Origin: a virus
DNA: 64,000 nucleotides
Virus record (IMG/VR): IMGVR_UViG_3300030104_005963
Reading direction: 5' to 3' (one strand)
Under the pieces are notes generated by a model, which had not been told where the DNA came from, did no database searches, and saw only the letters and a list, made by a program, of their open reading frames with translations. A program made the translations under genes and the position numbers. How positions within the stretch are numbered: position 1 is the first letter of the stretch; every line of letters starts with the position of its first letter. Below, piece by piece: positions 1 through 64,000 of the stretch.

Positions 1-1
1 A

Positions 2-3000
2 CCAGCAATAGGTGTAGATTCCATTAGAGCTTCTGATGTAATTGATTTTAGACCAAGAGTTCTAGTATATAATCCAAGCACTGCATTATATTCCCCATTC
101 CATTATTCATCAAGATCATTTGATAATTCTATTACAGAATACTTAGTTCCGGAAGAAACTTTAAGAGTTGGGTATGAATTTTATTTGCCTAGAATTGACA
201 AATTATTGTTAAACAAGTATGGAAATTTTGTATACAAACAAGGTGTTTCTTCAGAATCTCCAAAGTCTCCAGTAAATGATGATAGTGCGATAATGGAAAT
301 TGCAACCATTAACCTACCCCCATATCTCTATGCACCACAAAGTGCAATTATCTCTCAAAAAGATAACAGAAGATATACAATGAGAGATATTGGTAGACTT
401 GAGAATAGAATATCTAATTTGGAAGAATTAACATCTCTTTCTCTCTTGGAATTAGATGCTAAAAGTATGCAAATTCGTGATAGTAATAATCTAGATAGAT
501 TTAAAACAGGATTTTTTGTAGATGCATTTAATGATTCTAGTTTTATTAATCCTGTTTCTACAATTGAAGTAAATCCTGATATGGGTGAAATTAATCCATC
601 AATAACTAGAAATAGTTTAGCATCACAAGTTACTCCTGCAGAAAGTGTAACACCTGAACAATTAGATTTTGGGACTGATTTTGAATTGTTGGATTCTAAT
701 GTCAAAAAAACCGGAAATTCAGTAACTCTAAATTATGAAGAAGTTCCCTGGATTGAACAACCAAAAGCAACACTTGTTGAGAAAGTTAATCCATTTGAAG
801 TTCCGGCATTATCAGGAAGTTTGGAATTAATACCACAAACTGATTTTTGGAGTAGAACTGAACAATTAGATGGTGAAACTATAAGAGTAACTGGAAAAGA
901 TAGAGAAAAAACATTAAGGAATAAAATAGATCTTGGTGAACAGATAATTGATTTGGGATCTATTGTAGTTTCTGAAACAGAATCTTCGACAACTGTTCAA
1001 ACAAATGGCAATGGTAATGATACTTCTACCTCAGAAACATCTATAACAGATATTGATACTATGACTGAAAGTATTGATCTGAGAGGAAGTTCTAAAGATT
1101 CTGTAACTTTTGGTGATTCAAATAAATGGTTTAAAAATGAATTAATTGCTTCTGGTGAAGAAGATTTTATGAGGTCCAGAAATACCGAATTTAAAGGTTA
1201 TGGATTTGGTTCATTTACAGAAGTTTATGCATTCTTAGATGGTTTAAAACCAATTGTTGTTCCTAAATTGCTTGAAATAACAACAGAGAAAGGTGGAGAA
1301 ACTAATGGTGCTTTAGGTTCTTTCAATGTAAGCGAAACAGTACTAGTATATGATCCTGTAGATACTAATAAAATTATAGGACAATTTAGATTATGTTCAC
1401 CAAATCATAAAGAAGGTGCACATGCTGGTCCAACAGAAACATATCTGTTTTCTCCATATAGTCATGGTGAAATTGAACTTCCACAAGTATATTCCAATTC
1501 CACACCAATATTAAATATTGATACTAGATCTCTTTGTGAAGAAGCACAAGGTGATTTCTTTGGATATGCAAAGAAAAATTCTGCAATTAGAGGTTTATCT
1601 AGTGGCGCAACAGCATTTATAAAAAATGTGGATGCTGGAAATAGATTGAGACTAATTACAGATACTTTTGGTGGTGTTGTAGGATCTTTCTTCATCGAAG
1701 ATCCATACAGTACACCTCCCGGTGAACTTAGATTCCACACTGGATCCACAGAATTTGTTCTTAGCACCAGTTCAACTAATGCTCAATCTTTACCAGGGCA
1801 AGATTATTTTGAAGATGCAAATGGAAATAAAAAACCATTAGTTAAAGCTTCATCAATGTATGAAACTGGAGGAACACTTGATCAATGGGAACAACAAAGA
1901 TTTGTACAAGAAAATACTACAACTATCAATTCGGTAGTTAAAGTAAATGGTAGTGTTTCTACAACATTAACCACTCAAAATCAACATACACATACCGAAT
2001 ATAATGAATATGTAGATCCGGTAGCACAAACATTTGTTGTTGGTGGGAATGTAGAAGCACCTTCTGCTGTCAATCAAAATAATGATAAAGATGGTGCATT
2101 TTTAACTGCCGTTGATATATTCTTCTCAAAAGTTGATCTAGAACAACCGGTAAAATGTCAGATAAGAACTGTAACAGGTGATGCTAGACCTTCAAGATTT
2201 GTATTGGCAGAAAAAGAGTTAAGACCACAAACAGGAAATGCTCAAGGTGAGATTGTTAATAATGTTCTTACTTCTGATGATGCTTCTGTTCCAACAAAGT
2301 TTGTATTTGATGAACCAATATACCTTGAACCAGGATCTTCATATGCAATTGTATTAATTGCAGAAAAATCTTTAGATTATGAAGTTTGGACAGCAGTTCA
2401 AGGAGAAAGAGTTGTTAACCCCGAATCTTCTAGTGCTGCACTTACAGAAAACTTTAGTGTATCTGGAAATGAAGCTGTAGAACAAGCTCAATATACAACT
2501 CAATATGCACTAGGTGCTTTCTTTGCTTCTCAAAACGGTGCTTTATGGACAGAAAATCAAAGACAAGATCTTACATTCAGATTATACAAGGCAAAATTCA
2601 CTTCTAGAAATGGAAGTGTATTATTCAATAATCCAGTATTAGATCAAAGTAATGATTATGTTAAAAAATTAAATAGTAATCCTGTTAGAACATTACCAAA
2701 AACTGGAAAAATTGGTATTGAAGCTTCAAATTCTCTTTCTACGATACTTGTTCCTGGAAGAAAAATTGCATCTCCAAATAGTGTTGGATCTGCAGTAATT
2801 ACAGGAATAGGATCAGTAGTTACTGGTGCTGCTGTTGTAGATGGAGCAGGAGGTTCTAATTATGTTAACGATACTTCAGTTGATACCTTTAATATTACTG
2901 GAAAAGGATCTGGATTAAAATTAAATATATCTCAAAGTGCTGGTGTAGTTAATACTATTAATTCAATTGTTGATGGAGGTATCGGTTATCAAGTAGGTGA

Positions 3001-4594
3001 TGTAGTTGGTATTGTTACAAGCACAGTTACTGGTGCAACAGGATCTGGTGCTCAAATAGTAATTACCGGTGGTGGTAATAGAAATATGATTTTTGTTGAT
3101 AATGTTCAGGGAGATGATTCTTTTAATGATATTAATAGTGATTTAAATTATTATGCCGATAACGGCACTATTACCAGCACTTCTCTTGACATATTATCAT
3201 TATCTTTTGATGGTGGATTAAACAATGGAAATTATTTAAAGGTTAATCATTTCAATCATGGAATGTATTCTTCTACCAATAAAGTTAAGTTGAGTGGTGT
3301 AGAACCAAATACTGATCCGACTACAATTAGTGTTAATATGACTAATACTGTAACTGGTAACGTAAGTGTTGCCTCAACAACAGAATTTGCCAAATTTGAA
3401 GGAGTGGATGTTAGTACCAATAATCCTGGATATGCAATTATCAACAGTGAAATTATTAAATATATTTCTGTTGGAACTGGTTTCATAACAATTGATAATT
3501 CAGGAGATAGTGGTAGAGCAGTAGATAATACAGTTGCCTCTGCACACAATTCTGGTGATGTTATTAGAAAGTATGAGTTAAATGGAATTTCTCTAAGAAG
3601 AATAAACAATCCTGTTCATACAGTTTCTTCTTTAGGACTTGATGCAGATAGTTATCACATAGAAATTGATAGATCAAATGCCAATGGTTTAGATAGAAGT
3701 TCTGATACAGCAAGCACGTCTCAAGTATCATTTAGTTCTGATGAGTTTGCCGGAGGAAATGACGTATTGTCTTCTGAAAATATCTTATTTAATGCAGTTG
3801 TTCCAACTTATGATTTTATTACTCCTGGTGGAGGAAATAATGATGTATTTACAGATATTTCTGCATCCATAAGGACAACAACTGGTACAAGTGTAAGTGG
3901 AAATGAACAGTCATTTGTTGATAATGGATATCAAAATGTTGCTTTAAACAGATATAATGCGTTAAGAAGTGTCAGAATGGTTGCATCTAAAGTAAATGAA
4001 GATCAATACTTAACAGGTTTACCTAGAAGTAAGTCATTTGCAACTAATTTAGAATTAACTTCCAATAATGAAAATCTATCTCCAATAATTTATTTAAATG
4101 GAGGTTCTTCCACTGAATTTATTAGTAATAGATTGAATCAACCACTTAATCTTGAAGGATATAGTTCAAGTAATTTGATTAGAACTATTAATGAAGATCC
4201 ACATTCTTCAGTTTATATTTCTCAAGATATATCACTTAAAACACCATCAACATCATTAAAAGTTATCATAGCAGCATATAGACATGAATCTTCAGATTTC
4301 AGAGTCGCTTATAAATTAATGAGAGAAGATTCAACTTCTATAGAACAAACTTTTGAATTGTTCCCAGGATATAAAAATTTAAATTCTAACGGAACTGTTA
4401 TTGATCCAGCAAAGAATGATGGAAGACCTGATACTTTTGTTCCACCAAATGCTGATGGTCAATATAGTGAATATGTATTCACTGCCAACAATTTAGATGA
4501 ATTTGTTGGATATACAATAAAAATAATGATGTCTGGTACTAATCAGGCTTATTATCCCAAAATTACTGATTTAAGAACCATCGCATTAGCATAA
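2..4594 (+). CDS. Large virion structural protein (DUF4815/VrlC-like), 5' truncated by window edge
   Basis: Frame is open from base 2 into the 1469-aa ORF; Ser/Thr/Gly-rich; lies before the neck genes as in T4-like cyanophages. Confidence 0.7.
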   Translation, partial: PAIGVDSIRASDVIDFRPRVLVYNPSTALYSPFHYSSRSFDNSITEYLVPEETLRVGYEFYLPRIDKLLLNKYGNFVYKQGVSSESPKSPVNDDSAIMEIATINLPPYLYAPQSAIISQKDNRRYTMRDIGRLENRISNLEELTSLSLLELDAKSMQIRDSNNLDRFKTGFFVDAFNDSSFINPVSTIEVNPDMGEINPSITRNSLASQVTPAESVTPEQLDFGTDFELLDSNVKKTGNSVTLNYEEVPWIEQPKATLVEKVNPFEVPALSGSLELIPQTDFWSRTEQLDGETIRVTGKDREKTLRNKIDLGEQIIDLGSIVVSETESSTTVQTNGNGNDTSTSETSITDIDTMTESIDLRGSSKDSVTFGDSNKWFKNELIASGEEDFMRSRNTEFKGYGFGSFTEVYAFLDGLKPIVVPKLLEITTEKGGETNGALGSFNVSETVLVYDPVDTNKIIGQFRLCSPNHKEGAHAGPTETYLFSPYSHGEIELPQVYSNSTPILNIDTRSLCEEAQGDFFGYAKKNSAIRGLSSGATAFIKNVDAGNRLRLITDTFGGVVGSFFIEDPYSTPPGELRFHTGSTEFVLSTSSTNAQSLPGQDYFEDANGNKKPLVKASSMYETGGTLDQWEQQRFVQENTTTINSVVKVNGSVSTTLTTQNQHTHTEYNEYVDPVAQTFVVGGNVEAPSAVNQNNDKDGAFLTAVDIFFSKVDLEQPVKCQIRTVTGDARPSRFVLAEKELRPQTGNAQGEIVNNVLTSDDASVPTKFVFDEPIYLEPGSSYAIVLIAEKSLDYEVWTAVQGERVVNPESSSAALTENFSVSGNEAVEQAQYTTQYALGAFFASQNGALWTENQRQDLTFRLYKAKFTSRNGSVLFNNPVLDQSNDYVKKLNSNPVRTLPKTGKIGIEASNSLSTILVPGRKIASPNSVGSAVITGIGSVVTGAAVVDGAGGSNYVNDTSVDTFNITGKGSGLKLNISQSAGVVNTINSIVDGGIGYQVGDVVGIVTSTVTGATGSGAQIVITGGGNRNMIFVDNVQGDDSFNDINSDLNYYADNGTITSTSLDILSLSFDGGLNNGNYLKVNHFNHGMYSSTNKVKLSGVEPNTDPTTISVNMTNTVTGNVSVASTTEFAKFEGVDVSTNNPGYAIINSEIIKYISVGTGFITIDNSGDSGRAVDNTVASAHNSGDVIRKYELNGISLRRINNPVHTVSSLGLDADSYHIEIDRSNANGLDRSSDTASTSQVSFSSDEFAGGNDVLSSENILFNAVVPTYDFITPGGGNNDVFTDISASIRTTTGTSVSGNEQSFVDNGYQNVALNRYNALRSVRMVASKVNEDQYLTGLPRSKSFATNLELTSNNENLSPIIYLNGGSSTEFISNRLNQPLNLEGYSSSNLIRTINEDPHSSVYISQDISLKTPSTSLKVIIAAYRHESSDFRVAYKLMREDSTSIEQTFELFPGYKNLNSNGTVIDPAKNDGRPDTFVPPNADGQYSEYVFTANNLDEFVGYTIKIMMSGTNQAYYPKITDLRTIALA

Positions 4595-4595
4595 T

Positions 4596-4796
4596 ATGAT
4601 TAGAGTAGAAGGACATTCCCACTTATATCGTGATAAAAAAACTGGCACTATAATTAATACGGATACTGTGGGATATCAAAATTATTTAAAATCTTCCAAA
4701 ATTGCTGAAGAAAAGAAAAAAGAACTTGATAGTATGAAAGAAGATATTGAAGATATTAAAGGTGCTTTAAAGGAGATTTTAAATAAACTTACATAA
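4596..4796 (+). CDS. Small coiled-coil hypothetical protein
   Basis: 66-aa ORF starting 1 nt after the previous stop. Confidence 0.7.
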   Translation: MIRVEGHSHLYRDKKTGTIINTDTVGYQNYLKSSKIAEEKKKELDSMKEDIEDIKGALKEILNKLT

Positions 4797-4839
4797 ATAT
4801 ATCCCTAAATACTAATTAGATAACAATATATTGAAGTAA

Positions 4840-5181
4840 ATGGCTGCTGTATATGTTAGTAATATTGTAATTAATCAAGGAGCTGATTTTTCCCAAGTCT
4901 TCAACCTAGCTGATGAATCAAATGATCAAATTAATCTTACTGATTTTGTTCTTTCAGCACAAATGAGAAAACATGCTGGTAGCAGTGTAAGCACTAATCT
5001 TAATCCAACAGTAGTATCACCTCCAACAAGTGGTGGAGTTAGAATAACTTTGACTGATACCCAAACATCTACATTAAAACCGGGTAGATATGTTTATGAT
5101 ATTTTAATTACAGATACTTCTGGTCTTAAAACAAGAGTCGTTGAAGGTTCAGCAATCGTCCGGGAGGGAGTAACCAGATAA
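4840..5181 (+). CDS. Hypothetical, probable virion beta-sandwich protein
   Basis: 113-aa ORF; INQGADF and LKPGRYVYDILIT motifs typical of phage structural Ig-like domains. Confidence 0.65.
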   Translation: MAAVYVSNIVINQGADFSQVFNLADESNDQINLTDFVLSAQMRKHAGSSVSTNLNPTVVSPPTSGGVRITLTDTQTSTLKPGRYVYDILITDTSGLKTRVVEGSAIVREGVTR

Positions 5182-5594
5182 TGGCAGATATAAAAGTTCG
5201 TGTAGGACAAACAAATGCTGTTAAGGTAACCTCTACGGGTCTTCAAAGAGGTGATATTGCATTTAGTGTTAATGGTGGCACTGCTAATGTAACTCAATTA
5301 GATGTTTCTAGTCAAAGTAATTTAGATACTTTAAATGCGACTGGCATAGCAACTTTCAAATCAGATACTGTACCTGGTGTTTCTGGAATTATTATTGATG
5401 GAACAAATGATCAACTAAATGTTGGATCTGGAGTATCGATTACTTCAAATTCTTTAGTAGTTAATGGTGCAGTAAATTTTAATTCTTCCTTAGTTGCTGG
5501 AGTGTCTACATATGTTGGACTGGCAACTTTCCAAAATGATTTATTTGTTGATGGAACATTAACAGCCGGTCTTTTAGATGGAGGTTCATTCTGA
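5181..5594 (+). CDS. Hypothetical structural protein
   Basis: 137-aa ORF coupled to both neighbours by stop/start overlap. Confidence 0.65.
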   Translation: MADIKVRVGQTNAVKVTSTGLQRGDIAFSVNGGTANVTQLDVSSQSNLDTLNATGIATFKSDTVPGVSGIIIDGTNDQLNVGSGVSITSNSLVVNGAVNFNSSLVAGVSTYVGLATFQNDLFVDGTLTAGLLDGGSF

Positions 5595-6433
5595 TGGCAA
5601 AACCAAGTACCAGACAAGAATTAATTGATTATTCTCTTAGGAGACTTGGTGCTCCAGTATTAGAAATTAATGTTGATGATGATCAAATAGATGATTTAGT
5701 AGATGATGCCATACAATTTTATAATGAGAGGCATTATGATGGTGTTGAAAGAATGTATCTTAAATATCAAATTACTCAAGATGATATTGATAGAGGAAGA
5801 GCAGGAGGTTCTGGAGGAGTTGGTATAGTAACAACATCCGCATCTTCCACTATTGTTGGAGCAGCGACTACTTTTAATTTTTATGAAAATTCAAATTATC
5901 TTCAAGTTCCTGATTCAGTTGTTGGTATTGAAAAAATATTTAAATTTGACACCAGTTCTATTTCTGGTGGAATGTTTAGTATAAAATATCAATTGTTTTT
6001 AAATGATTTGTATCAATTTAATTCTGTTGAATTGTTGCAGTATTCTATGACAAAAACTTATCTTGAAGATATTGATTTTCTTTTGACCACAGAAAAACAA
6101 ATTAGATTTAATAAAAGACAAGATAGATTATATTTGGATTTTGATTGGAGTGCTCAAGAAAAAGATACTTACTTAGTAATTGATTGTTACAGAGCACTTG
6201 ATCCTGCAAACTTTAGTCAAGTTTTTAACGATAGTTTTGTAAAACAATATCTTACGGCACTTATTAAAAGACAGTGGGGGCAAAATTTAATTAAGTTTAG
6301 AGGAGTTAAACTTCCCGGAGGAATTGAATTAAATGGTAGAGAGATTTATGAAGATGCCGAAAGAGAAATAGATAATCTCAGAACTAAAATGATGCAAGAT
6401 TATGAATTACCACCTTACGACTTTATTGGATAA
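5594..6433 (+). CDS. gp13: Neck protein gp13
   Basis: LRRLGAPVLEINVDDDQ and KRQWGQNLIKF-GVKLPGG motifs; synteny. Confidence 0.92.
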   Translation: MAKPSTRQELIDYSLRRLGAPVLEINVDDDQIDDLVDDAIQFYNERHYDGVERMYLKYQITQDDIDRGRAGGSGGVGIVTTSASSTIVGAATTFNFYENSNYLQVPDSVVGIEKIFKFDTSSISGGMFSIKYQLFLNDLYQFNSVELLQYSMTKTYLEDIDFLLTTEKQIRFNKRQDRLYLDFDWSAQEKDTYLVIDCYRALDPANFSQVFNDSFVKQYLTALIKRQWGQNLIKFRGVKLPGGIELNGREIYEDAEREIDNLRTKMMQDYELPPYDFIG

Positions 6434-8094
6434 TGGCACTTAATCCTTTCTTTTTACAGGGTTCACAAAGTGAACAAAGATTAATTCAAGAGTTGATTAA
6501 TGAACAACTCACAATTTATGGTGTTGAAGTCATTTACCTTCCTCGTAAAATAGTAAATCAAGATACAGTTTTAAATGAAATACAATCATCAAAATTTGAT
6601 GATAATTATGCCATAGAAGCATATGTGAACACATATGAGGGATATGGTGGTGCCGGAGATATTATGACTAAATTTGGAATGAGTTTAAAGGATGATCTTA
6701 CTGTAACCATTTCAAAAGAAAGATTTGAGGATTTTATTGCTCCGTTTTTGGGAGAAATGAGTGATGATGAAATTAATGTGTCAGGTAGACCAAGAGAAGG
6801 AGATTTAATATATTTTCCATTGGGTGAAAGATTATTTGAAGTAAAGTTTGTTGAGCATGAGCAACCTTTTTATCAGTTGGGGAAAAATTATGTTTATCAA
6901 TTAAAATGTGAACTATTTGAATACTCGGATGAACTTGGTGGATGGGATCAACTCAGTACTACCACAGAGGAAATTGACAGTGTTCTTGAAGATCAGGGAT
7001 ATATTACTTCCATATTGATGATTGGAGCTGGAACAAAGGCACAAGCAATTGCTCATAACGGAACAGGATATATAAGAAAAATATTTTTAAATGATGATGG
7101 AAACGGATATACATCAACACCAATAGTTTCTATATCAACTTCCCCAAATGGTAATACTCTTGCAAATGCAACTGCTGTTGCAATTACAACCACATCAGCA
7201 AATGTTCAATCAGTAAAAGAAATATTATTAACAAATGCAGGATTTGGATATACTGAATCACCTACTATATCAATTATAGGTGGAGGTGGAACCGGTGCAA
7301 TAGCAACATGTTCTATTGAAACCACAGAATTTGGTCTAACTAGATTTGATGTATCACCAGGATCAGGATATCCAATACCACCAGTAGTTGCAATAGGAAC
7401 ACCAACAGGTGCTGGTGCAGCTGCAACAGCTATAATTAGTGATTTTGGCACTGTTATTGGATTTAATATATCAACCGGTGGAAAATTTTATAAACATGCT
7501 CCACAAGTTTCATTAACTCCACCCGACTCTGAACTTGGACTAAGTGCTACTGCTATTGCATTAGTTAACTCCGGTATAGTTACTGGTTTTACAATTACAT
7601 TTGCTGGAGATCAATACTCATCTCCACCAACGGTAAGTATTGCAAATACTTTTGGAGACAAAGATTTTTCTTCTTCTGGACTAACAACTGCTGTTGTAAG
7701 AGCAAATGTTTCTGCCGAAAATAAAGTAACTTCAATTCACATTGAAGATCCAGGACTTGGTTATAATCCAATACAAACAGTTACAATAGCAGATCCTCCA
7801 ACCACGGGAATTGGCACATTTATATTTAATGAAATTGTTACAGGTTCAATTTCTGGTGCAACGGCTAGAGTTAAAACATGGAATAAATCTGATAATATTC
7901 TTAAGGTTGGAACAACTAATGGAACATTTGTTCCGGGAGATGTTATTGTTGGATCAGCATCATCCGCAAAATATTCTGTTGACCTTATTCAATCTACAGA
8001 ATTTGCTGATAAATATGATAAAGGTGAGCAAATAGAAACATTAGCAGACACCTTTTTGGATTTTACAGAAACTAACCCATTTGGTACATATTAA
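6433..8094 (+). CDS. gp14: Neck protein gp14 with a long internal repeat insertion
   Basis: YGVEVIYLPR, RPREGDLIYFP, YQLGKNYVYQLKCELFEYS and C-terminal DFTETNPFG. Confidence 0.9.
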   Translation: MALNPFFLQGSQSEQRLIQELINEQLTIYGVEVIYLPRKIVNQDTVLNEIQSSKFDDNYAIEAYVNTYEGYGGAGDIMTKFGMSLKDDLTVTISKERFEDFIAPFLGEMSDDEINVSGRPREGDLIYFPLGERLFEVKFVEHEQPFYQLGKNYVYQLKCELFEYSDELGGWDQLSTTTEEIDSVLEDQGYITSILMIGAGTKAQAIAHNGTGYIRKIFLNDDGNGYTSTPIVSISTSPNGNTLANATAVAITTTSANVQSVKEILLTNAGFGYTESPTISIIGGGGTGAIATCSIETTEFGLTRFDVSPGSGYPIPPVVAIGTPTGAGAAATAIISDFGTVIGFNISTGGKFYKHAPQVSLTPPDSELGLSATAIALVNSGIVTGFTITFAGDQYSSPPTVSIANTFGDKDFSSSGLTTAVVRANVSAENKVTSIHIEDPGLGYNPIQTVTIADPPTTGIGTFIFNEIVTGSISGATARVKTWNKSDNILKVGTTNGTFVPGDVIVGSASSAKYSVDLIQSTEFADKYDKGEQIETLADTFLDFTETNPFGTY

Positions 8095-8942
8095 TGTTAG
8101 GGACTTATTACTATCATGAAATAATGAGAAAAACAATTGTTGCCTTTGGCACATTGTTTAATCAAATTAATATACGTCATGATGATGCATCCGGAAATAC
8201 TTATAGTGATTTAAAAGTTCCTTTGGCATATGGACCATCTCAAAAATTTCTTGCTAGATTGGAACAGCAAGCAGATTTGAACAAACCTGTTCAAATAACT
8301 CTTCCAAGAATGTCATTTGAAATGAATAATATTCAATATGATGCTACAAGAAAGACAGGTATTACACAAACTTTTAAAGCAGTTGATAAAGATACTTCTG
8401 CTGTAAAAAAAGTTTTTATGCCAGTTCCATATAATATTGGATTTGAACTTAATATTCTTTCAAAATTAAATGATGATGCACTTCAAATTGTTGAACAAAT
8501 TTTGCCATATTTTCAACCATCATTTAATGTAACGATAGATTTAATTAGTTCTATTGGTGAAAAAAGAGATGTTCCTATTGTTTTAGATAGTATATCATTT
8601 CAAGATGATTATGAAGGAGATTTTTCTACAAGAAGAGCATTAATTTATACTCTTAGATTTACAGCAAAAACATATCTATTCGGTCCTGTTGCAGATAGTT
8701 CTGAAGGTCTTATCAAAAAAGTTCAGGTCGATTATTATGCAGATACAAATACACAAACTGCTAAACGTGAAGTAAGATATACGGCAACACCAAAAGCATT
8801 AACGGATAAAAATGATGACGGTGTTGTAGATGCTACTGATGATGCACTGTTAACAGCAGATGATGATTTTGGATTTAATGAAACTACTACTTTCTTCTCA
8901 GATTCTAAAACATATAGTCCAACTCAAAAAACTGATATTTAA
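8094..8942 (+). CDS. gp15: Tail sheath stabiliser / tail terminator gp15
   Basis: MLGTYYYHEIMRKTIVAFGTLFN, VPLAYGP, LPRMSFE, EQILPYFQP. Confidence 0.93.
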   Translation: MLGTYYYHEIMRKTIVAFGTLFNQINIRHDDASGNTYSDLKVPLAYGPSQKFLARLEQQADLNKPVQITLPRMSFEMNNIQYDATRKTGITQTFKAVDKDTSAVKKVFMPVPYNIGFELNILSKLNDDALQIVEQILPYFQPSFNVTIDLISSIGEKRDVPIVLDSISFQDDYEGDFSTRRALIYTLRFTAKTYLFGPVADSSEGLIKKVQVDYYADTNTQTAKREVRYTATPKALTDKNDDGVVDATDDALLTADDDFGFNETTTFFSDSKTYSPTQKTDI

Positions 8943-8948
8943 TAAATC

Positions 8949-9335
8949 ATGACTGATAATGATATGAATGATATTGTGCCAGTTTCTGGTGAAATTATTC
9001 CAGAGAATAAAGATATTCAAAAAGATTATGAATATACAAGAGCAAACTTGTACTCATTAATTGAGAAAGGACAAGAAGCAATTAATGGTATAATGGAACT
9101 TGCCGGTGAAGGAGGCAGTCCCAGAGCATATGAAGTCGCAGGTCAATTAATTAAAAGTGTTGCTGATACAACCGATAAATTGGCAGATCTTCAGAAAAAA
9201 ATAAAGGATCTTGAGGAGGACGGAAATAAAACACCAAATAGTGTCACTAATAATGCCGTATTTGTTGGTTCTACATCTGAACTTCAAAAAATGTTAAAAC
9301 AAGGTTTTCTAAATAATAACACGGATCCAAAATAA
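8949..9335 (+). CDS. gp16: Terminase small subunit gp16
   Basis: DYEYTRANL...SPRAYEVAGQLIK...NNAVFVGSTSELQK. Confidence 0.9.
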   Translation: MTDNDMNDIVPVSGEIIPENKDIQKDYEYTRANLYSLIEKGQEAINGIMELAGEGGSPRAYEVAGQLIKSVADTTDKLADLQKKIKDLEEDGNKTPNSVTNNAVFVGSTSELQKMLKQGFLNNNTDPK

Positions 9336-9338
9336 AAG

Positions 9339-10685
9339 ATGTCGAAGTGTAAGACAGGTTACTATTACTGTTATACTGACAAAAAATGTAAACCAATCTC
9401 TAAAGGTTTAAAAGTCACTGCCAGATTTTCTGGTGGTGGAAGAGAACCTGAAGAAGTTGGCATTGATAAACCGCTAAATGGAAATGGAAATCACTCAAAT
9501 GGCAATGGAAATGGGAGCGGGATCTCTAATGGTGGCTCTAATGGAGGCGTCAGTGAAGGATCGCTTCATAAATGGTTTAAGGGATCCAAATCAAAAGATG
9601 GTAAAGGTGGATGGGTTAATGTCGTCACAGGTGGGACTTGCGCCAGTGATAAACCGGGAGAGGGAACACCAAAATGTGTTTCGTCAGCAAAACGAGCAAG
9701 TATGAGTAAGGCAGAAAGACTTTCTGCTGCCAGAAGAAAAAAGAAAGCAGACCCAGGACAACAACAAAAATCTGGTGCCGCAAAACCAACTTATGTCTCT
9801 ACAGATAAGAAAAAAATGAAAAAAGAAGAAGTAGAAGTAACTGAAGCAAAGGACAAAAAAGGTAAGGGTAGTGGTACAAAAGACGACTGTTATCATAAGG
9901 TAAAGTCCAGATATAGTGTATGGCCTTCTGCATATGCCTCAGGTGCCCTTGTAAAGTGCCGTAAGGTTGGTGCTGCTAATTGGGGTAATAAGTCTGAATC
10001 TGTGGATTACTCGAACTGGAGAGATGACTTTAAGGCAATGAATTATGAGTTCATCGATCTCATTAAACCAGAACCTTTGAATAATGAGCAGATTGATGAA
10101 GGACAAAAATGTTGGAAGGGTTATGAAAAGAAAGGAACCAAAAAAATGTTTGGTAAAACCTATAATAATTGTGTAAAAAAAGAAGAAACTGAAGTAAAGG
10201 AGAGTCATAAAAATCCTGAAAGTGTAAAAGGTATTGCTAAAGAATTGGATAAAGCAGTTGAAATGCATAAGAGTCAAGCAAAAAGACTTAGGAAAGCTGG
10301 TGTATCTGAAGGCAAATCTGATGGTGATCCTTGCTGGGATACTCATAAGCAAGTAGGTATGAAGAAAAAGAATGGTAGAATGGTTCCTAATTGTGTTCCA
10401 AAAGAAGAATTTTCTGATTGGAGATCCGAAATTAAAGAGGGAGCTGCCTGGACAAAAAAGTCTGGTAAAAATGCTTCAGGTGGATTAAATGAAAAAGGTC
10501 GTAAGTCTTATGAAAGAGAGAATCCTGGTTCAGATCTAAAAGCACCATCTAAAAAAGTTGGCAATAAAAGAAGAGCATCATTCTGTGCAAGAATGAAAGG
10601 TATGAAAAAGAAACTTACTTCTGCCAAAACAGCAAATGATCCAGATAGCAGAATCAATAAATCTTTGAGAGCTTGGAATTGTTAA
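9339..10685 (+). CDS. Modular Lys-rich protein between the terminase genes (candidate internal-head polyprotein)
   Basis: 448-aa ORF of short basic modules; two CW...NCV repeats. Confidence 0.75.
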   Translation: MSKCKTGYYYCYTDKKCKPISKGLKVTARFSGGGREPEEVGIDKPLNGNGNHSNGNGNGSGISNGGSNGGVSEGSLHKWFKGSKSKDGKGGWVNVVTGGTCASDKPGEGTPKCVSSAKRASMSKAERLSAARRKKKADPGQQQKSGAAKPTYVSTDKKKMKKEEVEVTEAKDKKGKGSGTKDDCYHKVKSRYSVWPSAYASGALVKCRKVGAANWGNKSESVDYSNWRDDFKAMNYEFIDLIKPEPLNNEQIDEGQKCWKGYEKKGTKKMFGKTYNNCVKKEETEVKESHKNPESVKGIAKELDKAVEMHKSQAKRLRKAGVSEGKSDGDPCWDTHKQVGMKKKNGRMVPNCVPKEEFSDWRSEIKEGAAWTKKSGKNASGGLNEKGRKSYERENPGSDLKAPSKKVGNKRRASFCARMKGMKKKLTSAKTANDPDSRINKSLRAWNC

Positions 10686-10694
10686 TTTGATGTT

Positions 10695-12338
10695 ATGAGT
10701 GAAGTATATCTTGGTAATCCTAATTTAAAAAAAGCAAATACACCGATCCAATTCACTGAAGAACAAATAATTGAGTTTCTCAAGTGCAAAGAAGATCCGG
10801 TGTATTTTGCTAATAAGTATATAAAAATTGTTTCTCTTGATGAGGGTCTAACGCAATTTCATCCATATGACTTTCAAGAAAAGTTAATTAATAATTTTCA
10901 TAATAACAGATTTAATATCTGTAAGATGCCAAGACAGACTGGTAAATCTACTACGGTAGTATCTTACCTTTTACATTATGCAGTATTTAATGATAGTGTA
11001 AATATTGGTATCCTGGCAAACAAAGCAGCTACTGCAAGAGAATTGTTGCAAAGATTGCAAACTGCTTATGAGAACTTGCCTAAATGGATGCAACAGGGTA
11101 TATTATCCTGGAACAAAGGATCTATGGAGTTAGAAAATGGCAGTAAGATATTGGCAGCTTCTACGTCTGCAAGTGCTGTCCGAGGCATGTCGTTTAACAT
11201 TCTCTTCCTCGACGAATTTGCCTTCGTTCCAAACCATGTTGCAGACTCGTTCTTTGCCTCTGTTTATCCTACTATTACTTCTGGTAAAAACACCAAGGTA
11301 ATTATCGTATCTACTCCACACGGTATGAATCATTTCTACCGTATGTGGCATGATGCCGAAAGAAGTAAAAATGAGTATATTCCCACCGATGTTCATTGGT
11401 CAGAAGTTCCTGGTAGAGATGAAAAATGGAAGGCAACAACTATTGCCAATACTTCAGAACAACAGTTCAAGGTTGAGTTTGAATGTGAGTTCTTAGGTTC
11501 GGTTAATACTCTTATTAATCCAGCGAAATTAAAAAACCTTGTATACGAGAATCCCATAAAAAGAAATGCCGGATTAGATATTTACGAAGATCCTCAGGAG
11601 AATCATGAATATCTTCTGACAATTGACGTGGCAAGAGGAATAGGAAATGATTATTCGGCATTTATTGTTTTTGACATAACACAGTTTCCGTATAAGATAG
11701 TAGCAAAATATAGAAATAATGAAATTAAACCTATGCTATTCCCAAATATTATTAATGATGTTGGGAAGGGATATAATAATGCATGGATATTAGTAGAAGT
11801 AAATGATATTGGAGATCAAGTGGCTTCTATCATGCACTATGATTTAGAATACGATAATATTCTTATGGCAGCAATGAGGGGTCGTGCTGGACAAGTCGTG
11901 GGAACAGGATTTAGTGGTAAAAAATCACAACTTGGTGTCAGAATGACTGCAGCAGTTAAAAAGTTAGGATGCTCCAACTTAAAAACTATGATGGAGGATG
12001 ATAAGTTACTGACTACAGATTATGAAATTATATCAGAACTTACCACATTTGCACAGAAAGGAAATTCTTTTGAGGCAGAAGAAGGATGTAACGATGATTT
12101 GGCAATGTGTCTTGTAATATTTTCATGGTTAGTAGCACAAGATTATTTTAAAGAAATGACAGAGAATGATGTTCGTAAAAGAATATATGAAGAACAAAGA
12201 AATCAAATAGAACAGGATATGGCACCTTTTGGATTTATAGAAACTGGATTTGAAACTAGTAACTTTGTAGATGCCGATGGAGATAGATGGTATGCAGACG
12301 AATATGGTGATAGATCTTATATGTGGGATTATATGTAA
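10695..12338 (+). CDS. gp17: Terminase large subunit gp17
   Basis: Walker A RQTGKST, Walker B LFLDEFAF, nuclease DVARG and DDLAM motifs. Confidence 0.97.
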   Translation: MSEVYLGNPNLKKANTPIQFTEEQIIEFLKCKEDPVYFANKYIKIVSLDEGLTQFHPYDFQEKLINNFHNNRFNICKMPRQTGKSTTVVSYLLHYAVFNDSVNIGILANKAATARELLQRLQTAYENLPKWMQQGILSWNKGSMELENGSKILAASTSASAVRGMSFNILFLDEFAFVPNHVADSFFASVYPTITSGKNTKVIIVSTPHGMNHFYRMWHDAERSKNEYIPTDVHWSEVPGRDEKWKATTIANTSEQQFKVEFECEFLGSVNTLINPAKLKNLVYENPIKRNAGLDIYEDPQENHEYLLTIDVARGIGNDYSAFIVFDITQFPYKIVAKYRNNEIKPMLFPNIINDVGKGYNNAWILVEVNDIGDQVASIMHYDLEYDNILMAAMRGRAGQVVGTGFSGKKSQLGVRMTAAVKKLGCSNLKTMMEDDKLLTTDYEIISELTTFAQKGNSFEAEEGCNDDLAMCLVIFSWLVAQDYFKEMTENDVRKRIYEEQRNQIEQDMAPFGFIETGFETSNFVDADGDRWYADEYGDRSYMWDYM

Positions 12339-12559
12339 TGGATTTTGATAGTCAGATAAATTTAGAACATCTGCTTTTTTATGATAGAGAATGTAGAACT
12401 TGCCATAAGACAAAAAATTTATTGGAAGACTTTTATCTTATAAGAAAAAATAGAGGAGCACTACCATCTTCATATTCCTATGAGTGTAAAGAGTGTACTA
12501 TCGATAGAGTAAAAGGTAATAAAAAATGTAGTAATGTTTGGGAATATCCTGATTGGTAG
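12338..12559 (+). CDS. Small zinc-finger protein
   Basis: ATG overlaps the gp17 stop (TAATG); CRTC...CKEC pairs. Confidence 0.65.
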   Translation: MDFDSQINLEHLLFYDRECRTCHKTKNLLEDFYLIRKNRGALPSSYSYECKECTIDRVKGNKKCSNVWEYPDW

Positions 12560-12637
12560 TTCATGCATCGTTTCCCCACTGAAAATACCCCTTTTCCTAA
12601 ATATTTTTAGGTAATTTGGATTGCGAGGAAAAGCAAG

Positions 12638-14860
12638 ATGCCATTAAATTTAGCATCTCCTGGAATTCTGATAAGAGAAGTTGACCTCACTCAGGGTAGA
12701 GTTGATGCAACTTCTGACAAGATCGGCGGTATTGTCGGTCCTTTTGTACAAGGTCCAGTAGGTACAGTAACTAGAATTAACACAGAGAATGATTTAGTTG
12801 ATAAATTTGGAAGACCATATAGTGAAGATAAACACTACGAGACTTGGATGACAGCATCATCCTATTTGGCTTATGGTGGCATCATGAATGTTGTCAGAGC
12901 AGATGATTCTGGTCTTAAAAATGCTCATGATGTAGGTGCCGGAACTACGATAAAAATAAAAAGTCGTGATCATTATGTAGAATTAAATTATCCAGTGACA
13001 CCACTTCTTGGTGCTACAGTAATTGCCAAAAATCCAGGTTCTTGGGCAAATGATATTCGAGTTGCAATTATTGATGCTCAGGCAGATCAAAGATTAACTT
13101 TTGATCAAACACCTGAAGGTGGAACACAAGTTGCTGTTGGCATGGGTGTTACTCAGGCAGTTCCAGAGGGAACAGTAGTTTCTAGAACTGGTGTTGGTGC
13201 AGGAAAAACTGAACTTCTTGACGGACATTTTAAAGGAATCATAACAAAAGTAAATTCAGGAAATGTAGATGTAAAAGTTGTTTCTCATGTATCTGTTGCC
13301 GGAACTTCCACTGCTGTTGAATATAATAATATCTATAGATTTTCTACAACAAGTAATGTTGCGATTCATACCGCAGGACAATCAGTTTCTTATGCATCAA
13401 CTACAGTATCTGGTGCTGTTGATTGGTTTGGAGAGCAAACAATAGCAGTGAGTTCACAAACTGTTGGTGGAACTGAAACTACATCCACAGTTAAATGGAA
13501 TACATTGGCAAATGCTCCAGGAACTTCTGCATATGCCGAGGCAAGAGGAGCAAAAAATGATGAAATTCATGTTGTTGTAATTGATGGTAAAGGAACAATT
13601 ACTGGAAATGCCGGAACAATTCTTGAGAAACATCTCAGTCTTTCTAAGGCATCTGATGCAGAATTTTCAGTAGGTTCTCCATCTTATTGGAATAGATATT
13701 TGGAAGTTAATTCCGAATATATTTTTGCCGGAAGTGGAACAAATCAAACTCTGGTAAAAACTGGTTTTGATGGCACAGGATTCACTACATTTACGGATGG
13801 TGGTTGGAATCAACTGGCAGAAGATGCTGATGGTCCAAATATTTTTGATGCTTGTGGACCATTAGATCTTACTTTAAGTCAAGGTACTAATTATGGAGGT
13901 AAATCTACAATAGAATCAGGAGCACTTAATTCTGGTCTTGATGATTTAATCAGTGGTTATTCATTATTTGAAAATGAATCAGAAGTAGATGTTGATTTTC
14001 TTTTGATGGGATCTGGAAAATATGATAAACCCGATACTAGAGCACTTGCAACTAAACTAATTCAAGTTGCAGAAGCAAGAAAGGATGCAGTCGCATTTAT
14101 TTCACCACATAGAGGTGCAATTTTAACTGACACATCAGATGATACTGCAGTAACTATTAACTCTGTAGAAGATGCAACTACAAATATAATTGATTTCTTT
14201 AATCCTATCACATCTTCATCTTATGGAATATTTGATAGTGGTTATAAGTACATGTATGATAGATTTAATGATGTATTCAGATATGTTCCTTTAAATGGGG
14301 ACATTGCCGGAACTTGTGCTAGAAATGATATTAATAACTTCCCATGGTTCTCACCTGCCGGAACTGCTAGAGGAACTATTCTCAATGCTGTAAAACTGGC
14401 ATATAATCCAGGAAAAGTTCAAAGAGATAGACTTTATTCTTCCAGAGTTAATCCAGTCATCTTCTCACCAGGATCGGGAATTATCCTATTTGGTGATAAA
14501 ACTGGATTTGCCAAGGCATCGGCATTTGATCGCATCAATGTTCGTCGTCTCTTTATTTTCCTTGAAGATGCTATTGCTGCTGCAGCAAGAGATCAACTCT
14601 TTGAATTTAATGATGAAATTACAAGAGCAAACTTTGTAAATATTGTTGAACCTTTCCTTCGTGATGTTCAAGCAAAGAGAGGTATTCAAGATTTCATTGT
14701 TATTTGTGATGAAACAAATAACACTGCTGCAATTATTGACAGTAATGAATTTGTTGCTGATATATACATCAAGCCAGCAAGATCGATTAACTTCATCGGT
14801 CTGAACTTTATCGCCACCAGAACTGGTGTGGCATTTGAAGAAGTCATCGGTTCCGTTTAA
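12638..14860 (+). CDS. gp18: Tail sheath protein gp18
   Basis: SPGILIREVD, WFSPAGTARG, FDRINVRRLF, FEFNDEITR. Confidence 0.97.
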   Translation: MPLNLASPGILIREVDLTQGRVDATSDKIGGIVGPFVQGPVGTVTRINTENDLVDKFGRPYSEDKHYETWMTASSYLAYGGIMNVVRADDSGLKNAHDVGAGTTIKIKSRDHYVELNYPVTPLLGATVIAKNPGSWANDIRVAIIDAQADQRLTFDQTPEGGTQVAVGMGVTQAVPEGTVVSRTGVGAGKTELLDGHFKGIITKVNSGNVDVKVVSHVSVAGTSTAVEYNNIYRFSTTSNVAIHTAGQSVSYASTTVSGAVDWFGEQTIAVSSQTVGGTETTSTVKWNTLANAPGTSAYAEARGAKNDEIHVVVIDGKGTITGNAGTILEKHLSLSKASDAEFSVGSPSYWNRYLEVNSEYIFAGSGTNQTLVKTGFDGTGFTTFTDGGWNQLAEDADGPNIFDACGPLDLTLSQGTNYGGKSTIESGALNSGLDDLISGYSLFENESEVDVDFLLMGSGKYDKPDTRALATKLIQVAEARKDAVAFISPHRGAILTDTSDDTAVTINSVEDATTNIIDFFNPITSSSYGIFDSGYKYMYDRFNDVFRYVPLNGDIAGTCARNDINNFPWFSPAGTARGTILNAVKLAYNPGKVQRDRLYSSRVNPVIFSPGSGIILFGDKTGFAKASAFDRINVRRLFIFLEDAIAAAARDQLFEFNDEITRANFVNIVEPFLRDVQAKRGIQDFIVICDETNNTAAIIDSNEFVADIYIKPARSINFIGLNFIATRTGVAFEEVIGSV

Positions 14861-14877
14861 TTTAGAGGTTTAAAACA

Positions 14878-15477
14878 ATGGCAGAACGTTTACAACGAGA
14901 GACAATTCCTTTAAGGAAAATTAGTGATTTTAAATCTAAATTAACTGGTGGTGGTGCTAGACCCAATTTATTTGAAGTTGTCTTAGCATTTCCTACATTA
15001 GTTTCACCAGTTAATGAAAATGAAGTTTTACAAAAATCAAGATTTTTGGTTAAGGCAGCAGCACTGCCCTCATCAACAATCGCACCTGTAGAAATTCCAT
15101 TCAGAGGTCGTATTTTAAAGGTTGCTGGAGACAGAACCTTTGAAACTTGGACAATCACAGTCATCAATGATACTGATTTTATGATCAGATCAGCGATGGA
15201 AAAATGGATGAATACTATCAACAAGTTAGAAGATGCTACAGGAATTACAAATCCTGTTGATTATCAATCTGATGCATTAGTTCACCAACTTGATCGTGAT
15301 GGATCTACTCTTAGATCTTACAAGTTCAAGTCAATCTTCCCAACAAATATTTCAACAATTGATCTTAGTTACGAAACTACTGATACTATTGAAGAATTTA
15401 CTGTAGAAATGCAGGTTCATTATTGGGAAGCATTTAAGGGATCATCTGCTGCGGCTAATGGAGAAGATATTTCTTAA
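14878..15477 (+). CDS. gp19: Tail tube protein gp19
   Basis: GGARPNLFEV, FRGRILKVAGDRTFETWTITV. Confidence 0.96.
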   Translation: MAERLQRETIPLRKISDFKSKLTGGGARPNLFEVVLAFPTLVSPVNENEVLQKSRFLVKAAALPSSTIAPVEIPFRGRILKVAGDRTFETWTITVINDTDFMIRSAMEKWMNTINKLEDATGITNPVDYQSDALVHQLDRDGSTLRSYKFKSIFPTNISTIDLSYETTDTIEEFTVEMQVHYWEAFKGSSAAANGEDIS

Positions 15478-15517
15478 GGATAAATAGTAAGACAATAGAC
15501 TAAAATAAAATTATAAT

Positions 15518-17176
15518 ATGGCTCCCCGACTATTTGGTTTTTCGGTAAGTGACACCGAGAAAAAATCACCATCAGTTGTTTCCCCCGTTCCTCAAAATAA
15601 TGAGGACGGGGTTGATAACTATATTTCTAGTGGTTTTTACGGACAATACTTAGATATTGAGGGTGTATACCGAACTGAGTTTGATTTAATTAAAAGATAT
15701 CGTGAGATGTCACTTCATCCAGAAGCTGATGGAGCCATTGAAGATGTTGTAAATGAAGCAATTGTGAGTGATCTTTATGATTCTCCAATTGAAATTGAAC
15801 TTTCTAATCTTAATGCTAGTGATAAATTAAAAAATATTATCAGGGAAGAATTTAAAAATATTAAAAAAATTATGGACTTTGATAAAAAGTCTCATGAAAT
15901 TTTCAGAAATTGGTATATTGATGGAAGACTTTATTACTTAAAAGTAATTGATCAGAAAAAACCCGAAGAAGGTATACAAGATTTAAGATATATTGATCCA
16001 TTAAAAATTCGTCATATTAGACAAGAAAAGAAAAAAAATAAAGCAACTTTAGGTCCTGATCTTACACCAAGAGATAAGGATAAATTTCAATCTCCAGAAT
16101 TAGAAGAATACTTTGTTTATACTCCAAAACCAAACTATCCTACCGGAACTATGGTAGGTGGTGGAGGAGCAAAAGGAATTAAAATTGCCAAAGATTCTAT
16201 TACCTATTGCACCTCAGGTTTGGTTGATAGAAATAAAGGTAATGTTCTTTCGTATCTTCACAAGGCAATTAAATCTCTTAATCAACTTAGAATGATTGAG
16301 GATTCTTTGGTCATCTATCGTTTAAGTAGAGCACCAGAAAGAAGAATTTTTTATATTGATGTTGGTAATCTTCCCAAAGTAAAAGCAGAACAATATCTCA
16401 AAGAGGTAATGAGTCGTTATAGAAATAAGCAAGTCTATAATGCTCAAACTGGAGAGATTCGTGATGATAGAAAATACATGAGTATGCTGGAAGATTTCTG
16501 GCTTCCTAGAAGAGAAGGTGGTAGAGGAACTGAAATTTCTACTCTTCCTGGTGGACAAAATCTTGGTGAATTATCAGATATTGAATATTTCCAAAAGAAA
16601 CTTTATCGTTCACTTGGAGTTCCAGAATCTAGAATTGCCTCAGATGGTGGATTTAATCTTGGTCGTTCTTCTGAAATTTTAAGAGACGAACTTAAATTTG
16701 CTAAGTTTGTTGGTAGATTGAGAAAAAGATTTGCTAACATGTTTAGTGACATGTTAAGAACTCAGTTAATTCTTAAAAATATTGTTACTCCCGAAGATTG
16801 GGAGACTATGAATGAGCATATTCAATATGATTTCTTATATGATAATCAATTTGCAGAATTAAAAGAATCTGAATTGATGAATGAAAGATTAGGTCTTCTT
16901 GCAACTATTGAACCATATATTGGAAAGTATTATTCTAATGATTATGTTCGTAGAAGAATTCTAAGACAGACTGATACGGAAATTTTAGAAATTGATGAAC
17001 AAATTGAACAAGAAATTAAAGATGGAATTATTCCAGATCCAAATGCCATAGATCCAATTACCGGAGAACCTTTACCAGGAGGAGATAATGGAATGATGGG
17101 TGATGTTCCTATGGAACCAGATTTAGAGGTTCAAGGTGGGATAACTCAAATAGATGGCAAGAGTGCTGAAATATAA
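15518..17176 (+). CDS. gp20: Portal protein gp20
   Basis: APERRIFYIDVGNLPK, EDFWLPRREGGRGTEI. Confidence 0.97.
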   Translation: MAPRLFGFSVSDTEKKSPSVVSPVPQNNEDGVDNYISSGFYGQYLDIEGVYRTEFDLIKRYREMSLHPEADGAIEDVVNEAIVSDLYDSPIEIELSNLNASDKLKNIIREEFKNIKKIMDFDKKSHEIFRNWYIDGRLYYLKVIDQKKPEEGIQDLRYIDPLKIRHIRQEKKKNKATLGPDLTPRDKDKFQSPELEEYFVYTPKPNYPTGTMVGGGGAKGIKIAKDSITYCTSGLVDRNKGNVLSYLHKAIKSLNQLRMIEDSLVIYRLSRAPERRIFYIDVGNLPKVKAEQYLKEVMSRYRNKQVYNAQTGEIRDDRKYMSMLEDFWLPRREGGRGTEISTLPGGQNLGELSDIEYFQKKLYRSLGVPESRIASDGGFNLGRSSEILRDELKFAKFVGRLRKRFANMFSDMLRTQLILKNIVTPEDWETMNEHIQYDFLYDNQFAELKESELMNERLGLLATIEPYIGKYYSNDYVRRRILRQTDTEILEIDEQIEQEIKDGIIPDPNAIDPITGEPLPGGDNGMMGDVPMEPDLEVQGGITQIDGKSAEI

Positions 17177-17179
17177 ATA
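17172..17179 (+). promoter_or_regulatory. T4-type late promoter TATAAATA
   Basis: Exact consensus upstream of the prohead core genes. Confidence 0.75.
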
Positions 17180-17203
17180 ACTTATATTATCATAATAATT
17201 TAA

Positions 17204-17371
17204 ATGGACGACGTACTAGATTTGATTGCTTCAGGTGCTTCTGCATCTGAAATTAGTGATAAAATTAAAAATGCTTTATATGATAAGGCATCTTCAAAAA
17301 TTGATGGTATTCGTGCTGATGTCGGTGCCTCCATGTTTGATAACTCAGAAGAATCACAAGAGGAAGAATAA
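17204..17371 (+). CDS. Small acidic protein, gp67-like prohead core candidate (absent from ORF track)
   Basis: 55-aa ORF MDDVLDLIASG...SQEEE read from the DNA; follows a late promoter; stop overlaps the next ATG. Confidence 0.7.
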   Translation: MDDVLDLIASGASASEISDKIKNALYDKASSKIDGIRADVGASMFDNSEESQEEE

Positions 17372-17640
17372 TGGCAAGAACTTTATGTAAAGGTGCTGAG
17401 GCAGCTTGCCCAACAACAACTGGAGCTGCTACTAGTTTTTCAGAAGCGACAGTTGTTCGTTTAGTTAATGGTCATAGTAGCGCACACCTTGTTACGGTTG
17501 TCGAAACTCAAAGTGGAACTGTAGTTGGATCTTTTACAATGCCAGCAGGAACTGTAGAATATCTTGAAAAAAATCCAACTCAGTGTGTGTTTGCTGCAAA
17601 TGCCGGAGTATTGGGATCAAAAGTAGGATTTACCGCATAA
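17371..17640 (+). CDS. Hypothetical protein in head module
   Basis: 89-aa ORF between portal and protease. Confidence 0.75.
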   Translation: MARTLCKGAEAACPTTTGAATSFSEATVVRLVNGHSSAHLVTVVETQSGTVVGSFTMPAGTVEYLEKNPTQCVFAANAGVLGSKVGFTA

Positions 17641-17644
17641 AAAA

Positions 17645-18295
17645 ATGAAACTTATCACAGAAGAAATTTCAAATGTAAAAATTATTACCGAGGGCAAAGG
17701 TTCTGGTAAAAAATTATATATTGAAGGAGTATTTCTCCAAGGAAACATTAAAAACCGCAATGGTAGAATGTATCCTATGGAAACTCTTGCCCGTGAGGTA
17801 AAAAGATATAATGAAACTTTTGTGAATAAGGGTCGTGCTCTTGGAGAACTTGGTCATCCTGACGGACCAACTGTAAATCTTGATAGAGTTTCTCATAAAA
17901 TTACTTCTCTCTCAGAAGACGGAAATAATTTTAAAGGAAAAGCACAAATTCTTAATACCCCAATGGGTAAGATTGCATCTTCTCTTCTTGATGAAGGTGT
18001 AATGCTCGGAGTTTCTTCTCGTGGTGTTGGTTCACTTAAAACAACTAGTGAAGGTCATAAAGTTGTTGGCGAAGATTTTATGTTAGCAACAGCTGCTGAT
18101 ATTGTGGCAGACCCTTCTGCTCCCGATGCTTTTGTTTCCGGAATTATGGAAGGAAAAGAGTGGGTTTGGGAAGGAGGAATTCTTCGTGAACAACTTGCAG
18201 AAACCACTGCAAAGAGAATTAATACATTAGTTGATCAAAGAAGACTTGAAGAGCATAAGTTGAATTTATTCAACGATTTTTTATCAAATCTTTAA
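17645..18295 (+). CDS. gp21: Prohead protease gp21
   Basis: NRNGRMYP, ALGELGHP, GVSSRGVGS, DIVADPSAPDA. Confidence 0.96.
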   Translation: MKLITEEISNVKIITEGKGSGKKLYIEGVFLQGNIKNRNGRMYPMETLAREVKRYNETFVNKGRALGELGHPDGPTVNLDRVSHKITSLSEDGNNFKGKAQILNTPMGKIASSLLDEGVMLGVSSRGVGSLKTTSEGHKVVGEDFMLATAADIVADPSAPDAFVSGIMEGKEWVWEGGILREQLAETTAKRINTLVDQRRLEEHKLNLFNDFLSNL

Positions 18296-18297
18296 AT

Positions 18298-18305
18298 TAT
18301 AAATA
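18298..18305 (+). promoter_or_regulatory. Late promoter TATAAATA
   Basis: Exact consensus upstream of gp22. Confidence 0.75.
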
Positions 18306-18336
18306 AATATAGATTAATACAAACATATCTAGTCAA

Positions 18337-19443
18337 ATGTCCGTTGGTAACGATTTACAAGAAATGGAAAACGTAGTAACTAAAGGTGCTGCCAAAGCTG
18401 ATCCGATGCCAAAGATGTCCGGTTCTACTCCCGGACAACCTGCAGTTGAAGATCTTGGTGGACCTACCCCAGAAAATTACAAAGTCGATGACGATTCCGC
18501 TAAACTAAAAGAACCAAAAGTTGCAACTGTTAAAGACATTGTTAACAAAGGTGCTGGTAAAGCAGATCCTATGCCTTCAGGAATGAAGGAAGAGGAAGAA
18601 GTCGAAGGTGATGTAGTAGCCGAGGAAGAAGAAACTTCAACCGAAGAAGTAGTTGCTGAAGAAGAAACTACTGAGGAAGAAGTTGTAGAAGAAGAAATCA
18701 TCGAAGATGATACTCCTTCTATCGAAGAGGATATCGAAGCACTTATTGCTGGTGAAGAACTCTCCGAAGAATTCCAAGAAAAAGCACGTACAATTTTTGA
18801 AGCAGCCATCAAAACTAAGGTTGCTGAAATGAAAGAAGAGGTACAAAAAGAGTACGAAGTATCTCTGACTGAAGAAGTTGCCAACCTCAAGTCTGAATTA
18901 ACCGAAAGAGTTGATTCTTATCTTGAGTATGTTGCTCAAGAATGGTTGACCGAAAATCAACTCTCGGTTGAGCAAGGACTTAAAACTGAAATGACCGAAT
19001 CATTCCTTACTGGAATGAAGAGTCTTTTTGAAGAACATTATGTATCAATCCCTGAAGAGAAATATGATGTACTCAATAGTATGGTAGAAAAACTTGATGA
19101 GATGGAAGATAAACTCAACGAGCAAATCAATAAAAATATTGCTTTAAACAAAAGATTGGCTGAGTCGGTTGCAGATGTAATTCTTGCAGATGTATCCGAA
19201 GGACTTGCAGTATCTCAAAAGGATAAGCTTGCTTCTCTTGCCGAAAATGTTGAGTTTGATGGTGATCAATCCTATCGTGAAAAACTGGTAACTCTTAGAG
19301 AAGCATATTTCTCCTCTAATACCGGTGTTCAAGAGAACAAATCGGAAACAATTTCTGAAGAGACCGAAACAGGTCATCAGGTAGAGACTTCTACTATGAT
19401 GGAATCGTATCTCCAGACATTGAATAGAGTTTCCAAGAAGTGA
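18337..19443 (+). CDS. gp22: Prohead core scaffold gp22
   Basis: Acidic coiled coil, LSEEFQEKARTIFEAA, position before gp23. Confidence 0.93.
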   Translation: MSVGNDLQEMENVVTKGAAKADPMPKMSGSTPGQPAVEDLGGPTPENYKVDDDSAKLKEPKVATVKDIVNKGAGKADPMPSGMKEEEEVEGDVVAEEEETSTEEVVAEEETTEEEVVEEEIIEDDTPSIEEDIEALIAGEELSEEFQEKARTIFEAAIKTKVAEMKEEVQKEYEVSLTEEVANLKSELTERVDSYLEYVAQEWLTENQLSVEQGLKTEMTESFLTGMKSLFEEHYVSIPEEKYDVLNSMVEKLDEMEDKLNEQINKNIALNKRLAESVADVILADVSEGLAVSQKDKLASLAENVEFDGDQSYREKLVTLREAYFSSNTGVQENKSETISEETETGHQVETSTMMESYLQTLNRVSKK

Positions 19444-19493
19444 AACTTCATTATAACATAGTCAAACTAACTTTTTTAAATAGGTAAAAACAA

Positions 19494-20867
19494 ATGCTGC
19501 AAATGCCTTCTCAAGAGGCTCTGCAGGAGAAGTGGGCACCTATCCTCAATCATGAGGGTATGGATTCAATCAAAGATAACCATCGTGCGATGGTTACTGC
19601 TCAACTCCTGGAGAACCAAGAACAAATGCTCAAGGAAGAAAGAGAATTTCTTTCTGAGGCCCCAACCAATGCTACTGGTGCAAACATCAGTAATTTCGAT
19701 CCCGTTCTGATCTCTCTGATCAGACGTTCAATGCCTAACCTGGTTGCATATGACCTGGCTGGCGTACAACCAATGAATGGTCCTACCGGACTTATCTTTG
19801 CAATGCGTTCACGTTACACTTCACAGAGTGGAACTGAAGCATTCTTCAACGAGCCAGATTCCGGATTCTCTGCACAGAGAGAAGGTAATGATGCTACTCA
19901 AGGACCTTACAGCACTGGTTCTGACGATGATACCGTTGGTTTCGGTACTGCCGGTGCTCAAATTGGAAGCAATCCTGCTGCTCTGAACCCAGAGTCAGAT
20001 GCAAATCAGGGTACATACACAGTCGGTCAGGGTATGACCACTGCTAATGCTGAAGGTCTTGGTGAATCTGGTAATGCTTTCAACGAGATGGCATTCTCAA
20101 TCGAGAAAGTCACCGTTACTGCCATGAGCAGAGCACTGAAAGCAGAGTATTCACTGGAACTGGCACAAGACCTCAAGGCTATTCATGGTCTGAATGCTGA
20201 GGCTGAACTCGCAAATATTCTCTCTACTGAGATTCTTGCTGAGATCAACCGTGAAGTCATCAGAACCATCTATAAGTCTGCTGAAGTCGGTGCTACTTTG
20301 AATACCGCAACTTCTGGTACTTTCGACCTCGACGTTGACTCTAACGGACGTTGGAGTGTTGAGAAGTTCAAGGGTCTTATTTTCCAAATGGAAAGAGATG
20401 CTAACCAGATTGCACAGAGAACTCGTAGAGGAAAGGGCAACATGATCCTCTGCTCTGCAGACGTTGCTTCCGCACTCACCATGGCTGGTGTACTTGATTA
20501 CACCCCTGCTCTGAATGCAAACCTCAATGTAGATGACACTGGTAACACCTTTGCTGGTGTTCTTGGTGGTAAGTTCCGTGTCTACATCGATCCTTATGCT
20601 GCTAACAATGCTGCTAACCAGTATTACGTAGCTGGTTATAAGGGTTCTTCACCTTATGACGCAGGACTCTTCTACTGTCCTTATGTTCCTCTCCAAATGG
20701 TTCGTGCCGTTGGTGAGAACACCTTCCAGCCAAAAATCGGGTTCAAGACTCGTTATGGCATGGTCGCTAACCCATTTGCCGAAGGCACCAATACAACCAA
20801 CACTGGTCGTATTACTGCCAGCAGCAACCGTTACTACAGACGTGTTAAGGTTGCCAACCTTATGTGA
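19494..20867 (+). CDS. gp23: Major capsid protein gp23
   Basis: GVQPMNGPTGLIFAMRSRY, RALKAEYSLELAQDLKAIHG, FQPKIGFKTRYG. Confidence 0.98.
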   Translation: MLQMPSQEALQEKWAPILNHEGMDSIKDNHRAMVTAQLLENQEQMLKEEREFLSEAPTNATGANISNFDPVLISLIRRSMPNLVAYDLAGVQPMNGPTGLIFAMRSRYTSQSGTEAFFNEPDSGFSAQREGNDATQGPYSTGSDDDTVGFGTAGAQIGSNPAALNPESDANQGTYTVGQGMTTANAEGLGESGNAFNEMAFSIEKVTVTAMSRALKAEYSLELAQDLKAIHGLNAEAELANILSTEILAEINREVIRTIYKSAEVGATLNTATSGTFDLDVDSNGRWSVEKFKGLIFQMERDANQIAQRTRRGKGNMILCSADVASALTMAGVLDYTPALNANLNVDDTGNTFAGVLGGKFRVYIDPYAANNAANQYYVAGYKGSSPYDAGLFYCPYVPLQMVRAVGENTFQPKIGFKTRYGMVANPFAEGTNTTNTGRITASSNRYYRRVKVANLM

Positions 20868-20896
20868 TCTAAATACCTTCAGTGTGAAGGAAGTGC

Positions 20897-20923
20897 AAGA
20901 GGGTCTTCGGACCCTCTTTTTTT
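20897..20923 (+). terminator. Intrinsic terminator after gp23
   Basis: AAGAGGGTC-TTCG-GACCCTCTT followed by a T run. Confidence 0.9.
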
Positions 20924-20944
20924 ATCTAAATACAAATAAAAACA

Positions 20945-21493
20945 ATGGCAAGTGGATTTCCAAAACAGATAGCAAACAGGAATTTTCTTGCGCCTGTTGG
21001 ATTTAAATTTACTTTGGCAAAAGAACCCAAGGTTGATTTTTTCTCAAACTCATGTAGAATACCTGAGATTAGTTTGGGAACTGCTGTTCAACCAACATAT
21101 CTAAAAGATATCGATATCCCTGGAGATAAGTTATCTTATGGTGATTTTTCATTCAAATTTCTTGTGGATGAAAATTTAGAAAATTATATGAAAATTCATA
21201 ATTGGTTAACCGGATTAGGATATCCAGAAACCACACAACAATATAAAGATTTAACTACTGACATTGATGGTATTAGAGATTCTAAAGAAGCATTTAGTGA
21301 TGGTAATCTTCATATTTTAAATAGTAACTATAGAAATATTGCTATTGTAAAATTTAGAGATTTATTTCCAGTGTATCTTACACCATTAGAGTTCACCGCA
21401 GAAGAAACTGATATAAACTACTTTACAGCAGAGGTCACTTTCAAGTATACTGTGTATAATGTAGTAGCTGCTGACGGTAGAACACCCTTATGA
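20945..21493 (+). CDS. gp3: Tail completion protein gp3
   Basis: NFLAPVGFKF, FLVDENLENY, LFPVYLTPLEF; synteny after gp23. Confidence 0.85.
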   Translation: MASGFPKQIANRNFLAPVGFKFTLAKEPKVDFFSNSCRIPEISLGTAVQPTYLKDIDIPGDKLSYGDFSFKFLVDENLENYMKIHNWLTGLGYPETTQQYKDLTTDIDGIRDSKEAFSDGNLHILNSNYRNIAIVKFRDLFPVYLTPLEFTAEETDINYFTAEVTFKYTVYNVVAADGRTPL

Positions 21494-21921
21494 ATCTTGA
21501 ACAAATACAGGAAATGTGGCAGAGAGATTCTGTCATAGATCCTGATAACTTACATGATGAATCACTAAAAGTTCCTCAACTTCATTCAAAATATTACACA
21601 ATTTACAATACAATATCTCTTCTTCGTGAAAAATCTAGGGATAGTTACAAACGTGTAAAGTTGGAAAGGTATAACTATTATACAGGCAAAGCACCTGCAG
21701 AGGTATATGTAGAAGACCCTTTCCCATATAAAGTAAGAGAAAAAGACGCAATACAAAGATATCTTGACGCTGACGATAAATTAACTACAATTGATTTAAA
21801 GATTAGGTATTATGATGTAATGCTTAAGTTCTTAGAAGAAGTAATTAAAACTATTTCGAGTAGAACATATCAAATTAAAAATGCAATCGATTGGCATAAA
21901 TTTCAGGCAGGATTCAACTAG
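21490..21921 (+). CDS. uvsY: Recombination mediator UvsY
   Basis: DSVIDPDNL...PQLHSKY...IKNAIDWHKF. Confidence 0.9.
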   Translation: MNLEQIQEMWQRDSVIDPDNLHDESLKVPQLHSKYYTIYNTISLLREKSRDSYKRVKLERYNYYTGKAPAEVYVEDPFPYKVREKDAIQRYLDADDKLTTIDLKIRYYDVMLKFLEEVIKTISSRTYQIKNAIDWHKFQAGFN

Positions 21922-21922
21922 T

Positions 21923-22156
21923 ATGGACTCATTTCCACATCCAGAAGATAATGAACAAAATGAAGATGTCTATAATCAATGGCACATTGAAGTGACAATG
22001 GGTATAGAAGAACTTAGAGCAATGTACGGAGTATTTGATTATGCTTATCAAACTTGGCCGGGTGCTCCAAGAAGACCACTCGAAGAACAAGAATATCTAA
22101 GGTATATGAAAAATAAATTATTTGCAATGATTCTTGAATATAATTTAGATAATTAA
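21923..22156 (+). CDS. Hypothetical protein
   Basis: ATG 1 nt after the uvsY stop is a better start than 21881; WPGAPRRP motif. Confidence 0.65.
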   Translation: MDSFPHPEDNEQNEDVYNQWHIEVTMGIEELRAMYGVFDYAYQTWPGAPRRPLEEQEYLRYMKNKLFAMILEYNLDN

Positions 22157-22627
22157 ATGTACTACTATTATAATAACAATGCAAAATTTTATCACACATA
22201 TGATAGTGGTAATTGGGAATATGAAGGAAATAAATTAAAAATTTTAGATTTAGAATACATAATTTATAATATGTTGTCTACAGATAGATTAGAGGTAATA
22301 AATCTCAAAGAAATTGCATGGAGACACAAACACAATTTTCCATATGGTGTTGGTAATAATTGTAAATGTTGTGGTGGAAAAGCATTTAGAGAATGTGATC
22401 CAACCATTCCCGGAATAATTGCATATAATTGTCCAAATCCATATGATAATAAATATCGAATGCTTGATGGAAGACATAGAATTATGAGACTTTTATTTGA
22501 AGGTAAAACTGAATCAAAGTTTTTTGTTTTTGATTTTAATAAAATAAAACATTTTATTCGTGATGCTAATGATTATGAAAAAAGAAAAAATAAATCAAAA
22601 AAACTTACAATCATAATAAACAAATAA
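22157..22627 (+). CDS. ParB/Srx-like domain protein (putative)
   Basis: RMLDGRHRI motif; Cys cluster CKCC; very AT-rich. Confidence 0.5.
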   Translation: MYYYYNNNAKFYHTYDSGNWEYEGNKLKILDLEYIIYNMLSTDRLEVINLKEIAWRHKHNFPYGVGNNCKCCGGKAFRECDPTIPGIIAYNCPNPYDNKYRMLDGRHRIMRLLFEGKTESKFFVFDFNKIKHFIRDANDYEKRKNKSKKLTIIINK

Positions 22628-22652
22628 ATAAGTATAGGATTAACCTATATGC

Positions 22653-24116
22653 ATGTCTCATTTGATTATTTCCAAAAAGAACGAGGTATATCTACAGGTA
22701 AAAGCAGAACCACACGTCTATTACGAGTTAGCAGATCAATTTACCTTTGATATACCGGGTGCAAAATTTATGCCACAGTATCGTAACAAATACTGGGATG
22801 GAAAAATTCGTTTATTTAATACGCAGACAGGCGAGATCTATATTGGTTTGTTAGATAAAATTATAAGTTTTTGTGAGTCTCATGAGTATAGTTATGAATT
22901 TTTAAATAATAAGTATTATGGTACACCTTTTGAAGTAAATGAGTATATTTCAAAGGAGGGTGTTAAAGACTATATGAACGCCGTAAGTAAGTATTCCCCT
23001 AGGGAGTATCAAATAGAAGGTGTTTACGACGCACTAAGACATAATAGAAGGTTGCTGATATCTCCAACTGCCTCTGGAAAGTCTTTGATGATATACTCGA
23101 TTGTGAGATATCACGTTGAACGCGGACAAAATACTCTGATAGTTGTTCCGACGACATCTTTAGTAGAACAGATGTATAAAGACTTTGCAGATTATGGTTG
23201 GGATGTAGGTTCATTTTGCCACAAAATATACGCTGGTAGAGAAAGGGAAACTGATTCCCAAGTTATCATCACTACCTGGCAGTCCATCTACAAACTTCCC
23301 CGAAAATATTTTGAACGATTTAACGTGGTTGTTGGAGATGAGGCACACCAGTTCAAAAGTAAGTCACTTATATCTATAATGACAAAACTTGCTGATGCAA
23401 AGTATCGTTACGGATTTACTGGAACTCTTGATGGAACACAAACCCATAAATGGGTTCTAGAAGGATTATTTGGACCTTCATATAAAATTATCAGAACTGA
23501 TGAATTAATGAAGAAAGGTCATGTGGCTAAACTTGATATTAATGTACTTCTACTGAAGCACCCATCACATAAATTTGAAACTTTTGAAGATGAAGTTCAA
23601 TATATTATTAATCATGAACGCAGAAATAAATTTATTAGGAATCTTGCTCTAGATCTAAAAGGTAATACACTTATTTTATTCTCAAGAGTTGAAGGTCATG
23701 GACAACCATTATATGAACTAATAAATAATAATAGTGTAGAAACTCGTCATGTATTTTTTATTCATGGTGGAGTGGCAACAGAGGATAGAGAAAAAGTAAG
23801 GGAGATTACCGAAAAAGAAAACAACGCAATTATTGTTGCTTCATACGGAACGTTCAGTACAGGAATTAACATTAAAAATCTCCACAATGTTATTTTTGCT
23901 TCTCCTTCCAAGTCTAGAATTCGGAATCTCCAATCTATTGGACGCGTGCTCAGGAAAGGAAATAATAAAACAAAGGCAACTCTCTATGATATTGCTGACG
24001 ACATTTCCTACAGATCCCGGAGAAACTACACACTTAATCATCTAATTGAAAGAATTAAAATTTATAACGAAGAAAATTTTAATTATGATATTGTAAACAT
24101 ACCACTAAAAGGATAA
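22653..24116 (+). CDS. uvsW: SF2 helicase UvsW
   Basis: SPTASGKS, GDEAH, GFTGT, LQSIGRVLR. Confidence 0.96.
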   Translation: MSHLIISKKNEVYLQVKAEPHVYYELADQFTFDIPGAKFMPQYRNKYWDGKIRLFNTQTGEIYIGLLDKIISFCESHEYSYEFLNNKYYGTPFEVNEYISKEGVKDYMNAVSKYSPREYQIEGVYDALRHNRRLLISPTASGKSLMIYSIVRYHVERGQNTLIVVPTTSLVEQMYKDFADYGWDVGSFCHKIYAGRERETDSQVIITTWQSIYKLPRKYFERFNVVVGDEAHQFKSKSLISIMTKLADAKYRYGFTGTLDGTQTHKWVLEGLFGPSYKIIRTDELMKKGHVAKLDINVLLLKHPSHKFETFEDEVQYIINHERRNKFIRNLALDLKGNTLILFSRVEGHGQPLYELINNNSVETRHVFFIHGGVATEDREKVREITEKENNAIIVASYGTFSTGINIKNLHNVIFASPSKSRIRNLQSIGRVLRKGNNKTKATLYDIADDISYRSRRNYTLNHLIERIKIYNEENFNYDIVNIPLKG

Positions 24117-24529
24117 TGGGAGAAGAATTTTACGCAATTATAAAATTAGTATCGGGTGAAGAAGTATTTTCTCTCATTATGGTTGATGATGAGGAAGAAG
24201 ATCCAATTATAATTATGCAAAATCCAATAATTATTAAAATGCTTCATTCACCTCAAGGGAGTTTTATTAAAATAAAACCTTGGATGGAACTCAGTGAAGA
24301 AGACTTCTTTATGATTCGTCTTGATAAAGTTTTGACCATGACAGAATCGACTAATGAAAAACTTATTGAGGTATATAATGATTATATTTCTGATAATAGT
24401 TCTTCAGAAATAGAAATGTCATCTGATGGTAGAGTTAAACCTGATTCTAGAATGGGATATGTATCAACAGTAGAAGATGCAAGAAAGAATTTAGAAGATA
24501 TATTTAATAAAGAAACTAAAGAAAGCTAA
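24116..24529 (+). CDS. Conserved Sm-like fold hypothetical protein
   Basis: IIKLVSGEEV...KPWM pattern; lies between uvsW and gp55. Confidence 0.7.
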   Translation: MGEEFYAIIKLVSGEEVFSLIMVDDEEEDPIIIMQNPIIIKMLHSPQGSFIKIKPWMELSEEDFFMIRLDKVLTMTESTNEKLIEVYNDYISDNSSSEIEMSSDGRVKPDSRMGYVSTVEDARKNLEDIFNKETKES

Positions 24530-24555
24530 TATGTCCCATCAAACCTAACAAAGAT

Positions 24556-24584
24556 ATTCTACTCATGGTTTGCTAGTTTGTCAA
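24556..24584 (-). promoter_or_regulatory. Antisense sigma70-type promoter
   Basis: Minus strand reads TTGACA-N17-TAGAAT. Confidence 0.6.
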
Positions 24585-24597
24585 GCTGTGCTATAAT
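24569..24597 (+). promoter_or_regulatory. Sigma70-type promoter for gp55 (extended -10)
   Basis: TGC-TATAAT at 24589-24597 with TTTGCT/TTGCTA upstream. Confidence 0.7.
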
Positions 24598-24626
24598 GTA
24601 GACACTTAGATTCATAACAAAATGCC

Positions 24627-25157
24627 ATGCCTAAAAAGAAACCGGAACATTATGTAAATAATAAAGAACTATTAGAGGCAATGGTTGTTTATCGACTTAA
24701 AGTAGAAAGATCTTATAAAAATACTTTTGGTGTAGATTTAGCAGAACAACCTAAAAAAGAAAGAGCAAGAAGATGGGAAGGTAAACCATTAATTCCAAAT
24801 TATCTTGGAGAATCTTTTTTAAAAATTGCAACTCATCTTTCATACAAACCAAACTTTGTGAACTACATGTTTAGAGAGGATATGATTTCTGATGGAATTG
24901 AAAACTGCGTTCAATACATTCATAATTTTGATCCAGATAAATCTAAAAATCCTTTTGCATATTTTACTCAAGTCATTCACTATGCATTTTTAAGAAGGAT
25001 TCAAAAAGAGAAAAAACAACTAGAAATTAAAACAAAAATTATTGAAAAGACCGGATATGATGAAGTCATGATGGTTGACGATAGCTTGCTTTCTGGTGCT
25101 AGTTCAGAGTATAATAGTATCAAAGACGCCATTCAGTACCGAAATAACAATCGATGA
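24627..25157 (+). CDS. gp55: Late-transcription sigma factor gp55
   Basis: HYVNNKELL, YMFREDMISDG, NPFAYFTQVIHYAFLRRI. Confidence 0.96.
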   Translation: MPKKKPEHYVNNKELLEAMVVYRLKVERSYKNTFGVDLAEQPKKERARRWEGKPLIPNYLGESFLKIATHLSYKPNFVNYMFREDMISDGIENCVQYIHNFDPDKSKNPFAYFTQVIHYAFLRRIQKEKKQLEIKTKIIEKTGYDEVMMVDDSLLSGASSEYNSIKDAIQYRNNNR

Positions 25158-26188
25158 AAGTTGCCATTATTACGGATACGCATTATGGGGCACGAAAGGG
25201 TTCCAAGTATTTGCATGATTATTTTGAACTATTCTATAAAAATGTATTTTTTCCTGCACTGGAGGAGCACAGAATTGATACTGTGATTCATATGGGAGAT
25301 GTTTTCGATAGTCGTAAGTCTATTGATTATCAGAGTTTTGAATGGGCAAAGAGAGTTGTATTTGAACCTCTAAAAAAATATAATGTTCATGCAATTATTG
25401 GTAATCATGACTGTTATTATAAAAATACTAATGACACAAATTCTCCTCAACTGCTACTTCAATCATATCCTAATGTTAAAACCTATCAGGAAATAACAGA
25501 AATACAGATAGGCAATTTGCAAGTATTGTTTATTCCTTGGATAAATGCAGAAAATTTTGAAAATAGTGTCAACACTATTAAACTATCAAATAGCAAGTGC
25601 GCGATGGGGCACCTTGAACTCAATGGATTTAGAGCGCATCGCGGTCACACCATGGAAGAAGGTATGGACAGCACACTATTTGAAAAGTTCGACAAGACAT
25701 TTTCGGGTCATTACCATACACGATCAGACAATGGAAAAATCTTCTACTTAGGAAATCCATATGAGATGTTCTGGAATGATGTAAATGATTCTAGAGGATT
25801 TACAATTTTTGATACAGAAACTTTAGAACATTTTCATATAAACAATCCATATCGTCTTTTTTATAATATCTATTATGAAGATACCCCACATCAAACATTT
25901 GATTTTTCGGAATATGAAAGTAAAATTGTAAAAGTTATTGTCAGGAAAAAAACCAAACCAAAACTATTTGAAAAATTTCTTGATAAACTTTATTCGGTAG
26001 GAGTTCAAGATCTCAAAATTGTAGAAAACTTTGATATCCAAGAAAGTGAAGATTTTGAAGTTACTGAAGAAGAAAGCACAATGTCTATTTTAAATAGATA
26101 TATTGATGAATCTGAATTTGAATTGGATAAAAATATAATCAAAGGTATATTTCAGAAACTATATCAGCAAGCTTGTGAAGTAGAGTAA
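25154..26188 (+). CDS. gp47: Recombination nuclease gp47 (Mre11-like)
   Basis: DTHYG, GDVFD, GNHD, GHYH phosphoesterase motifs. Confidence 0.96.
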   Translation: MKVAIITDTHYGARKGSKYLHDYFELFYKNVFFPALEEHRIDTVIHMGDVFDSRKSIDYQSFEWAKRVVFEPLKKYNVHAIIGNHDCYYKNTNDTNSPQLLLQSYPNVKTYQEITEIQIGNLQVLFIPWINAENFENSVNTIKLSNSKCAMGHLELNGFRAHRGHTMEEGMDSTLFEKFDKTFSGHYHTRSDNGKIFYLGNPYEMFWNDVNDSRGFTIFDTETLEHFHINNPYRLFYNIYYEDTPHQTFDFSEYESKIVKVIVRKKTKPKLFEKFLDKLYSVGVQDLKIVENFDIQESEDFEVTEEESTMSILNRYIDESEFELDKNIIKGIFQKLYQQACEVE

Positions 26189-26189
26189 T

Positions 26190-26456
26190 ATGTTTGTTCT
26201 TACACTTAAAAATCAAGAGGACGACGGTGCCTATGCCGTTCAGGATCGATATGGGCACAAGGTTTTATTTTTATTTGAAGAGGAAGATGATGCCGAAAGA
26301 TATGCTATGATGCTAGAGGAACAAGAAGACGAAGAAATGGCAATTGTCGAAGTTGATGATGATCTTGCTATAAAAACTTGTAAACTGCATGAATATAAGT
26401 ATGCGGTTATTACACCAAATGATATTGTGATTCCCCCAAAGTCTAAAAATGATTGA
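26190..26456 (+). CDS. Conserved acidic hypothetical protein
   Basis: 88-aa ORF between gp47 and gp46. Confidence 0.75.
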   Translation: MFVLTLKNQEDDGAYAVQDRYGHKVLFLFEEEDDAERYAMMLEEQEDEEMAIVEVDDDLAIKTCKLHEYKYAVITPNDIVIPPKSKND

Positions 26457-28158
26457 GTTTAAAAAAATTCGTTGGAAAAATTTTCTCTCTACAGGTAACC
26501 AATTTACTGAAGTTTCTTTGAGTGGTCATAATACCAATTTAGTTATTGGAACAAATGGTGCCGGAAAATCTACTCTTTTGGATGCACTGACATTTGGTCT
26601 GTTTAATAAACCTTTTCGTAAAATTAATAAACCACAACTTGCAAATACAATCAATGAAAAAGATTGTCTTGTAGAAGTTGAATTTAATGTTAATGGTAGG
26701 GAATATCTTGTTCGTAGGGGAATTAAACCCAATGTATTTGATATTGAAGTAAATGGAAATACATTACATAAAGAAGCTGATGATCGTGTCAATCAAAAAA
26801 TTCTTGAAGAAAATGTTTTAAAATTAAATTACAAATCTTTTACTCAAATTGTTATTTTGGGTAGCAGCACTTTTGTTCCTTTTATGCAATTGACTACTTC
26901 TAATCGTAGAGAAGTTATTGAAGATCTTTTAGATATTCGTATTTTTTCTGCCATGAGTAATCTTTTAAAAGATAATATGCGGGAAAGAAAAGATCAGATA
27001 AAATCATTAGACTTAAAAAAATCTAATCTCAAAGATAAGATTGATATGCAGCAGAAGTTTATTGAGGAACTTGAGAATAGAGGGAATGCAAATATTGCAT
27101 CTAACAATAATAAAATTGATATGTTAGATGCCGAGGTCGTTTCTTATATGGACGAAAACTATATAATCGAACAAAACATTCTTAAAGTTACTAAAGAACA
27201 GGAAGAAGTTATTGGTGCTGGTAATAAGTTAGTAAAATTAAATAACTTAAAAGGTAAACTATCACAAAAAGTAGGGACGATTACCAAAGAACATAAGTTC
27301 TTCACCGAGAATACGGTTTGTCCTACCTGTCAGCAGGACATTGAAGAAGAGTTTCGTGTAAATAGAATTGATGATGCTCAGAAAAAAGCAAAAGAACTCA
27401 AAAAGGGTTATGAAGAACTTGAACAGACAATCAAATCTGAACAAGAAAGAGAGCGTCAATTTAATTTACTTTCCAAGGAGATTACAAAACTAACGCATGG
27501 CATTTCTCAAAACAATACTAAGATCAGTTTTAATCAGAGACAGATCAGAGATCTTGAATCGGAAATTCAAACTATTACCGGTAACCTACAAAACAGAAAT
27601 ACTGAAAATGAGAAATTAGAAGAGTTTAGAGAAAGTCTTCAGAAAGTATTTGAAAATTTATCATCAAAAAGAGAAGAGTTAATTCATTATGATTTTGCTT
27701 ATTCTCTTTTAAAGGATGATGGTGTAAAAACAAAAATTATTAAAAAATATATTCCGTTTATTAATCAACAAATAAACAGATATCTTCAACTGATGGATTT
27801 TTACATCAACTTTAAACTTGATGGTGAATTTAATGAGACTGTAGAATCTCCCATACATGAGAAATTTTCTTATTCTTCTTTTAGTGAAGGTGAGAAGATG
27901 AGAATTGATCTTGCACTTTTGTTCACATGGAGAGAAGTTGCACGAGTTAAGAACTCTGTGAATACTAATCTTTTAATTATGGATGAAGTATTTGATTCTT
28001 CACTTGATGGATTTGGAACAGAAGAGTTTCTTAAAATTATTCGTTTTATTATTAAAGATGCAAACATATTTGTAATCTCTCACAAATCTGGATTGGAAGA
28101 TAAATTTTCTAATGTCATTAAATTTGACAAAGTAAGAGGATTTAGTAGAATGATCTAA
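26449..28158 (+). CDS. gp46: Recombination ATPase gp46 (Rad50-like)
   Basis: GTNGAGKST, CPTC zinc hook, FSEGE signature, MDEVFDSSLD. Confidence 0.97.
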   Translation: MIEFKKIRWKNFLSTGNQFTEVSLSGHNTNLVIGTNGAGKSTLLDALTFGLFNKPFRKINKPQLANTINEKDCLVEVEFNVNGREYLVRRGIKPNVFDIEVNGNTLHKEADDRVNQKILEENVLKLNYKSFTQIVILGSSTFVPFMQLTTSNRREVIEDLLDIRIFSAMSNLLKDNMRERKDQIKSLDLKKSNLKDKIDMQQKFIEELENRGNANIASNNNKIDMLDAEVVSYMDENYIIEQNILKVTKEQEEVIGAGNKLVKLNNLKGKLSQKVGTITKEHKFFTENTVCPTCQQDIEEEFRVNRIDDAQKKAKELKKGYEELEQTIKSEQERERQFNLLSKEITKLTHGISQNNTKISFNQRQIRDLESEIQTITGNLQNRNTENEKLEEFRESLQKVFENLSSKREELIHYDFAYSLLKDDGVKTKIIKKYIPFINQQINRYLQLMDFYINFKLDGEFNETVESPIHEKFSYSSFSEGEKMRIDLALLFTWREVARVKNSVNTNLLIMDEVFDSSLDGFGTEEFLKIIRFIIKDANIFVISHKSGLEDKFSNVIKFDKVRGFSRMI

Positions 28159-28181
28159 ATACCACAAGTAGTGTAATACAT

Positions 28182-28493
28182 ATGCTTTCAACACAATATC
28201 GTCTTCGTTTAGAATTCATTTGCAAATGTATTGCGAACGGAGAAGATGTAAAACTTGAAGATATGGTTTGGGCGCAGAAACTTGCCAAGGCAAATACAAC
28301 AGCAAATGAGATGTTGAAAAAGGCAAGAAGACAATCTGCTCAGGATATCCAAGAGGGTAGTATGGATGATTTTCTTAATCGGATGGGTTTAGGTGACCCC
28401 GACCCATCCAATCATAAACAGGGGTTAGATTGTGACGACATTACTGAATGGTTCCACAGAGATAAACCTAATGATTGGAGGCAACGTGACTGA
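28182..28493 (+). CDS. Conserved hypothetical protein
   Basis: 103-aa ORF MLSTQYRLRLEFICK. Confidence 0.75.
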   Translation: MLSTQYRLRLEFICKCIANGEDVKLEDMVWAQKLAKANTTANEMLKKARRQSAQDIQEGSMDDFLNRMGLGDPDPSNHKQGLDCDDITEWFHRDKPNDWRQRD

Positions 28494-28647
28494 CGAATGG
28501 AAAAAAGCAACTAACAAAGTTATTGCTCGTACCTTAACTGAAAATGTTGGATCATTATTAAATGGGGAAATACAATATTCTACATTATTTGATAATAATG
28601 GAGTAGTAAAAAAGAAAATAACAATTACATATCAGGAGGAAGGATGA
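28486..28647 (+). CDS. Small hypothetical protein
   Basis: GTG start with GGAGG SD, overlapping the previous stop. Confidence 0.6.
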   Translation: MTDEWKKATNKVIARTLTENVGSLLNGEIQYSTLFDNNGVVKKKITITYQEEG

Positions 28648-28886
28648 TGGGTCCTGTAGTCTTATATACAAACGGAAGTCAAGAGTGTGATCGTGCCAGA
28701 ACACTTTTAGAAACCCTCGAAGTACAAATACAAGAATATAAATTAGATCAACATTTTACTCAAAAATCTTTTACTTCTGAATTTGGTGACGAAGCAGAAT
28801 ATCCACAAGTTTCTATTGGGTATAAGCATATTGGTGGATTGAAGGATACGTTACATTATATGAAAGATAATGGTCTAATAAAATGA
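28644..28886 (+). CDS. Glutaredoxin-like protein with a single Cys
   Basis: LYTNGSQEC...YPQV...IGG thioredoxin-fold pattern. Confidence 0.75.
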   Translation: MMGPVVLYTNGSQECDRARTLLETLEVQIQEYKLDQHFTQKSFTSEFGDEAEYPQVSIGYKHIGGLKDTLHYMKDNGLIK

Positions 28887-29044
28887 AGACTCCAAACTGG
28901 CAGCACAATTCTGGTAAAGATAAAAAAGGTAGAGGAACTTGTAAAGGTCGTCTTCGATCTAGAAAAGAATCTCTCAGACAGTTAAAAAACCGTCACATGA
29001 CCTCTCGAAAACGGGAGGTTTTGTATTATACTAGATTCATCTGA
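28883..29044 (+). CDS. Small basic protein (absent from ORF track)
   Basis: 53-aa ORF MKTPNWQHNSGKDKKGRG...; ATGA overlap with the previous gene. Confidence 0.55.
   Translation: MKTPNWQHNSGKDKKGRGTCKGRLRSRKESLRQLKNRHMTSRKREVLYYTRFI
28975..29032 (+). promoter_or_regulatory. Palindromic box, hairpin and -10 element upstream of the peptidase gene
   Basis: GACAGTT-AAAA-AACCGTC; ACCTCTCG-AAAA-CGGGAGGT hairpin; TATACT at 29027. Confidence 0.55.
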
Positions 29045-29053
29045 AACGAACCG

Positions 29054-31147
29054 ATGGCAGTCTCTCACGAAATCAAGTCTCAACTTGCCAAACTGCTTGC
29101 TACTGAAGACTTGATGGTGGAGCACAAGAAAGTAGAGACAGCTTGCTTTAATGTCCACACACGAGTTCTGACACTTCCCATGTGGGAGAAAGCAAGTAAT
29201 GAAGTTTATGATATGCTTGTAGGTCACGAAGTTGGTCATGCTCTCTATACTCCTGATGAAAACTGGTTTAAAAATCGTAAGATTCCACCTCAGTTCGTAA
29301 ACATCGTCGAAGATGTTCGCATTGAGAAATTAATGAAACGTCGTTATGCCGGTATCAGCAAGACTTTTTATCGTGGATACAAAGAACTTTCTGAAGAAGA
29401 TTTTTTTGGTATTGAGTCTGAAGATGTTTCCAAAATGAATCTTGCAGACAGAGTAAATCTTTATTTTAAAATTGGTAGTTTTTGTGATATTTCTTTTAGG
29501 GAATATGATGAGATGCCTATTGTCCGCATGATTGATGGTTGTGAGACATTCGACGATGTTTTGCTTGCCGCAGAAGTTCTTTATAAATTTTGTAAAAAAG
29601 AACAACCAGAACAACCAGAAACAAACACCCCTCAGAATCAAAATGGTGAAGAGGGTGAAAGTGAGAATACATCTAGTGAACAATCTGAGCAGCAACCCGG
29701 TTACTCTGATCCTGAAAATCAAACAAAGGAAGGTAGTTCTGAAGAATCTGAAGTAAGTAATTCTGTTGGTAATACAGGTGGTGATGAAGAACCTGAAATT
29801 AAAACCATGGATAATCTTGAAAAATCTTTAAAAGATTTGATTGATGAGATGGGTCAAGAGACTGCATATTATGAAATTCCTAAAGTAAATGTTGAAAATA
29901 TTATTATTTCAAATAAAGAAATTCATGACAAATGTGATGAGTCATGGGCAGGTGATCCATCTGAAGATTTTGAATGGGTAGATGTAAAGTACAATGAATT
30001 CAAACGATCAACACAAAAAGAAGTCAACTACCTCGTCAAAGAGTTCGAGTGCCGTAAGTCCGCAGACTCTTATGCTCGTGCTACTACTAGTAGGACTGGA
30101 ATTCTTGATACGGGCAAACTACACACTTATCGATATAATGAAGACTTATTCAAAAAAGTATCGATAATTCCTGATGGTAAAAATCACGGACTTGTTTTTG
30201 TCTTAGATTGGTCTGGGTCTATGGCTGATGTTATGCTTGATACAGTCAAACAACTTTTTAATCTTGTTTGGTTCTGTAAAAAAACCAATATTCCTTTCGA
30301 TGTCTATGCTTTTACAAATGATTATCCAAATCAAAAATACATTGATGACCCAAAGTCATGTTCAGAATATCGTTTGGGTGTATTCTCTATAGGTAGGATG
30401 TTTTCTTTGATGAATATTCTTACTAGCAAGACAAATTCTAGAGAACTTGAAAAACAAATGAAAAATATTTTTCGTATTGTGTATAGTTTTAGAATTTATG
30501 CCACCTATCATATTCCTATTGGTATGGGTTTGTCTGGGACTCCTTTGAATGAAAGTCTTATGTGTTTGCATGAGATTTTGCCTAAGTTCAAAAAAGAAAA
30601 CAAACTTCAAAAAGTTCAGTGTGTAATTTTGACTGATGGTGAGGGAGCACCTTTAAAATGTTACAAGGAGGTTCAACGTCCTTGGGAAGAAGAACCTAGA
30701 ATTTGTGAAATGTGGCCGTCTCAAAATTCTTTTCTCCGTGATCGCAAGACAGGAAACACTTATAAACTAAGTGATACATATAACCACTACGCCAACTTTA
30801 CAACTGTTTTACTTAATAATCTTCGTCATCGATTAACTGATGTAAACTTTATTGGTATTCGTATTCTTCCTCCTAGAGAAATTGGTTCTTTTATTGCATA
30901 TTGTAAAAACTATTCTGAGAGAGATGAACTTGCTAAAATTTGGAAAAAAGAGAAATCAATTTCTTTGACTAATGTTGGTTATCACAAATACTTTGGTATT
31001 TCTGCCACGGCAATTTCCAATAATTCTGAGTTCTCTGTTAATGATTCCGCCACCAAATCTCAGATTAAAAATGCATTTGCAAAAAGTTTGAAATCCAAAA
31101 AAATGAATAAAAAAATTCTTGGTGAATTTGTAGAACTTATTGCATGA
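29054..31147 (+). CDS. Metallopeptidase-vWA protein (CobT-like partner of a MoxR ATPase)
   Basis: HEVGH zinc motif; MIDAS DWSGS; LTDGEG. Confidence 0.85.
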   Translation: MAVSHEIKSQLAKLLATEDLMVEHKKVETACFNVHTRVLTLPMWEKASNEVYDMLVGHEVGHALYTPDENWFKNRKIPPQFVNIVEDVRIEKLMKRRYAGISKTFYRGYKELSEEDFFGIESEDVSKMNLADRVNLYFKIGSFCDISFREYDEMPIVRMIDGCETFDDVLLAAEVLYKFCKKEQPEQPETNTPQNQNGEEGESENTSSEQSEQQPGYSDPENQTKEGSSEESEVSNSVGNTGGDEEPEIKTMDNLEKSLKDLIDEMGQETAYYEIPKVNVENIIISNKEIHDKCDESWAGDPSEDFEWVDVKYNEFKRSTQKEVNYLVKEFECRKSADSYARATTSRTGILDTGKLHTYRYNEDLFKKVSIIPDGKNHGLVFVLDWSGSMADVMLDTVKQLFNLVWFCKKTNIPFDVYAFTNDYPNQKYIDDPKSCSEYRLGVFSIGRMFSLMNILTSKTNSRELEKQMKNIFRIVYSFRIYATYHIPIGMGLSGTPLNESLMCLHEILPKFKKENKLQKVQCVILTDGEGAPLKCYKEVQRPWEEEPRICEMWPSQNSFLRDRKTGNTYKLSDTYNHYANFTTVLLNNLRHRLTDVNFIGIRILPPREIGSFIAYCKNYSERDELAKIWKKEKSISLTNVGYHKYFGISATAISNNSEFSVNDSATKSQIKNAFAKSLKSKKMNKKILGEFVELIA

Positions 31148-31177
31148 TAAATATTTTTATAGTCATAGGTAAAACAA

Positions 31178-31420
31178 ATGTCTAGATTTGGAGATTTATT
31201 AGGTGGAAAAAAACCAGCAGCTGCTCCTGCACCTGAACCTGTTGTAGAAGAAGTTCTTGTTACTCCAGAAGAGGAAGTTCTTACTGAGGCAAGTCCTTTG
31301 GAGCAAATGAGTAAAAATGAACTTGAGGAGTATGGTAGAGAACTGGGAGTAGAACTTGATAGAAGACACAGTAGAAAAAAATTGATTAGTGAAATCAAAG
31401 AGGTACTGGACAATTCCTGA
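31178..31420 (+). CDS. Small protein with a C-terminal HeH/Rho-N-like helical motif
   Basis: LEQMSKNELEEYGRELGVELD; GATAAATA upstream. Confidence 0.7.
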   Translation: MSRFGDLLGGKKPAAAPAPEPVVEEVLVTPEEEVLTEASPLEQMSKNELEEYGRELGVELDRRHSRKKLISEIKEVLDNS

Positions 31421-31463
31421 ACTGTCCATTCAACATTGAATTTGCCTCAATTCATACTATAAT
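31407..31463 (+). promoter_or_regulatory. Palindromic box plus sigma70-type promoter for the AAA ATPase gene
   Basis: TGGACAATT-CCTG-AACTGTCCA; TTGAAT-N16-TATAAT. Confidence 0.65.
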
Positions 31464-31492
31464 AACTTCAGTTGAAACAAACGACCTACATC

Positions 31493-32593
31493 ATGCCCCT
31501 GTCTTCTGATTACGTCCGGACCTCCCTTCAAGGACTCTACGGCAACTCAATTACAAGTGGTGACATTCGTGCCTGGTGTGCGATGAATAGTGGTAATTAT
31601 CAAACCATTACTAAAAAACTTGATCAATTTAAAATTGGTCGTGGCAAATGGAATCTTGAAGTTACGCAAGAAAAGGTAGAACAAATCGAAAAAACTTATC
31701 AGGCACCTTCTGCACTGCCTGCAATTGAACAAAATCTCATTCCTCAGAAAGATGATACCTTCGTCCGCTTTGGCAACTTCGGTGATCTTAAAAAAATTAT
31801 TCAGTCCCGTCTATTTTATCCAACGTTCATCACGGGATTGTCCGGTAACGGCAAAACTTTCTCTGTTGAACAAGCGTGTGCTCAACTGGGTAGAGAACTA
31901 ATTCGTGTAAACATTACTATTGAAACTGATGAAGATGATCTTATTGGCGGTTTCCGTCTTGTTAATGGTGAAACCGTCTGGCACAATGGCCCAGTCATTG
32001 AAGCACTCCAACGAGGAGCTATCTTGCTCCTTGATGAGATCGACCTTGCCTCTAATAAAATTCTCTGTCTCCAATCTATCCTTGAAGGAAATGGAGTCTT
32101 CCTCAAGAAAATTGGACAGTTTATCCGTCCCAGTGCAGGTTTCAACGTCATCGCAACCGCAAACACTAAGGGTAAAGGTTCAGATGACGGACGATTCATT
32201 GGAACTAACGTGCTCAACGAAGCATTCCTTGAAAGATTCCCAGTAACCTTTGAGCAATCTTATCCTGCTCCTTCCAGTGAGGCAAAGATTCTTTCTAAGA
32301 TTGCTGATGGTCTTGGTATCGATGATGATAACTTTATCTCTCGTCTAGTTGATTGGGCGGACATCATTCGTAAGACATTTTATGATGGTGGTATTGATGA
32401 AATTATCAGCACTCGTCGTCTGACTCACATCATTCGTGCCTATAGTATCTTTAATGATAAGGCAAAGGCAATTCAAAATTGCATCAATCGTTTTGATGAT
32501 GAGACTAAGCAGTCCTTCATTGAACTGTATGACAAAGTTGATGCAGAATTCCAAATGCCTTCCGAAGAAGTTGCAACAGAAGAGGTTGCATGA
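31493..32593 (+). CDS. cobS: MoxR/CobS-like AAA+ ATPase
   Basis: GLSGNGKT, LLLDEID, ATANTKG, AFLERF; ATG 31493 preferred over 31472. Confidence 0.9.
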   Translation: MPLSSDYVRTSLQGLYGNSITSGDIRAWCAMNSGNYQTITKKLDQFKIGRGKWNLEVTQEKVEQIEKTYQAPSALPAIEQNLIPQKDDTFVRFGNFGDLKKIIQSRLFYPTFITGLSGNGKTFSVEQACAQLGRELIRVNITIETDEDDLIGGFRLVNGETVWHNGPVIEALQRGAILLLDEIDLASNKILCLQSILEGNGVFLKKIGQFIRPSAGFNVIATANTKGKGSDDGRFIGTNVLNEAFLERFPVTFEQSYPAPSSEAKILSKIADGLGIDDDNFISRLVDWADIIRKTFYDGGIDEIISTRRLTHIIRAYSIFNDKAKAIQNCINRFDDETKQSFIELYDKVDAEFQMPSEEVATEEVA

Positions 32594-32597
32594 TATA

Positions 32598-33032
32598 ATG
32601 AATAATAAAGAACAAATGCTTAATGCTTGGTCACTTTTATATGATGAAATGATTACCACTGCAAACTCAGACGACTATCAAGATTTTTGGGAAAACAGTG
32701 ACCCCAATACAAAAACAATTAATTTTAATATGGACAAACCACATTTTTGGAAATACAGTGAGGATGCAATACTTACTGAACTAAAAGAATATATTAGCAG
32801 CACATATAGGCAACACTATTCTGCTGGTAATGATAAAATCCAGACTCTTGATCTGATTGAAGCTTGTGGTGATGGTGAAGCATTTTGCCGATCCAATATC
32901 CTCAAGTATGCCTCACGATACGATAAGAAAGGCACTGCTCGTCGGGATATTATTAAAATTCTTCACTATGCAGTTCTTCTTCTGCATTTTAGTGATAAGA
33001 GCGCACCTCCGACTGAGACTTATAATCAATGA
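32598..33032 (+). CDS. DUF3310-like protein
   Basis: HYS...IQTLDLI...FCRSNILKYASRYDKKG; start revised to just after the cobS stop. Confidence 0.75.
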   Translation: MNNKEQMLNAWSLLYDEMITTANSDDYQDFWENSDPNTKTINFNMDKPHFWKYSEDAILTELKEYISSTYRQHYSAGNDKIQTLDLIEACGDGEAFCRSNILKYASRYDKKGTARRDIIKILHYAVLLLHFSDKSAPPTETYNQ

Positions 33033-33715
33033 AACTTCCATCTAAAACAATGAAACTCTCTGAAAAAACTCTGAATATTCTGAAGAACTTTTCTTCCATC
33101 AATCAATCGATTCTTGTAAAACAGGGTAATCAACTTCGTACTATTTCTGTTGCCAAGAATATTCTGGCAGAGGCAGAAATTAAAGAAGATTTTCCTCGTG
33201 ATTTTGCAATTTATGATTTGAATCAGTTTCTAAATGGTTTGAGTCTCCACCAAGATCCTGAAATGGATTTTTCTCCAGACTCTTATGTCAATATTCGTGA
33301 GGGAAAACGTCGGGTCAAGTATTTTTATGCTGATCCAAATGTTATTATCTCTCCTCCCGAGAAAGCAATTCAACTTCCATCACAGGATGTTTGTTTTCAA
33401 TTAGATAGTGTGACACTTGAGAAATTGTTGAAAGCAGCAGCAGTATATCAACTTCCCGATCTTTGCGCTGTCGGAGAAGCAGGTGTAATTAAATTGGTTG
33501 TTCGTGATAAGAAAAACGATACTTCCATTGAGTATGCTGAGGTTGTTGGTGAAACTGATAAAGAGTTCACATTTAATTTCAAGATTGAAAACATTAAAAT
33601 TATTCCCGGTGCTTATGATGTCGTTGTGTCATCTAAATTACTGTCCAAATTTACTAATTCAAATCATGATTTGAAGTATTATATTGCTCTGGAACCTGAC
33701 TCTACATTTGGATGA
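33029..33715 (+). CDS. gp45: Sliding clamp gp45
   Basis: LKNFSSINQSI, FAIYDLNQFL, YYIALEPDS. Confidence 0.95.
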   Translation: MKLPSKTMKLSEKTLNILKNFSSINQSILVKQGNQLRTISVAKNILAEAEIKEDFPRDFAIYDLNQFLNGLSLHQDPEMDFSPDSYVNIREGKRRVKYFYADPNVIISPPEKAIQLPSQDVCFQLDSVTLEKLLKAAAVYQLPDLCAVGEAGVIKLVVRDKKNDTSIEYAEVVGETDKEFTFNFKIENIKIIPGAYDVVVSSKLLSKFTNSNHDLKYYIALEPDSTFG

Positions 33716-34047
33716 TACACATTCTTTTTACATTGAAGGGATGTCCTTTTGGATTTTTAGATGATGAGGCACATATTCGTAATGTTCTTGCGAATGCCGC
33801 TCAGTTATCTGAAAGCACTTTATTAGACATTTCTTCTCACAAGTTTGATCCTTATGGAGTAACTGCCGTAGCACTTCTTGCCGATTCTCATATTTCAATT
33901 CATACATGGCCTGAGAATGGTGTGGCAGTTTGTGATGTATTTACTTGTGGAGAACATACAAGTCCTTGGAATGCTTCTCGATACATGTATGATGCTATGG
34001 GTGCAACCAGTCATGTAACCGAAACCTTTACTAGACCTTTGGAATGA
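33712..34047 (+). CDS. speD: Pyruvoyl-dependent decarboxylase proenzyme (SpeD family)
   Basis: FDPYGVTAVALLADSHISIHTWPE...DVFTCG. Confidence 0.85.
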   Translation: MIHILFTLKGCPFGFLDDEAHIRNVLANAAQLSESTLLDISSHKFDPYGVTAVALLADSHISIHTWPENGVAVCDVFTCGEHTSPWNASRYMYDAMGATSHVTETFTRPLE

Positions 34048-34571
34048 ACATTTTTGCCACAGAGCAATGTCCAAAAAATTCTGCAATGGTATTGCCAGAC
34101 AAGCATGTTGTCAAAATGCCTTTAGAATCTTGTCAAATGCTTTCTATCATTTTTTCAAAATGGTATTATGATTGGGGTACAATACCAAAAGCAAATGGTG
34201 AGGCATATGCCACACGAAAGGGTGCATTTCGTAATCATCCCTCTACTAAGTGGGCAGCAGCATCGATCTATAACACTGCCTGGTTGATCCAACATGGTTG
34301 TGCATTAGCAAGTGAATATCATTATAGATATGGTAAAATTCACACATGCTCCAAAACTCTATTTGAGGCTAAAAAATTATTTCATCGTAAAACAAAAATG
34401 ACAATCGTTTGTCATACACAGGCAGAAAATTTTTCTCGTGCCATGCCTGACGAATGGAAATTTGATGATACAATAGATACGTTTACTGCCTATAAACGGT
34501 ATATTGCATCTAAACCTTGGGTGAAGGATAATTATCTTCGCATCCCTGATCGCAAACCTGATTGGATTTAA
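34044..34571 (+). CDS. Pyrimidine-dimer DNA glycosylase-like (DenV family) protein
   Basis: MNIF...DKHVVKMPLE..QMLS...NHPSTKW. Confidence 0.7.
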   Translation: MNIFATEQCPKNSAMVLPDKHVVKMPLESCQMLSIIFSKWYYDWGTIPKANGEAYATRKGAFRNHPSTKWAAASIYNTAWLIQHGCALASEYHYRYGKIHTCSKTLFEAKKLFHRKTKMTIVCHTQAENFSRAMPDEWKFDDTIDTFTAYKRYIASKPWVKDNYLRIPDRKPDWI

Positions 34572-34573
34572 TT

Positions 34574-35515
34574 ATGAGTGATTTTATTTGGGTCGAAAAG
34601 TATCGACCAAAAACTATTGAAGAGTGTATACTTCCTGACAGTACTAAAAAAACTTTTCAATCTTTCCTAGATAAAGGAGAGATTCCTAATATGCTACTTG
34701 CCGGTCCTCCAGGCATTGGTAAAACAACTGTAGCAAAGGCACTCTGTAATGAACTTGGGGTAGATGTTTATGTCATCAACGGATCCGATGAGGGACGATT
34801 CCTTGATACCGTCAGAAATAATGCGAAAAACTTTGCTTCGACCGTATCACTTACGTCAGATTCTAAACACAAAGTCATTATCATTGACGAAGCTGACAAC
34901 ACATCCAACGATGTACAACTCCTCCTACGGGCGTTTATTGAGGAGTTCGCTGGCAATTGCAGATTCATCTTCACCTGCAACTACAAAAACAAAATCCTCG
35001 AACCACTTCATTCCCGTTGCACAGTGGTTGAATTCGGAATTAGGGGAAGAGACCGTCAAACCATTGCCGCCCAGTTCTTCAAAAGAATCCAAGAAATCTT
35101 GGATACAGAAAGTGTTGAATATGATAACAAGGTCCTGGTAGAACTGATAAACAAACACTTTCCTGATTGGAGACGTGTATTAAATGAGTGTCAAAGATAT
35201 TCTGTTAGTGGTAAAATTGATTCTGGCATCCTTGCCACGTTCTCTGATGTTGCTGTAAATGAACTTATTAAAGACCTTAAAGAGAAAAATTTCTCGGAAG
35301 TCCGGAAGTGGATTGTTTCTAACTTGGACAATGATATTTCTATTCTTTTGCGTCGTATTTACGATGCTCTTTATGATTCCTTGGTTCCGGGTTCTATTCC
35401 CGCTGCTGTGCTTGTACTTGCTAAGTATCAGTATCAGGGTGCGTTCGTGGCGGATCAGGAAATAAACATGCTTGCTTGTCTAACTGAGATCATGGTGGAG
35501 TGTGAATTTAAATGA
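34574..35515 (+). CDS. gp44: Clamp loader large subunit gp44
   Basis: WVEKYRP, GPPGIGKT, IIDEAD, PLHSRC. Confidence 0.96.
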   Translation: MSDFIWVEKYRPKTIEECILPDSTKKTFQSFLDKGEIPNMLLAGPPGIGKTTVAKALCNELGVDVYVINGSDEGRFLDTVRNNAKNFASTVSLTSDSKHKVIIIDEADNTSNDVQLLLRAFIEEFAGNCRFIFTCNYKNKILEPLHSRCTVVEFGIRGRDRQTIAAQFFKRIQEILDTESVEYDNKVLVELINKHFPDWRRVLNECQRYSVSGKIDSGILATFSDVAVNELIKDLKEKNFSEVRKWIVSNLDNDISILLRRIYDALYDSLVPGSIPAAVLVLAKYQYQGAFVADQEINMLACLTEIMVECEFK

Positions 35516-36003
35516 ATAAAACTAGATATTATCTAAAATTTGGAAAGCAGACATCAACTTTTGGTGTAGATCCAAAAAACTGGATGAAAGAATTTGGTTG
35601 GGAATTTGTCAAGTCTAATGGGGTAAAAGTTTATTATGATGAAGATTTAAAGCAACTTTATTGCTATGAAAAACCAACCCTTTTATCTCAATATGATTGG
35701 GGTAAAACAATGTATTCATTACACTCTGCAGATTTGATGATTGATTTTGAAAAAGAAGTTGAAATCACTGAAGAGGTTGTAAAATTAAAACCTGGAAAAT
35801 CTCAAAAAACTCAATGGAAAAGTAGTAACAAGGGTGGTAATGGTAAAAATGTAACGTTAAATCCAAAACCCTCTAATGTTACTAAAAATCCTGGACCAGT
35901 TAGATACTATAGTAAATCAGATCAGGATGGATTTACTAGAATAAATAAACCAAAAAATAATCCTCCAAAGGGAACTATTGTTGGAATTTTTACTGGAGTG
36001 TGA
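35512..36003 (+). CDS. ORFan hypothetical protein bounded by direct repeats
   Basis: 163-aa ORF with ATGA overlap; K/N/P-rich tail. Confidence 0.7.
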   Translation: MNKTRYYLKFGKQTSTFGVDPKNWMKEFGWEFVKSNGVKVYYDEDLKQLYCYEKPTLLSQYDWGKTMYSLHSADLMIDFEKEVEITEEVVKLKPGKSQKTQWKSSNKGGNGKNVTLNPKPSNVTKNPGPVRYYSKSDQDGFTRINKPKNNPPKGTIVGIFTGV

Positions 36004-36009
36004 ATTCAA

Positions 36010-36183
36010 ATGAAACATCGTGATAACTATTATGTCAAGTTTGATGATGAAGAACTTCGGCAAATCTTGAAAGAGATTAGTAGTGAAGAAGTTAAAGAGA
36101 GGATAAGAAGTTCATTGGGAAAAACAATTGATCCTATAGATAAGTTTCACGCAACTATCGCATATTATAATAATGAAGTTTAA
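36010..36183 (+). CDS. Small hypothetical protein (absent from ORF track)
   Basis: 57-aa ORF MKHRDNYYVKFDDEELRQ...; GGAG SD lies in repeat copy 2. Confidence 0.6.
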   Translation: MKHRDNYYVKFDDEELRQILKEISSEEVKERIRSSLGKTIDPIDKFHATIAYYNNEV

Positions 36184-36427
36184 AGCAAAAATTTATGTTA
36201 GACTAAGAGCAGCAGTTGATGATTCTGCAGGTAATGCAGTTCGTCAAGCTTGTGGAACACTCTCTGATTTAAAGATGGAAAAGTTGAGATTGGGAAAACT
36301 AATTGAGATTGATTTTGAGGCACCCGATAAAGAATATGCCGAGAAAGAAATTGAAATGTTAAGTGACAGACTATTTGCTAATGCTGTAATTGAAGACTAT
36401 GAATGGAGTGTAAAATCAAGTGAATAA
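36173..36427 (+). CDS. purS: FGAM synthetase subunit PurS
   Basis: KIYVRLRAAVDDSAGNAV...LRLGKLIEI...LFANAVIEDY. Confidence 0.85.
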   Translation: MKFKAKIYVRLRAAVDDSAGNAVRQACGTLSDLKMEKLRLGKLIEIDFEAPDKEYAEKEIEMLSDRLFANAVIEDYEWSVKSSE

Positions 36428-36617
36428 AAATGAACTTGAAGAACTTAGATATGACGTAGCACATCATTTACTTAGTAGAATGAGTAAAGGTTCTCAGTTT
36501 GAATATGCATTAGATAAAATGCTACAACTCTGTGATCAATATACAGAGAAAGAACTTAAACAAATTTTATCCAAACAAAAAAAGAAAGAGAAAAAAACTA
36601 GAGGAATAGGATTCTAA
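36420..36617 (+). CDS. Hypothetical protein
   Basis: 65-aa ORF; GTG start inside repeat copy 3. Confidence 0.65.
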   Translation: MNKNELEELRYDVAHHLLSRMSKGSQFEYALDKMLQLCDQYTEKELKQILSKQKKKEKKTRGIGF

Positions 36618-36886
36618 TGATTGAACTTTTAACACAAACCGAGTTTTCATGGGCTGCCAATCACACGATTGTTGAATTTTTGGCAGGATATATATTTGGT
36701 AGTGCATTAATTATTGGAGCACCAGGTGTGTTCTTCTTCATTGCATTTATGCCAGCACTGCAAAGAACCAAGGGAGCACAAATTGGTTACAAAGATCGTA
36801 AAGATTATGGTTACTCATCTACCTATGAGAATGGTAAAATGGCAGATCAAAAACCTTATGTACATCAACTTTCATTGGCAGTTTAA
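36617..36886 (+). CDS. Small membrane protein
   Basis: Hydrophobic stretch LAGYIFGSALIIGAPGVFFFIAFM. Confidence 0.7.
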   Translation: MIELLTQTEFSWAANHTIVEFLAGYIFGSALIIGAPGVFFFIAFMPALQRTKGAQIGYKDRKDYGYSSTYENGKMADQKPYVHQLSLAV

Positions 36887-37023
36887 TGAGTGAAAAAATT
36901 GTATGGACACAAAGACCTCCTATTTCAGATAGGGAATGTATTCTTATTTGTCTAAATAATGCTCCTTGCGGAACAAATAGAAAACAAGTTGAACGATTAA
37001 TTAGGGAGTATGAAACCAAATGA
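36886..37023 (+). CDS. Small hypothetical protein (absent from ORF track)
   Basis: 45-aa ORF MSEKIVWTQRPP...REYETK, coupled at both ends. Confidence 0.6.
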   Translation: MSEKIVWTQRPPISDRECILICLNNAPCGTNRKQVERLIREYETK

Positions 37024-37220
37024 AAAAGAAAATTAGGGCACAAGTAAAGTCTAGATTCTATTATTATTTTTGGTTAATTGCCACAATCTCTGTGGTCTTT
37101 GGTCAAATTTATGTCGGAACTGGATATCGTGTATTGCATAAAGATATGCAAGAACTCTTTAGAAAAGTAGATGGAGTTCTTCTTCACAAAGATAATACTC
37201 CTTATGGAAATATTTTATGA
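37020..37220 (+). CDS. Small membrane protein
   Basis: Single TM-like segment; start lies in repeat copy 4. Confidence 0.65.
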   Translation: MKKKIRAQVKSRFYYYFWLIATISVVFGQIYVGTGYRVLHKDMQELFRKVDGVLLHKDNTPYGNIL

Positions 37221-37477
37221 ACCTGTATAAAATTAATGAAAAAAATTTAGTTGAACCAAGAGTAAAAACTACTCCTGAAAATGTAGAAGAATCAAATAGA
37301 GCGTTGTTTCATGCTACAATGAATTTACCTTCTGCCGCCAAACACTGTGGTATGACTGAGAAGGAAATGAAATTGACCTTCTGGGAATTTTTAAAATATA
37401 ATCCTGTTAATTATGAAATCACTGAAGTCTTTGAAAACACCTCTCCGATATCCGGGAGGGAAATCGAAAGCAATTAA
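37217..37477 (+). CDS. Hypothetical protein
   Basis: 86-aa ORF; NLPSAAKHCGMT suggests an HTH-like helix pair. Confidence 0.6.
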   Translation: MNLYKINEKNLVEPRVKTTPENVEESNRALFHATMNLPSAAKHCGMTEKEMKLTFWEFLKYNPVNYEITEVFENTSPISGREIESN

Positions 37478-38297
37478 GACTCTTTCTAAGTGGTATCCAA
37501 AAATTATCACCGAGTATCGTGAACCATTCATTGGTGGTGGATCTATTGCGATTGATGTAACCAAGGCAAATCCAGATATTCCTGTCTGGATTAATGACCT
37601 GTATGTGCCCCTCTACAACTTCTGGAAGCAACTGCGTGATCATGGTCAGGACCTCTCAGAGAGTGTCAGAGAGCAGAAAGAGAAGATGCTTGAGAGTGGC
37701 ACTCAGGATGAGAAAGACAAGTTTGCTAAGGACTTGTTCAATCAGTACTCCTCAGAAATTGATACCTATGATGATTTTCAGAAGGCAGTTGCTTTCTTCA
37801 TTATGAACAAGTGTAGTTATTCTGGTTTGACCGAGAATAGTACTTTCTCAAGAACTGCCGCTAATGCTAACTTTTCTTTGGTTGGTGCAGATAAACTTGC
37901 TCAGTTCTCACAACTAATTAAAAACTGGAATATCACTAATATTGATTATTCTAAAGTTATGAATGCTGAGGGACCTAAAAATACTTTTGTATTTCTTGAC
38001 CCTCCTTATGACATCAAAGATTTTCTGTATGGAAAAAATTACGAGATGCACAAGTTATTTGATCATGAAGTATTTGCCGAAAAAGTATATTCATGTCCTC
38101 ATAACTTCATGATCACTTACAATGTAAATGATCGTCTTCTTGAATTGTATAAAGATTATTATCTTGAATACTGGAAACTACGTTACTCCATGGTTCATCG
38201 TGGAGACAAAAATACTCAGGATAATGTAAAAACTGAACTTCTAGTTACAAATTATTCTCTTACACCAAAAACTCCGATTGAAGAACAATGGAATTGA
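37413..38297 (+). CDS. dam: DNA adenine methyltransferase (Dam/D12 class)
   Basis: YPGGKS, EPFIGGGS, FLDPPY. Confidence 0.92.
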   Translation: MKSLKSLKTPLRYPGGKSKAIKTLSKWYPKIITEYREPFIGGGSIAIDVTKANPDIPVWINDLYVPLYNFWKQLRDHGQDLSESVREQKEKMLESGTQDEKDKFAKDLFNQYSSEIDTYDDFQKAVAFFIMNKCSYSGLTENSTFSRTAANANFSLVGADKLAQFSQLIKNWNITNIDYSKVMNAEGPKNTFVFLDPPYDIKDFLYGKNYEMHKLFDHEVFAEKVYSCPHNFMITYNVNDRLLELYKDYYLEYWKLRYSMVHRGDKNTQDNVKTELLVTNYSLTPKTPIEEQWN

Positions 38298-38668
38298 AAG
38301 ATTGGTTGAACAGTATCAATCAAACAAAAAAACATTTGATTGATGAAGATCCTTCTACTGAGAAAGACTATCCTCCATATATTATCAATCGTTGTTTCTC
38401 TGGACATATTGATACTTTGATGTTTGCAAATGAAATGAATAAGTATCATTTTCTTCCTAAAAAGTTACAATACGACTTTCTTATAAATATTGTGAGGAAA
38501 AAGAAGAGATTCTCTCCCTGGCTCCGACAAGATAAGATCAAAGATCTTGATTATGTCAAACGTTATTATGGTTATAGTAATGAAAAGGCAAAACAGGCTT
38601 TGAAAATTCTTACACGAGAACAAATTAACTTTATTAAATCGAAATTTGAAACTGGAGGAAAAAGATGA
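38288..38668 (+). CDS. gp62: Clamp loader small subunit gp62
   Basis: YPPYIINRCFS...QYDFL...RFSPW...YGYSNEKA. Confidence 0.92.
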   Translation: MELKDWLNSINQTKKHLIDEDPSTEKDYPPYIINRCFSGHIDTLMFANEMNKYHFLPKKLQYDFLINIVRKKKRFSPWLRQDKIKDLDYVKRYYGYSNEKAKQALKILTREQINFIKSKFETGGKR

Positions 38669-39105
38669 GTGTTGTTAGAGAACCTGAAGTGAGTTGGTCT
38701 CCCGAACAAATGGTTGAGATTGCTCTCAATGAACCTGATGACTTTTTGAAAGTACGTGAAACTTTGACAAGAATCGGAGTTGCATCTAGAAAGGAAAAGA
38801 AAATCTATCAGTCCTGTCATATTCTTCACAAGCAAGGAAGATATTTTTTAGTGCATTTTAAAGAACTATTTGCACTAGATGGAAAACATGCGAATTTGAC
38901 ACAAAATGACATCCAGCGCCGTAACCGTATTGCTCAACTTCTTGCTGATTGGGGTCTTATTAGTATTGTTGATTTAGAAAAAATTCAAGACATTGCACCA
39001 CTAAATCAAATTAAAGTTCTTGCATATAAGGATAAGCAAGAATGGACACTAGAAACCAAGTATAATATTGGTTCTAAGAAAAAACGGACAGAGGAAACCG
39101 AATAA
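38665..39105 (+). CDS. regA: Translational repressor RegA
   Basis: DDFLKVRETLTRIG, QSCHILHKQGRYFLVHFKELFALDG. Confidence 0.96.
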   Translation: MSVVREPEVSWSPEQMVEIALNEPDDFLKVRETLTRIGVASRKEKKIYQSCHILHKQGRYFLVHFKELFALDGKHANLTQNDIQRRNRIAQLLADWGLISIVDLEKIQDIAPLNQIKVLAYKDKQEWTLETKYNIGSKKKRTEETE

Positions 39106-39111
39106 AAAACT

Positions 39112-39137
39112 ACGGGGTTCACCACCCCGTTTTTTTT
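39112..39137 (+). terminator. Intrinsic terminator after regA
   Basis: ACGGGG-TTCACCA-CCCCGT followed by T7. Confidence 0.85.
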
Positions 39138-39148
39138 ATGTTCTGTGC

Positions 39149-39156
39149 TATAAATA
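39149..39156 (+). promoter_or_regulatory. Late promoter TATAAATA for hsp20
   Basis: Exact consensus. Confidence 0.7.
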
Positions 39157-39213
39157 TACCGGATGCCTTCGGGGTCCACACAATCAAATCTCGCTTTAAT
39201 AAGGAGAAGTACA

Positions 39214-39648
39214 ATGAACAACTTAGCAAAGTATAATGCCGCCAATCTAGATCAACTGCTAGACCGCATAAATAGGAATAGTATTGGTATGGATGAATAC
39301 TTCAATCGTCTGTTTTCGTTGCATGAAACGACATCGAATTATCCTCCGTACAATCTAATACAGGTCAGCAACACAGAATCTGTATTAGAACTAGCACTAG
39401 CAGGATTTAAAAAAAATCAAGTAAATGTCTACACACAAGACGGTAAACTCTTTGTCGAAGGACAAAGAGAAGATGGAGAAACCAACACAGATTACGTCCA
39501 TAGAGGAGTGGCTCAACGATCTTTCACAAGGTGCTGGACACTCAGTGACGAGACGGAAGTTAGATCAGTTAGCTTTGAGGATGGGCTTCTGAGTATTACA
39601 CTTGGAAAGGTAGTACCAGAGGCACACAAGAAAAAAGTATGGTTCTAA
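39214..39648 (+). CDS. hsp20: Small heat shock protein Hsp20
   Basis: YPPYN, LALAGF, HRGVAQRSFTR, DGLLSITL; AAGGAG SD before ATG 39214. Confidence 0.95.
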   Translation: MNNLAKYNAANLDQLLDRINRNSIGMDEYFNRLFSLHETTSNYPPYNLIQVSNTESVLELALAGFKKNQVNVYTQDGKLFVEGQREDGETNTDYVHRGVAQRSFTRCWTLSDETEVRSVSFEDGLLSITLGKVVPEAHKKKVWF

Positions 39649-39676
39649 ATAGAATTGAATATCGTCGCCGCAGATA

Positions 39677-39729
39677 GGGAGGAAACTGGCACAAACCAGT
39701 TTGACACCTCCCCTTTTTATTGCTATACT
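39677..39729 (+). promoter_or_regulatory. Terminator-like hairpin fused with a sigma70 promoter
   Basis: GGGAGG-AAACTGG/CCAGTTT-CCTCCC stem plus T run; TTGACA(39701)-N17-TATACT(39724). Confidence 0.75.
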
Positions 39730-39750
39730 ACTTGGAGGAATTGAATCACT

Positions 39751-40029
39751 ATGGAAAAAAACATACAGTGTATTTTATTGAGAGATGATAAAGTTTTGAT
39801 TGGTGAAGTTCAAGAACTGTTTGGTGAAATTGGAGAACCTGATTGTAAAATCATCAAACCATATCGAATTGTTCTTGGTATTAATACTGATACTAAAACT
39901 GAAGAGTACATTGAACCTTGGTTGACTTTTACGAATCAGGATGAGATCTTAATTCGATCAGCAGATGTTCTAACTTTTGTTGAACCAAACGGAAAACTTG
40001 TTGATGAGTATCTAGCAGCTATTGCATAA
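39751..40029 (+). CDS. Conserved hypothetical protein preceding the DNA polymerase
   Basis: 92-aa ORF; Sm-like pattern. Confidence 0.75.
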   Translation: MEKNIQCILLRDDKVLIGEVQELFGEIGEPDCKIIKPYRIVLGINTDTKTEEYIEPWLTFTNQDEILIRSADVLTFVEPNGKLVDEYLAAIA

Positions 40030-42530
40030 TGCGTTTTTATACTAATGTTCAAATGGTCGGGGATCACTTCTTGGTTCGTGGTTATGAAAATGGTCGCCAT
40101 TTTGCAACCCGTGAGAAGTTTTACCCGACTCTTTTTGTTGAGTCTAATAAGAAAACAAAGTATCAAACTCTACAAGGTGAATATGTAGAATCTATAGAAC
40201 CTGGAACCGTTCGTGATTGTCGTGAGTTTATCAAACGATATGACGGTGTAGATAACTTCAAGATTTATGGTAATGACCGATACATCTATCAGTATATTTC
40301 TGAGATGTATCCCGAAGAAGAAATTAAGTTCGATACTCAAAAGATTAAGATTGCCACCATTGATATTGAGGTTGCATCAGAGAACGGATTCCCCGATGTA
40401 GAATCTGCCGCCGAAGAAGTTCTTTTGATTACGATTCAAGATTACTCTACAAAACAGATTCGCACTTGGGGAAGGGGTCAATTTCTAAATAAACAAGAGA
40501 ACGTTATTTACAAGGGGTTTCGTACAGAATACGAACTGCTGACTGACTTTATTAACTGGTGGATGATTGAGGGAAATACTCCTGAAGTTGTTACTGGATG
40601 GAATAGTGAACTGTACGATATTCCATATTTGGTTCGTCGTATTGATCGCATTCTTGGTGAGAAACTCATGAAGAGACTTTCTCCATGGGGACTTGTAACT
40701 GAACGTGAAATTTACATTGTAGGTAGAAAAAATATTGCGTATGACATCGGCGGTGTCACTCAACTCGATTACTTGAATCTTTATAAGAAATTTACTTATA
40801 AGGCACAAGAATCTTATCGTCTTGATTATATTGCCAGTATTGAACTTGGGCAAAAGAAACTAGATCACTCTGAGTTTGATACTTTTAAAGACTTCTATAC
40901 TAAAGGGTGGCAGAAGTTTGTAGAGTATAACATTATTGACGTGGAACTTGTTGACCGAATGGAAGACAAGATGAAACTAATTGAACTTGCCATTACGATG
41001 GCGTATGATGCAAAGGCAAATTATGCCGATGTCTTTTCACAAGTTCGTATGTGGGATACAATCATCTATAATTATCTGAAGAAAAGAAACATTGTAATTC
41101 CTCCTAAAGAACGTTCTGATAAGGACTCAAAATATGCAGGTGCTTATGTTAAGGAACCGATTCCGGGAAAGTACGATTGGGTTGTGTCTTTTGACCTTAA
41201 TAGTCTCTACCCTCATCTTATTATGCAATACAACATCTCTCCAGAGACGTTACAGGATACCCGACACCCAAGTGCAACAGTTGATAAAATCCTTAATGAG
41301 GAACTAACATTTGAGATGTATAAGGACAGTGCGGTATGTGCTAATGGTGCCATGTATCGGAAGGATGTTCGTGGGTTCTTGCCAGAATTGATGGAGAAGA
41401 TCTATAAAGATCGAACCATTTATAAAAAGAAAATGCTTCAGGCAAAACAAGATTATGAAAAAACTCCAACGAAGGCACTGGAAAAGGAAATTGCCCGATG
41501 CAACAACATCCAGATGGCACGAAAGATTCAGCTCAACTCTGCATATGGTGCTATTGGTAATCAGTATTTTAGGTATTATAAACTGGCAAATGCTGAAGCA
41601 ATTACTCTCTCAGGTCAAGTTTCGATTCGATGGATTGAAAATCGTATGAACGGATACCTAAATAAACTTTTACAAACAGAGGGGGAGGATTATGTCATTG
41701 CATCTGACACTGACTCCATCTATCTTAATATGGGACCTCTTGTTGATAAATTTTTTAGTGGTAAGTCTGGCGATAAAACAGCAATTGTTTCGATACTTGA
41801 CAAGATCTGTGAAGACAAGTTGGAACCATTCATCGAACGATCTTATTCGGACCTTGCGGATTACGTTCAGGCATATGAACAAAAAATGATTATGAAGCGT
41901 GAAAATATCGCAGAACGTGGTATTTGGACCGCAAAGAAACGTTATATCCTTAATGTATGGAATAGTGAGGGAGTTCAATATTCTGAACCTAAACTCAAGA
42001 TGATGGGTATTGAGGCAGTTAAATCATCTACACCGGCACCTTGTCGTCAGATGATTAAAGATGGTCTGAAACTGATGATGAATGGTACTGAGGAGGATGT
42101 CATTAAATTTATTGATGACTGTAGGGTTAAGTTTAAGTCTCTTCCTCCAGAAGAAATTGCATTCCCTCGTTCAGTATCGGATGTGGTTAAGTACAAATCA
42201 CATTCCAGCATCTATGCAAAGGGAACACCTATTCACTGTCGTGGAGCACTTCTTTTTAACCACTATATAAAAGAACATAAATTGACTAATAAGTATTCCC
42301 TTATTAATAATGGTGAAAAGATTAAATTCATTTATCTAAAAAAACCAAATATTATCCAGGAAAATGTCATTTCATTTATCCAAGATTTTCCCAAAGAACT
42401 TGGTCTTGACAAGTACCTTGACTATGACTTACAATTTGAAAAGAGTTTTGTAGAACCACTCAAGGCAATTCTTGATGCCATTGGGTGGAATGTTGAAAAA
42501 ACCGTAAACTTAGAATTATTTTTTGCATAA
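40029..42530 (+). CDS. gp43: B-family DNA polymerase gp43
   Basis: IDIE exonuclease motif, SFDLNSLYPH, KIQLNSAYG, DTDS. Confidence 0.98.
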   Translation: MRFYTNVQMVGDHFLVRGYENGRHFATREKFYPTLFVESNKKTKYQTLQGEYVESIEPGTVRDCREFIKRYDGVDNFKIYGNDRYIYQYISEMYPEEEIKFDTQKIKIATIDIEVASENGFPDVESAAEEVLLITIQDYSTKQIRTWGRGQFLNKQENVIYKGFRTEYELLTDFINWWMIEGNTPEVVTGWNSELYDIPYLVRRIDRILGEKLMKRLSPWGLVTEREIYIVGRKNIAYDIGGVTQLDYLNLYKKFTYKAQESYRLDYIASIELGQKKLDHSEFDTFKDFYTKGWQKFVEYNIIDVELVDRMEDKMKLIELAITMAYDAKANYADVFSQVRMWDTIIYNYLKKRNIVIPPKERSDKDSKYAGAYVKEPIPGKYDWVVSFDLNSLYPHLIMQYNISPETLQDTRHPSATVDKILNEELTFEMYKDSAVCANGAMYRKDVRGFLPELMEKIYKDRTIYKKKMLQAKQDYEKTPTKALEKEIARCNNIQMARKIQLNSAYGAIGNQYFRYYKLANAEAITLSGQVSIRWIENRMNGYLNKLLQTEGEDYVIASDTDSIYLNMGPLVDKFFSGKSGDKTAIVSILDKICEDKLEPFIERSYSDLADYVQAYEQKMIMKRENIAERGIWTAKKRYILNVWNSEGVQYSEPKLKMMGIEAVKSSTPAPCRQMIKDGLKLMMNGTEEDVIKFIDDCRVKFKSLPPEEIAFPRSVSDVVKYKSHSSIYAKGTPIHCRGALLFNHYIKEHKLTNKYSLINNGEKIKFIYLKKPNIIQENVISFIQDFPKELGLDKYLDYDLQFEKSFVEPLKAILDAIGWNVEKTVNLELFFA

Positions 42531-43534
42531 TGGATTTTCTTAAAGATATAGTAAAAGAGATTGGAGATGAGTACACAAAACTCGCAGCAGACATTGACGA
42601 AACTGAAACATTTGTTGATACAGGTTCGTACATTTTTAACGGACTTGTTTCAGGGTCTATATTTGGTGGTGTATCTGGGAATAAGATTACTGCCATTGCT
42701 GGGGAGTCTAGTACTGGAAAAACTTTTTTCTCTCTTGCCGTCGTCAAAAATTTTCTGGATTCTAACCCTGATGGGATGTGTCTATATTTTGATACTGAAG
42801 CGGCTGTTAATAAGTCTTTACTCGCAAGTCGTGGGGTAGATCTAAATAGGACGGTAGTCGTAAATGTAGTCACAGTCGAAGAATTTCGTAGCAAGGCACT
42901 GAAGGCTGTAGACATATACTTAAAAAAACCTGAAGACGAACGCAAACCACTAATGTTCGTGTTAGACTCTCTAGGTATGCTTTCGACTGAGAAAGAAATT
43001 ACTGATGCACTCAATGAAAAACAAGTTAGGGACATGACTAAATCCCAACTTATTAAAGGTGCCTTTCGTATGCTCACTCTCAAGTTGGGTCAAGCAAACA
43101 TTCCAATGATTGTCACAAATCATACTTACGATGTTATCGGTTCTTATGTTCCTACAAAAGAAATGGGTGGTGGTAGTGGTCTCAAATATGCTGCGTCTAC
43201 GATTATCTATTTGTCTAAGAAAAAAGAAAAAGATGGAACAGAAGTTGTCGGAAATCTTATCAAGGCAAAGACTGCTAAGTCACGTTTAAGTAAGGAGAAC
43301 AAGGATGTTACAGTGCGTCTGTATTACGATGAGCGTGGTCTTGATCGATATTATGGTCTTCTTGAGTTGGGAGAACTCGGTGGTCTCTGGAAAAATGTGG
43401 CAGGTCGTTATGAGATGAATGGTAAAAAAGTATATGCAAAAGCAATTTTAAAAGATCCAGAAGAATACTTCACCGAAGAGGTGATGCAAAAACTAGATCA
43501 AATAGCACAACAGGAGTTCAGTTATGGCGCATAA
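42530..43534 (+). CDS. uvsX: RecA-like recombinase UvsX
   Basis: GESSTGKT, FVLDSLG, MGGGSGLKYAAS. Confidence 0.96.
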   Translation: MDFLKDIVKEIGDEYTKLAADIDETETFVDTGSYIFNGLVSGSIFGGVSGNKITAIAGESSTGKTFFSLAVVKNFLDSNPDGMCLYFDTEAAVNKSLLASRGVDLNRTVVVNVVTVEEFRSKALKAVDIYLKKPEDERKPLMFVLDSLGMLSTEKEITDALNEKQVRDMTKSQLIKGAFRMLTLKLGQANIPMIVTNHTYDVIGSYVPTKEMGGGSGLKYAASTIIYLSKKKEKDGTEVVGNLIKAKTAKSRLSKENKDVTVRLYYDERGLDRYYGLLELGELGGLWKNVAGRYEMNGKKVYAKAILKDPEEYFTEEVMQKLDQIAQQEFSYGA

Positions 43535-43661
43535 AAACGAAAAAAGATTTAAAGAAACTGATAAAGGAGAAGACTTTATTAAAAGAGGAATGACTCTTAT
43601 TACCGAACCCGAAAGTGATTATTATTTGAATAAATGGAAAGAATTGAAACAACGATCCTAA
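43524..43661 (+). CDS. Small hypothetical protein (absent from ORF track)
   Basis: 45-aa ORF MAHKNEKRFKE... filling the uvsX-gp41 gap; CAGGAG SD. Confidence 0.5.
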   Translation: MAHKNEKRFKETDKGEDFIKRGMTLITEPESDYYLNKWKELKQRS

Positions 43662-45007
43662 GAAACCTTGTTTTTGATGAAGACTATGCACGAAAGGTAA
43701 TTCCTTTTATACAACCAGATTTTTTTGAAGTTAAAACTGAAAAGACTATCTTTCAGGAGATAGTTCATTTTATTGTAAAATACAATTCTACTATTACTCA
43801 GGAAGCACTTCAGATTGAGATTGATAATCGAACTGATCTCACTGAAGAAGAAATCAAACAATCCAGAGACATTGTAAGTTCCCTACATAATTCTTTGGTG
43901 GAGATTCAGTGGTTATTAGATACCACTGAAAAATGGTGTCGTGATCGTGCAATTTATATTGCTCTTATGGAATCTATTCACATTGCCGATGGTAATGATG
44001 AAAAGAAAAATCGTGATGCTATTCCTAGCATTCTTTCTGAGGCACTTGCTGTTTCTTTTGACAACCACATTGGACATGATTACCTACAAGATTATGAAGA
44101 ACGATATGAATCTTATCACCGCAAGGAGGACAAAATTGAATTCGATCTCGAATACTTTAACAAAATCACGAAAGGTGGTTTACCTAACAAGACTCTTAAC
44201 ATCGCGCTTGCTGGTACAGGTGTCGGCAAGTCTTTATTCATGTGCCATGTTGCTAGCTCCGTGTTGCTCCAGGGGAGGAACGTTCTCTATATTACAATGG
44301 AGATGGCAGAAGAGAAGATTGCTGAACGAATTGACGCCAACCTCCTCAATGTCCCGATCCAGGACTTGACCGATCTTCCAAGGTCATCATTTGAAAATAA
44401 AGTTACCAGACTAGCAGAAAAAACTCAGGGGTCTCTTATAATTAAAGAATATCCCACTGCTTCTGCACATAGTGGACATTTTAAGGCACTTCTTAATGAA
44501 CTTGCACTTAAGAAGTCATTTAGACCTGATATTATTTTCATTGATTACCTTAATATATGTGCTTCCTCAAGATATAAGTCAGGTGTTTCTGTCAATTCAT
44601 ATAGCTATATTAAAGCTATTGCAGAGGAACTTAGAGGATTGGCTGTTGAGGCAAACGTCCCTATCGTTTCTGCCACGCAGACCACTCGTTCTGGTTATGG
44701 TAGCAGTGATGTTGATATTACTGACACTAGTGAATCCTTTGGTCTCCCTGCTACTGCTGATCTTATGTTTGCCCTTATTAGCACAGAGGAGTTGGAACAG
44801 TTGGGACAGATTATGGTAAAGCAGTTGAAGAATCGATATAATGATCCTACTATTTTTAAGAGATTTATTGTAGGTGTTGATCGTGCTAAGATGCGACTCT
44901 ATGATTGTGAGCAAAAAGCACAAGATGACATACTTGACTCCGGAAACGAAGAGGAGTATAATGATGAGGAACGAAAGAAATCATTCGAGGGATTTAATTT
45001 TTCATGA
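43634..45007 (+). CDS. gp41: Replicative helicase gp41
   Basis: AGTGVGKS, IFIDYLNI, SATQTTR, SESFGLPATAD. Confidence 0.97.
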   Translation: MERIETTILRNLVFDEDYARKVIPFIQPDFFEVKTEKTIFQEIVHFIVKYNSTITQEALQIEIDNRTDLTEEEIKQSRDIVSSLHNSLVEIQWLLDTTEKWCRDRAIYIALMESIHIADGNDEKKNRDAIPSILSEALAVSFDNHIGHDYLQDYEERYESYHRKEDKIEFDLEYFNKITKGGLPNKTLNIALAGTGVGKSLFMCHVASSVLLQGRNVLYITMEMAEEKIAERIDANLLNVPIQDLTDLPRSSFENKVTRLAEKTQGSLIIKEYPTASAHSGHFKALLNELALKKSFRPDIIFIDYLNICASSRYKSGVSVNSYSYIKAIAEELRGLAVEANVPIVSATQTTRSGYGSSDVDITDTSESFGLPATADLMFALISTEELEQLGQIMVKQLKNRYNDPTIFKRFIVGVDRAKMRLYDCEQKAQDDILDSGNEEEYNDEERKKSFEGFNFS

Positions 45008-45408
45008 CTGTAAATACTGACGCATATCTTGAGTTTGTAGATGCCGTTACATCACAACCCAGTAAAAATGCAGATGCATTTGAATATCGTATTCAAGAAC
45101 TTCGTGGAGAAGGATTTGAAACTTGGAGACTTCTTACTGCTGCCGTAGGTATGTCTGCAGAAGCAGGTGAGTTTACTGAGGTCGTCAAAAAAATTATCTT
45201 TCAGGGTAAACCTGTCAATGAAGAAAATATGTTTCATCTAAAACGTGAACTAGGTGACATCATGTGGTATGTTGCTCAGGCATGTATGGGACTTAATATT
45301 TCTCTTGATGAGGTTATTGAAATGAATGTAGACAAACTCAAGTCTAGATATCCTGGTGGAGAGTTTGATGTCCACTATTCAGAAAATCGCAAAGAAGGAG
45401 ATCTATGA
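45004..45408 (+). CDS. mazG: MazG-like nucleotide pyrophosphohydrolase
   Basis: AEAGEFTEVVKK...ELGDIMWY...NVDKLKSRY. Confidence 0.92.
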   Translation: MTVNTDAYLEFVDAVTSQPSKNADAFEYRIQELRGEGFETWRLLTAAVGMSAEAGEFTEVVKKIIFQGKPVNEENMFHLKRELGDIMWYVAQACMGLNISLDEVIEMNVDKLKSRYPGGEFDVHYSENRKEGDL

Positions 45409-45551
45409 CCAAAAAATCAAAGAAGAACTCAAAGGGTGATACTTTTGAGTGGGAAGAGACTGAAGAAATGCGAAAGGCAGTAGAAAGACTTCATGAAACT
45501 ATTCGTGAACTTGAAAAGAAAAATGCACCTGATTATGGAGTTGGGAAATGA
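45405..45551 (+). CDS. Small hypothetical protein (absent from ORF track)
   Basis: 48-aa ORF MTKKSKKNSKGDTFEWEE..., ATGA-coupled at both ends. Confidence 0.6.
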   Translation: MTKKSKKNSKGDTFEWEETEEMRKAVERLHETIRELEKKNAPDYGVGK

Positions 45552-45745
45552 AAAATATTCACAATGGAAGATTAGATTTTGATGATATGGAACTTCTTCA
45601 ATTAGAGTTCTATGTAAATGAGATGGAGAAATCCTGTTCAATGGGTGGAGAACTTCGTCGTCATCAATCCATCTATACTAAAATTAAAAAGGAACAGGCA
45701 CGACGTAATCTTATTAAACTTGAAAACATTGCACTTGGAAAATGA
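45548..45745 (+). CDS. Hypothetical protein
   Basis: 65-aa coupled ORF. Confidence 0.6.
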   Translation: MKNIHNGRLDFDDMELLQLEFYVNEMEKSCSMGGELRRHQSIYTKIKKEQARRNLIKLENIALGK

Positions 45746-45954
45746 AACTATTAACACTTGAAGATTATCAAAAAGCAGGAGAAACATTCTGGCCTAAGTA
45801 CTGGTATGTTGCCAAAGAACTTGGAGAGGATGCTAAACCTGAGCAGGTTCTTAAAGTAATGGAAGCAGTTGGTGGACTTGCACTTAAACTTGCATTAGAT
45901 GAAAAAGAAGGTCCCTTTGGATTTAATAAAAAGGAGGAAGATGCTGATGAATGA
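45742..45954 (+). CDS. Conserved hypothetical protein
   Basis: 70-aa ORF, FWPKYWYVAKELG. Confidence 0.7.
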   Translation: MKLLTLEDYQKAGETFWPKYWYVAKELGEDAKPEQVLKVMEAVGGLALKLALDEKEGPFGFNKKEEDADE

Positions 45955-46183
45955 ACATCCAGAAATTGCCGAGTATGAATGGATCGATGACTGTTTTCGT
46001 GTATGGGAAACAAGATTCGGTCTGTGGTCAAGTGAAACCAAACAAGGTCGTAAAATGATGACCGGTCCTACAAGAGATTCGGTTGTCATTATGACTCGAT
46101 GGCATCTTAAATGTGAACAGGAAGGAACCCTTCATTTGTATACCAGAGTTGTTGGTGATGCTTTTGTCAGTGGAAAACTTTAA
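45947..46183 (+). CDS. Hypothetical protein
   Basis: AAGGAGG SD at 45931; start 45941 or 45947. Confidence 0.65.
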   Translation: MNEHPEIAEYEWIDDCFRVWETRFGLWSSETKQGRKMMTGPTRDSVVIMTRWHLKCEQEGTLHLYTRVVGDAFVSGKL

Positions 46184-46220
46184 CTTTTAGTTAGTTTAAA
46201 TAAATACCTAAAAAAGTATA

Positions 46221-47519
46221 ATGGCAAAAAGTCTCCTTGATACAGACCTTTATACTAAGGTAGTTACTGTTATCAACGACAACCTTTATGATCTGGGTAT
46301 GTCGATTGACGATAAAAGAACTGAAGGATCATACATTTATATTATGTGTGATGAGGATAGACTTGAAACTCAAGAATCCTTGGAAATGGAAATTGAAAGA
46401 ATTTCTGGACTCCGATGTAGTAGAAAATATGTAAAGTCAAAGTCATCAACTGATTTAACTGAGGTTGATGGTTTTAGCAAAAAAGTCAATATTGTATTTA
46501 AAAACACCAGGGGTGGGATGCAGGAAACCACCCTTAATTCTACTATTACTGAATTGTTCCCAGCGATTGCTTTTGAAGCGGGTGTCAGCACAAATCTTGA
46601 ACCTGCCGTGTTTTACAATAAACTTGTAGAAGCAAATAATCCAAAATTTGGTGCGTATAAAAATAAGAGTGCATATGAAGCTGGCAAACCTTTTTTAGAT
46701 AAAGCACCGACTTCTTCCAAGTTTGAAGAAAAAACAATTAATGCTCAGGCAATTACTAGATGGTTGATCGGTGAAAATAAAAGAAAAAAAATTGCAAAAG
46801 TTGTTTGGGGGTATCGTAATAACTTGAAACCAGAGGGAGTTGCACCTAATCATAAGGGAGATATTTTTGCTGTTTTTGATGATGGAAGTATTTTAGGCAT
46901 TTCTCTTAAAGCTGGTGGAGCAAAAACTGCTGAACCACAATTCAATAGTTATGTTAGACCTATCTTCACTTCTTTTGGAATGCTTAATGATTATACAAAA
47001 CTTGAAAAAAAATCATATGAAACTTTCTATAAAGGAATTCCCAATATAACTCAACAAAACACTTATGGAAAACAGACAATGACAAAGGTTATAGGTGCTT
47101 TTGAAAAGATGAATCCAAAACAATATGAAATGTTATATGATGCACAGTTGGAATTTGTTAGACAGTATATTTGTGATATGATGAATAAGTATCCAGTAAA
47201 GGCAAAAAATTGGTTACTTCGTGAAGTTGCTGCAGAACAGGAAGGAGTTCCTCTTATTGTTTTAAAAGCTGCTGGTAGTGATACACAAGTAATTAATGAT
47301 GAAAATATAATTAAAGATTGTGTTCAGACATCTAAAAAAGCAAATGGTATAAAGGCATATCCATCGAAGACATCAAAACAAAATTGGCATATTGATTTAA
47401 CTTGTAGAACACATACTACAACTTTAAATTTTTCAATTAGAACAAATAAAACTGGAATAAGTCATAAACTTGGACAATATATTAATCTTGCGGTCAAATT
47501 TAATGGTATAAAAAAATGA
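46221..47519 (+). CDS. Putative PD-(D/E)xK restriction-like nuclease
   Basis: TELFP...KGDIF...GISLK motif arrangement; TAAATAAATA upstream. Confidence 0.5.
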   Translation: MAKSLLDTDLYTKVVTVINDNLYDLGMSIDDKRTEGSYIYIMCDEDRLETQESLEMEIERISGLRCSRKYVKSKSSTDLTEVDGFSKKVNIVFKNTRGGMQETTLNSTITELFPAIAFEAGVSTNLEPAVFYNKLVEANNPKFGAYKNKSAYEAGKPFLDKAPTSSKFEEKTINAQAITRWLIGENKRKKIAKVVWGYRNNLKPEGVAPNHKGDIFAVFDDGSILGISLKAGGAKTAEPQFNSYVRPIFTSFGMLNDYTKLEKKSYETFYKGIPNITQQNTYGKQTMTKVIGAFEKMNPKQYEMLYDAQLEFVRQYICDMMNKYPVKAKNWLLREVAAEQEGVPLIVLKAAGSDTQVINDENIIKDCVQTSKKANGIKAYPSKTSKQNWHIDLTCRTHTTTLNFSIRTNKTGISHKLGQYINLAVKFNGIKK

Positions 47520-47746
47520 ACTCACAAATACTTGACTTGATAAAGTCCTTTGAACCGAATTCAAAAAATGGTAGAGATAATTATGAGCAACTTCTTATTC
47601 ATATCTATCATACTTTTGATAAAAGAATTAACTTCACAAAGTCTCAGACATTAAAAGATAAATATAAACATATGCGTCAAGGTGCATTAGAATACATTGT
47701 ATTGCACAAACAACAGGTAATAAGAGAATTAAGTAAAAGGAAGTGA
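47516..47746 (+). CDS. Hypothetical protein
   Basis: 76-aa ORF coupled to both neighbours. Confidence 0.65.
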   Translation: MNSQILDLIKSFEPNSKNGRDNYEQLLIHIYHTFDKRINFTKSQTLKDKYKHMRQGALEYIVLHKQQVIRELSKRK

Positions 47747-48903
47747 TGAAGAATTTTTTTCAATTTTTATCTGAATCAACTGCAGTCCAGCAGGCAAAAA
47801 GAATGGGACTGGTTGGTGATGGTCATGGTGGATGGTATGATAAGAAGGGTGAGTTTGTAGCAAAAACTGAGAAAGGACAACTTAAGTTTTATAATAAAAG
47901 GCAACGTGTTGGTAAACAAGATCCACCAAATACTGATACCGAGAAAAGATTATCTCAGGCAACTTCAAGTAGTGAAATTCAAGAACCACAAGGTCCGCCT
48001 GAAGTTGAAAAAACAAAAGGAACTTTGACCGTTGCTTTTGGTAGATTCAATCCTCCTACCACAGGACATGAAAAACTTTTGGATACAGTCGCATCAAGTT
48101 CTGATGAAGGTGACTATATTATTGTCCCATCACGTAGTCAGGATAAGAAAAAGAATCCTTTAGATCCTGATACTAAAGTTGAGATTATGAAACAAATGTA
48201 TCCTGGTCATAGTGGCAAAATTGTAAATGATCCTGGTAATAGAACAATTTTTGATGTACTGAAGAAAGCACATACTGATGGATATGCCGGAGTTCGTATT
48301 CTTGGTGGTGCAGATAGAGTAAAAGAATTTGAAAAACTAGCAAATGATTATAATGGTAAACTTTATAACTTTGATAATGTAGAAGTTCTTTCTGCTGGAG
48401 ATAGAGATCCTGATTCTGAAGGAACAGAAGGAATGTCTGCATCAAAACAAAGAAAGGCAGCTGCCGAAGGTGATTATAATTCTTTCAGAAAAGGTGTTCC
48501 GACATCTATGAACGATAAACAAGCAAAGGAGTTATATAATACTCTTCGTACTGCAATGGGTATTAAAGAAGGTTGGAGTCTTTGGCAAATTGCACCTAAG
48601 TTTGATTGGAAAAATCTTCGTGAAAATTTTGTAAAGAAAAACATTTACAGGGTTGGTGATATTGTAGAAAATCTCAATACTGGTCTGGTTGGTAAGATTA
48701 TTCGTAGAGGCACTAACTATCTTATCTGTGTCACCGAAGATGATATTATGTTTAAGTCTTGGATTAAAGATGTAACCGATGTGTCTGGTGTTCCTGCAAA
48801 TCAAAGAGAAGTTGGAACCGATGCTCTTCGTAAGTATGCAGAGACTATGGTGAAGGGTTCTAGTTGGGGCAGGCAATTCATAAATAAATATAAGAAAAAG
48901 TAA
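47746..48903 (+). CDS. HxGH-superfamily nucleotidyltransferase (cytidylyltransferase/NMNAT-like)
   Basis: VAFGRFNPPTTGHEKL, ILGGADR, MSASKQR. Confidence 0.85.
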   Translation: MKNFFQFLSESTAVQQAKRMGLVGDGHGGWYDKKGEFVAKTEKGQLKFYNKRQRVGKQDPPNTDTEKRLSQATSSSEIQEPQGPPEVEKTKGTLTVAFGRFNPPTTGHEKLLDTVASSSDEGDYIIVPSRSQDKKKNPLDPDTKVEIMKQMYPGHSGKIVNDPGNRTIFDVLKKAHTDGYAGVRILGGADRVKEFEKLANDYNGKLYNFDNVEVLSAGDRDPDSEGTEGMSASKQRKAAAEGDYNSFRKGVPTSMNDKQAKELYNTLRTAMGIKEGWSLWQIAPKFDWKNLRENFVKKNIYRVGDIVENLNTGLVGKIIRRGTNYLICVTEDDIMFKSWIKDVTDVSGVPANQREVGTDALRKYAETMVKGSSWGRQFINKYKKK

Positions 48904-48913
48904 TTGTCTTCAG

Positions 48914-50386
48914 ATGGATAAACCTGCACAACAGGCACCTGGTGCTAATGATAAAGTAAGAAAGGCTGCTAGACAGTTAGCATACGATGTTCGATATAAA
49001 GTAAAAGGTCAGTTTAAGGACGGACAAAAAACTGATCCTGCTTCACTGAAGCGTGCTTATATGCAGCAACTGGGTAAGTCTCCGGCACCTGGTCCTGTAA
49101 AGGCACTTGCTAAAAAGATGCTGATTGGCGAAGAATATGATTTTGTAAATCTTAATGATACTGCCAGTGATGCTGTTCTTAGTGTCTTTGAAAAAATCTT
49201 TGAAGGGGCAGAAGGAAGTAAGTATACTGTAAGAGTTAAGGATAAGAAAACTGGTAAGTCTTATCTTAGAAAAGCAGATCGTGCTAAGATTGCAGAACTG
49301 AGAAAGAATCCTAATATTGCTTCTGTAGAAATTGCCGGTAAGAGTGCTGCAGAACCTAGTACTTATGATAAGACTGGAAAGGGTAAGAAAGCTGCTAAAG
49401 ATTATGATGGTGATGGAAAAATTGAGTCTGGAACCGCAGAGTATATGGGTTCCAGAGATAAGGCCATTAAGAAGGCAATGGCAAAAGAAGAGTTTATTGG
49501 TGAAGTTGCCGAAGGTGAACAGAAGGAAAAGAAACTTGATATAATGAAGGGTAAGAATAAGGTTGTTGTAAATCCACCAATGAATGAGCAACAATCTGAG
49601 ATGGATAAATCCAAAACTGGACCTTCTCCAGAGGATAAGAAGCAACTTGACAATAAGAAGAAGATGCTTCAGAAAAAAATGATGATGCAGAGGCAGACAA
49701 TGCAAATGCAAAGACAGGGAAGACTTCCTTTAAATTATAGTGAAGAAAATGAAGGAAATGGTGCATGTTTAAAATGTGGAGAGATTCATGAAGGATCATG
49801 TGAACCCAAATCCAAAGAAATGAAGGATGCTCCTGATTCTAGAGGAAATTATGCCATGATGAACTTGATTAAAAATAAATTGAGAGCAAGAGGACTTAAG
49901 ATGTCTTATGATATGGAGGGAGATTTAGTTGATGAAGCAATGCGTCCTGGTGAACGTCAAAAAAAAGTAGCAGCAAAAGTGCATGATCCATCTGCATCAT
50001 CTAAAACTCGTGCAGTTGCCCATAATGTGGCAGTCCGTAATGATGGACCTGGAACTCCTGGTTATGAAAAAAAATCAACTGGCGGAAAGGGTGCTAGATT
50101 TGCAGGATATGGTGATCAAGGTGCTGGTAATAAAGCACGTCGTCGTGCAGGACAAGAACCACTGAGAGGTGATACTCGTAAGGAATCAACCGAAGATTCT
50201 TTAAGAGATCGTCGTATGGAACGTGGTGGTGTTGATGGAAACGTAAGATATGATAAATCTGCTAAGAATGTAGCAATTGGTTCTGCCAAGAAAAAATATG
50301 ATGGAATGTCTGCACTTGAAAAAGTGAAGGCAGATATTCGTGCCAAGCACGGTAAAGGTGCTATTATGGACACCAAGAAGAAGTAA
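48914..50386 (+). CDS. Modular Lys-rich hypothetical protein
   Basis: 490 aa; KDYDGDGKIESG module; CATAAATAAATA upstream. Confidence 0.75.
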   Translation: MDKPAQQAPGANDKVRKAARQLAYDVRYKVKGQFKDGQKTDPASLKRAYMQQLGKSPAPGPVKALAKKMLIGEEYDFVNLNDTASDAVLSVFEKIFEGAEGSKYTVRVKDKKTGKSYLRKADRAKIAELRKNPNIASVEIAGKSAAEPSTYDKTGKGKKAAKDYDGDGKIESGTAEYMGSRDKAIKKAMAKEEFIGEVAEGEQKEKKLDIMKGKNKVVVNPPMNEQQSEMDKSKTGPSPEDKKQLDNKKKMLQKKMMMQRQTMQMQRQGRLPLNYSEENEGNGACLKCGEIHEGSCEPKSKEMKDAPDSRGNYAMMNLIKNKLRARGLKMSYDMEGDLVDEAMRPGERQKKVAAKVHDPSASSKTRAVAHNVAVRNDGPGTPGYEKKSTGGKGARFAGYGDQGAGNKARRRAGQEPLRGDTRKESTEDSLRDRRMERGGVDGNVRYDKSAKNVAIGSAKKKYDGMSALEKVKADIRAKHGKGAIMDTKKK

Positions 50387-50715
50387 TGCCTGCCGTATCT
50401 AAGGCACAACAAAGGTTTATGGGTATGGTGTATGCCGCCAAAAAAGGTGACATGCCCAACCCGTCACCTGAAGTTGCAAAGGCAGCAGAATCTATAAAGA
50501 AAAAAGACGCTAAAGATTTTGCATCAACAAAACATAAAGGTCTTCCAGAAAAGAAAGTTGCAAAAGAAGCAAAAGATTTTTCTCAGAGAGATAAAATTTT
50601 AAAGAGAGCAAAATCTCTCCATAAACATCTATATAAAAATCTTCATAAGAAAGATACTTCTGGTGATGTAAATGAAAGTAAAAAAACGTTTAAAGAGTTT
50701 ATAGGCGATATATAG
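50386..50715 (+). CDS. DUF3008-like protein
   Basis: MPAVSKAQQRFMGM...DFASTKHKGLPEK. Confidence 0.8.
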   Translation: MPAVSKAQQRFMGMVYAAKKGDMPNPSPEVAKAAESIKKKDAKDFASTKHKGLPEKKVAKEAKDFSQRDKILKRAKSLHKHLYKNLHKKDTSGDVNESKKTFKEFIGDI

Positions 50716-50736
50716 TTTAGATATTGGTATCGAACT

Positions 50737-50940
50737 ATGTTAACATTTCTTCTCCCACTTGCGTCCAAAATTATTTCTGATGCAGTTGCCAAGATTCCGG
50801 AAAATGAAGAACTTGGTGAGAAACTTATTGAGATCTGTCTTGTTATTCTTGCTAAGGCAGTTAAGTTGACTAAAACAGATATGGATGATCAACTACTTGA
50901 AGTTGTGACAAAGGCAATCAAAACTAGAGAAGAGGAATAA
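50737..50940 (+). CDS. Small helical hypothetical protein
   Basis: 67-aa ORF, KTDMDDQLLEVV. Confidence 0.7.
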   Translation: MLTFLLPLASKIISDAVAKIPENEELGEKLIEICLVILAKAVKLTKTDMDDQLLEVVTKAIKTREEE

Positions 50941-50942
50941 AG

Positions 50943-50950
50943 TATAAATA
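50943..50950 (+). promoter_or_regulatory. Late promoter TATAAATA
   Basis: Exact consensus upstream of 50981. Confidence 0.75.
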
Positions 50951-50980
50951 TCATTATAAAGAATTATAGGGTAAGGAAAC

Positions 50981-51493
50981 ATGTCTCTTTGGGGCAATAA
51001 AGATACTGTCTATTCGACTGGAAAAGTAAACTGCACTACTGCTGGAGTACTTACGAAGCAGAGTGGTAGTATTGCTTGGACATCAGGTAATGGTGTAAAG
51101 GTTGGTCAAGTGGTAACATTAGCAACTGATGGTGCTGGTCCTGGTCAAGGTGTAATTTTGAGTATAGATTCTGCTACTCAATTAACACTTACCAATCTTG
51201 ATCTTCCTGGTGCATTTACAGACGTTGATTATGAAATTCGTGAAACACCTGTGTCTGAAGTCAAAGGTGGAAGTTTTGCTATTAATGAAATATATGGTGT
51301 AGATACTACCGAGCAAAGTGTTGCTAATGCGGCATCAGGCGAGGCACGCAAATATGCACCTGCTCATGCCGGTTGGGTTGGTATTACAACTTATACAGAT
51401 AATCACGGAAATCTGAGAGTTAAGTCAGAAACATTAGTTGCCGGAAGCACCATCACCGGTGATGCGGAAGATACTAAGTTCCCAGATAGCTGA
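50981..51493 (+). CDS. Probable virion structural protein
   Basis: MSLWG...AHAGWV...RVKSETLVA; late promoter. Confidence 0.7.
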   Translation: MSLWGNKDTVYSTGKVNCTTAGVLTKQSGSIAWTSGNGVKVGQVVTLATDGAGPGQGVILSIDSATQLTLTNLDLPGAFTDVDYEIRETPVSEVKGGSFAINEIYGVDTTEQSVANAASGEARKYAPAHAGWVGITTYTDNHGNLRVKSETLVAGSTITGDAEDTKFPDS

Positions 51494-51501
51494 TATGTGA
51501 T

Positions 51502-51873
51502 ATGAGATTTGATGAATTGAACGAGGGTAATTATTTACTCTTTGCTATAAAATTTTACGATAATCCCCAGGCAATAACTAAGGATGATTTTGAGGACGAT
51601 TTAAAACGTATCAAATACATCAAAAGGTTATTGAAAAGATATAAAAATTCTGGGGAACTTAAAACACATCTCATATTAAATCATCTGACAGTTTTATTCA
51701 ATGTCTTTAGTGATGCGGCAGTTCCTCTGTTGTTCTATAATTTAGAGCATGAATTGTGGCCATACATAAAAAGTTTTTTATTATTTTTGGATAGAATACC
51801 AGAATACCCTAAAACAAAAATATCTGATATTGAAGAAGATTATTATTGTTTAGCACAATTAAGAGCACTCTGA
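51502..51873 (+). CDS. Conserved T4-like hypothetical protein
   Basis: FEDDLKRIKYIKRLL...LILNHL. Confidence 0.8.
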   Translation: MRFDELNEGNYLLFAIKFYDNPQAITKDDFEDDLKRIKYIKRLLKRYKNSGELKTHLILNHLTVLFNVFSDAAVPLLFYNLEHELWPYIKSFLLFLDRIPEYPKTKISDIEEDYYCLAQLRAL

Positions 51874-52064
51874 TGAATATAGATAAAATCTTAAATATTA
51901 TTAGAAATCTTAATGAAGAAGGAATCCCAACAAATAATGCTAGTGGTGGAGCAATTGCAGGACTACCACCTGATGAACCTCCTGTGAAGAAAAAAAGAAA
52001 ACAAACTCCTGTAGGAAGGTATGGATCAAGAAGAATGTGGATACAGGATTTAAAAAATGGATAA
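51873..52064 (+). CDS. Small hypothetical protein
   Basis: ATG overlaps the previous stop; GLPPDEPPV motif. Confidence 0.65.
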   Translation: MNIDKILNIIRNLNEEGIPTNNASGGAIAGLPPDEPPVKKKRKQTPVGRYGSRRMWIQDLKNG

Positions 52065-52458
52065 CGATAACGTCAATATTAATAATAATGTTAATTCGGC
52101 AATATTGGAAAGACTAGAACGTGTAGTTGAGTCTTTACAAGATAACTCTGTGAAGATGGGACAACTACTTGCTGTTCATAATGAAAAATTAGAGAAACAA
52201 GATAGAATTGATGCAGTTCTATTTGAGAAAGTAGAAAGTGTTCATCGTGAAGTTAATAGAAGAGCAGATGAGATAAAGGGAGGATGTGAGAGAGATATAA
52301 GAAAAATTGATGAACGTCTTCGTGTTATGGAAAAGAAGATGTGGACTATTGCCGGTTCTCTAATTGTAATATCATTCATAGTTAGTATGCCAGGTCAAAA
52401 ACTGCTACAAAACTTCTTGACTCCACAGGCACAGCAGGTTATAATAGAGAGACAGTAG
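52057..52458 (+). CDS. Coiled-coil protein with a C-terminal TM helix
   Basis: LLAVHNEKLEKQ coiled coil; hydrophobic tail. Confidence 0.75.
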   Translation: MDNDNVNINNNVNSAILERLERVVESLQDNSVKMGQLLAVHNEKLEKQDRIDAVLFEKVESVHREVNRRADEIKGGCERDIRKIDERLRVMEKKMWTIAGSLIVISFIVSMPGQKLLQNFLTPQAQQVIIERQ

Positions 52459-52470
52459 AAGTCTTTTGTA

Positions 52471-53442
52471 ATGGATTTGGTTGACTCCAAGTATATTGGT
52501 CTGATTTCTTCTCGTCTGCAAAAATTTAAGAAAGTAAAAAACAATCTTTACAACTTTCGTTGCCCCGTCTGTGGGGATTCGCAGAAAAACAAAAATAAGA
52601 CACGGGGGTATCTCTACCAGGTCAAGAATAACACTAACTTTAAGTGCCATAACTGTGGTGCCAGCATGTCATTAAATAATTTTATTAAGACTCTTGATGG
52701 CACACTGCATAAGCAGTATACAATGGAGAAGTTTAAAGAGGGGCATACGGGTAAAAACTTTGTTGTTGAAGAACCAAAGTTGGTATTTAAAAAACCAGTA
52801 TTTAAAAAATCAATCAATCTTCCTAAGGCATCTTCAAATTCCGTTGCCAGACAATATCTTGAGAACAGAAAAATTGATCCTGATAAGTTTTACTATGCAG
52901 ACAGATTTAAATCATGGACAAATACACAGAAAAAAACATTCGATAATGTAGGCAGAGACGAACCAAGAATCATTATACCCATGTATGATGAGACAAAAAA
53001 TTTAATAGGATTTCAGGGGAGAGCACTAGATAAATCTCCTAATAAATATATCACCATTATGATTCAGGAAGAGGCAGCAAAAGCATATGGAATCGAAAAA
53101 ATTGATAAGACCTCAGTCGTCTATATCACAGAAGGTCCTTTCGACTCAACATTTATACGCAACTCGATTGCTATGTGCGGAGCTGATGCTGATGTCCACG
53201 ATTGGGGTATTAGCAATCCTGTTTGGGTTTACGACAACGAACCTCGAAACAAGGAAATTGTCCAACGAATTAATAGAACAATCGATAGTGGCGACTCCGT
53301 AATTATTTGGCCATCAAATATAGGAGAAAAAGATATTAACGACATGGTTCTTGCTGGACATGACGTTATGTCTATGTTAGAATCAAACACATATAGTGGT
53401 CTAGAAGCAAAAATCAAATTCAACAATTGGAAAAAAATATGA
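52471..53442 (+). CDS. gp61: DNA primase gp61
   Basis: CPVCGD...CHNCG zinc finger; EGPFDS and YDNE TOPRIM motifs. Confidence 0.96.
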   Translation: MDLVDSKYIGLISSRLQKFKKVKNNLYNFRCPVCGDSQKNKNKTRGYLYQVKNNTNFKCHNCGASMSLNNFIKTLDGTLHKQYTMEKFKEGHTGKNFVVEEPKLVFKKPVFKKSINLPKASSNSVARQYLENRKIDPDKFYYADRFKSWTNTQKKTFDNVGRDEPRIIIPMYDETKNLIGFQGRALDKSPNKYITIMIQEEAAKAYGIEKIDKTSVVYITEGPFDSTFIRNSIAMCGADADVHDWGISNPVWVYDNEPRNKEIVQRINRTIDSGDSVIIWPSNIGEKDINDMVLAGHDVMSMLESNTYSGLEAKIKFNNWKKI

Positions 53443-55736
53443 GTAACGGTACAAAAGTAGTCAAGAGAAACGGAACAACAGAACCTCTTGATTTGAATAA
53501 ACTCCATAAAATGGTGGATGAGGCATGTAAGGATCTTGCCGGAGTTTCTGCAAGTCAGGTTGAAATTCAATCTGGCATTCAATTTTATGATGGTGTTTCT
53601 ACCGCAGAAATTCAACAAATTTTAATTCGTTCTGCTTCCGATCTCATTGATCTTGAGCATCCTAATTATCAATTTGTAGCTGCACGTCTTCTTTTATTTT
53701 CGTTGCGTAAGCAATTGTTTGGACGTATGCACCAGGCACCGACACTCAAAAGTCATGTCGATGATTGTATCGGAAGAGGTATATATGATGCAGAGATTAT
53801 AAATCTGTATGATAAAGACGAATTCGATAAACTTCAATCTTTTATCGATCATGATCGTGACTTCTTGTTTACGTATGCCGGATTACGGCAAGTCGTAGAT
53901 AAATATCTTGTACAAGATAGGAGTACCGGAGAACTTTATGAAACTCCGCAGTTTATGTATCTGCTGATTGCTGCAACCATATTCTCCAAATATCCTAAAG
54001 AGACAAGATTGGATTATGTCAAAAGATACTACGACGCAATCTCCAAACACAAAATCAACATTCCCACACCTATCATGGCAGGAGTGCGAACTCCACTTCG
54101 ACAATATGCTAGCTGTGTTCTTGTTGATGTTGATGACTCCCTCGATAGCATCTTTAGTTCTGATATGGCTATCGGCAGGTATGTTGCACAAAGGGCGGGA
54201 ATCGGTATCAACGCAGGCAGAATCCGTGGCGTCAACAGTAAAATCAGAGGTGGAGAAGTTCAACACACAGGTGTTGTTCCTTTCCTTAAAAAGTTTGAAT
54301 CTACTGTCCGGTGTTGTACACAAAATGGAATACGAGGTGGCTCAGCAACTGTCCACTTCCCAATCTGGCACCAAGAAATCGAAGACATCATCGTCCTGAA
54401 GAATAACAAAGGAACTGAAGATAATCGTGTCAGAAAACTTGATTACTCAATTCAGATTTCAAAACTTTTCTACGAACGTTTTATCCAGAATAGAGAGATT
54501 AGCCTCTTCTCACCGCATGACGTACCAGGTCTCAATGATGCTTTTGGTACTGATTTATTTGACGATCTCTATGTACGTTATGAATCAGATGAGTTTACTC
54601 CAAGAAAAACTATTGGAGCACAAGAACTTTTTCTAAACATCTTGAAAGAAAGAGCAGAAACTGGTAGACTGTATATCATGAATATTGATCACTGCAATAG
54701 TCATTCATCTTTCCATGATAAAGTTGAGATGAGTAATTTGTGTCAGGAGATCACTCTTCCAACTAAACCACTGAACCACATTGACGATGAATCTGGAGAA
54801 ATTGCTCTCTGTATCCTTTCTGCTATTAATATTGGTAAAATTAGGGGCAATGAGGATCTTGAAAGCCTCTGTGATCTTGCTGTTAGGGGTCTTGATGAAC
54901 TTATTGATTTTCAAGGATACCCCATCAGAGCAGCAGAAATTGCCACAAAGGCAAGGAGATCCCTTGGTATCGGTTACATTGGACTAGCACATTATCTTGC
55001 CAAGAATGGATTGTCTTATGACAATCCTGAGGCATGGAAACTGGTTCATGATCTTACAGAAGCATTCCAATATTATCTTATTCGTGCTACAATAGATCTT
55101 GCCAAAGAAAAAGGTGCCTGTGAATACAGTCATAGAACAAAGTATGGAAGTGGAATTCTTCCCATTGATACATATAAGAGTGATGTAGATGAAATAGTCC
55201 CGAATGAGCTTAACTATGATTGGGAGAGTCTTCGGAACGACATCATTCAATATGGAGTACGGAACTCAACACTGTCGGCACAAATGCCTTCAGAGAGCAG
55301 TTCTGTTGTGTCAAATGCCACAAATGGAATCGAACCACCTAGAGCGTACTTGTCCACTAAAAAGAGTAAAAAGGGAACCCTTAAACAAGTTGTTCCACAA
55401 TACACAACTCTTAAAAACAATTATACGCTTCTTTGGGATATGGAGTCCAATAATGGTTATATTAATATTGTTGCTGTGATGCAAAAATTCTTTGATCAGG
55501 CAATTTCTGGCAACTGGAGTTATAATCCACAACAATATGAAAATAATGAAGTTCCTGTTTCTGTGATGGCACAGGACTTACTTAAAACCTATAAGTATGG
55601 ATGGAAGACTTCTTACTATCAAAATACATATGATAATAAAAATGATGAACTTGAAGAACAAAAATCCGAATTAGAAAGTTTAATCAATCAATTAGAAACC
55701 GCCGAGGAGGAAGACTGTGAGTCTTGTAAAATTTAA
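53439..55736 (+). CDS. nrdA: Class Ia ribonucleotide reductase alpha subunit
   Basis: ATP-cone VVKRNG, ASCVL, SNLCQEI, C-terminal CESCKI. Confidence 0.97.
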   Translation: MSNGTKVVKRNGTTEPLDLNKLHKMVDEACKDLAGVSASQVEIQSGIQFYDGVSTAEIQQILIRSASDLIDLEHPNYQFVAARLLLFSLRKQLFGRMHQAPTLKSHVDDCIGRGIYDAEIINLYDKDEFDKLQSFIDHDRDFLFTYAGLRQVVDKYLVQDRSTGELYETPQFMYLLIAATIFSKYPKETRLDYVKRYYDAISKHKINIPTPIMAGVRTPLRQYASCVLVDVDDSLDSIFSSDMAIGRYVAQRAGIGINAGRIRGVNSKIRGGEVQHTGVVPFLKKFESTVRCCTQNGIRGGSATVHFPIWHQEIEDIIVLKNNKGTEDNRVRKLDYSIQISKLFYERFIQNREISLFSPHDVPGLNDAFGTDLFDDLYVRYESDEFTPRKTIGAQELFLNILKERAETGRLYIMNIDHCNSHSSFHDKVEMSNLCQEITLPTKPLNHIDDESGEIALCILSAINIGKIRGNEDLESLCDLAVRGLDELIDFQGYPIRAAEIATKARRSLGIGYIGLAHYLAKNGLSYDNPEAWKLVHDLTEAFQYYLIRATIDLAKEKGACEYSHRTKYGSGILPIDTYKSDVDEIVPNELNYDWESLRNDIIQYGVRNSTLSAQMPSESSSVVSNATNGIEPPRAYLSTKKSKKGTLKQVVPQYTTLKNNYTLLWDMESNNGYINIVAVMQKFFDQAISGNWSYNPQQYENNEVPVSVMAQDLLKTYKYGWKTSYYQNTYDNKNDELEEQKSELESLINQLETAEEEDCESCKI

Positions 55737-56907
55737 ATCAGATTCTGTGGACAACAAAAATACAACGGTCACTCAAATGACCGTTTTTAATCCTGAACAA
55801 GTTGATAGAAAAACACAACCAATGTTCTTTGGAAAACCTCTGGGTGTTCAGAGGTATGACTCTTATAAGTATCCGGTTTTTGATAAACTGACTACTCAAC
55901 AACTTGGATACTTCTGGAGACCAGAAGAAGTCTCATTGCAAAAAGATCGTGCAGATTATCAGACATTACGTCCAGAACAAAAACATATTTTTACCAGCAA
56001 TCTTAAGTATCAGATCATGCTGGATTCTGTACAAGGGCGTGGTCCTGGGATGGCTTTTATCCCTTACTGTTCATTACCTGAACTAGAAGCATGTATGGAA
56101 GTGTGGGGATTTATGGAGATGATCCATAGTCGTTCATACACATATCTGATTAAAAATGTTTATGCAGATCCTTCAGAAGTATTTGATACTATTTTAACAG
56201 ACGATAGAATTCTTGAACGTGCCACCAGTGTAACTGAGGCATATGATGATTTTATCAATTCGGCACATCATTATGATAGCACCAGTGATTGGCAGTACGC
56301 TTTACAGGAAGTACCCTATGCAGTCGATTCAAGATATGAACTCAAACGTAAACTCTATAGAGCAGTTGCAAACGTTAATATTCTTGAAGGTATTCGCTTT
56401 TATGTCAGTTTCGCTTGTAGTTTTGCGTTTGGCGAACTCAAACTTATGGAAGGAAGTGCAAAAATCATCTCTTTGATTGCAAGAGATGAAAATCAGCACC
56501 TGGTAATTACTCAGAATATTCTAAATAAGTGGAGAAACGGTGACGATCCAGATATGCAAAAGATTGCCAAGGAAGAAGAACCTTGGTTAATTCGCGCATT
56601 TGAAAATGCAGTAAATCAAGAAAAACTTTGGGCAGAATATTTGTTTAAAGATGGTTCTATGATTGGTTTAAATGATAAACTACTGCAGCAATATGTTGAA
56701 TGGATTGCCAACCGTCGAATGAAGACAATTGGATTAAAACCGATCTATGACATTGCCGCAAAAAACAATCCACTTCCTTGGACAGAGCACTGGATATCTT
56801 CAAAAGGTCTTCAAGTTGCTCCGCAAGAAACCGAAGTCGAATCTTATATCGTCGGAGGAATCAAGCAAGATGTCAAAGGAGACACCTTCGCAGGATTTAG
56901 TTTATGA
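55717..56907 (+). CDS. nrdB: Class Ia ribonucleotide reductase beta subunit
   Basis: FWRPEEV, EMIHSRSY, LEGIRFY, RDENQH, APQETE. Confidence 0.97.
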   Translation: MSLVKFKSDSVDNKNTTVTQMTVFNPEQVDRKTQPMFFGKPLGVQRYDSYKYPVFDKLTTQQLGYFWRPEEVSLQKDRADYQTLRPEQKHIFTSNLKYQIMLDSVQGRGPGMAFIPYCSLPELEACMEVWGFMEMIHSRSYTYLIKNVYADPSEVFDTILTDDRILERATSVTEAYDDFINSAHHYDSTSDWQYALQEVPYAVDSRYELKRKLYRAVANVNILEGIRFYVSFACSFAFGELKLMEGSAKIISLIARDENQHLVITQNILNKWRNGDDPDMQKIAKEEEPWLIRAFENAVNQEKLWAEYLFKDGSMIGLNDKLLQQYVEWIANRRMKTIGLKPIYDIAAKNNPLPWTEHWISSKGLQVAPQETEVESYIVGGIKQDVKGDTFAGFSL

Positions 56908-56998
56908 TAGTATAAGAGCATATAAAGAAGCAGCACTATCTGATTCACATATGTTTGGTGAATATGATGGATATCAAGCATACAAGGGGGACGAGTAG
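56870..56998 (+). CDS. Small ORF overlapping the nrdB 3' end
   Basis: 42 aa MSKETPSQDLVYDSIRAYKEAA...; GGAGG at 56854; ends in the terminator stem. Confidence 0.45.
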   Translation: MSKETPSQDLVYDSIRAYKEAALSDSHMFGEYDGYQAYKGDE

Positions 56999-57011
56999 TC
57001 CCTCTTTTTTT
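56985..57011 (+). terminator. Intrinsic terminator after the nrdB region
   Basis: AGGGGGAC-GAGTA-GTCCCTCT plus T run. Confidence 0.8.
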
Positions 57012-57018
57012 ATAAATA
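57011..57018 (+). promoter_or_regulatory. Late promoter TATAAATA
   Basis: Exact consensus directly after the terminator. Confidence 0.75.
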
Positions 57019-57045
57019 TCCATATATGGATACAGAATAAGAAAA

Positions 57046-58428
57046 ATGTCCTTGTCTCAAAAACAATTTGCCGACTTCAGAAAAGTTTGTGAAGAATTTA
57101 ATGAAGTAGAAGAAATTATCGAAGAAGAACTCGTTCATGAAATTTGTGATGAACTGATTGAAGAACTTATTGAAGAAGGATACTCCGAAGAAGAAGCAAT
57201 TGAAGTTGTCGATGAGGCAACTGATCTTTATATTGATGAGACACTTTGTGAAGTAAGTGACTCATATTACGACAGTGCTGTTAGAGCATCGAAGAAATCT
57301 GCAAGTGGTATTGACAAGGCAGCAAGACAGAAGAGAAGAGCAGGTCAGGTTAGATATGCTAAGAGAAAGGCAGGGGATGCTCTCAAAGGTGCTGTCGGTG
57401 CTGTTAAAGGTGCTGTTGATAGTGTTAAGAAGAAAGCATCAGCTGCTAAAGCAGGTGTTCAGATTGCAGGATCAATTGCTAAAGATGAGGCAAGGAGAGC
57501 AGGACGTAAAGCAGCATTATCTGTTAGTAAAGCACCAGAAAAGGCAAAGGCAGCAGCATCTGATGCTAAGAAAAAAGCAAAGAGTGGGATCAAAGGATTT
57601 ATTAAACGTCAGGCACAGAAGGTTGTCAATCGTATGAGTGAAGAGATTGAAGCACTTAAGGCAACCGGTCTCTTTACTGCGAAGGAGATTAAAGCAATTG
57701 TAGAATCAGAGAATGTTTATGAAGCAATCACCAGTGAAAAGGGTAAAGCAAAAATGAAATCTATGATTGATGCTCGCACCACTGATTCTGGTAGAGCAAA
57801 GTCAGGTAAAGGTCAAAACGTTAAAGACATTAAGCACATTGGTCGTGCTAATGTTGATGGTTATGGTGGAACACCTCCCAATCTAAAGGTTGCTAAGAAT
57901 CCAGTAAAATCTAACTTTACTGGTCTCAATAGTGGAACCGGCAACAAAGCAAAAAGAAGAGCAGACGCCTTAACAAAGAATGAAGAACTTAAGGCAACTG
58001 GTAAGTTCTCTGATAAGGAGATTGAAGCAATCATGGAAGCAGACTCACTTGCAGCAATGCAAGCAAGAAGAGAAAAGCGTCTTGCCGCACAAAGAAAGCG
58101 TGAAGGCACTACTGCAACTGGAAGGGACTTTGGTCACGACTATTCCCTAACTCCTGCTCAACAAAAAACAAGAAGAGATGCTGAGTTTAAAGCAGGAATC
58201 GGAACTAAGAAAGAAGAAGTTGAGGTTGATGAAGCAATGAGTTCTTATGATCGCAACCGTAAGAGAGCAGCACAGAGAGCAGCAGATAGAAATGCCGCCA
58301 GAGCTGCCGGAAAGACCGGTGTAGTTCCTGGAGTCGGTTATGTGTCTCCTAGAAAAGAAAGAGAAACATACGTTGATTCTGCGGGCACTACCCGTCATAA
58401 GTCTGGTGCAAAGATGCCAAAGGACTGA
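57046..58428 (+). CDS. Modular protein with acidic N-terminus and basic modules
   Basis: 460 aa; duplicated LKATGxFxxKEIxAI motif. Confidence 0.75.
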   Translation: MSLSQKQFADFRKVCEEFNEVEEIIEEELVHEICDELIEELIEEGYSEEEAIEVVDEATDLYIDETLCEVSDSYYDSAVRASKKSASGIDKAARQKRRAGQVRYAKRKAGDALKGAVGAVKGAVDSVKKKASAAKAGVQIAGSIAKDEARRAGRKAALSVSKAPEKAKAAASDAKKKAKSGIKGFIKRQAQKVVNRMSEEIEALKATGLFTAKEIKAIVESENVYEAITSEKGKAKMKSMIDARTTDSGRAKSGKGQNVKDIKHIGRANVDGYGGTPPNLKVAKNPVKSNFTGLNSGTGNKAKRRADALTKNEELKATGKFSDKEIEAIMEADSLAAMQARREKRLAAQRKREGTTATGRDFGHDYSLTPAQQKTRRDAEFKAGIGTKKEEVEVDEAMSSYDRNRKRAAQRAADRNAARAAGKTGVVPGVGYVSPRKERETYVDSAGTTRHKSGAKMPKD

Positions 58429-58450
58429 TATAAAATTGACATAATTCTTT

Positions 58451-58487
58451 GAGAGGGCTTGACACCCTCTCTTTTTTTGTTTAGAAT
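58451..58487 (+). terminator. Intrinsic terminator whose loop is the -35 of a sigma70 promoter
   Basis: GAGAGGG-CTTGACA-CCCTCTC-T7; TTGACA(58459)-N17-TAGAAT(58482). Confidence 0.8.
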
Positions 58488-58535
58488 ATCTTTGCTAAGG
58501 TTGATGGATATATAGTAAGCGCTTAAACAACATGA

Positions 58536-58991
58536 ATGAATTCATATGAAAATCCTTGGACTTACATGGAACGAACTTTTGATAGTAGTGATGTTGGGGA
58601 TTACTTTGGTTTTGTTTACTGTATTACCAATCTCATCAATGGACGACAATACATTGGGAGAAAGTATTTTTGGTCGTTCAGAACACCACCAGGAAAGAAA
58701 CGAAAAGTAAAACAAGAATCTGATTGGAAAAAATATTATGGATCTTGTCCTGAATTAAAAGAAGATATAAAAAAGATTAACAATAAAATATTTTTTAAGA
58801 GAGAAATTCTTTCTCTACATAAATCCAAAGGTGATTGTAATTTTGAAGAGACAAAACAATTATTTTTAAATAATGTCTTATCTGAGTCTCTTGACAACGG
58901 AACTCCTGCATATTATAATAGTAACATTCTCGGACGCTATATGCGGAAAGATTATGGTAACTTTGGAAAAAACTCTGGAGATAGCTCATGA
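58536..58991 (+). CDS. GIY-YIG endonuclease
   Basis: GFVYCITNLINGRQYIGRK...YYGS...YYNSNI. Confidence 0.85.
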   Translation: MNSYENPWTYMERTFDSSDVGDYFGFVYCITNLINGRQYIGRKYFWSFRTPPGKKRKVKQESDWKKYYGSCPELKEDIKKINNKIFFKREILSLHKSKGDCNFEETKQLFLNNVLSESLDNGTPAYYNSNILGRYMRKDYGNFGKNSGDSS

Positions 58992-59157
58992 ATGGGCAGT
59001 TGACAGAATGCACACTCTTTGTGATATGGAATCAAATGATGTGCTAGAATCAGTAGAGAATGCATATGCAATTCAAACAGAGTTTGCCGAATGGTTAGAC
59101 CCTACTATTAAAGATCATGAAATTTACTCACTCGAATATCTTGGAGACGATGATTAA
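58954..59157 (+). CDS. Hypothetical protein
   Basis: Revised start ATG 58954; AHEWAVDR...EFAEWL. Confidence 0.6.
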   Translation: MVTLEKTLEIAHEWAVDRMHTLCDMESNDVLESVENAYAIQTEFAEWLDPTIKDHEIYSLEYLGDDD

Positions 59158-59728
59158 AACGTTTATTGGACTTGGAATTGTTTCAGCTACAATTTCTTCT
59201 CAAATTTCTGAACAACTATTAGTAACAAAACCAAATCCTGTTAAAACTTCGACAGTTAAATATAAATCAACTTGGAAATGTCCAAAATGCACACCAGAAG
59301 AACAATATGTTCTTAAAAAATTACAAGAAAGCACTAAGATTACCGATAGAAATGCTCTTGCTACTATCTTAGGAAATATTAAACAGGAAAGTAAATTTGT
59401 TCCTAACATTTGTGAGGGTGGTGCTCGGGTTTCTTATAATGAATGTCGTGTTGGTGGATATGGTTTAATTCAATGGACTAGTATTGGTCGTTACAAAGGT
59501 CTTGGTAGATTTTGTAATAAGTATGCCTGTGATCCCAGTAGTCTGGAAGGTCAAACTCGTTATATGATTAATGAACCTATATTCCAAAAATATTTGCCTT
59601 CATTTGAAGGTAGTGGTCAAACTGTTCAACAATATATGATTCCGGCATACTATTGGTTAGGATGGGGTATCAAAGGTAAAAGAGAGTATTATTCTTATAA
59701 CTATAGTAAAAAACTGATATGGGCATAA
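59150..59728 (+). CDS. Phage tail-lysozyme-like muramidase with N-terminal signal
   Basis: ATILGNIKQES...GYGLIQWT...R lysozyme-like motifs. Confidence 0.75.
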   Translation: MIKTFIGLGIVSATISSQISEQLLVTKPNPVKTSTVKYKSTWKCPKCTPEEQYVLKKLQESTKITDRNALATILGNIKQESKFVPNICEGGARVSYNECRVGGYGLIQWTSIGRYKGLGRFCNKYACDPSSLEGQTRYMINEPIFQKYLPSFEGSGQTVQQYMIPAYYWLGWGIKGKREYYSYNYSKKLIWA

Positions 59729-60204
59729 TCAAAAAAGTCAAACAGTTGTTTAAAACACAAACTACTCTTCTCATGAAAAAAACTGGTACTTTTAAAGAAG
59801 AAGATGTTGAATGTTCTATTGATGAAGAAAAAATTGAATGCTCCAAATTAGAAACACCAATATTTGAGTGTGGACCAGGACATTTTAGTCATGGATATAG
59901 TCCATATGTTGGAATTCCTGCTCCAGTATATCTTAATGATGATTCGTGGTTTGGACCTGCTCCTGTTAGATCTCAAAACCAAATTGATTATATGCAACAA
60001 GAATACGAAATTAAACGACAGGAACGGGAAGAAAATTTTTCTGTAGAACCTAATGACATACATCAAAGAATGTATGAAATTGCCACTCAAAATAGTAATA
60101 CCACTATCGATATTAATCCTCCTGGTGGTTCAGAAAATTTTCTTGATGGAGGTTCTAATGGTTATGGATGGATGTCAGGAACTGGTAAGGAGCAATTTTT
60201 ATGA
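59719..60204 (+). CDS. Hypothetical protein
   Basis: 161-aa coupled ORF. Confidence 0.65.
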   Translation: MGIIKKVKQLFKTQTTLLMKKTGTFKEEDVECSIDEEKIECSKLETPIFECGPGHFSHGYSPYVGIPAPVYLNDDSWFGPAPVRSQNQIDYMQQEYEIKRQEREENFSVEPNDIHQRMYEIATQNSNTTIDINPPGGSENFLDGGSNGYGWMSGTGKEQFL

Positions 60205-60410
60205 CTGAAGATTGGCGTTATAGTGAGCAAAAACTTGTTCTTCGTGAACAGGCATTAAAAGTTCTTCTTTCTAAATATGGTGGTCAGATGGAAGGATCTA
60301 TTCCTAAGTATTCAACACAATCAATCTATGAGTGTGCTCACGATTGGATATCACAAGGAAATATTAATACATCAGGTATTGTTAGTTATTACAAGGCATA
60401 TTATTCATGA
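60201..60410 (+). CDS. Hypothetical protein
   Basis: 69 aa; SIYECAHDW; AAGGAG SD. Confidence 0.7.
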   Translation: MTEDWRYSEQKLVLREQALKVLLSKYGGQMEGSIPKYSTQSIYECAHDWISQGNINTSGIVSYYKAYYS

Positions 60411-61108
60411 AAAAAATTATTGCATCCCTGGTTGCTGCGGCAACGGTTGCCCTGCCTGTCCATTCAGACCCACTCCAAGAAAATGAGTACTATACTAGTC
60501 ACTCTACGGGGTGTATGTTACTTCGGGAATGTACAGATGGAGTCGAACAAGTCTTTAGTCTTCTGGATATTTCTAGTCAGTATCCCAATACTGACGATTT
60601 TTATTCTATTGCTAACGAATTCAACAACATGCTTGTCTCCCTTAGGAGGATCGGAGTTAAGGTGTTTCTAGCAGATGAAAAATATTTTCCTGTAGGACAT
60701 CGTGGTGTTTATCATACAGTGGGAAATAATTTTTTCTTAAATAAAACATTTATGAAACGTCCGGGTGTATTAATGAGTGTAATGCGTCATGAAGGATGGC
60801 ACGCCGCACAAGATTGTATGGCAGGAACTATTGAAAATAACATGATTGCTATTATTATGGATGAAGAAAAAGTTCCTGAGATATGGCAGGAAATGGCAAG
60901 AAGAACATATAAACATATGCCTAGTGCTATTCCATGGGAAAAAGAAGCAACTTGGGCAGGTAGAACTGCCGGTATGACTCAGAAAGCACTTAAATCTTGT
61001 GCTCGTGGTGATATGTGGACTGATTATAAACCTACACCTCTGACTAAAGAATGGTTAGAAAAAAATGGTTATATTAAACTTGATGGAACTAGTTACGGCA
61101 CTAAATAA
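60407..61108 (+). CDS. Secreted putative zinc metallopeptidase
   Basis: Signal-peptide-like N-terminus; HEGWH...WEKEA. Confidence 0.65.
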   Translation: MKKIIASLVAAATVALPVHSDPLQENEYYTSHSTGCMLLRECTDGVEQVFSLLDISSQYPNTDDFYSIANEFNNMLVSLRRIGVKVFLADEKYFPVGHRGVYHTVGNNFFLNKTFMKRPGVLMSVMRHEGWHAAQDCMAGTIENNMIAIIMDEEKVPEIWQEMARRTYKHMPSAIPWEKEATWAGRTAGMTQKALKSCARGDMWTDYKPTPLTKEWLEKNGYIKLDGTSYGTK

Positions 61109-61128
61109 TTCTGCCTTACTCTTTTACC

Positions 61129-61599
61129 ATGCCAGAAGAAGTAAAGAAAGACGAAGTAAAGAAAGAAGAATTAAAAGGAGATAAGAAAAAAGGACCACTT
61201 GGAAAGTTAAAAGAAAAAGTTGAGGACTCTGAGGAACAACTTAATATTATTTCAACTTTTGTTCGTCTAGGTATTCTTGTTTGGTCTGGTGGAATTCTTA
61301 CTCTTAATTATGTGACGATTCCTGGTTTTCCTCAAGGAAAAATTGATCCGACATTCATAGCCAGTGTTTTTACGGGGGTTTTAGCTACGTTCGGGGTTCA
61401 GACGGCAAAAAATAAAAATGGTAATGGTAATGGTAGTTCTTCTTCGGGTGCGATAAACAAATCTGATTTAGAAAAATTAATTAATGCAGCATCTCAAACT
61501 GCACCTGCACAAACTATCCGGATTGAGCAAGCACCTCTTCAAATTGGAAATCAACCACCTCAAGGACCACCAAAATCTAACGATTCCTATAAGATGTAA
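61129..61599 (+). CDS. Two-TM membrane protein
   Basis: VRLGILVWSGGILTL and IASVFTGVLATFGV helices. Confidence 0.7.
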   Translation: MPEEVKKDEVKKEELKGDKKKGPLGKLKEKVEDSEEQLNIISTFVRLGILVWSGGILTLNYVTIPGFPQGKIDPTFIASVFTGVLATFGVQTAKNKNGNGNGSSSSGAINKSDLEKLINAASQTAPAQTIRIEQAPLQIGNQPPQGPPKSNDSYKM

Positions 61600-61624
61600 T
61601 ACTGCCGAATTTAAAAAATAAATT

Positions 61625-62263
61625 ATGACTGATATTGTAAAACAGGTAAACCCCAAAGAAAAATTATCTAAACGCAGAAGATTTAGACGTAGAGGTCCAT
61701 TTAAATGGGTTCTTCTTGGTGTGGGTGGTTTAGTCGCAGTTGCACATATTGGTGCTCTTGGTCATCTAATGAAGATGACTGAGAAATATGCAGATAGACC
61801 ACAGTATCCTTCTATCAATCTTCCTACCGGAGAGTATTCATCATATGATGTAAAGGTGGGAAAAGAAGGATATGAAATTAGATATAATGCTAATGATCCG
61901 AAAGTATTAGTTAGGGAAAGTAATTTAGATTTAAAAAGTAGTAAAAAAGGATTTTTTGGTAGTTCTCAAAGTTTAGATAAAAATGAATATATTCGGAAAG
62001 AATATACAATGTATGGTGAGTCAAATGGAGGTAATGATCCTGAGGGAAAGTTGAGTGCCGAAAAGTTAACGTGTATCAAATCGGAAGGTTCTGGAGAGTC
62101 AACCGGTGCGATAGTGGGAGCTAGCATGACCAGTGGACTTGCTCCAGTATTAACTGGAATTCCTTATGTTGGATGGTTGGCTGCTGGATGGGCAACTATG
62201 TTAGGTCAAAATGTTGGAAGTAATCTTGGTGGTGAAATAGCAAAATCTGTTAGTGGTTGCTAA
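61625..62263 (+). CDS. Membrane protein with a glycine zipper
   Basis: N-terminal TM; GxxxG-rich C-terminus. Confidence 0.65.
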   Translation: MTDIVKQVNPKEKLSKRRRFRRRGPFKWVLLGVGGLVAVAHIGALGHLMKMTEKYADRPQYPSINLPTGEYSSYDVKVGKEGYEIRYNANDPKVLVRESNLDLKSSKKGFFGSSQSLDKNEYIRKEYTMYGESNGGNDPEGKLSAEKLTCIKSEGSGESTGAIVGASMTSGLAPVLTGIPYVGWLAAGWATMLGQNVGSNLGGEIAKSVSGC

Positions 62264-62322
62264 CAATTAATTAATTGGCATTGGTAAAAAATAACTAGAT
62301 AGTGTAGTTAAATTTTTTAAAT

Positions 62323-62646
62323 ATGAAGTTCTTTTTTGTACTTCTAACAACTTTCTTTTTAGCAGCACCGGCATGGGCTGTAGATGTTATAATGAACTCT
62401 GATGGTAATCTTCAGTTTGAACCATCTGATATCACAATTACTAAAGGAGAAAGCATACACTTTGTAAATGGTATGTTACCACCTCATAATATTATTGTGA
62501 ATGGTCGTCCTGATTTATCTAGAGAATCATTATTTTTTAGTCCTGGTCAAACTCAAGATATAAAATTTACTGAAGTAGGAGATTATGATATTTTTTGTGG
62601 GCATCATCAAGGTGCGGGCATGATTGGAACAGTACACGTTAACTAA
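62323..62646 (+). CDS. petE: Plastocyanin
   Basis: Signal AWA; LQFEP, PPHN and C-x-x-H-x4-M copper ligands. Confidence 0.92.
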   Translation: MKFFFVLLTTFFLAAPAWAVDVIMNSDGNLQFEPSDITITKGESIHFVNGMLPPHNIIVNGRPDLSRESLFFSPGQTQDIKFTEVGDYDIFCGHHQGAGMIGTVHVN

Positions 62647-62654
62647 AAAAATAA

Positions 62655-62948
62655 ATGGAATATACGATTACATGGAAATCATCTGACGGAACGGAAACTA
62701 CTTTTCAATGTGCAGATGACCAGTATCTATTAGAAGCTGCCGAAGATGTTGATATTGATGCACCGTCTTCATGCAAGGCAGGTGCTTGTTCTACATGTGC
62801 CGGTAAACTTGAAAGTGGAACGGTAAATCAGGAGGAGCAATCTTTTCTTGATGATGATCAAATAGAAGATGGATTTATCCTGACATGTGTATCATATCCA
62901 ATAAGTGACTGTGTTGTATTGGCAGAACAGGAGGAATGTCTTTATTGA
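62655..62948 (+). CDS. petF: [2Fe-2S] plant-type ferredoxin
   Basis: CKAGACSTC...ILTC. Confidence 0.96.
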
Positions 62949-62986
62949 TATAATTAAAATGAATTGAAAGAAATGGAGTTAATTAA

Positions 62987-64000
62987 ATGAAAGTTGGTAT
63001 TATTGGTTTAGGTAGAATGGGCGAGGGTATGTCTCGTCGGATGATGAAAGCAGGTATTGAAACCTGGGGTTATAGGCGTAACTATGCAAAGGCTGAAGAA
63101 GCATTTGAAAAAGGTTATGTCAGTGGAATTGCCACTGATTTAGAAAATCTTGTTAAAATAGTTCATCATGTAGATGGACAAGTTGGTAAATGTCCCGGAA
63201 TTTTTCAACTTGTTATTCCAGCAGAATTAGTAGAGGACACACTCAATGAGTTATTACCATTACTTGGCGACGGAGATATTATTATTGATCATGGCAATAG
63301 CAACTTTAAAGATTCTCGCAGGAGAGCAGAAAGGCTTTCTAAGTATGGTATCCAATATATTGACTGCGGTACTTCTGGTGGAGTTTACGGTCTGGAGCGT
63401 GGATACTGTCTTATGGTTGGTGGTGCAAGTGGCGCAGTATCTGCCTGTGCCCCTATTTTCAGGGCACTGGCACCTGGCATTGCCTCTGCACCCCGCACGG
63501 ACCCTTACACAAACGCAACATCTGCTGAGTATGGTTGGTTACACTGTGGAGGTCCTGGAGCAGGTCATTTTGTAAAGATGGTTCACAACGGAGTCGAATA
63601 TGGAATCATGCAAGCGTATGCAGAAGGGTTTAATATTCTCCATCATGGTAATCTTGGTTCCCAATATGTTAAGGAAGGGGATGCTGAGATTGCTCCGATG
63701 GAAAATCCGGCAGACTATCAATATGATATTGACACTGTTGAGGTGGCTGAGCTTTGGCGTCGTGGTAGCGTTGTTGGTAGTTGGTTACTTGATCTTACCG
63801 CTGATGTACTACGGCATGATCCTAAACTTAGCAAGTTCGATGGGGGAGTATCAGACTCTGGTGAAGGTCGTTGGACTCTTCACGCTGCTGTGGATCTTGG
63901 TGTACCCACACCTGTTATCTCTGCCGCACTATTTGAACGCTTTAATTCTAGAAGATTGGGCGAGTTCGGAAACAAAATCTTAAATGGTATGAGATATATG
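62987..64000 (+). CDS. gnd: 6-phosphogluconate dehydrogenase, 3' truncated (absent from ORF track)
   Basis: Translated from the DNA: MKVGIIGLGRMG, IDHGNS, DCGTSGG, GHFVKMVHNGVEY, DSGEGRWT. Confidence 0.95.
   Translation, partial: MKVGIIGLGRMGEGMSRRMMKAGIETWGYRRNYAKAEEAFEKGYVSGIATDLENLVKIVHHVDGQVGKCPGIFQLVIPAELVEDTLNELLPLLGDGDIIIDHGNSNFKDSRRRAERLSKYGIQYIDCGTSGGVYGLERGYCLMVGGASGAVSACAPIFRALAPGIASAPRTDPYTNATSAEYGWLHCGGPGAGHFVKMVHNGVEYGIMQAYAEGFNILHHGNLGSQYVKEGDAEIAPMENPADYQYDIDTVEVAELWRRGSVVGSWLLDLTADVLRHDPKLSKFDGGVSDSGEGRWTLHAAVDLGVPTPVISAALFERFNSRRLGEFGNKILNGMRYM

Follow-up and report, generated by a model that had tools for sequence, protein, structure and literature searches.

Candidate internal-head cargo with prohead-protease-type cleavage sites in a T4-like cyanophage genome

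The 64,000-nucleotide stretch of viral DNA analyzed here (the window) belongs to a T4-like cyanomyovirus. Its head module is complete, with a gp21-type protease, and several of the encoded proteins appear suited to being packaged in the head and cut there. We consider it fairly likely (a probability of roughly 0.6) that the products of g47746, g9339, g57046, probably g50386 and, less surely, g48914 (genes are named by their first nucleotide) are made late, become prohead-core proteins and are cut by the gp21-type protease after Glu in [I/V/L/M]-x-E↓[G/A/K/S], where the arrow marks the cut. A first-pass annotation had proposed that five genes (9339, 31178, 47746, 48914, 57046) form a dispersed late cargo matured by gp21 at hydrophobic-x-Glu sites. 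All five open reading frames are present at these positions, and the proposal holds up for g47746, g9339 and g57046, which combine tag or junction conservation with homologues in virions, but it is weak for g48914 and not supported for g31178. The genes concerned are as follows:

9339..10685, + strand: Lys-rich protein of several modules, encoded between terS (gp16) and terL (gp17); it has six hydrophobic-x-Glu junctions and a C-terminal DUF6321
31178..31420, + strand: small acidic late protein (pI 4.7) with a helix-extended-helix-like C-terminus
47746..48903, + strand: nucleotidyltransferase of the PPAT/NMNAT superfamily (PF01467, 30.5 bits; phrog_395)
48914..50386, + strand: late basic protein adjoining the nucleotidyltransferase gene, with 4 sites
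50386..50715, + strand: small basic protein starting MPAVSKAQQRFMG, from the same module pool and absent from the first-pass list
57046..58428, + strand: late modular protein; its leader of 16 residues ends in VCE↓E and is followed by an acidic module and then by basic modules split by hydrophobic-x-Glu↓[AGS]

The proposed processing enzyme and its neighbors lie in the head module:

17204..17640, + strand: two small ORFs (17204-17371 and 17371-17640) between gp20 and gp21, in the place of the T4 core proteins gp67/gp68
17645..18295, + strand: gp21-type prohead protease (Peptidase_S77; PF03420, 127.7 bits; phrog_207)
18337..19443, + strand: gp22 scaffold core protein (PF25623; phrog_237)
19494..20867, + strand: gp23 major capsid protein (PF07068, 503.7 bits), with the propeptide site FLSE55↓APTN at nt 19647-19658

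Alignment of the protease to T4 gp21 (PDB 5JBL) located a His (GELGHPD) and a Ser (GVSSRG), which align with two Ala substitutions of the crystallized 5JBL chain. We take these two Ala to be the inactivated catalytic residues, in which case the window protease keeps the catalytic His and Ser and is predicted to be active. Sites of the same kind as in the cargo candidates were found in the protease itself (LITE6↓E and IITE16↓G at its N-terminus), in the gp68-like product of ORF 17371-17640, which matches phrog_19805 (SFSE25↓A), and in gp23. The T4 gp23 site is FLTE65↓A (PMC5694885). The FLSE55↓APTN site had been placed at the position equivalent to that of T4; it is present, but alignment to T4 gp23 chains puts it about 10-13 residues nearer the conserved core than in T4.

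Motif frequency was compared with 300 composition-preserving shuffles per protein, with gp21 and gp22, both established substrates of the protease, as positive controls. Both were enriched, as expected of them; gp22 contained [IL]xE 17 times against 7.7 expected, a count reached in 0/300 shuffles. As first annotated, every one of the five genes carries at least one [ILV]xE[AGS] site, but enrichment was confined to g9339 (6 versus 0.99 expected, p<0.004), g48914 (4 versus 1.14, p=0.017) and g57046 (6 versus 1.95, p=0.013; for [IL]xE, 10 versus 3.75), while g47746 (2 versus 0.85) and g31178 (1 versus 0.69) were not enriched. Together, the five candidates held 19 sites where 5.6 were expected, whereas all remaining window proteins were at chance (47 observed, 48.4 expected). 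A few unrelated ORFs, among them 4840 and 33029, reached p of about 0.01-0.02 among some 85 tested. The expected basic character of the modules was found in g9339, g48914 and g57046, most of whose predicted fragments have a pI of 8-10.7, but not in g31178. Glu- and Lys-rich low-complexity proteins could hold many hydrophobic-x-Glu triplets by chance, and the two non-enriched genes, the poorly conserved sites of g48914 and the p values of unrelated ORFs fit such an explanation. On the other side, three genes stay at p<0.02 even though composition is preserved in the shuffles, and chance is further disfavored by the conservation data below.

The clearest individual case is g47746, which begins with a decapeptide resembling a capsid-targeting sequence, MKNFFQFLSE↓S (nt 47746-47775), and bears a second site, IKE275↓G (nt 48562-48570). 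For the T4 IPIII tag MKTYQEFIAE, genetics maps positions 4 and 7 to targeting and positions 8 and 10 to processing (PMC9026906). The window decapeptide agrees with it at all four and has the form of a T4-type propeptide (10-19 residues, aromatic at 4 and 7, aliphatic at 8, Glu as the last residue). Among 34 homologues, M1, K2, F7, E10, E275 and G276 were invariant and F4 was conserved in at least 90%; the two sites themselves were retained in 68/68 and 69/69 homologues, and a third, where the window phage has Asp, is Glu in at least 90% of homologues. The tag is also present on diverged forms of the enzyme (S-SCSM1 MKSFLQFLKE↓A, S-SZBM1 MRFRQFIIE↓A, S-H34 MKGFSNFLIE↓A), and no leader was found on the S-CAM1 and RaK2 versions. 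The protein is a cytidylyltransferase-like HxGH nucleotidyltransferase by its profile (curated PF01467 cut-off, 21 bits), its signature GRFNPPTTGH (a TxGH variant, G99-H108 invariant) and its Rossmann-like fold, with the AlphaFold2 model matching PPAT, NaMNAT and NMNAT at a Foldseek probability of 1.00. In the same model, both sites lie at the edges of low-confidence segments. Judged on its sequence, g47746 is well supported as a putative tagged, protease-processed head cargo protein.

Published mass spectrometry places relatives of the candidates in virions: S-SCSM1 ORF29, 91, 92 and 93 (PMC9602691), S-SZBM1_140 (PMC9146016) and S-CREM2 ORF154 (PMC10665884). The g47746 product is 52% identical to S-SCSM1 ORF91 and 40% to S-SZBM1_140, in the same genomic neighborhood, while ORF29 is the S-SCSM1 homologue of g9339 and residues 18-203 of g57046 match ORF92. 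The published searches were tryptic, and no mention of a targeting tag or of processing was found in the accessible text of these three papers. Late expression of the candidates is suggested by promoter-like boxes, which had been claimed upstream of four of the five genes first proposed, not of 9339. NATAAATA does occur 31-35 nt upstream of 31178, 48914 and 57046, and none precedes 9339, which starts 3 nt after gp16, but that of 47746 is found 89 nt upstream, within the ORF before it. The same box is found 30-40 nt before gp20, the gp67-like gene and gp22, and 12/22 copies stand 20-50 nt before a start, where about one would be expected. Likewise, TATAAATA is situated 39 nt upstream of gp22, 32 nt upstream of 17204 and, at 57011, 35 nt upstream of 57046, and GATAAATA is 32 nt upstream of 31178. 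By the position of their boxes, 31178, 48914 and 57046 are predicted to be T4-like late genes, in which the box is about 30-40 nt upstream of the start codon.

Detection in particles could also reflect carry-over of abundant late proteins that act in host takeover or metabolism outside the virion, with the decapeptide serving, for example, translation or folding. The S-CREM2 authors could not exclude contamination by highly expressed proteins (PMC10665884), the enzyme gene is located among replication genes, and the NATAAATA box of g47746 is at a non-canonical distance. We nevertheless regard carry-over as quite improbable. The enzyme has been detected in virions purified with CsCl from three independent T4-like cyanophages (S-SCSM1, S-SZBM1 and S-CREM2), and, by the papers' description, an NMNAT-like protein is found in S-CBWM1 virions too. 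In addition, the neighboring S-SCSM1 block, ORF89-93, 95 and 97, is virion-positive throughout, and the agreement of the decapeptide with the T4 tag is exact at the tag's four functionally mapped positions.

The products of g9339 and g57046 have a different, modular organization. In g9339, junctions follow residues 73, 169, 254, 288, 324 and 367, all of them within linkers of pLDDT<50 in the AlphaFold2 model, and residues 376-446 correspond to DUF6321 (PF19846; 80.3 bits against a curated cut-off of 28.5). In 31 homologues, whose architectures are shuffled, E73 never varies. No T4-like N-terminal targeting tag was recognized in this protein, and the 16-residue leader of g57046 resembles a T4-type propeptide only loosely. 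Sites in g57046 follow residues 44, 57, 220, 226, 331 and 396. The expectation that sites would be conserved in homologues is borne out in full for the two g47746 sites and in at least 93% of aligned homologues for five of the six g57046 sites, but not for g9339 sites 288 and 324 (less than half of aligned homologues), for g31178 (about half) or for g48914.

For five of the modules, a hydrophobic-x-Glu element was found no more than 6 residues upstream of LHKWF in 23/23, CWKGY in 56/56, MSSYDRN in 12/12, RLPAKT in 15/15 and GWxLW in 36/36 distinct contexts, an occupancy of 100% against a 14.7% baseline (binomial p 1e-10 to 1e-47). With DUF6321 as a sixth unrelated module, 163 distinct upstream contexts, which are not phylogenetically independent, had P1 Glu with a hydrophobic P3 in 150 (92%; background 23.5%), a hydrophobic residue at P3 or P4 in 163/163, and G, A or K at P1' in 159/163; in about one third of DUF6321 junctions, the hydrophobic residue sits at P4 instead of P3. 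Such occupancy, together with key sites conserved in 68/68, 69/69 and 27/27, leaves the chance explanation very improbable indeed. In a search accompanied by a positive control, DUF6321 was also found as a stand-alone ORF of 81-93 residues in five phages lacking Peptidase_S77; these ORFs start about at the predicted cut and do not have the motif. From their sequences, g9339 and g57046 are well supported as strings of small, mostly basic modules with putative protease-type junctions.

Since the motif moves with the modules, it could belong to each module or to a shared linker cassette. The proteins could be virion components that stay uncut, as intact multi-domain chains in, for example, DNA binding or decoration, with hydrophobic-x-Glu acting as a linker, a mini-domain N-terminal cap or a shuffling cassette. 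Consistent with this, the motif always travels with its downstream module, the linker KKEE-(V/F)-E-(V/L/I)-x-E is repeated in g9339 and g57046, g9339 is untagged, and the published mass spectra, as far as the accessible text reports them, give no hint of processing. We judge this explanation unlikely, given that six modules unrelated in sequence and predicted fold obey one P3/P1/P1' rule, which is the T4 gp21 rule; that conservation is limited to P3, P1 and P1', with no DNA-level cassette; that the stand-alone DUF6321 genes of protease-less phages are devoid of the element; and that the sites fall in predicted flexible linkers, outside the folded beads.

Regarding the remaining genes, the first-pass annotation probably missed at least one further member of the cargo set, g50386: its product is 88% identical over 57 residues to the virion protein S-SCSM1 ORF93, and the same module opens the g9339-family proteins of L097 and L103 as their N-terminal bead. 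Membership of g48914 is weakly supported. The genes at the same position, S-SCSM1 ORF92 and S-SZBM1 ORF139, encode virion proteins, but its four sites are conserved in 18/26, 3/34, 2/6 and 8/14 homologues, it does not bear the leader MSNKVFEE↓A of most homologues, and no T4-like N-terminal tag was found. Separately, g31178 is not supported as cargo and probably stands outside the system: it is acidic, its motif is not enriched, its VLTE↓AS site occurs only in closer homologues, no T4-type N-terminal propeptide was found, and virion evidence is absent, with no homologue in S-SCSM1 or S-SZBM1.

In the preferred reading, processing in the prohead, the cargo proteins would be synthesized late and built into the prohead core, where the gp21-type serine protease would cut after Glu in the motif given above. 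It would remove the decapeptide tag from g47746 and probably also split off the C-terminal domain at IKE275↓G, while g9339 and g57046, as 'beads on a string' precursors, would break up into some 6-7 small modules of 34-160 residues, basic for the most part; the released modules would stay in the head with the DNA. This scheme is built on motifs, conservation, predicted flexible linkers, the protease His/Ser and late-promoter-like boxes, with virion presence taken from published mass spectrometry of homologues; we infer from these a location inside the head, cleavage, any function in packing the DNA or taking over the host, and ejection into the host. The scheme does not explain how g9339 and g48914, which are without a T4-like tag at the N-terminus, would enter the prohead. 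More broadly, and at about even odds, T4-like cyanophages may possess a combinatorial 'polyprotein' version of the T4 internal-protein system, in which shuffled basic mini-proteins, at least one of them a separate gene in protease-less phages, would be carried in late precursors with head-protease joints and cut in the prohead, enzymes would be loaded alongside them through a transferable tag of ten residues kept since the common ancestor with T4, and a variable payload would be delivered with the DNA. If true, this would account for the presence of such proteins in purified cyanophage particles. No description of tagged or junction-cut cyanophage cargo of this kind was found in the searchable literature, and reports on cyanophage NMNAT-like or cytidylyltransferase virion proteins, in their accessible parts, give presence only and leave contamination open.

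When compared to T4, the window phage has the same head module, gp20-gp67/68-gp21-gp22-gp23. IPI, IPII, IPIII and Alt resemble g47746 in starting with a tag of 10 residues whose position 4 is aromatic and position 8 aliphatic, with Phe at 7 and Glu at 10; the T4 internal proteins share the L/I-x-E cleavage rule and basic cargo, and there is an enzyme among the cargo of both, Alt in T4 and the nucleotidyltransferase in the window phage. No PHROG or Pfam match to IPI, IPII, IPIII or Alt was obtained for any of the five proteins, so the claim is one of working alike, not of family membership. In contrast to the T4 internal proteins, which are single proteins from a single locus, most window cargo would come from multi-module precursors, two of them without a T4-like N-terminal tag, encoded by genes dispersed over the genome. 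In phiKZ, 201phi2-1 and SPN3US, inner-body and ejection proteins are processed by an S80 prohead protease (PMC5694885). Like the window phage, these phages have many head-internal proteins, some with several cuts after Glu in a short motif, and their paralogous families with conserved N-terminal propeptides count as a further likeness (PMC5694885). They differ in their S/A/G-x-E motif, propeptides of more than 100 residues, S80 protease and different proteins, while the window motif is the T4-type hydrophobic-x-E and its products would be many small beads. Finally, T4 gp22, gp67 and gp68 are each one chain cut by gp21 at many L/I-x-E sites in the prohead, and window gp22 has the same motif excess. 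Fragments of the T4 core are for the most part acidic scaffold debris and exit the head; in contrast, the modules in the window are mini-domains that are conserved, mostly basic and, elsewhere, also encoded by genes of their own, and this speaks for their being functional products.

The + strand carries all ORFs of appreciable size in the window, which has a G+C content of approximately 35%. Profile matches revealed a T4-like head module composed of the following genes:

Genes of the T4-like head module
15518, + strand, portal gp20
17204 and 17371, + strand, a pair of small ORFs where T4 has gp67/gp68
17645, + strand, gp21, Peptidase_S77 prohead protease
18337, + strand, gp22 scaffold
19494, + strand, gp23 major capsid protein

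Across this module the closest isolate is Synechococcus phage S-SKS1 (~79% DNA identity), which, together with the T4-like gene set, identifies the source as an uncultured T4-like cyanomyovirus. The protease can be aligned to T4 gp21 (PDB 5JBL), with the His of GELGHPD and the Ser of GVSSRG opposite Ala in the crystallised chain; from this alignment, the two Ala are taken to be inactivated catalytic residues. The window gp23 carries the site FLSE55/APTN (the slash marks the cut expected after Glu). Its counterpart in T4 gp23 is FLTE65/A.

The first-pass annotation had listed five candidate cargo genes with [ILV]xE/[AGS] sites, named here by their start positions; all five ORFs are real and contain at least one [ILV]xE[AGS] each. 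Site counts were compared with those expected from sequence shuffles, using gp21 and gp22 as positive controls, both of which were also enriched.

Sites observed and expected from shuffles
g9339: 6 observed, 0.99 expected, enriched
g48914: 4 observed, 1.14 expected, enriched
g57046: 6 observed, 1.95 expected, enriched
g47746: 2 observed, 0.85 expected, not enriched
g31178: 1 observed, 0.69 expected, not enriched
Remaining window proteins, pooled: 47 observed, 48.4 expected

A motif frequency above background was therefore found in g9339, g48914, and g57046, and not in g47746 or g31178. Four of the genes (all but g9339) had also been placed behind late-promoter-like boxes. This was borne out for 31178, 48914, and 57046, with NATAAATA boxes 31–35 nt upstream, the spacing also seen at gp20, the gp67-like gene, gp22, and 50981; the box of 47746 lies 89 nt upstream, and the window scan found none upstream of 9339. 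Altogether, 12 of 22 copies stand 20–50 nt before a start, against ~1 expected. Additionally, a terminator-like hairpin at 56980–57018 (GGGGGAC-GAGTA-GTCCCTC, then T7) directly precedes the TATAAATA box of g57046, an arrangement that points to a separate late transcription unit downstream of nrdB.

The gene g47746 begins with MKNFFQFLSE/S. In the T4 IPIII tag MKTYQEFIAE, genetics assigned residues 4 and 7 to targeting and residues 8 and 10 to processing, which is stopped by Asp at position 10 (PMC9026906). The pattern MK-x-F-x-x-F-[LIF]-x-E occupies the N-terminus of 79/80 IMG/VR homologues of g47746, and in an alignment of 34 sequences M1, K2, F7, and E10 are invariant, as are E275-G276 (IKE/GW), with F4 conserved in at least 90%. 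The tag also starts divergent enzymes with another downstream architecture, namely S-SCSM1 ORF91 (MKSFLQFLKE/A), S-SZBM1_140 (MRFRQFIIE/A), and S-H34 (MKGFSNFLIE/A); the S-CAM1 and RaK2 enzymes have no leader and begin with the catalytic core. The AlphaFold2 model of g47746 comprises low-confidence residues 1–8, a small domain (11–54), a disordered linker (56–81), a confident nucleotidyltransferase core (88–272), a low-confidence stretch just past E275, and, at the C-terminus, a weak beta domain. Foldseek grouped the core with the PPAT, NaMNAT, and NMNAT enzymes. At residue 345 (48778–48780), in a third junction-like site that reads KDVxE/[AS], with Glu, in at least 90% of homologues, the window protein has Asp; since Asp blocks processing in T4, the C-terminal tail may stay attached in the window phage. 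A scan of every ORF start in the window gave g47746 as the only tagged gene, apart from a tag-like start at 42530; judging by synteny, that gene is most likely UvsX, and the resemblance was taken as chance. Tag-like leaders were likewise observed in S-SCSM1 ORF30 (MKTFKQFMSE/S; record L001:4542-4862), directly after the g9339 homologue, and in ORF89 (MDSKTFNSLSE/A; record L259:2358-3329), a virion protein detected by mass spectrometry.

Regarding conservation in homologues, a property that the first-pass annotation proposed to check, the sites of g47746 were kept in 68/68 and 69/69 homologues by local alignment, and, among the homologues that aligned, five of the six g57046 sites were kept in 93% or more; those of g48914 were kept in only 9–69%.

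The gene g9339, located between terS and terL, would yield fragments of 34–96 residues with a pI of 8.0–10.6. Modules are widely gained, lost, and reordered among its homologues, and E73 is nonetheless invariant. A hydrophobic-x-Glu motif lies no more than six residues upstream of the modules LHKWF (23/23 distinct contexts), CWKGY (56/56), MSSYDRN (12/12), RLPAKT (15/15), and GWxLW (36/36), against a baseline of 14.7% for the motif within six residues. For DUF6321 it was upstream in 22/39 contexts, the others having a hydrophobic residue at P4; the CYHKV anchor is uninformative because ~13 residues separate it from the junction. Among 163 pooled contexts, P3 is I/V/L/M/F in 150, P3 or P4 is hydrophobic in 163, and P1' is G/A/K in 159, a pattern equal at the level of sequence to the T4 gp21 rule. 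The AlphaFold2 model of g9339 has folded beads at residues 1–23, ~75–133, 256–283, 293–320, 330–356, and 383–448, and all six sites fall inside segments of pLDDT<50 between beads. Conservation within the family is highest in the module at residues ~170–254 (9846–10100), with the invariant block C184...N217 containing WPSAYASGALVKCRK; its pLDDT is nevertheless only ~30, and it may need a partner, metal, or disulfides for folding. The second string, g57046, consists of a 16-residue leader, alignable to MSLSQKQYGDLRSLYE/S of relatives, followed by one acidic module and, after it, a run of basic ones. A PF08640 (U3_assoc_6) match in this protein (27.2 bits, cut-off 24.7) covers a Lys/Ala-rich stretch and was judged spurious.

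DUF6321 is a separate ORF of 81–93 residues in 5/5 phages of other types (P-SCSP1d, KBS-P-1A, HTVC024P, HTVC027P, and Pra-JY27), starting approximately at the predicted cut point (MAKSPAWTRK... versus E/GAAWTKK...). Hydrophobic-x-Glu was absent ahead of the domain in these five phages, and their genomes gave no Peptidase_S77 match in a search whose positive controls, S-SCSM1 and S-SZBM1, both matched.

Published proteomes place homologues of several candidates in virions. Mass spectrometry detected 45 proteins in the S-SCSM1 virion (PMC9602691), and the record flags as virion proteins ORF29 (g9339 homologue), ORF91 (g47746, 52% identity), ORF92 (in common with g57046 residues 18–203), ORF93 (88% identical to g50386, a small basic protein at 50386–50715 starting MPAVSKAQQRFMG), and ORF95 (counterpart of g50981). 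ORF91–93 and ORF95, counterparts of the 46221–51493 block, are mass-spectrometry-positive. So too are their near upstream neighbours ORF89 and ORF90; no homologue of either was found in the window. The block itself is a late/virion-type gene cluster embedded in the replication region, with gp41 and MazG before it and primase and NrdAB after it, and has a TATAAATA box 38 nt before 50981; in two other contigs (L097, L103), g9339-family proteins carry the g50386 module fused as their first bead. In S-SZBM1, the cytidylyltransferase and the adjoining ORF139 were detected (PMC9146016), and in S-CREM2, ORF154 and its neighbours, with carry-over not excludable according to the authors (PMC10665884). 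The consulted portions of the three reports (PMC9602691, PMC9146016, PMC10665884) make no mention of a tag or processing. The main rival reading takes the chains to be present in virions but uncut, with the motif serving as a linker or cap element; given the junction pattern and the stand-alone DUF6321 ORFs, we consider it rather unlikely.

We favour a reading in four steps, with a probability of roughly 0.6, for which the basis is the observed sequence features and their conservation, together with the virion presence of homologues taken from papers. The cargo proteins would be produced late and built into the scaffold core, the decapeptide being the route for the enzyme and other determinants serving the strings. 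The gp21-type protease would then cleave at hydrophobic-x-Glu junctions, and the basic beads and the enzyme would remain with the DNA, possibly to be ejected with it.

Two of the proposed members fit this scheme less well. The protein g48914 is a weak candidate. It is a basic late protein in synteny with virion proteins, but besides its poorly kept sites, it and its nearest relatives do not have the MSNKVFEE/A or MDKNIFEE/G leader borne by most family homologues. It has no S-SCSM1 homologue at the blastp level, and its C-terminal module alone matches S-SZBM1_194, for which no mass-spectrometry evidence was seen. Membership of g31178 was not upheld, given a pI of 4.7, no motif enrichment, and a VLTE/AS site confined to closer relatives; no homologue was found in S-SCSM1 or S-SZBM1, the two proteome-characterised phages searched. 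This gene (31178–31420), behind a late-promoter-like box, encodes a small acidic protein that is widely conserved in cyanophages. Its N-terminus, MS(R/K)FGDL, is invariant, and a Pro/Ala linker leads to a C-terminus (ELEEYGRxLGIELDRRHS) that resembles a helix-extended-helix motif. A weak match to an inhibitor-of-protease family (phrog_1051, E=0.008), confined to the latter motif, was rejected as a sign of relatedness.

If correct, the four-step reading would provide a mechanism for the recurrent puzzle of NMNAT-like enzymes and many proteins without an assigned function in purified cyanophage virions, and a first working hypothesis for very large unannotated cyanophage protein families, including DUF6321 and several functionally unassigned PHROGs. 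It would also extend the T4 capsid-targeting and gp21 rules, studied to date in coliphages, to one of the ocean's most abundant virus groups, and the conserved portable tag could become a practical tool to load proteins into cyanophage heads. As the predicted cut sites are exact, the idea is directly testable. Literature searches returned a T4 review alone for a cyanophage capsid targeting sequence, no match for DUF6321, nothing relevant for cyanophage prohead protease cleavage, and nothing usable for N-terminal sequencing of cyanophage gp23. Compared with known systems, T4 already provides the established principle of a capsid-targeting sequence combined with gp21, and phiKZ-like phages are known to process head proteins at multiple sites (PMC5694885); what appears undescribed is a cyanophage enzyme that carries the tag, precursors in the form of bead strings from freely shuffled modules, and the fused versus stand-alone forms tracking protease presence.

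What the first reader, a model, noticed from the sequence alone, without database searches (positions are those of the whole stretch)
9339..10685. Protein between gp16 and gp17 looks like a polyprotein with six gp21-type sites
By my count it has seven [ILV]xE motifs, six followed by A/G/S: VSE|GSLHKW, VTE|AKDKK, IDE|GQKCW, VKE|SHKNP, VSE|GKSDG, IKE|GAAW. Each opens a Lys-rich module. Two modules repeat a CW-x~20-NCVxKEE motif, and YSNWRDDF / FSDWRSEIKE recur just before cleavage-like sites, possibly as an internal targeting signal.
Basis: partly seen in the sequence, partly recalled or inferred. Interest (0 to 1): 0.72.

Follow-up and report, generated by a model that had tools for sequence, protein, structure and literature searches.

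The report
Cyanophage head-cargo polyprotein, protease-cut modules
This 448-residue gene of a T4-like marine cyanophage is a chain of seven small, mostly basic modules, six of them preceded by the short motif that the phage's own head-maturation protease cuts, so one gene probably yields several mini-proteins packed with the DNA in the capsid, though no cut has been measured.

Summary
The ORF at 9339-10685 has seven [ILV]xE motifs, six followed by G/A/S (shuffle p about 2.5e-4). They divide the protein into seven pieces of 4-10 kDa, and six of these carry conserved cysteines (five a pair, the leader three).

- Homologues differ by whole modules.
- 89% of 408 module starts have a hydrophobic-x-Glu ending 0-8 residues upstream, against 16% at random positions.
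- P1 Glu and an aliphatic P3 are kept while P2 varies.

Three further lines of support:
- The modules occur as single small genes in nine phages that lack a gp21-type (Peptidase_S77) protease. Fused forms occur in five phages that have one.
- Some homologues carry a T4-like capsid-targeting leader (MKTFEQFTE|GSLHKWF) at the junction where this protein has VSE|GSLHKWF.
- The family (T4-GC119) was detected in purified S-SM1 and S-SCSM1 virions.

This phage encodes gp21. Its gp23 and a leader-bearing nucleotidyltransferase both carry FLSE|A/S.

Cleavage, head location and function are inferred, not shown. This scan has already followed up the same family in at least eight other genomes with the same reading. 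I found no published description of it as a polyprotein. I class it as a new variant of T4-type internal head proteins.

The parts
9339..10685 (+). Whole ORF: 448 aa, 49 kDa, pI 9.8, 78 Lys and 13 Cys. It is the candidate polyprotein and belongs to family T4-GC119 of Sullivan et al. 2010.
   Evidence: family assignment
9339..9557 (+). N-terminal leader, aa 1-73. It has a three-Cys hairpin (MSKCKTGYYYCYTDKKCKPI) and a Gly/Asn-rich spacer, and ends in VSE73. In homologues it is optional, replaced by MxE/MINE or by a T4 CTS-like leader.
9558..9845 (+). Module A, aa 74-169 (GSLHKWF...). It has the Cys pair 101/113 and pI 10.0, and ends in the linker KKEEVEVTE169.
   Evidence: an apparent stand-alone copy lies in Roseobacter phage CRP-901
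9846..10100 (+). Module B, aa 170-254. The basic core is 170-220 (Cys pair 184/207, pI 9.8). The acidic tail is 221-254 (SVDYSNWRDDF...IKPEPL..IDE254, pI 4.1).
   Evidence: a stand-alone 54-aa ORF of the core alone lies in CRP-901; weak sub-threshold DUF5872 similarity
10101..10202 (+). Module C, aa 255-288 (GQKCW...NCVKKEETEVKE288). It is a predicted beta-hairpin with a Cys at each end (258/278).
10203..10310 (+). Module D, aa 289-324 (SHKNPES...AGVSE324). It is a predicted single helix with no Cys, and is present or absent as a unit in homologues.
10311..10439 (+). Module C', aa 325-367 (GKSDGDPCWDTHK...NCVPKEEFSDWRSEIKE367). It is a second Cys-stapled hairpin (332/352), paralogous to module C.
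10440..10682 (+). Module E, aa 368-448. This is Pfam DUF6321, with pI 10.6 and the Cys pair 416/448. It contains the seventh motif, LNE385.
   Evidence: 80.3 bits against a cut-off of 28.5; stand-alone genes of 71-94 aa in seven other phages
17645..18295 (+). gp21 prohead protease (Peptidase_S77), the proposed processing enzyme. Its own N-terminus carries LITE6|E and IITE16|G.
   Evidence: E 5e-37
19494..20867 (+). gp23 major capsid protein. Its propeptide carries FLSE55|A just upstream of the region that aligns with mature T4 gp23*.
47746..48903 (+). Cytidylyltransferase-like protein that starts MKNFFQFLSE|S. It is the only ORF in the window with a T4 CTS-like N-terminus. It suggests that the T4-type targeting-and-cleavage logic is used by this phage.
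   Evidence: the family (T4-GC190) was detected in S-SM1 virions

Best explanation
The ORF encodes a precursor (polyprotein) of small internal head proteins.

Proposed mechanism:
1. It is made late, together with the packaging and head genes.
2. It is taken into the assembling prohead core.
3. The phage's gp21 (Peptidase_S77) cuts it after Glu at the [V/I/L/M]-x-E junctions E73, E169, E254, E288, E324 and E367, and perhaps E385.
4. This releases six or seven peptides of 4-10 kDa, most of them very basic, and six of the seven carry conserved cysteines (five a pair, the leader three).
5. These peptides stay with the packaged DNA and may enter the host with it.
6. The acidic linker tails, such as 221-254, act as spacers or propeptides.

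Shown by sequence and comparison: the motif, the module structure, the shuffling of modules at the junctions, stand-alone versions of the modules in phages that lack the protease, and capsid-targeting-like leaders at the same junction in homologues. Published mass spectrometry shows that relatives of the protein are in virions.

Inferred: the cuts themselves, the location inside the head, DNA binding, disulfide formation and injection.
For: 1. Motif. Six [ILV]xE[GAS] sites against 0.87 expected.
2. Accessibility. All six sites lie in coil or low-pLDDT stretches between small predicted elements.
3. Modularity. Splitting 24 homologues at [ILVM]xE| yields recurring modules in different orders and numbers. 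P-SSM2 gp114 has the order A-C-B-E.
4. Module starts. Of 408 module starts in 145 representatives at 50% identity, 89% have [ILVMF]xE ending 0-8 aa upstream, against 16% at random positions. Logos built at a fixed offset from the module-A and module-E anchors give P1 Glu 67-79% and an aliphatic P3, with P2 free; the module-B logo shows the same pattern shifted by one position.
5. Homology breakpoints. These lie within 2 aa of a site 19-22% of the time against 8.5% at random. Alignment ends peak exactly at the Glu.
6. Same logic elsewhere in this phage. gp21 is Peptidase_S77. gp23 has FLSE|A, and a CTS-type protein starts MKNFFQFLSE|S.
7. T4 rule. The T4 review states that gp21 cleaves after Glu following a short motif, that CTS residues 8 and 10 govern processing, and that Asp at position 10 blocks it (PMC9026906).
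8. CTS-like leaders. Homologues carry them at the module-A junction: MKTFEQFTE|GSLHKWF, MKTFSQFTTE|GNLHKWF and MKTFQQFLDTPITE|G. Paraglaciecola GD virus 1 gp34 reads (M)KTFKQFTLE| followed by two C' modules.
9. Stand-alone modules. DUF6321 is a single 71-94 aa gene in seven non-T4 phages. Its N-terminus lies 2-3 residues from the predicted cut in the two closest matches (MAKTPAW and MAKSPAW against E|GAAW). The module B core is a 54-aa ORF in CRP-901.
10. Link to the protease. PF03420 is present in all five phages tested that have fused forms. It is absent from the nine with single-module genes.
11. Virion association. T4-GC119 is listed as 'Structural protein' with 13 peptide counts in S-SM1 (PMC3037559 Suppl. 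Table 8). S-SCSM1_29 is annotated as a virion protein from mass spectrometry (PMC9602691).
Against: - No cleavage product, N-terminus or gel mobility is known for any family member. All mass-spectrometry data found were shotgun tryptic lists without peptide detail.
- This protein has no CTS-like N-terminus. How it would enter the prohead is therefore unexplained.
- Four of the six sites have Val at P3, whereas the canonical T4 rule is Leu/Ile.
- Two linkers share about 35 nt at 86-90% identity. Part of the motif conservation could therefore be inherited linker sequence that also serves recombination.
- A conserved LNE lies inside DUF6321 in fused forms. Either this is an extra cut or not every such motif is cut.
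- Syn9 has the gene, but the protein was not detected in its virions.
- Halorubrum virus BLv36 embeds a C'-like module in a larger protein without having S77.
- The presence/absence tally is small and the phages are related to one another.
Confidence: 0.65

Rival explanations
1. It is an uncleaved 'beads-on-a-string' virion protein. The small basic modules stay joined by flexible acidic linkers. The hydrophobic-x-Glu motif is inherited linker sequence that mainly provides microhomology for swapping modules, and is not a protease site.
For: - The linkers are similar at the DNA level.
- The protein is largely disordered in the AF2 model.
- It has no CTS.
- No cleavage data exist.
- An LNE motif sits inside a conserved module.
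Against: - P1 Glu and the aliphatic P3 are kept across unrelated linker contexts while P2 varies. Examples are GGGMSE, DSKDVKE, PPKKELDE, GPDLMGE, KKAEVKE and RKAGVSE.
- CTS-like leaders end at the same junction.
- The modules are autonomous genes where S77 is absent, and are fused only where it is present.
- The same motif marks gp23 and the CTS protein of this phage.
Confidence: 0.17
2. Only the N-terminal leader (aa 1-73) is removed, as with T4 internal proteins. The remaining 375 residues or so stay as one basic internal protein, and the internal motifs are not cut or only rarely cut.
For: - The best-supported junction is the one before module A, where CTS-like leaders sit in homologues.
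- In T4, the internal proteins lose only their leader (PMC9026906).
Against: - The internal junctions show the same P3/P1 conservation and the same breakpoint enrichment as the first one.
- Stand-alone B and E modules end or start near the internal junctions.
Confidence: 0.13
3. It is not head cargo. It is a DNA-packaging or DNA-condensing accessory protein that acts with the terminase, as its position between gp16 and gp17 might suggest.
For: - Gene position.
- Strongly basic composition.
Against: - The position is not fixed. In P-SSM2 the gene lies before gp16, and in S-SCSM1 tail-fibre genes lie between it and gp16.
- The family is found in purified virions.
- Stand-alone modules sit next to capsid genes in T7-like cyanophages.
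Confidence: 0.05

Closest known systems
Phage T4 internal proteins IPI, IPII, IPIII and Alt (capsid targeting sequence plus gp21 processing)
   Same: - Small basic proteins carried in the head of a T4-type phage.
- Cleavage motif of hydrophobic-x-Glu.
- The phage encodes a Peptidase_S77 gp21.
- Some family members start with a leader resembling the T4 CTS (MKTF.QF..E).
   Different: - One gene strings six or seven unrelated modules together with an internal site before each, whereas T4 has one leader per protein.
- This member has a three-Cys hairpin and a Gly/Asn spacer in place of a CTS.
- The modules carry conserved Cys pairs.
- No sequence homology to the T4 internal proteins was found.
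T4 prohead core proteins gp22, gp67 and gp68, cut by gp21 at several sites into internal peptides
   Same: - Multiple gp21-type sites within one chain.
- The products include small peptides, some of which stay in the head (gp67 is listed as 'precursor to internal peptides' in the file seen).
   Different: - Those proteins are acidic scaffold components.
- This protein is basic and modular, and is not related to the scaffold family. The window's gp22 is a separate gene (T4_CASP).
Inner-body and ejection proteins of giant phages phiKZ, 201phi2-1 and SPN3US, processed by gp21-like proteases after Glu
   Same: - Extensive cleavage of head cargo after Glu, with few other determinants.
- Propeptides that carry several sites (PMC9026906).
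   Different: - Those are large separate proteins with N-terminal propeptides.
- They are not chains of mini-proteins, and there is no sequence relationship.
Pfam DUF6321 (PF19846) and cyanophage gene cluster T4-GC119 ('structural protein', Sullivan et al. 2010)
   Same: - The C-terminal 81 residues are a clear DUF6321 domain.
- The gene is the T4-GC119 member of this phage.
   Different: Neither entry assigns a function or notes the modular, site-delimited build.

Membership tests
Substrates of T4-type prohead protease gp21 (internal head proteins) | The phage encodes a Peptidase_S77 (gp21) protease | tested here: met
   Window 17645-18295 matches PF03420 with E 5.2e-37 and 127.7 bits, against a cut-off of 27.
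Substrates of T4-type prohead protease gp21 (internal head proteins) | Cleavage motif of hydrophobic (L/I)-x-Glu at accessible positions | tested here: met
   There are six [V/I]xE|[G/A/S] sites in predicted coil. P1 Glu and the aliphatic P3 are conserved across the family. Four of the six sites have Val rather than Leu/Ile at P3.
Substrates of T4-type prohead protease gp21 (internal head proteins) | N-terminal capsid targeting sequence (about 10 residues, MK-x-aromatic-x-x-aromatic-hydrophobic-x-E) | tested here: not met
   This protein starts MSKCKTGYYYC. The only CTS-like N-terminus in the window is at 47746. Homologues P0362, P0176, P0258 and P0199 do have one.
Substrates of T4-type prohead protease gp21 (internal head proteins) | Actual cleavage by gp21 during head maturation | not testable with these tools
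   The papers and supplements I read contained no N-terminal or intact-mass data.
Substrates of T4-type prohead protease gp21 (internal head proteins) | Presence in mature heads | tested here: inconclusive
   Orthologues were detected in whole virions of S-SM1 (13 counts) and S-SCSM1, but not in Syn9. Head and tail were not resolved. This phage itself is untested.
Pfam DUF6321 (PF19846) | Match above the gathering score | tested here: met
   Residues 376-446 score 80.3 bits against 28.5, and cover profile positions 1-72 of 72.
T4-GC119 (Sullivan et al. 2010) | Homology and position shared with the listed members | tested here: met
   P-SSM2 gp114 is 816 nt and lies next to gp16. This matches the T4-GC119 size and neighbour given in the supplement. 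It shares modules A, B, C and E with this protein.
Pfam DUF5872 (PF19197) | Match above the gathering score (module B) | tested here: not met
   The score is 14.9 bits against a cut-off of 27.5, with E 0.04. The Atlas look-alikes are only leads.

The most novel reading that the evidence does not exclude
The gene is a combinatorial cassette array of injected mini-proteins. Each module would be an independent effector, acting as a DNA-coating, anti-restriction or host-takeover peptide. Each would be locked by a disulfide in the extracellular virion and released in the reducing cytoplasm. Protease-site linkers would let phages shuffle, gain and lose effectors as units. This would be a polyprotein strategy otherwise known from RNA viruses, used here by a tailed DNA phage to diversify head cargo across the marine T4-like phages.
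Probability: 0.2. Interest if true: 0.85.

Novelty: new variant of a known kind. Interest (0 to 1): 0.6.

Why it matters
- T4-like cyanophages are among the most abundant viruses in the ocean. This family is very large: 7,169 clusters at 50% identity in the library searched. It is present in 15 of 16 reference cyanomyoviruses. Records nevertheless call it hypothetical or just 'structural'.
- If the reading is right, one gene supplies a variable set of small basic proteins to the capsid. That would extend the T4 internal-protein paradigm to a polyprotein format.
- It would also give a simple sequence rule for predicting head cargo, and would explain the extreme length variation of the gene (276-2985 nt).
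- The reading can be tested directly on cultured phages such as S-SM1, S-SCSM1 or S-B43, using intact-mass or N-terminal proteomics.

Tried and rejected
- Pairwise global alignments to locate indels. These were too noisy, because unrelated modules are forced to align. Both ends fell on a site in only 14 of 540 gaps, against 0.5 expected. I replaced this with local-alignment breakpoints and anchor-based tests.
- Small neighbouring ORFs of pelagiphage Lederberg as homologues of modules A and B. BLASTP found nothing, so I dropped this.
- Pfam on single modules. Only sub-threshold hits appeared: DUF5872 at 14.9 bits and HVO_A0114 at 13.8 bits.
- AF2 with a 49-sequence alignment gave mean pLDDT 43. 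That is too low for a fold search, so none was run.
- ESM Atlas gave only unnamed small viral clusters.
- Literature searches for DUF6321, for cyanophage polyproteins and for internal head proteins found no description of this gene. The Syn9 virion paper is not in the library. The P-SCSP1u cryo-EM paper does not mention the small DUF6321 gene.
- The S-SCSM1 supplement lists no peptides for the orthologue.
I therefore checked the genomic context of the CTS-bearing homologues only through the phage collection.

Full report
**What is there**

The window is part of a T4-like cyanomyovirus. In the large-terminase region covered by the search, its closest relatives are S-SKS1, S-SCSM1 and S-SM2, at about 77-80% nucleotide identity.

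The ORF at 9339-10685 (+) encodes 448 residues. It lies between a gp16-like small terminase (8949-9335) and the large terminase (10695-12338); both were confirmed by Pfam. The protein is very basic: 78 Lys, pI 9.8 and 13 Cys. Pfam recognises only DUF6321 in the last 72 residues. PHROGs gives only families of unknown function.

**Checking the observation**

There are seven [ILV]xE motifs, and six are followed by G/A/S: VSE73|G, VTE169|A, IDE254|G, VKE288|S, VSE324|G and IKE367|G. The seventh is LNE385|K, inside DUF6321.

Composition-preserving shuffles give 0.87 such sites on average, and six or more in 0.025% of trials.

The sites cut the chain into seven pieces:

| Piece | Residues | Cys |
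|---|---|---|
| Leader | 1-73 | three |
| Module A | 74-169 | pair |
| Module B with an acidic tail | 170-254 | pair |
| Module C | 255-288 | pair |
| Module D | 289-324 | none |
| Module C' | 325-367 | pair |
| Module E (DUF6321) | 368-448 | pair |

The pieces are 4-10 kDa with pI 8.0-10.6.

An AlphaFold2 model with 49 homologues is mostly disordered (mean pLDDT 43). It places hairpins on C and C', a helix on D and helices on E. All six sites fall in coil.

The family is very large. It gives 505 phage records by tblastn, 8,000 or more close proteins, and 7,169 clusters at 50% identity.

- Splitting 24 homologues at [ILVM]xE| gives the same modules again and again, in different numbers and orders. 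There are many optional modules, and nearly all end in hydrophobic-x-Glu. P-SSM2 gp114 has the order A-C-B-E.
- In 120 close homologues, the stretch upstream of each module core carries the motif whichever module precedes it. Examples are GGGMSE, DSKDVKE, LEKKMTE, KKEEVEVTE, PPKKELDE, GPDLMGE, KKAEVKE, RKAGVSE and SDWRSELEE.
- In 145 representatives at 50% identity, 89% of 408 module starts have the motif ending 0-8 residues upstream. The figure for random positions is 16%.
- Logos built at a fixed offset from the module-A and module-E anchors give P1 Glu 67-79% (2.8-3.4 bits), an aliphatic P3 and a free P2. The module-B logo shows the same pattern shifted by one position, because the offset varies. 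Most exceptions keep the Glu and move the hydrophobic residue to P4.
- Internal breakpoints of local homology fall within 2 residues of a site 19-22% of the time, against 8.5% at random. Alignment ends peak exactly at the Glu.

**Does this phage use T4-type processing?**

- gp21 (17645-18295) is a clear Peptidase_S77.
- gp23 carries FLSE55|A just upstream of the part that aligns with mature T4 gp23*.
- The cytidylyltransferase-like protein at 47746 starts MKNFFQFLSE|S. It is the only ORF in the window with a T4 capsid-targeting-like N-terminus. Its family was found in S-SM1 virions.
- The T4 review states that gp21 cleaves after Glu following a short motif. It also states that residues 4 and 7 of the 10-residue targeting sequence direct packaging, that residues 8 and 10 direct processing, and that Asp at position 10 blocks cleavage (PMC9026906).

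**New supporting evidence**

First, several homologues replace the Cys-hairpin leader with a T4-like targeting leader that ends at the same junction:
- MKTFEQFTE|GSLHKWF. This is P0362, and also a 454-aa ORF of Marine virus AG-345-E15, which lies next to a leader-bearing transferase.
- MKTFSQFTTE|GNLHKWF.
- MKTFQQFLDTPITE|G.
- MKSFKSFTETPVDE|ACWKGY.

Paraglaciecola GD virus 1 gp34 reads (M)KTFKQFTLE| followed by two C' modules.

Second, the modules are autonomous genes elsewhere.
- DUF6321 is a single gene of 71-94 aa in seven non-T4 phages. In T7-like cyanophages it lies beside the capsid genes. In the two closest matches (pelagiphage Lederberg and Planktothrix phage Pra-JY27) its N-terminus (MAKTPAW, MAKSPAW) falls 2-3 residues from the predicted cut E|GAAW.
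- Roseobacter phage CRP-901 has an unannotated 54-aa ORF equal to the basic core of module B, without the acidic tail. A module-A-like ORF follows in the next frame.
- S-TIM5 has separate small genes for C' and for an E variant.

Third, architecture tracks the protease.
- PF03420 is present in the five phages with fused forms: this window, S-SCSM1, S-B43, P-SSM2 and GD virus 1.
- It is absent from the nine with single-module genes.
- One record does not fit. Halorubrum virus BLv36 has a C'-like module inside a 500-aa protein and no S77.

**Experimental anchor**

The family is T4-GC119 of Sullivan et al. 2010. It is listed as 'Structural protein' with 13 peptide counts in S-SM1 virions. It is absent from the S-PM2 genome. 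It is present in Syn9 but was not detected in Syn9 virions. Gene sizes range from 276 to 2985 nt across 15 of 16 cyanomyoviruses (PMC3037559 Suppl. Table 8). The S-SCSM1 orthologue is annotated as a virion protein from mass spectrometry (PMC9602691). None of these data resolve fragment sizes or N-termini.

**Interpretation**

The most economical reading is a head-cargo polyprotein cut by gp21 into small basic peptides that carry conserved cysteines. That is a polyprotein version of T4's internal proteins. I give this 0.65.

The main rivals are:
- an uncleaved bead-string protein whose linkers serve recombination (0.17). Two linkers do share about 35 nt at 86-90% identity, and the two ideas are not exclusive.
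- removal of the leader only (0.13).
- a packaging accessory protein (0.05).

Weak points:
- There is no measured cut.
- This member has no targeting leader.
- Val rather than Leu/Ile sits at P3 in four sites.
- A conserved LNE lies inside DUF6321. It reads LNE in 156 of 173 matches to that position in the longer (250 aa or more) family proteins, but in none of the seven stand-alone genes.

**Relation to earlier work**

The library searches found no paper that describes this gene as a polyprotein. Within this scan, the same family has already been flagged and followed up in at least eight other genomes with the same reading. Those notes are AI readings and I did not count them as evidence.

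Noticed in passing
L005:2471-2635 and L005:2592-2867 (Roseobacter phage CRP-901, OQ401623.1): In an unannotated gap after gp68 lies a 54-aa ATG ORF equal to the core of module B. A module-A-like ORF follows in the next frame and overlaps it by 44 nt. Its only in-frame start is TTG. The phage has no Peptidase_S77.
   Followed up: partly
window 10485-10493 (LNE383-385 inside DUF6321): The Glu of GGLNE|KGR is present in 156 of 173 matches to that position in the longer (250 aa or more) family proteins. It is replaced (LNA, LTA or MTA) in all seven stand-alone DUF6321 genes of S77-less phages. It may be an additional cut site, or it may be unrelated.
   Followed up: partly
L007:4237-6228 (P-SSM2 PCMG_00128): A large protein after gp16 starts MNNIRVKQESLNNWREEFSINE|EIEGG...VETVDIIKPEPIKG. 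This is the same acidic element as the tail of module B (window aa 221-254). It may be a propeptide or targeting element.
   Followed up: no
L006:2492-2818, L001:5542-5862, L012:4804-5121: In S-RIM2, S-SCSM1 and S-B43, the gene just after the polyprotein homologue starts with a T4 CTS-like leader (MKSYSQFMSE|S, MKTFKQFMSE|S, MKSFQDFLQE|S). This window has no such gene between the polyprotein and gp17.
   Followed up: partly
L015:753-1220 (Paraglaciecola Antarctic GD virus 1 gp34): The gene is annotated with a TTG start and reads (M)KTFKQFTLE| followed by two tandem C'-type modules, each ending in xxE, and then an unrelated 76-aa tail. This 150-kb phage has a Peptidase_S77 (E 8e-46). The module family and the CTS logic therefore reach beyond cyanophages.
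   Followed up: partly
L014:642-1684 (Halorubrum tailed virus BLv36 ORF44): A C'-like module (DPCWDGY...NCVPE) flanked by xxE motifs sits near the N-terminus of a roughly 500-aa protein of a haloarchaeal virus that has no Peptidase_S77.
   Followed up: no
window 17371-17640 (+): An 89-aa ORF lies between portal gp20 and gp21, in the position of gp67/gp68 in T4. It has no Pfam match, it is not acidic like gp67, and it contains one VVE|T motif.
   Followed up: no
window 17645-17692 (gp21 N-terminus): gp21 itself starts MKLITE|EISNVKIITE|GKGSGKK. That gives two motif copies in the first 16 residues, consistent with the self-processing discussed for T4 gp21.
   Followed up: no
window 9819-9853 and 10176-10201: The A/B and C/D linkers (KKEEVEVTE and KKEETEVKE) are near-repeats at the DNA level (86-90% over about 22-35 nt). 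These are possible recombination points for module swapping.
   Followed up: partly

Follow-up and report, generated by a model that had tools for sequence, protein, structure and literature searches.

The open reading frame analysed here lies in a 64,000-nucleotide stretch of viral DNA (IMG/VR record IMGVR_UViG_3300030104_005963; hereafter the window) and is a full-length member of the cyanomyovirus core gene annotated as "cytitidyltransferase" (T4-GC190, PHROG 395; hereafter the CTase gene). Residues 86 to 380 match the PHROG 395 profile over positions 5-297 (E value 3.7e-105), and 568 phage records match the frame, the best of them being S-SKS1 at 74%. Full-length identity to annotated cyanophage genes is 52-74%, and the orthologue in P-SSM2 carries the label T4-GC 190. 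The window belongs to a T4-like cyanomyovirus, to which S-SKS1 is closest, and the gene order is that of S-SKS1 and P-SSM2: gp41-like (43634), MazG-like (45004), CTase (47746), primase-like (52471), and NrdA (53439). The CTase gene sits in the replication module, with gp41/MazG on one side and gp61/NrdA on the other.

The translation start used in the first-pass annotation is upheld. A Shine–Dalgarno-like box precedes it, the stop TGA of an upstream small ORF overlaps it, and the assignment is secure because all homologues begin at the aligned Met-Lys. Features of the gene and of the head genes discussed below are listed in the table.

Table 1. Features of the CTase gene and of the prohead genes in the window, with the basis for each assignment
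Feature	Position	Strand	Basis
gp67-like prohead core gene	17204-17371		beside gp21-type gene
gp21-type prohead protease, presumed processing enzyme	17645-18295	+	aligns with T4 gp21, score 271
gp22 homologue	18337-19443		beside gp21-type gene
gp23	19494-20867		aligns with T4 gp23
Predicted gp23 maturation site, FLSE55/A56, internal yardstick of protease specificity	19647-19661	+	falls on T4 FLTE65/A66 in alignment
Late-promoter-like box GATAAATA	47657-47664	+	82 nt upstream of start, within upstream small ORF
Shine–Dalgarno-like AAGGAAG (47737-47743), TGATG and start codon	47737-47748	+	sequence
Whole CDS, 385 aa	47746-48903	+	ATG 47746, TAA 48901-48903
Residues 1-10, putative propeptide for capsid targeting; prohead protease predicted to cut behind Glu10 (FLSE/S)	47746-47775	+	conservation, T4 comparison
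Residues 11-50, helix and small three-stranded beta module	47776-47895	+	pLDDT >90
Residues 51-90, low-confidence linker of variable length	47896-48015	+	pLDDT 51-62; homologue lengths differ here
Residues 91-270, Rossmann-type nucleotidyltransferase domain	48016-48555	+	PF01467; structure matches
Gly-Arg-Phe-Asn-Pro-Pro-Thr-Thr-Gly-His, (T/H)xGH nucleotide-binding signature	48040-48069	+	conservation
Met-Ser-Ala-Ser-Lys-Gln-Arg, second signature, ISxTxxR equivalent	48433-48453	+	conservation; MJ0951 alignment
Ile-Lys-Glu/Gly, candidate second protease site, aa 273-275/276	48562-48573	+	conservation
Residues 300-346, SH3-like (KOW/Tudor-type) beta barrel	48643-48783	+	pLDDT 90-97

Domain architecture and enzyme family

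The domain between residues 91 and 270 is modeled with pLDDT 95-98 and matches PF01467 over residues 97-197 (30.5 bits against a gathering cut-off of 21). Among 79 diverse family members, P103 and H108 of the first signature are invariant, and conservation reaches at least 90% at G99, R100, N102, P104, and G107 and likewise at S231, S233, and R236 of the second signature, which aligns to the corresponding motif of MJ0951. With both catalytic signatures intact, the protein belongs among the (T/H)xGH nucleotidyltransferases of PPAT/NMNAT type. The first-pass description of an HxGH-family enzyme therefore stands as to superfamily and fails as to the exact motif, which at residues 105-108 reads T-T-G-H, the form of HxGH that resembles PPAT; His does occupy the first position in some family members.

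Foldseek matches of the domain comprise PPAT, NadM, NadD, and NMNAT. The highest structure score is with PPAT 6b7a_A (Z 14.1, rmsd 2.8, 152 aligned residues), and the fold comparison gives Z 13-14 for PPAT and 12.6-12.9 for NMNAT, NadD, and NadM (archaeal NMNAT 12.9), gaps near 1 being read as ties. The NCBIfam cut-offs were missed for the NMNAT families (TIGR00482, 20.1 vs 112; TIGR01526, 19.2 vs 341; NF002243, 13.3 vs 127) and for PPAT (TIGR01510, 16.9 vs 103.3), and as all these matches are sub-threshold no substrate can be assigned from them. Searching PDB sequences with the family profile gave only marginal matches (MJ0951, E 0.024; MJ0541 NMNAT, 0.2; PPAT, 0.7). The earlier suggestion of NMNAT-like NAD+ rebuilding is accordingly not established, the protein falling far below every NMNAT and PPAT threshold while its fold ties between the two. 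The likeliest candidate substrate, although not an established one, is NMN or NaMN, with NAD+ or NaAD as the product. Our literature search found neither an NAD+-forming assay for the PHROG 395 family nor a paper behind the name "cytitidyltransferase".

Ahead of the enzyme domain, the beta module follows the pattern Gly-Leu-x3-Gly-His-Gly-x-Trp-x-Asp ... Val-Ala-x-Thr-x-x-Gly-x-Leu, is net basic, and falls within a PHROG 3561 match (residues 3-48). A Pfam search assigned no family to it, either directly or by way of the large proteins that bear the N-terminal tag described below. It recurs in nonhomologous large proteins, namely ACG-2014f _178 (981 aa) and S-H34 gp180 and gp182, and in S-CREM2 ORF12 and ORF14 (two copies). 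Behind the enzyme domain, R292, N324, and W339 are nearly invariant, and the C-terminal domain, folded and compared on its own with 48,161 chains, retrieved generic SH3-like, KOW, or Tudor folds (Z at most 6.7) and no functional lead. The C-terminal part is also net basic.

A proposed capsid-targeting decapeptide at the N-terminus

The first ten residues read Met-Lys-x-Phe-x-x-Phe-Leu-x-Glu and are followed by Ser11, as the first-pass annotation had them. Its comparison with T4 internal protein III is borne out by the N-termini of T4 IPII and IPIII (NC_000866), which have the same length and share the pattern Met-Lys-x-aromatic-x-x-Phe-aliphatic-x-Glu with a small residue next. Mutagenesis in T4 has mapped targeting to positions 4 and 7 and processing to positions 8 and 10, and has shown that the ten-residue tag by itself is enough for targeting. 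The decapeptide agrees with IPII and IPIII at all four positions, with Phe at both 4 and 7.

Conservation of the decapeptide in homologues, which had been proposed as a check, was found in 120 of 120 close homologues and extends in large part to the 79 diverse members (K2 in 60, F4 in 71, and E10 in 66). Individual members depart from it: HTVC008M has Lys at position 10 and Leu-Lys-Glu at 4-6, the tag of the S-SZBM1 member is nine residues long, and the N-terminus of a Pseudomonas jumbo phage member is without any Glu. The conserved residues are written with synonymous codon variants among homologues and the sequences upstream of the gene differ, so conservation acts at the protein level and a nucleotide-level element at the gene start is excluded. 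We also rejected a signal peptide or membrane anchor, there being no hydrophobic stretch. The decapeptide lies outside the enzyme fold, since in short family forms it stands directly ahead of strand 1 and here it is about 85 residues away past the disordered linker; this distance and its presence on unrelated proteins exclude it as a part of the Rossmann fold. ESM Atlas returned only unnamed clusters, below 0.9, for residues 1-56. When all 1144 start/stop candidates from the six frames of the window were searched with a loose version of the N-terminal pattern, the only match besides this ORF was a TTG start in frame with ORF 53439-55736 and 18 codons into it.

The genes that the targeting reading requires, encoding gp21, gp22, and gp67-like proteins, are all in the window. 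In alignment with T4 gp21, the window gp21 keeps the Gly-Glu-Leu-x-His-Pro and Gly-Val-Ser-Ser-Arg-Gly blocks. The statement that the decapeptide ends in the same LSE as the gp23 site holds because the T4 gp23 site falls on FLSE55/A56 of the window gp23, the three sites being FLSE/S in the CTase, FLSE/A in the window gp23, and FLTE/A in T4 gp23. A second candidate site, IKE/G, was correctly noted ahead of the C-terminal domain. Its pattern is kept in 61 of 76 sequences, with a small residue next in 39, and in the model it occupies a loop of lower pLDDT with the enzyme domain on one side and the C-terminal domain on the other.

Virion association, tag distribution, and late-promoter-like boxes

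Mass spectrometry of purified virions has revealed orthologues of the CTase in S-SM1, S-SZBM1, S-SCSM1, and S-CREM2; in S-SM1, T4-GC190 gave 25 peptide counts compared with 18 for the portal. Virion detection and a proposed injected role in NAD+ metabolism are already in print for the family (PMC3037559, PMC9146016, PMC9602691, PMC10665884), virion carriage with that role having been put forward in two of these papers (PMC9602691, PMC10665884); the CBB jumbo phage paper has no virion data for its family gene. The packaging reading thus gains support from orthologues, rather than from the window protein itself, in the particles of at least four cyanophages. New here is the reading of the N-terminus as a targeting tag; the family, its virion detection, and the proposed injection and NAD+ role were known. 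Our literature search found no paper describing a targeting-tag and protease-site reading of PHROG 395 proteins, and on capsid targeting in cyanophages it gave only a T4 review.

The tag is also present on unrelated virion proteins of S-CREM2, namely ORF6 (SAM lyase), ORF13, ORF14 (kinase), and ORF136, the CTase being ORF154. The loose pattern matched nine of 3939 S-CREM2 candidates. Five of the nine coincide with the starts of annotated genes, and the virion proteome includes the products of each of the five (52 proteins among 221 annotated features; hypergeometric probability about 6e-4, for a pattern partly fixed after three of the five matches were known). A control search of T4 with the same pattern recovered IPII, IPIII, Alt, and gp24, which are known gp21 substrates, together with gp61.1 and three frames judged by eye, not from annotation, to be junk. 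There were seven matches in S-SM1, six in seemingly spurious frames and the seventh the CTase, and in the S-SKS1 genome the tag was found also on a 102-aa ORF. Its conservation and its occurrence on unrelated virion-associated proteins favor the targeting reading.

Late-promoter-like boxes lie upstream of the CTase gene in five phages, the window included. The window box begins with G and lies within coding sequence; GATAAATA also occurs at -82 in S-SKS1 and at -85 in P-SSM2, and the canonical TATAAATA at -30 in ACG-2014f and -27 in S-CREM2. Every tag-bearing transcription unit of S-CREM2 has TATAAATA or GATAAATA at -26 to -29, where ATAAATA occurs at 0.089 per kb per strand in the genome, and no late box was found within 150 nt of the gene in S-SM1. 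On this strand of the window the ATAAATA background is 0.34 per kb. The count of TATAAATA in the window is not above that in shuffles (6 vs 6.8), so the boxes carry weight only through their position relative to genes.

The product of the gene is probably an enzyme expressed late in infection, packed into the phage head, and carried into the host along with the DNA. Residues 1-10 would act as a T4-type capsid-targeting propeptide that binds the gp22/gp67 scaffolding core during prohead assembly. The gp21-type protease would then cut after Glu10, at the same type of site as in gp23, so that the mature protein, about 42 kDa in size, is set free within the head; it may cut also after Glu275, separating the enzyme domain from the SH3-like domain, in which case pieces of about 29 and 13 kDa would result. 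Once ejected, the enzyme would act as soon as infection begins, transferring AMP or a different NMP to a small substrate that carries a phosphate.

It is unlikely, in our estimation, that the protein is instead a late cytoplasmic enzyme whose presence in virions is carry-over, the decapeptide then being a stability helix or a motif for some other partner, possibly a replication or late-transcription hub protein. The location of the gene within the replication module would suit such an enzyme, residues 4-19 form a single helix in the AlphaFold model, the protein went undetected in the older S-PM2 and Syn9 virion proteomes, and two of the proteome papers carry their authors' own caution about contamination, namely that abundant late proteins may co-purify with virions. 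Carry-over would nevertheless have to account for detection in four independent CsCl-purified proteomes, at the peptide count given above for S-SM1, from which highly expressed replication proteins are absent. It sits poorly, too, with a tag that equals the gp23 cleavage site, is borne by five unrelated and uniformly virion-detected proteins in S-CREM2, and retrieves head proteins in the T4 control.

A different division of labor, to which we assign a low probability, has the protein packaged through another determinant, either the basic beta module (residues 20-50) or the SH3-like domain, through contact with DNA or the core, with the decapeptide only a removable propeptide that, for example, keeps the enzyme inactive until maturation. 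The beta module is common to several large virion proteins and appears twice in kinases, and both it and the C-terminal part are net basic, as T4 internal proteins are basic. Against this, S-CREM2 ORF6, ORF13, ORF136, and the CTase ORF154 are tagged virion proteins without the module, most family members outside the cyanophages are missing it, and the T4 decapeptide suffices alone for targeting.

A part for the protein in building the head or neck, whether structural or in assembly, with the nucleotidyltransferase fold retained but no enzymatic role after delivery, appears very improbable. It is labeled structural in the S-SM1 table and is encoded by a core gene found in 16 of the 16 cyanomyoviruses compared (PMC3037559). 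Counting against such a part, the two catalytic signatures hardly vary among the 79 diverse members, the protein shows no obvious repeats or features of an oligomeric shell, and the P-HM1 and P-HM2 genes, just 570 and 552 nt long, retain only the stretch of about 190 aa with the enzyme domain.

Proteome papers since 2010 have found this enzyme, kinases, and other nonstructural proteins recurring in cyanophage particles with cargo and contamination indistinguishable. A T4-type tag that coincides with the gp23 site, late promoters, and virion detection offers both a mechanism and a testable rule, and would explain why the enzyme recurs in purified particles. If the rule holds, a core gene of very abundant ocean viruses encodes an injected early-acting enzyme, the T4 targeting system spans a very deep phage lineage, and injected proteins become predictable from metagenomes. 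Whether the tag is an ancient loading code legible in sequence, kept from T4 to marine cyanophages and their kin and marking with the late promoter an arsenal of injected enzymes not recognized before, we regard as evenly balanced. Such an arsenal would include this nucleotidyltransferase, the SAM lyase, protein kinases, proteins of 870-980 aa, and small IP-like proteins; it would make injected-effector repertoires readable from ocean virome sequence and permit designed cargo to be loaded into cyanophage heads. An injected enzyme of the NAD pathway, should it prove to be one, would tie to work on defenses that deplete NAD+.

Comparison with known systems

The protein is the same as the cyanophage proteins described as T4-GC190 or "NMNAT-like", to which the present analysis adds the targeting-tag and protease-site reading. 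With bacterial PPAT (CoaD) and the archaeal and bacterial NMNAT enzymes (NadM, NadR, NadD) it shares the Rossmann core and the (T/H)xGH and ISxTxxR-type motifs at 12-19% identity. It differs from them in its scores with the family models (13-20 bits, where the curated cut-offs are 103-341), in having conserved blocks of its own (Ser-x-Ser-Gln-Asp-x-Lys-Lys-Asn-Pro-Leu and Ser-Ala-Gly-x-Arg-Asp-Pro-Asp), and in its C-terminal domain, which is SH3-like; a Nudix or kinase partner domain is absent. Should the enzyme be an NMNAT, its purpose may be shared with NARP1, NARP2, and NARP3, which are two-gene systems (Adps and Namat, Nampt and NMNAT, and PnuC and a NadR-like protein, respectively), in contrast to the virion-associated member of another family considered here as a single gene.

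The closest parallel in design is with the capsid-targeted proteins of T4, which have a ten-residue tag of the same form (Met-Lys, an aromatic residue at 4, Phe at 7, an aliphatic residue at 8, Glu at 10, and a small residue next), a gp21-type protease with gp22/gp67-type core genes, and cargo that varies behind a constant tag. Targeting in T4 was mapped by mutagenesis, whereas in cyanophages targeting and cleavage are inferred. The T4 internal proteins are small, fast-evolving, and basic; the cargo here is a 42-kDa core-gene enzyme with an extra, shared beta module after the tag. T4 Alt, a packaged ADP-ribosyltransferase whose two ends are trimmed by gp21, likewise has an N-terminus that fits the pattern, and the proposed delivery of a head-carried enzyme with the DNA and the candidate second site on the C-terminal side both resemble it. 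The two are unrelated in fold and chemistry, the cyanophage protein having a Rossmann nucleotidyltransferase in place of the ADP-ribosyltransferase.

The nucleotidyltransferase gene and its enzyme domain

The target gene encodes 385 residues; its ATG overlaps the stop of a 76-aa open reading frame (ORF) upstream (TGATG) and is preceded by an AAGGAAG box. Every gene of the window is on the + strand, and the gene order is that of a T4-like cyanomyovirus; S-SKS1 and P-SSM2 share the placement of the target, with a gp41/MazG block on one side and a primase/NrdA block on the other. The protein shows 74% identity to a region of Synechococcus phage S-SKS1 and 52–58% identity to genes annotated 'cytitidyltransferase' (CTase) in P-SSM2, P-TIM68, S-SM2, ACG-2014f, and many more, with matches in 568 phage records. 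The P-SSM2 orthologue is labelled T4-GC 190, PHROG 395 matches the target (E 3.7e-105), and the match to Pfam PF01467 exceeds threshold. The family comprises >8000 close sequences, or 4378 representatives after 50% clustering. At the CTase position the S-SKS1 record lacks an annotated CDS; a frameshift, genuine or due to sequencing error, splits the match in two pieces there and leaves an open frame of just 116 aa from the start.

The AlphaFold model of the protein (pLDDT 85.5) has a Rossmann domain at residues 91–270. Foldseek and VIA-align comparisons of this predicted structure gave Z scores of 13–14 for PPAT versus 12.6–12.9 for NMNAT, NadD, and NadM (12–19% identity), which is a tie, and the NCBIfam NMNAT and PPAT models gave 13–20 bits versus cut-offs of 103–341. 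The nucleotide-binding signature T-T-G-H and a second signature, Ser-x-Ser-x-x-Arg, are both nearly invariant. The target is thus an active-looking superfamily member outside every characterized subfamily. Because NMNAT families predominate among the weak sequence matches, NMN/NaMN adenylyl transfer ranks first among substrate readings, as a tentative lead and not a finding.

The decapeptide and the prohead protease

The first-pass annotation described a decapeptide followed by Ser and likened it to the T4 IPIII targeting sequence. Translation confirms residues 1–10 as Met-Lys-Asn-Phe-Phe-Gln-Phe-Leu-Ser-Glu with Ser at position 11, and of the T4 genes ipII, ipIII, and ipI read from NC_000866, the products IPII and IPIII open with ten residues of matching pattern, followed by Ala. 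According to a review of L. Black's work (PMC9026906), residues 1–10 of IPIII are enough for encapsidation; targeting depends mainly on positions 4 and 7, and processing on 8 and 10. At these four positions the target carries Phe, Phe, Leu, and Glu.

The same N-terminal peptide, with minor variation, was found in 120 of the 120 closest homologues. Across an alignment of 79 diverse family members, Lys2 occurs in 60, Phe4 in 71, Phe/Tyr at position 7 in 65, Leu/Ile at position 8 in 61, and Glu10 in 66. In the many family members that lack an N-terminal extension, the decapeptide directly abuts strand 1 of the enzyme domain; in cyanophage forms ~85 residues, including a low-confidence linker, lie in between. 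Constant sequence at such widely varying distance places the decapeptide outside the enzyme fold. In five phages, synonymous codons differ at conserved decapeptide residues and upstream sequences are unrelated, indicating that selection acts at the protein level.

The window encodes a gp21 homologue, whose conserved blocks at the catalytic His and Ser align with T4, together with gp22 and an acidic, gp67-like core protein. In the gp23 alignment the T4 cut FLTE65/A66 falls on FLSE55/A56 of the window. The tag ends FLSE/S and so, as had been claimed, shares its LSE with the gp23 site; tag and main protease substrate in fact have four residues in common. Just two [LIVMF]-x-Glu sites in the target combine conservation with a small residue that usually follows, at residues 8–10 (59/78) and 273–275 (61/76). 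The latter falls in the loop that joins the enzyme domain to an SH3-like barrel (aa 300–346; generic structural neighbours only), and a cut there, given about one chance in three, would resemble the two-ended processing of T4 Alt (PMC9026906).

Tagged proteins in cyanophage virions

Sullivan et al. 2010 (PMC3037559) obtained T4-GC190 from purified S-SM1 virions at 25 peptide counts versus 18 for the portal, whereas the older data sets for S-PM2 and Syn9 did not contain it. Virion proteomes of S-SZBM1, S-SCSM1 (52% identical to the target), and S-CREM2 include the CTase as well. Entry with the virion and an effect on NAD+ levels have been suggested for it in PMC9602691 and PMC10665884, which caution that it may co-purify. 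None of the cyanophage proteome papers cited mentions a targeting sequence, and our literature search found no paper connecting capsid targeting with cyanophages.

The S-CREM2 genome was assembled from its record, and all 52 virion proteins listed in its Table 3 were translated. A loose N-terminal pattern matched nine of 3939 six-frame start/stop candidates, of which five are annotated gene starts: ORF6 (SAM lyase, Pfam PF23780), ORF13, ORF14 (kinase), ORF136, and ORF154 (the CTase); the remaining matches were called spurious frames by eye. All five are in the virion proteome (hypergeometric probability ~6e-4 given 52 virion proteins among 221 annotated features, three of the five having already been seen when the pattern was fixed). 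The main rival explanation, that the CTase merely co-purifies with virions and the decapeptide serves some other partner, leaves unexplained both the presence of all five unrelated tag-bearing proteins of one phage in its virion proteome and the identity of the tag with the gp23 site. If injected, the SAM lyase would be an anti-restriction enzyme arriving with the DNA.

The CTase was the only plausible genuine gene among S-SM1 matches. The T4 positive control (2472 candidates) recovered four proteins known to be cut by gp21 (IPII, IPIII, Alt, and gp24), plus three junk frames and the 54-aa hypothetical gp61.1. The N-terminus of gp61.1 nearly duplicates the IPI/IPIII targeting peptide and ends Ile-Lys-Glu/Asp; its gene adjoins the primase gene and falls between genes 41 and 61, where cyanophages have the CTase block. 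A 102-aa S-SKS1 ORF with the CTase decapeptide, ending Leu-Ser-Glu/Ser, is a candidate small internal protein, with no counterpart in the window. The window DUF3008 protein (Pfam PF11450, E 2.9e-8) has Lys-Thr-Phe-Lys-Glu-Phe-Ile at its C-terminus, resembling the T4 IPI tag but at the opposite end.

Searching with target residues 1–60 matched nonhomologous proteins of ACG-2014f (981 aa), S-H34 (978 aa, and a kinase), and S-CREM2 (ORF12, 869 aa, with the tag pattern 15 residues in; ORF14, the 755-aa kinase, two copies). Their common element consists of one helix and a small sheet of three strands (target aa 11–50, pLDDT >90), with the motif Gly-Leu-x3-Gly-His-Gly-x-Trp-x-Asp and no match in Pfam; most of these proteins also open with the decapeptide pattern. 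This beta module occurs in one or two copies at the N-terminal ends of kinases and of uncharacterized proteins of 870–980 aa (PHROG 3561).

Coordinates of features in the window and in relatives (L and W numbers denote stretches of the other genomes)
Genome	Position	Feature
Window	17645-18295	gp21 homologue
Window	46199-46206	late-promoter-like box, directly before ORF 46221
Window	47657-47664 (-82)	late-promoter-like box before CTase gene
Window	47746-48903 (+)	CTase gene, ATG 47746, stop 48901-48903
Window	47776-47895	beta module
Window	48879-48890	late-promoter-like box, directly before ORF 48914
Window	50386-50715	DUF3008 protein
Window	50943-50950	late-promoter-like box, directly before ORF 50981
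S-CREM2	-27	late-promoter box before CTase gene
ACG-2014f	-30	late-promoter box before CTase gene
P-SSM2	-85	late-promoter-like box before CTase gene
S-SKS1	-82	late-promoter-like box before CTase gene
S-SKS1 (HQ633071.1)	L001 8001-9229; W01 73061-73234	CTase position
S-SKS1 (HQ633071.1)	112701-113009(-), in L024	102-aa tagged ORF
S-CREM2 (OR473000.1)	L010 3837-5081(-), 10310-10546(-), 10579-12846(-), 12843-13331(-); L015 7301-8014(+)	late-promoter, tag-bearing, mass-spectrometry-detected set: SAM lyase, protein kinase, several small proteins
Relatives	L005 6489-9431; L004 1109-6320	beta module
T4 (NC_000866)	L041 467-631(-)	gene 61.1

Predicted late expression and overall reading

ATAAATA is scarce in S-CREM2 (0.089 per kb per strand), and TATAAATA or GATAAATA lies 26–29 nt upstream of ORF6, ORF13, ORF15 (the first gene of the kinase operon), ORF136, and ORF154. 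Boxes also precede the CTase gene in the other phages tabulated, those of P-SSM2, S-SKS1, and the window lying inside a conserved small ORF and so not being independent. With boxes before ORFs 46221, 48914, and 50981, the 46.2–51.5 kb region of the window looks like a late-gene island within the replication module. In S-SZBM1 (457 aa) and S-CREM2 (ORF155, ORF156), virion proteomes contain products encoded immediately downstream of the CTase, none of them similar in sequence to window 48914–50386.

The most economical account is that the target is a T4-type targeted head protein, with cleavage, ejection, and substrate all predicted. It would be produced late in infection and bound to the scaffolding core by residues 1–10; gp21 would trim it after Glu10, and the trimmed protein would stay in the head and then be ejected alongside the DNA. 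Earlier papers already cover the gene family, the association with virions, and the injection idea; the targeting-tag mechanism, its agreement with the protease site of the phage itself, and the larger group of tagged late proteins, as predicted here, appear to be unpublished. Relative to T4, the target would be the same kind of targeted head protein, not a separate kind.
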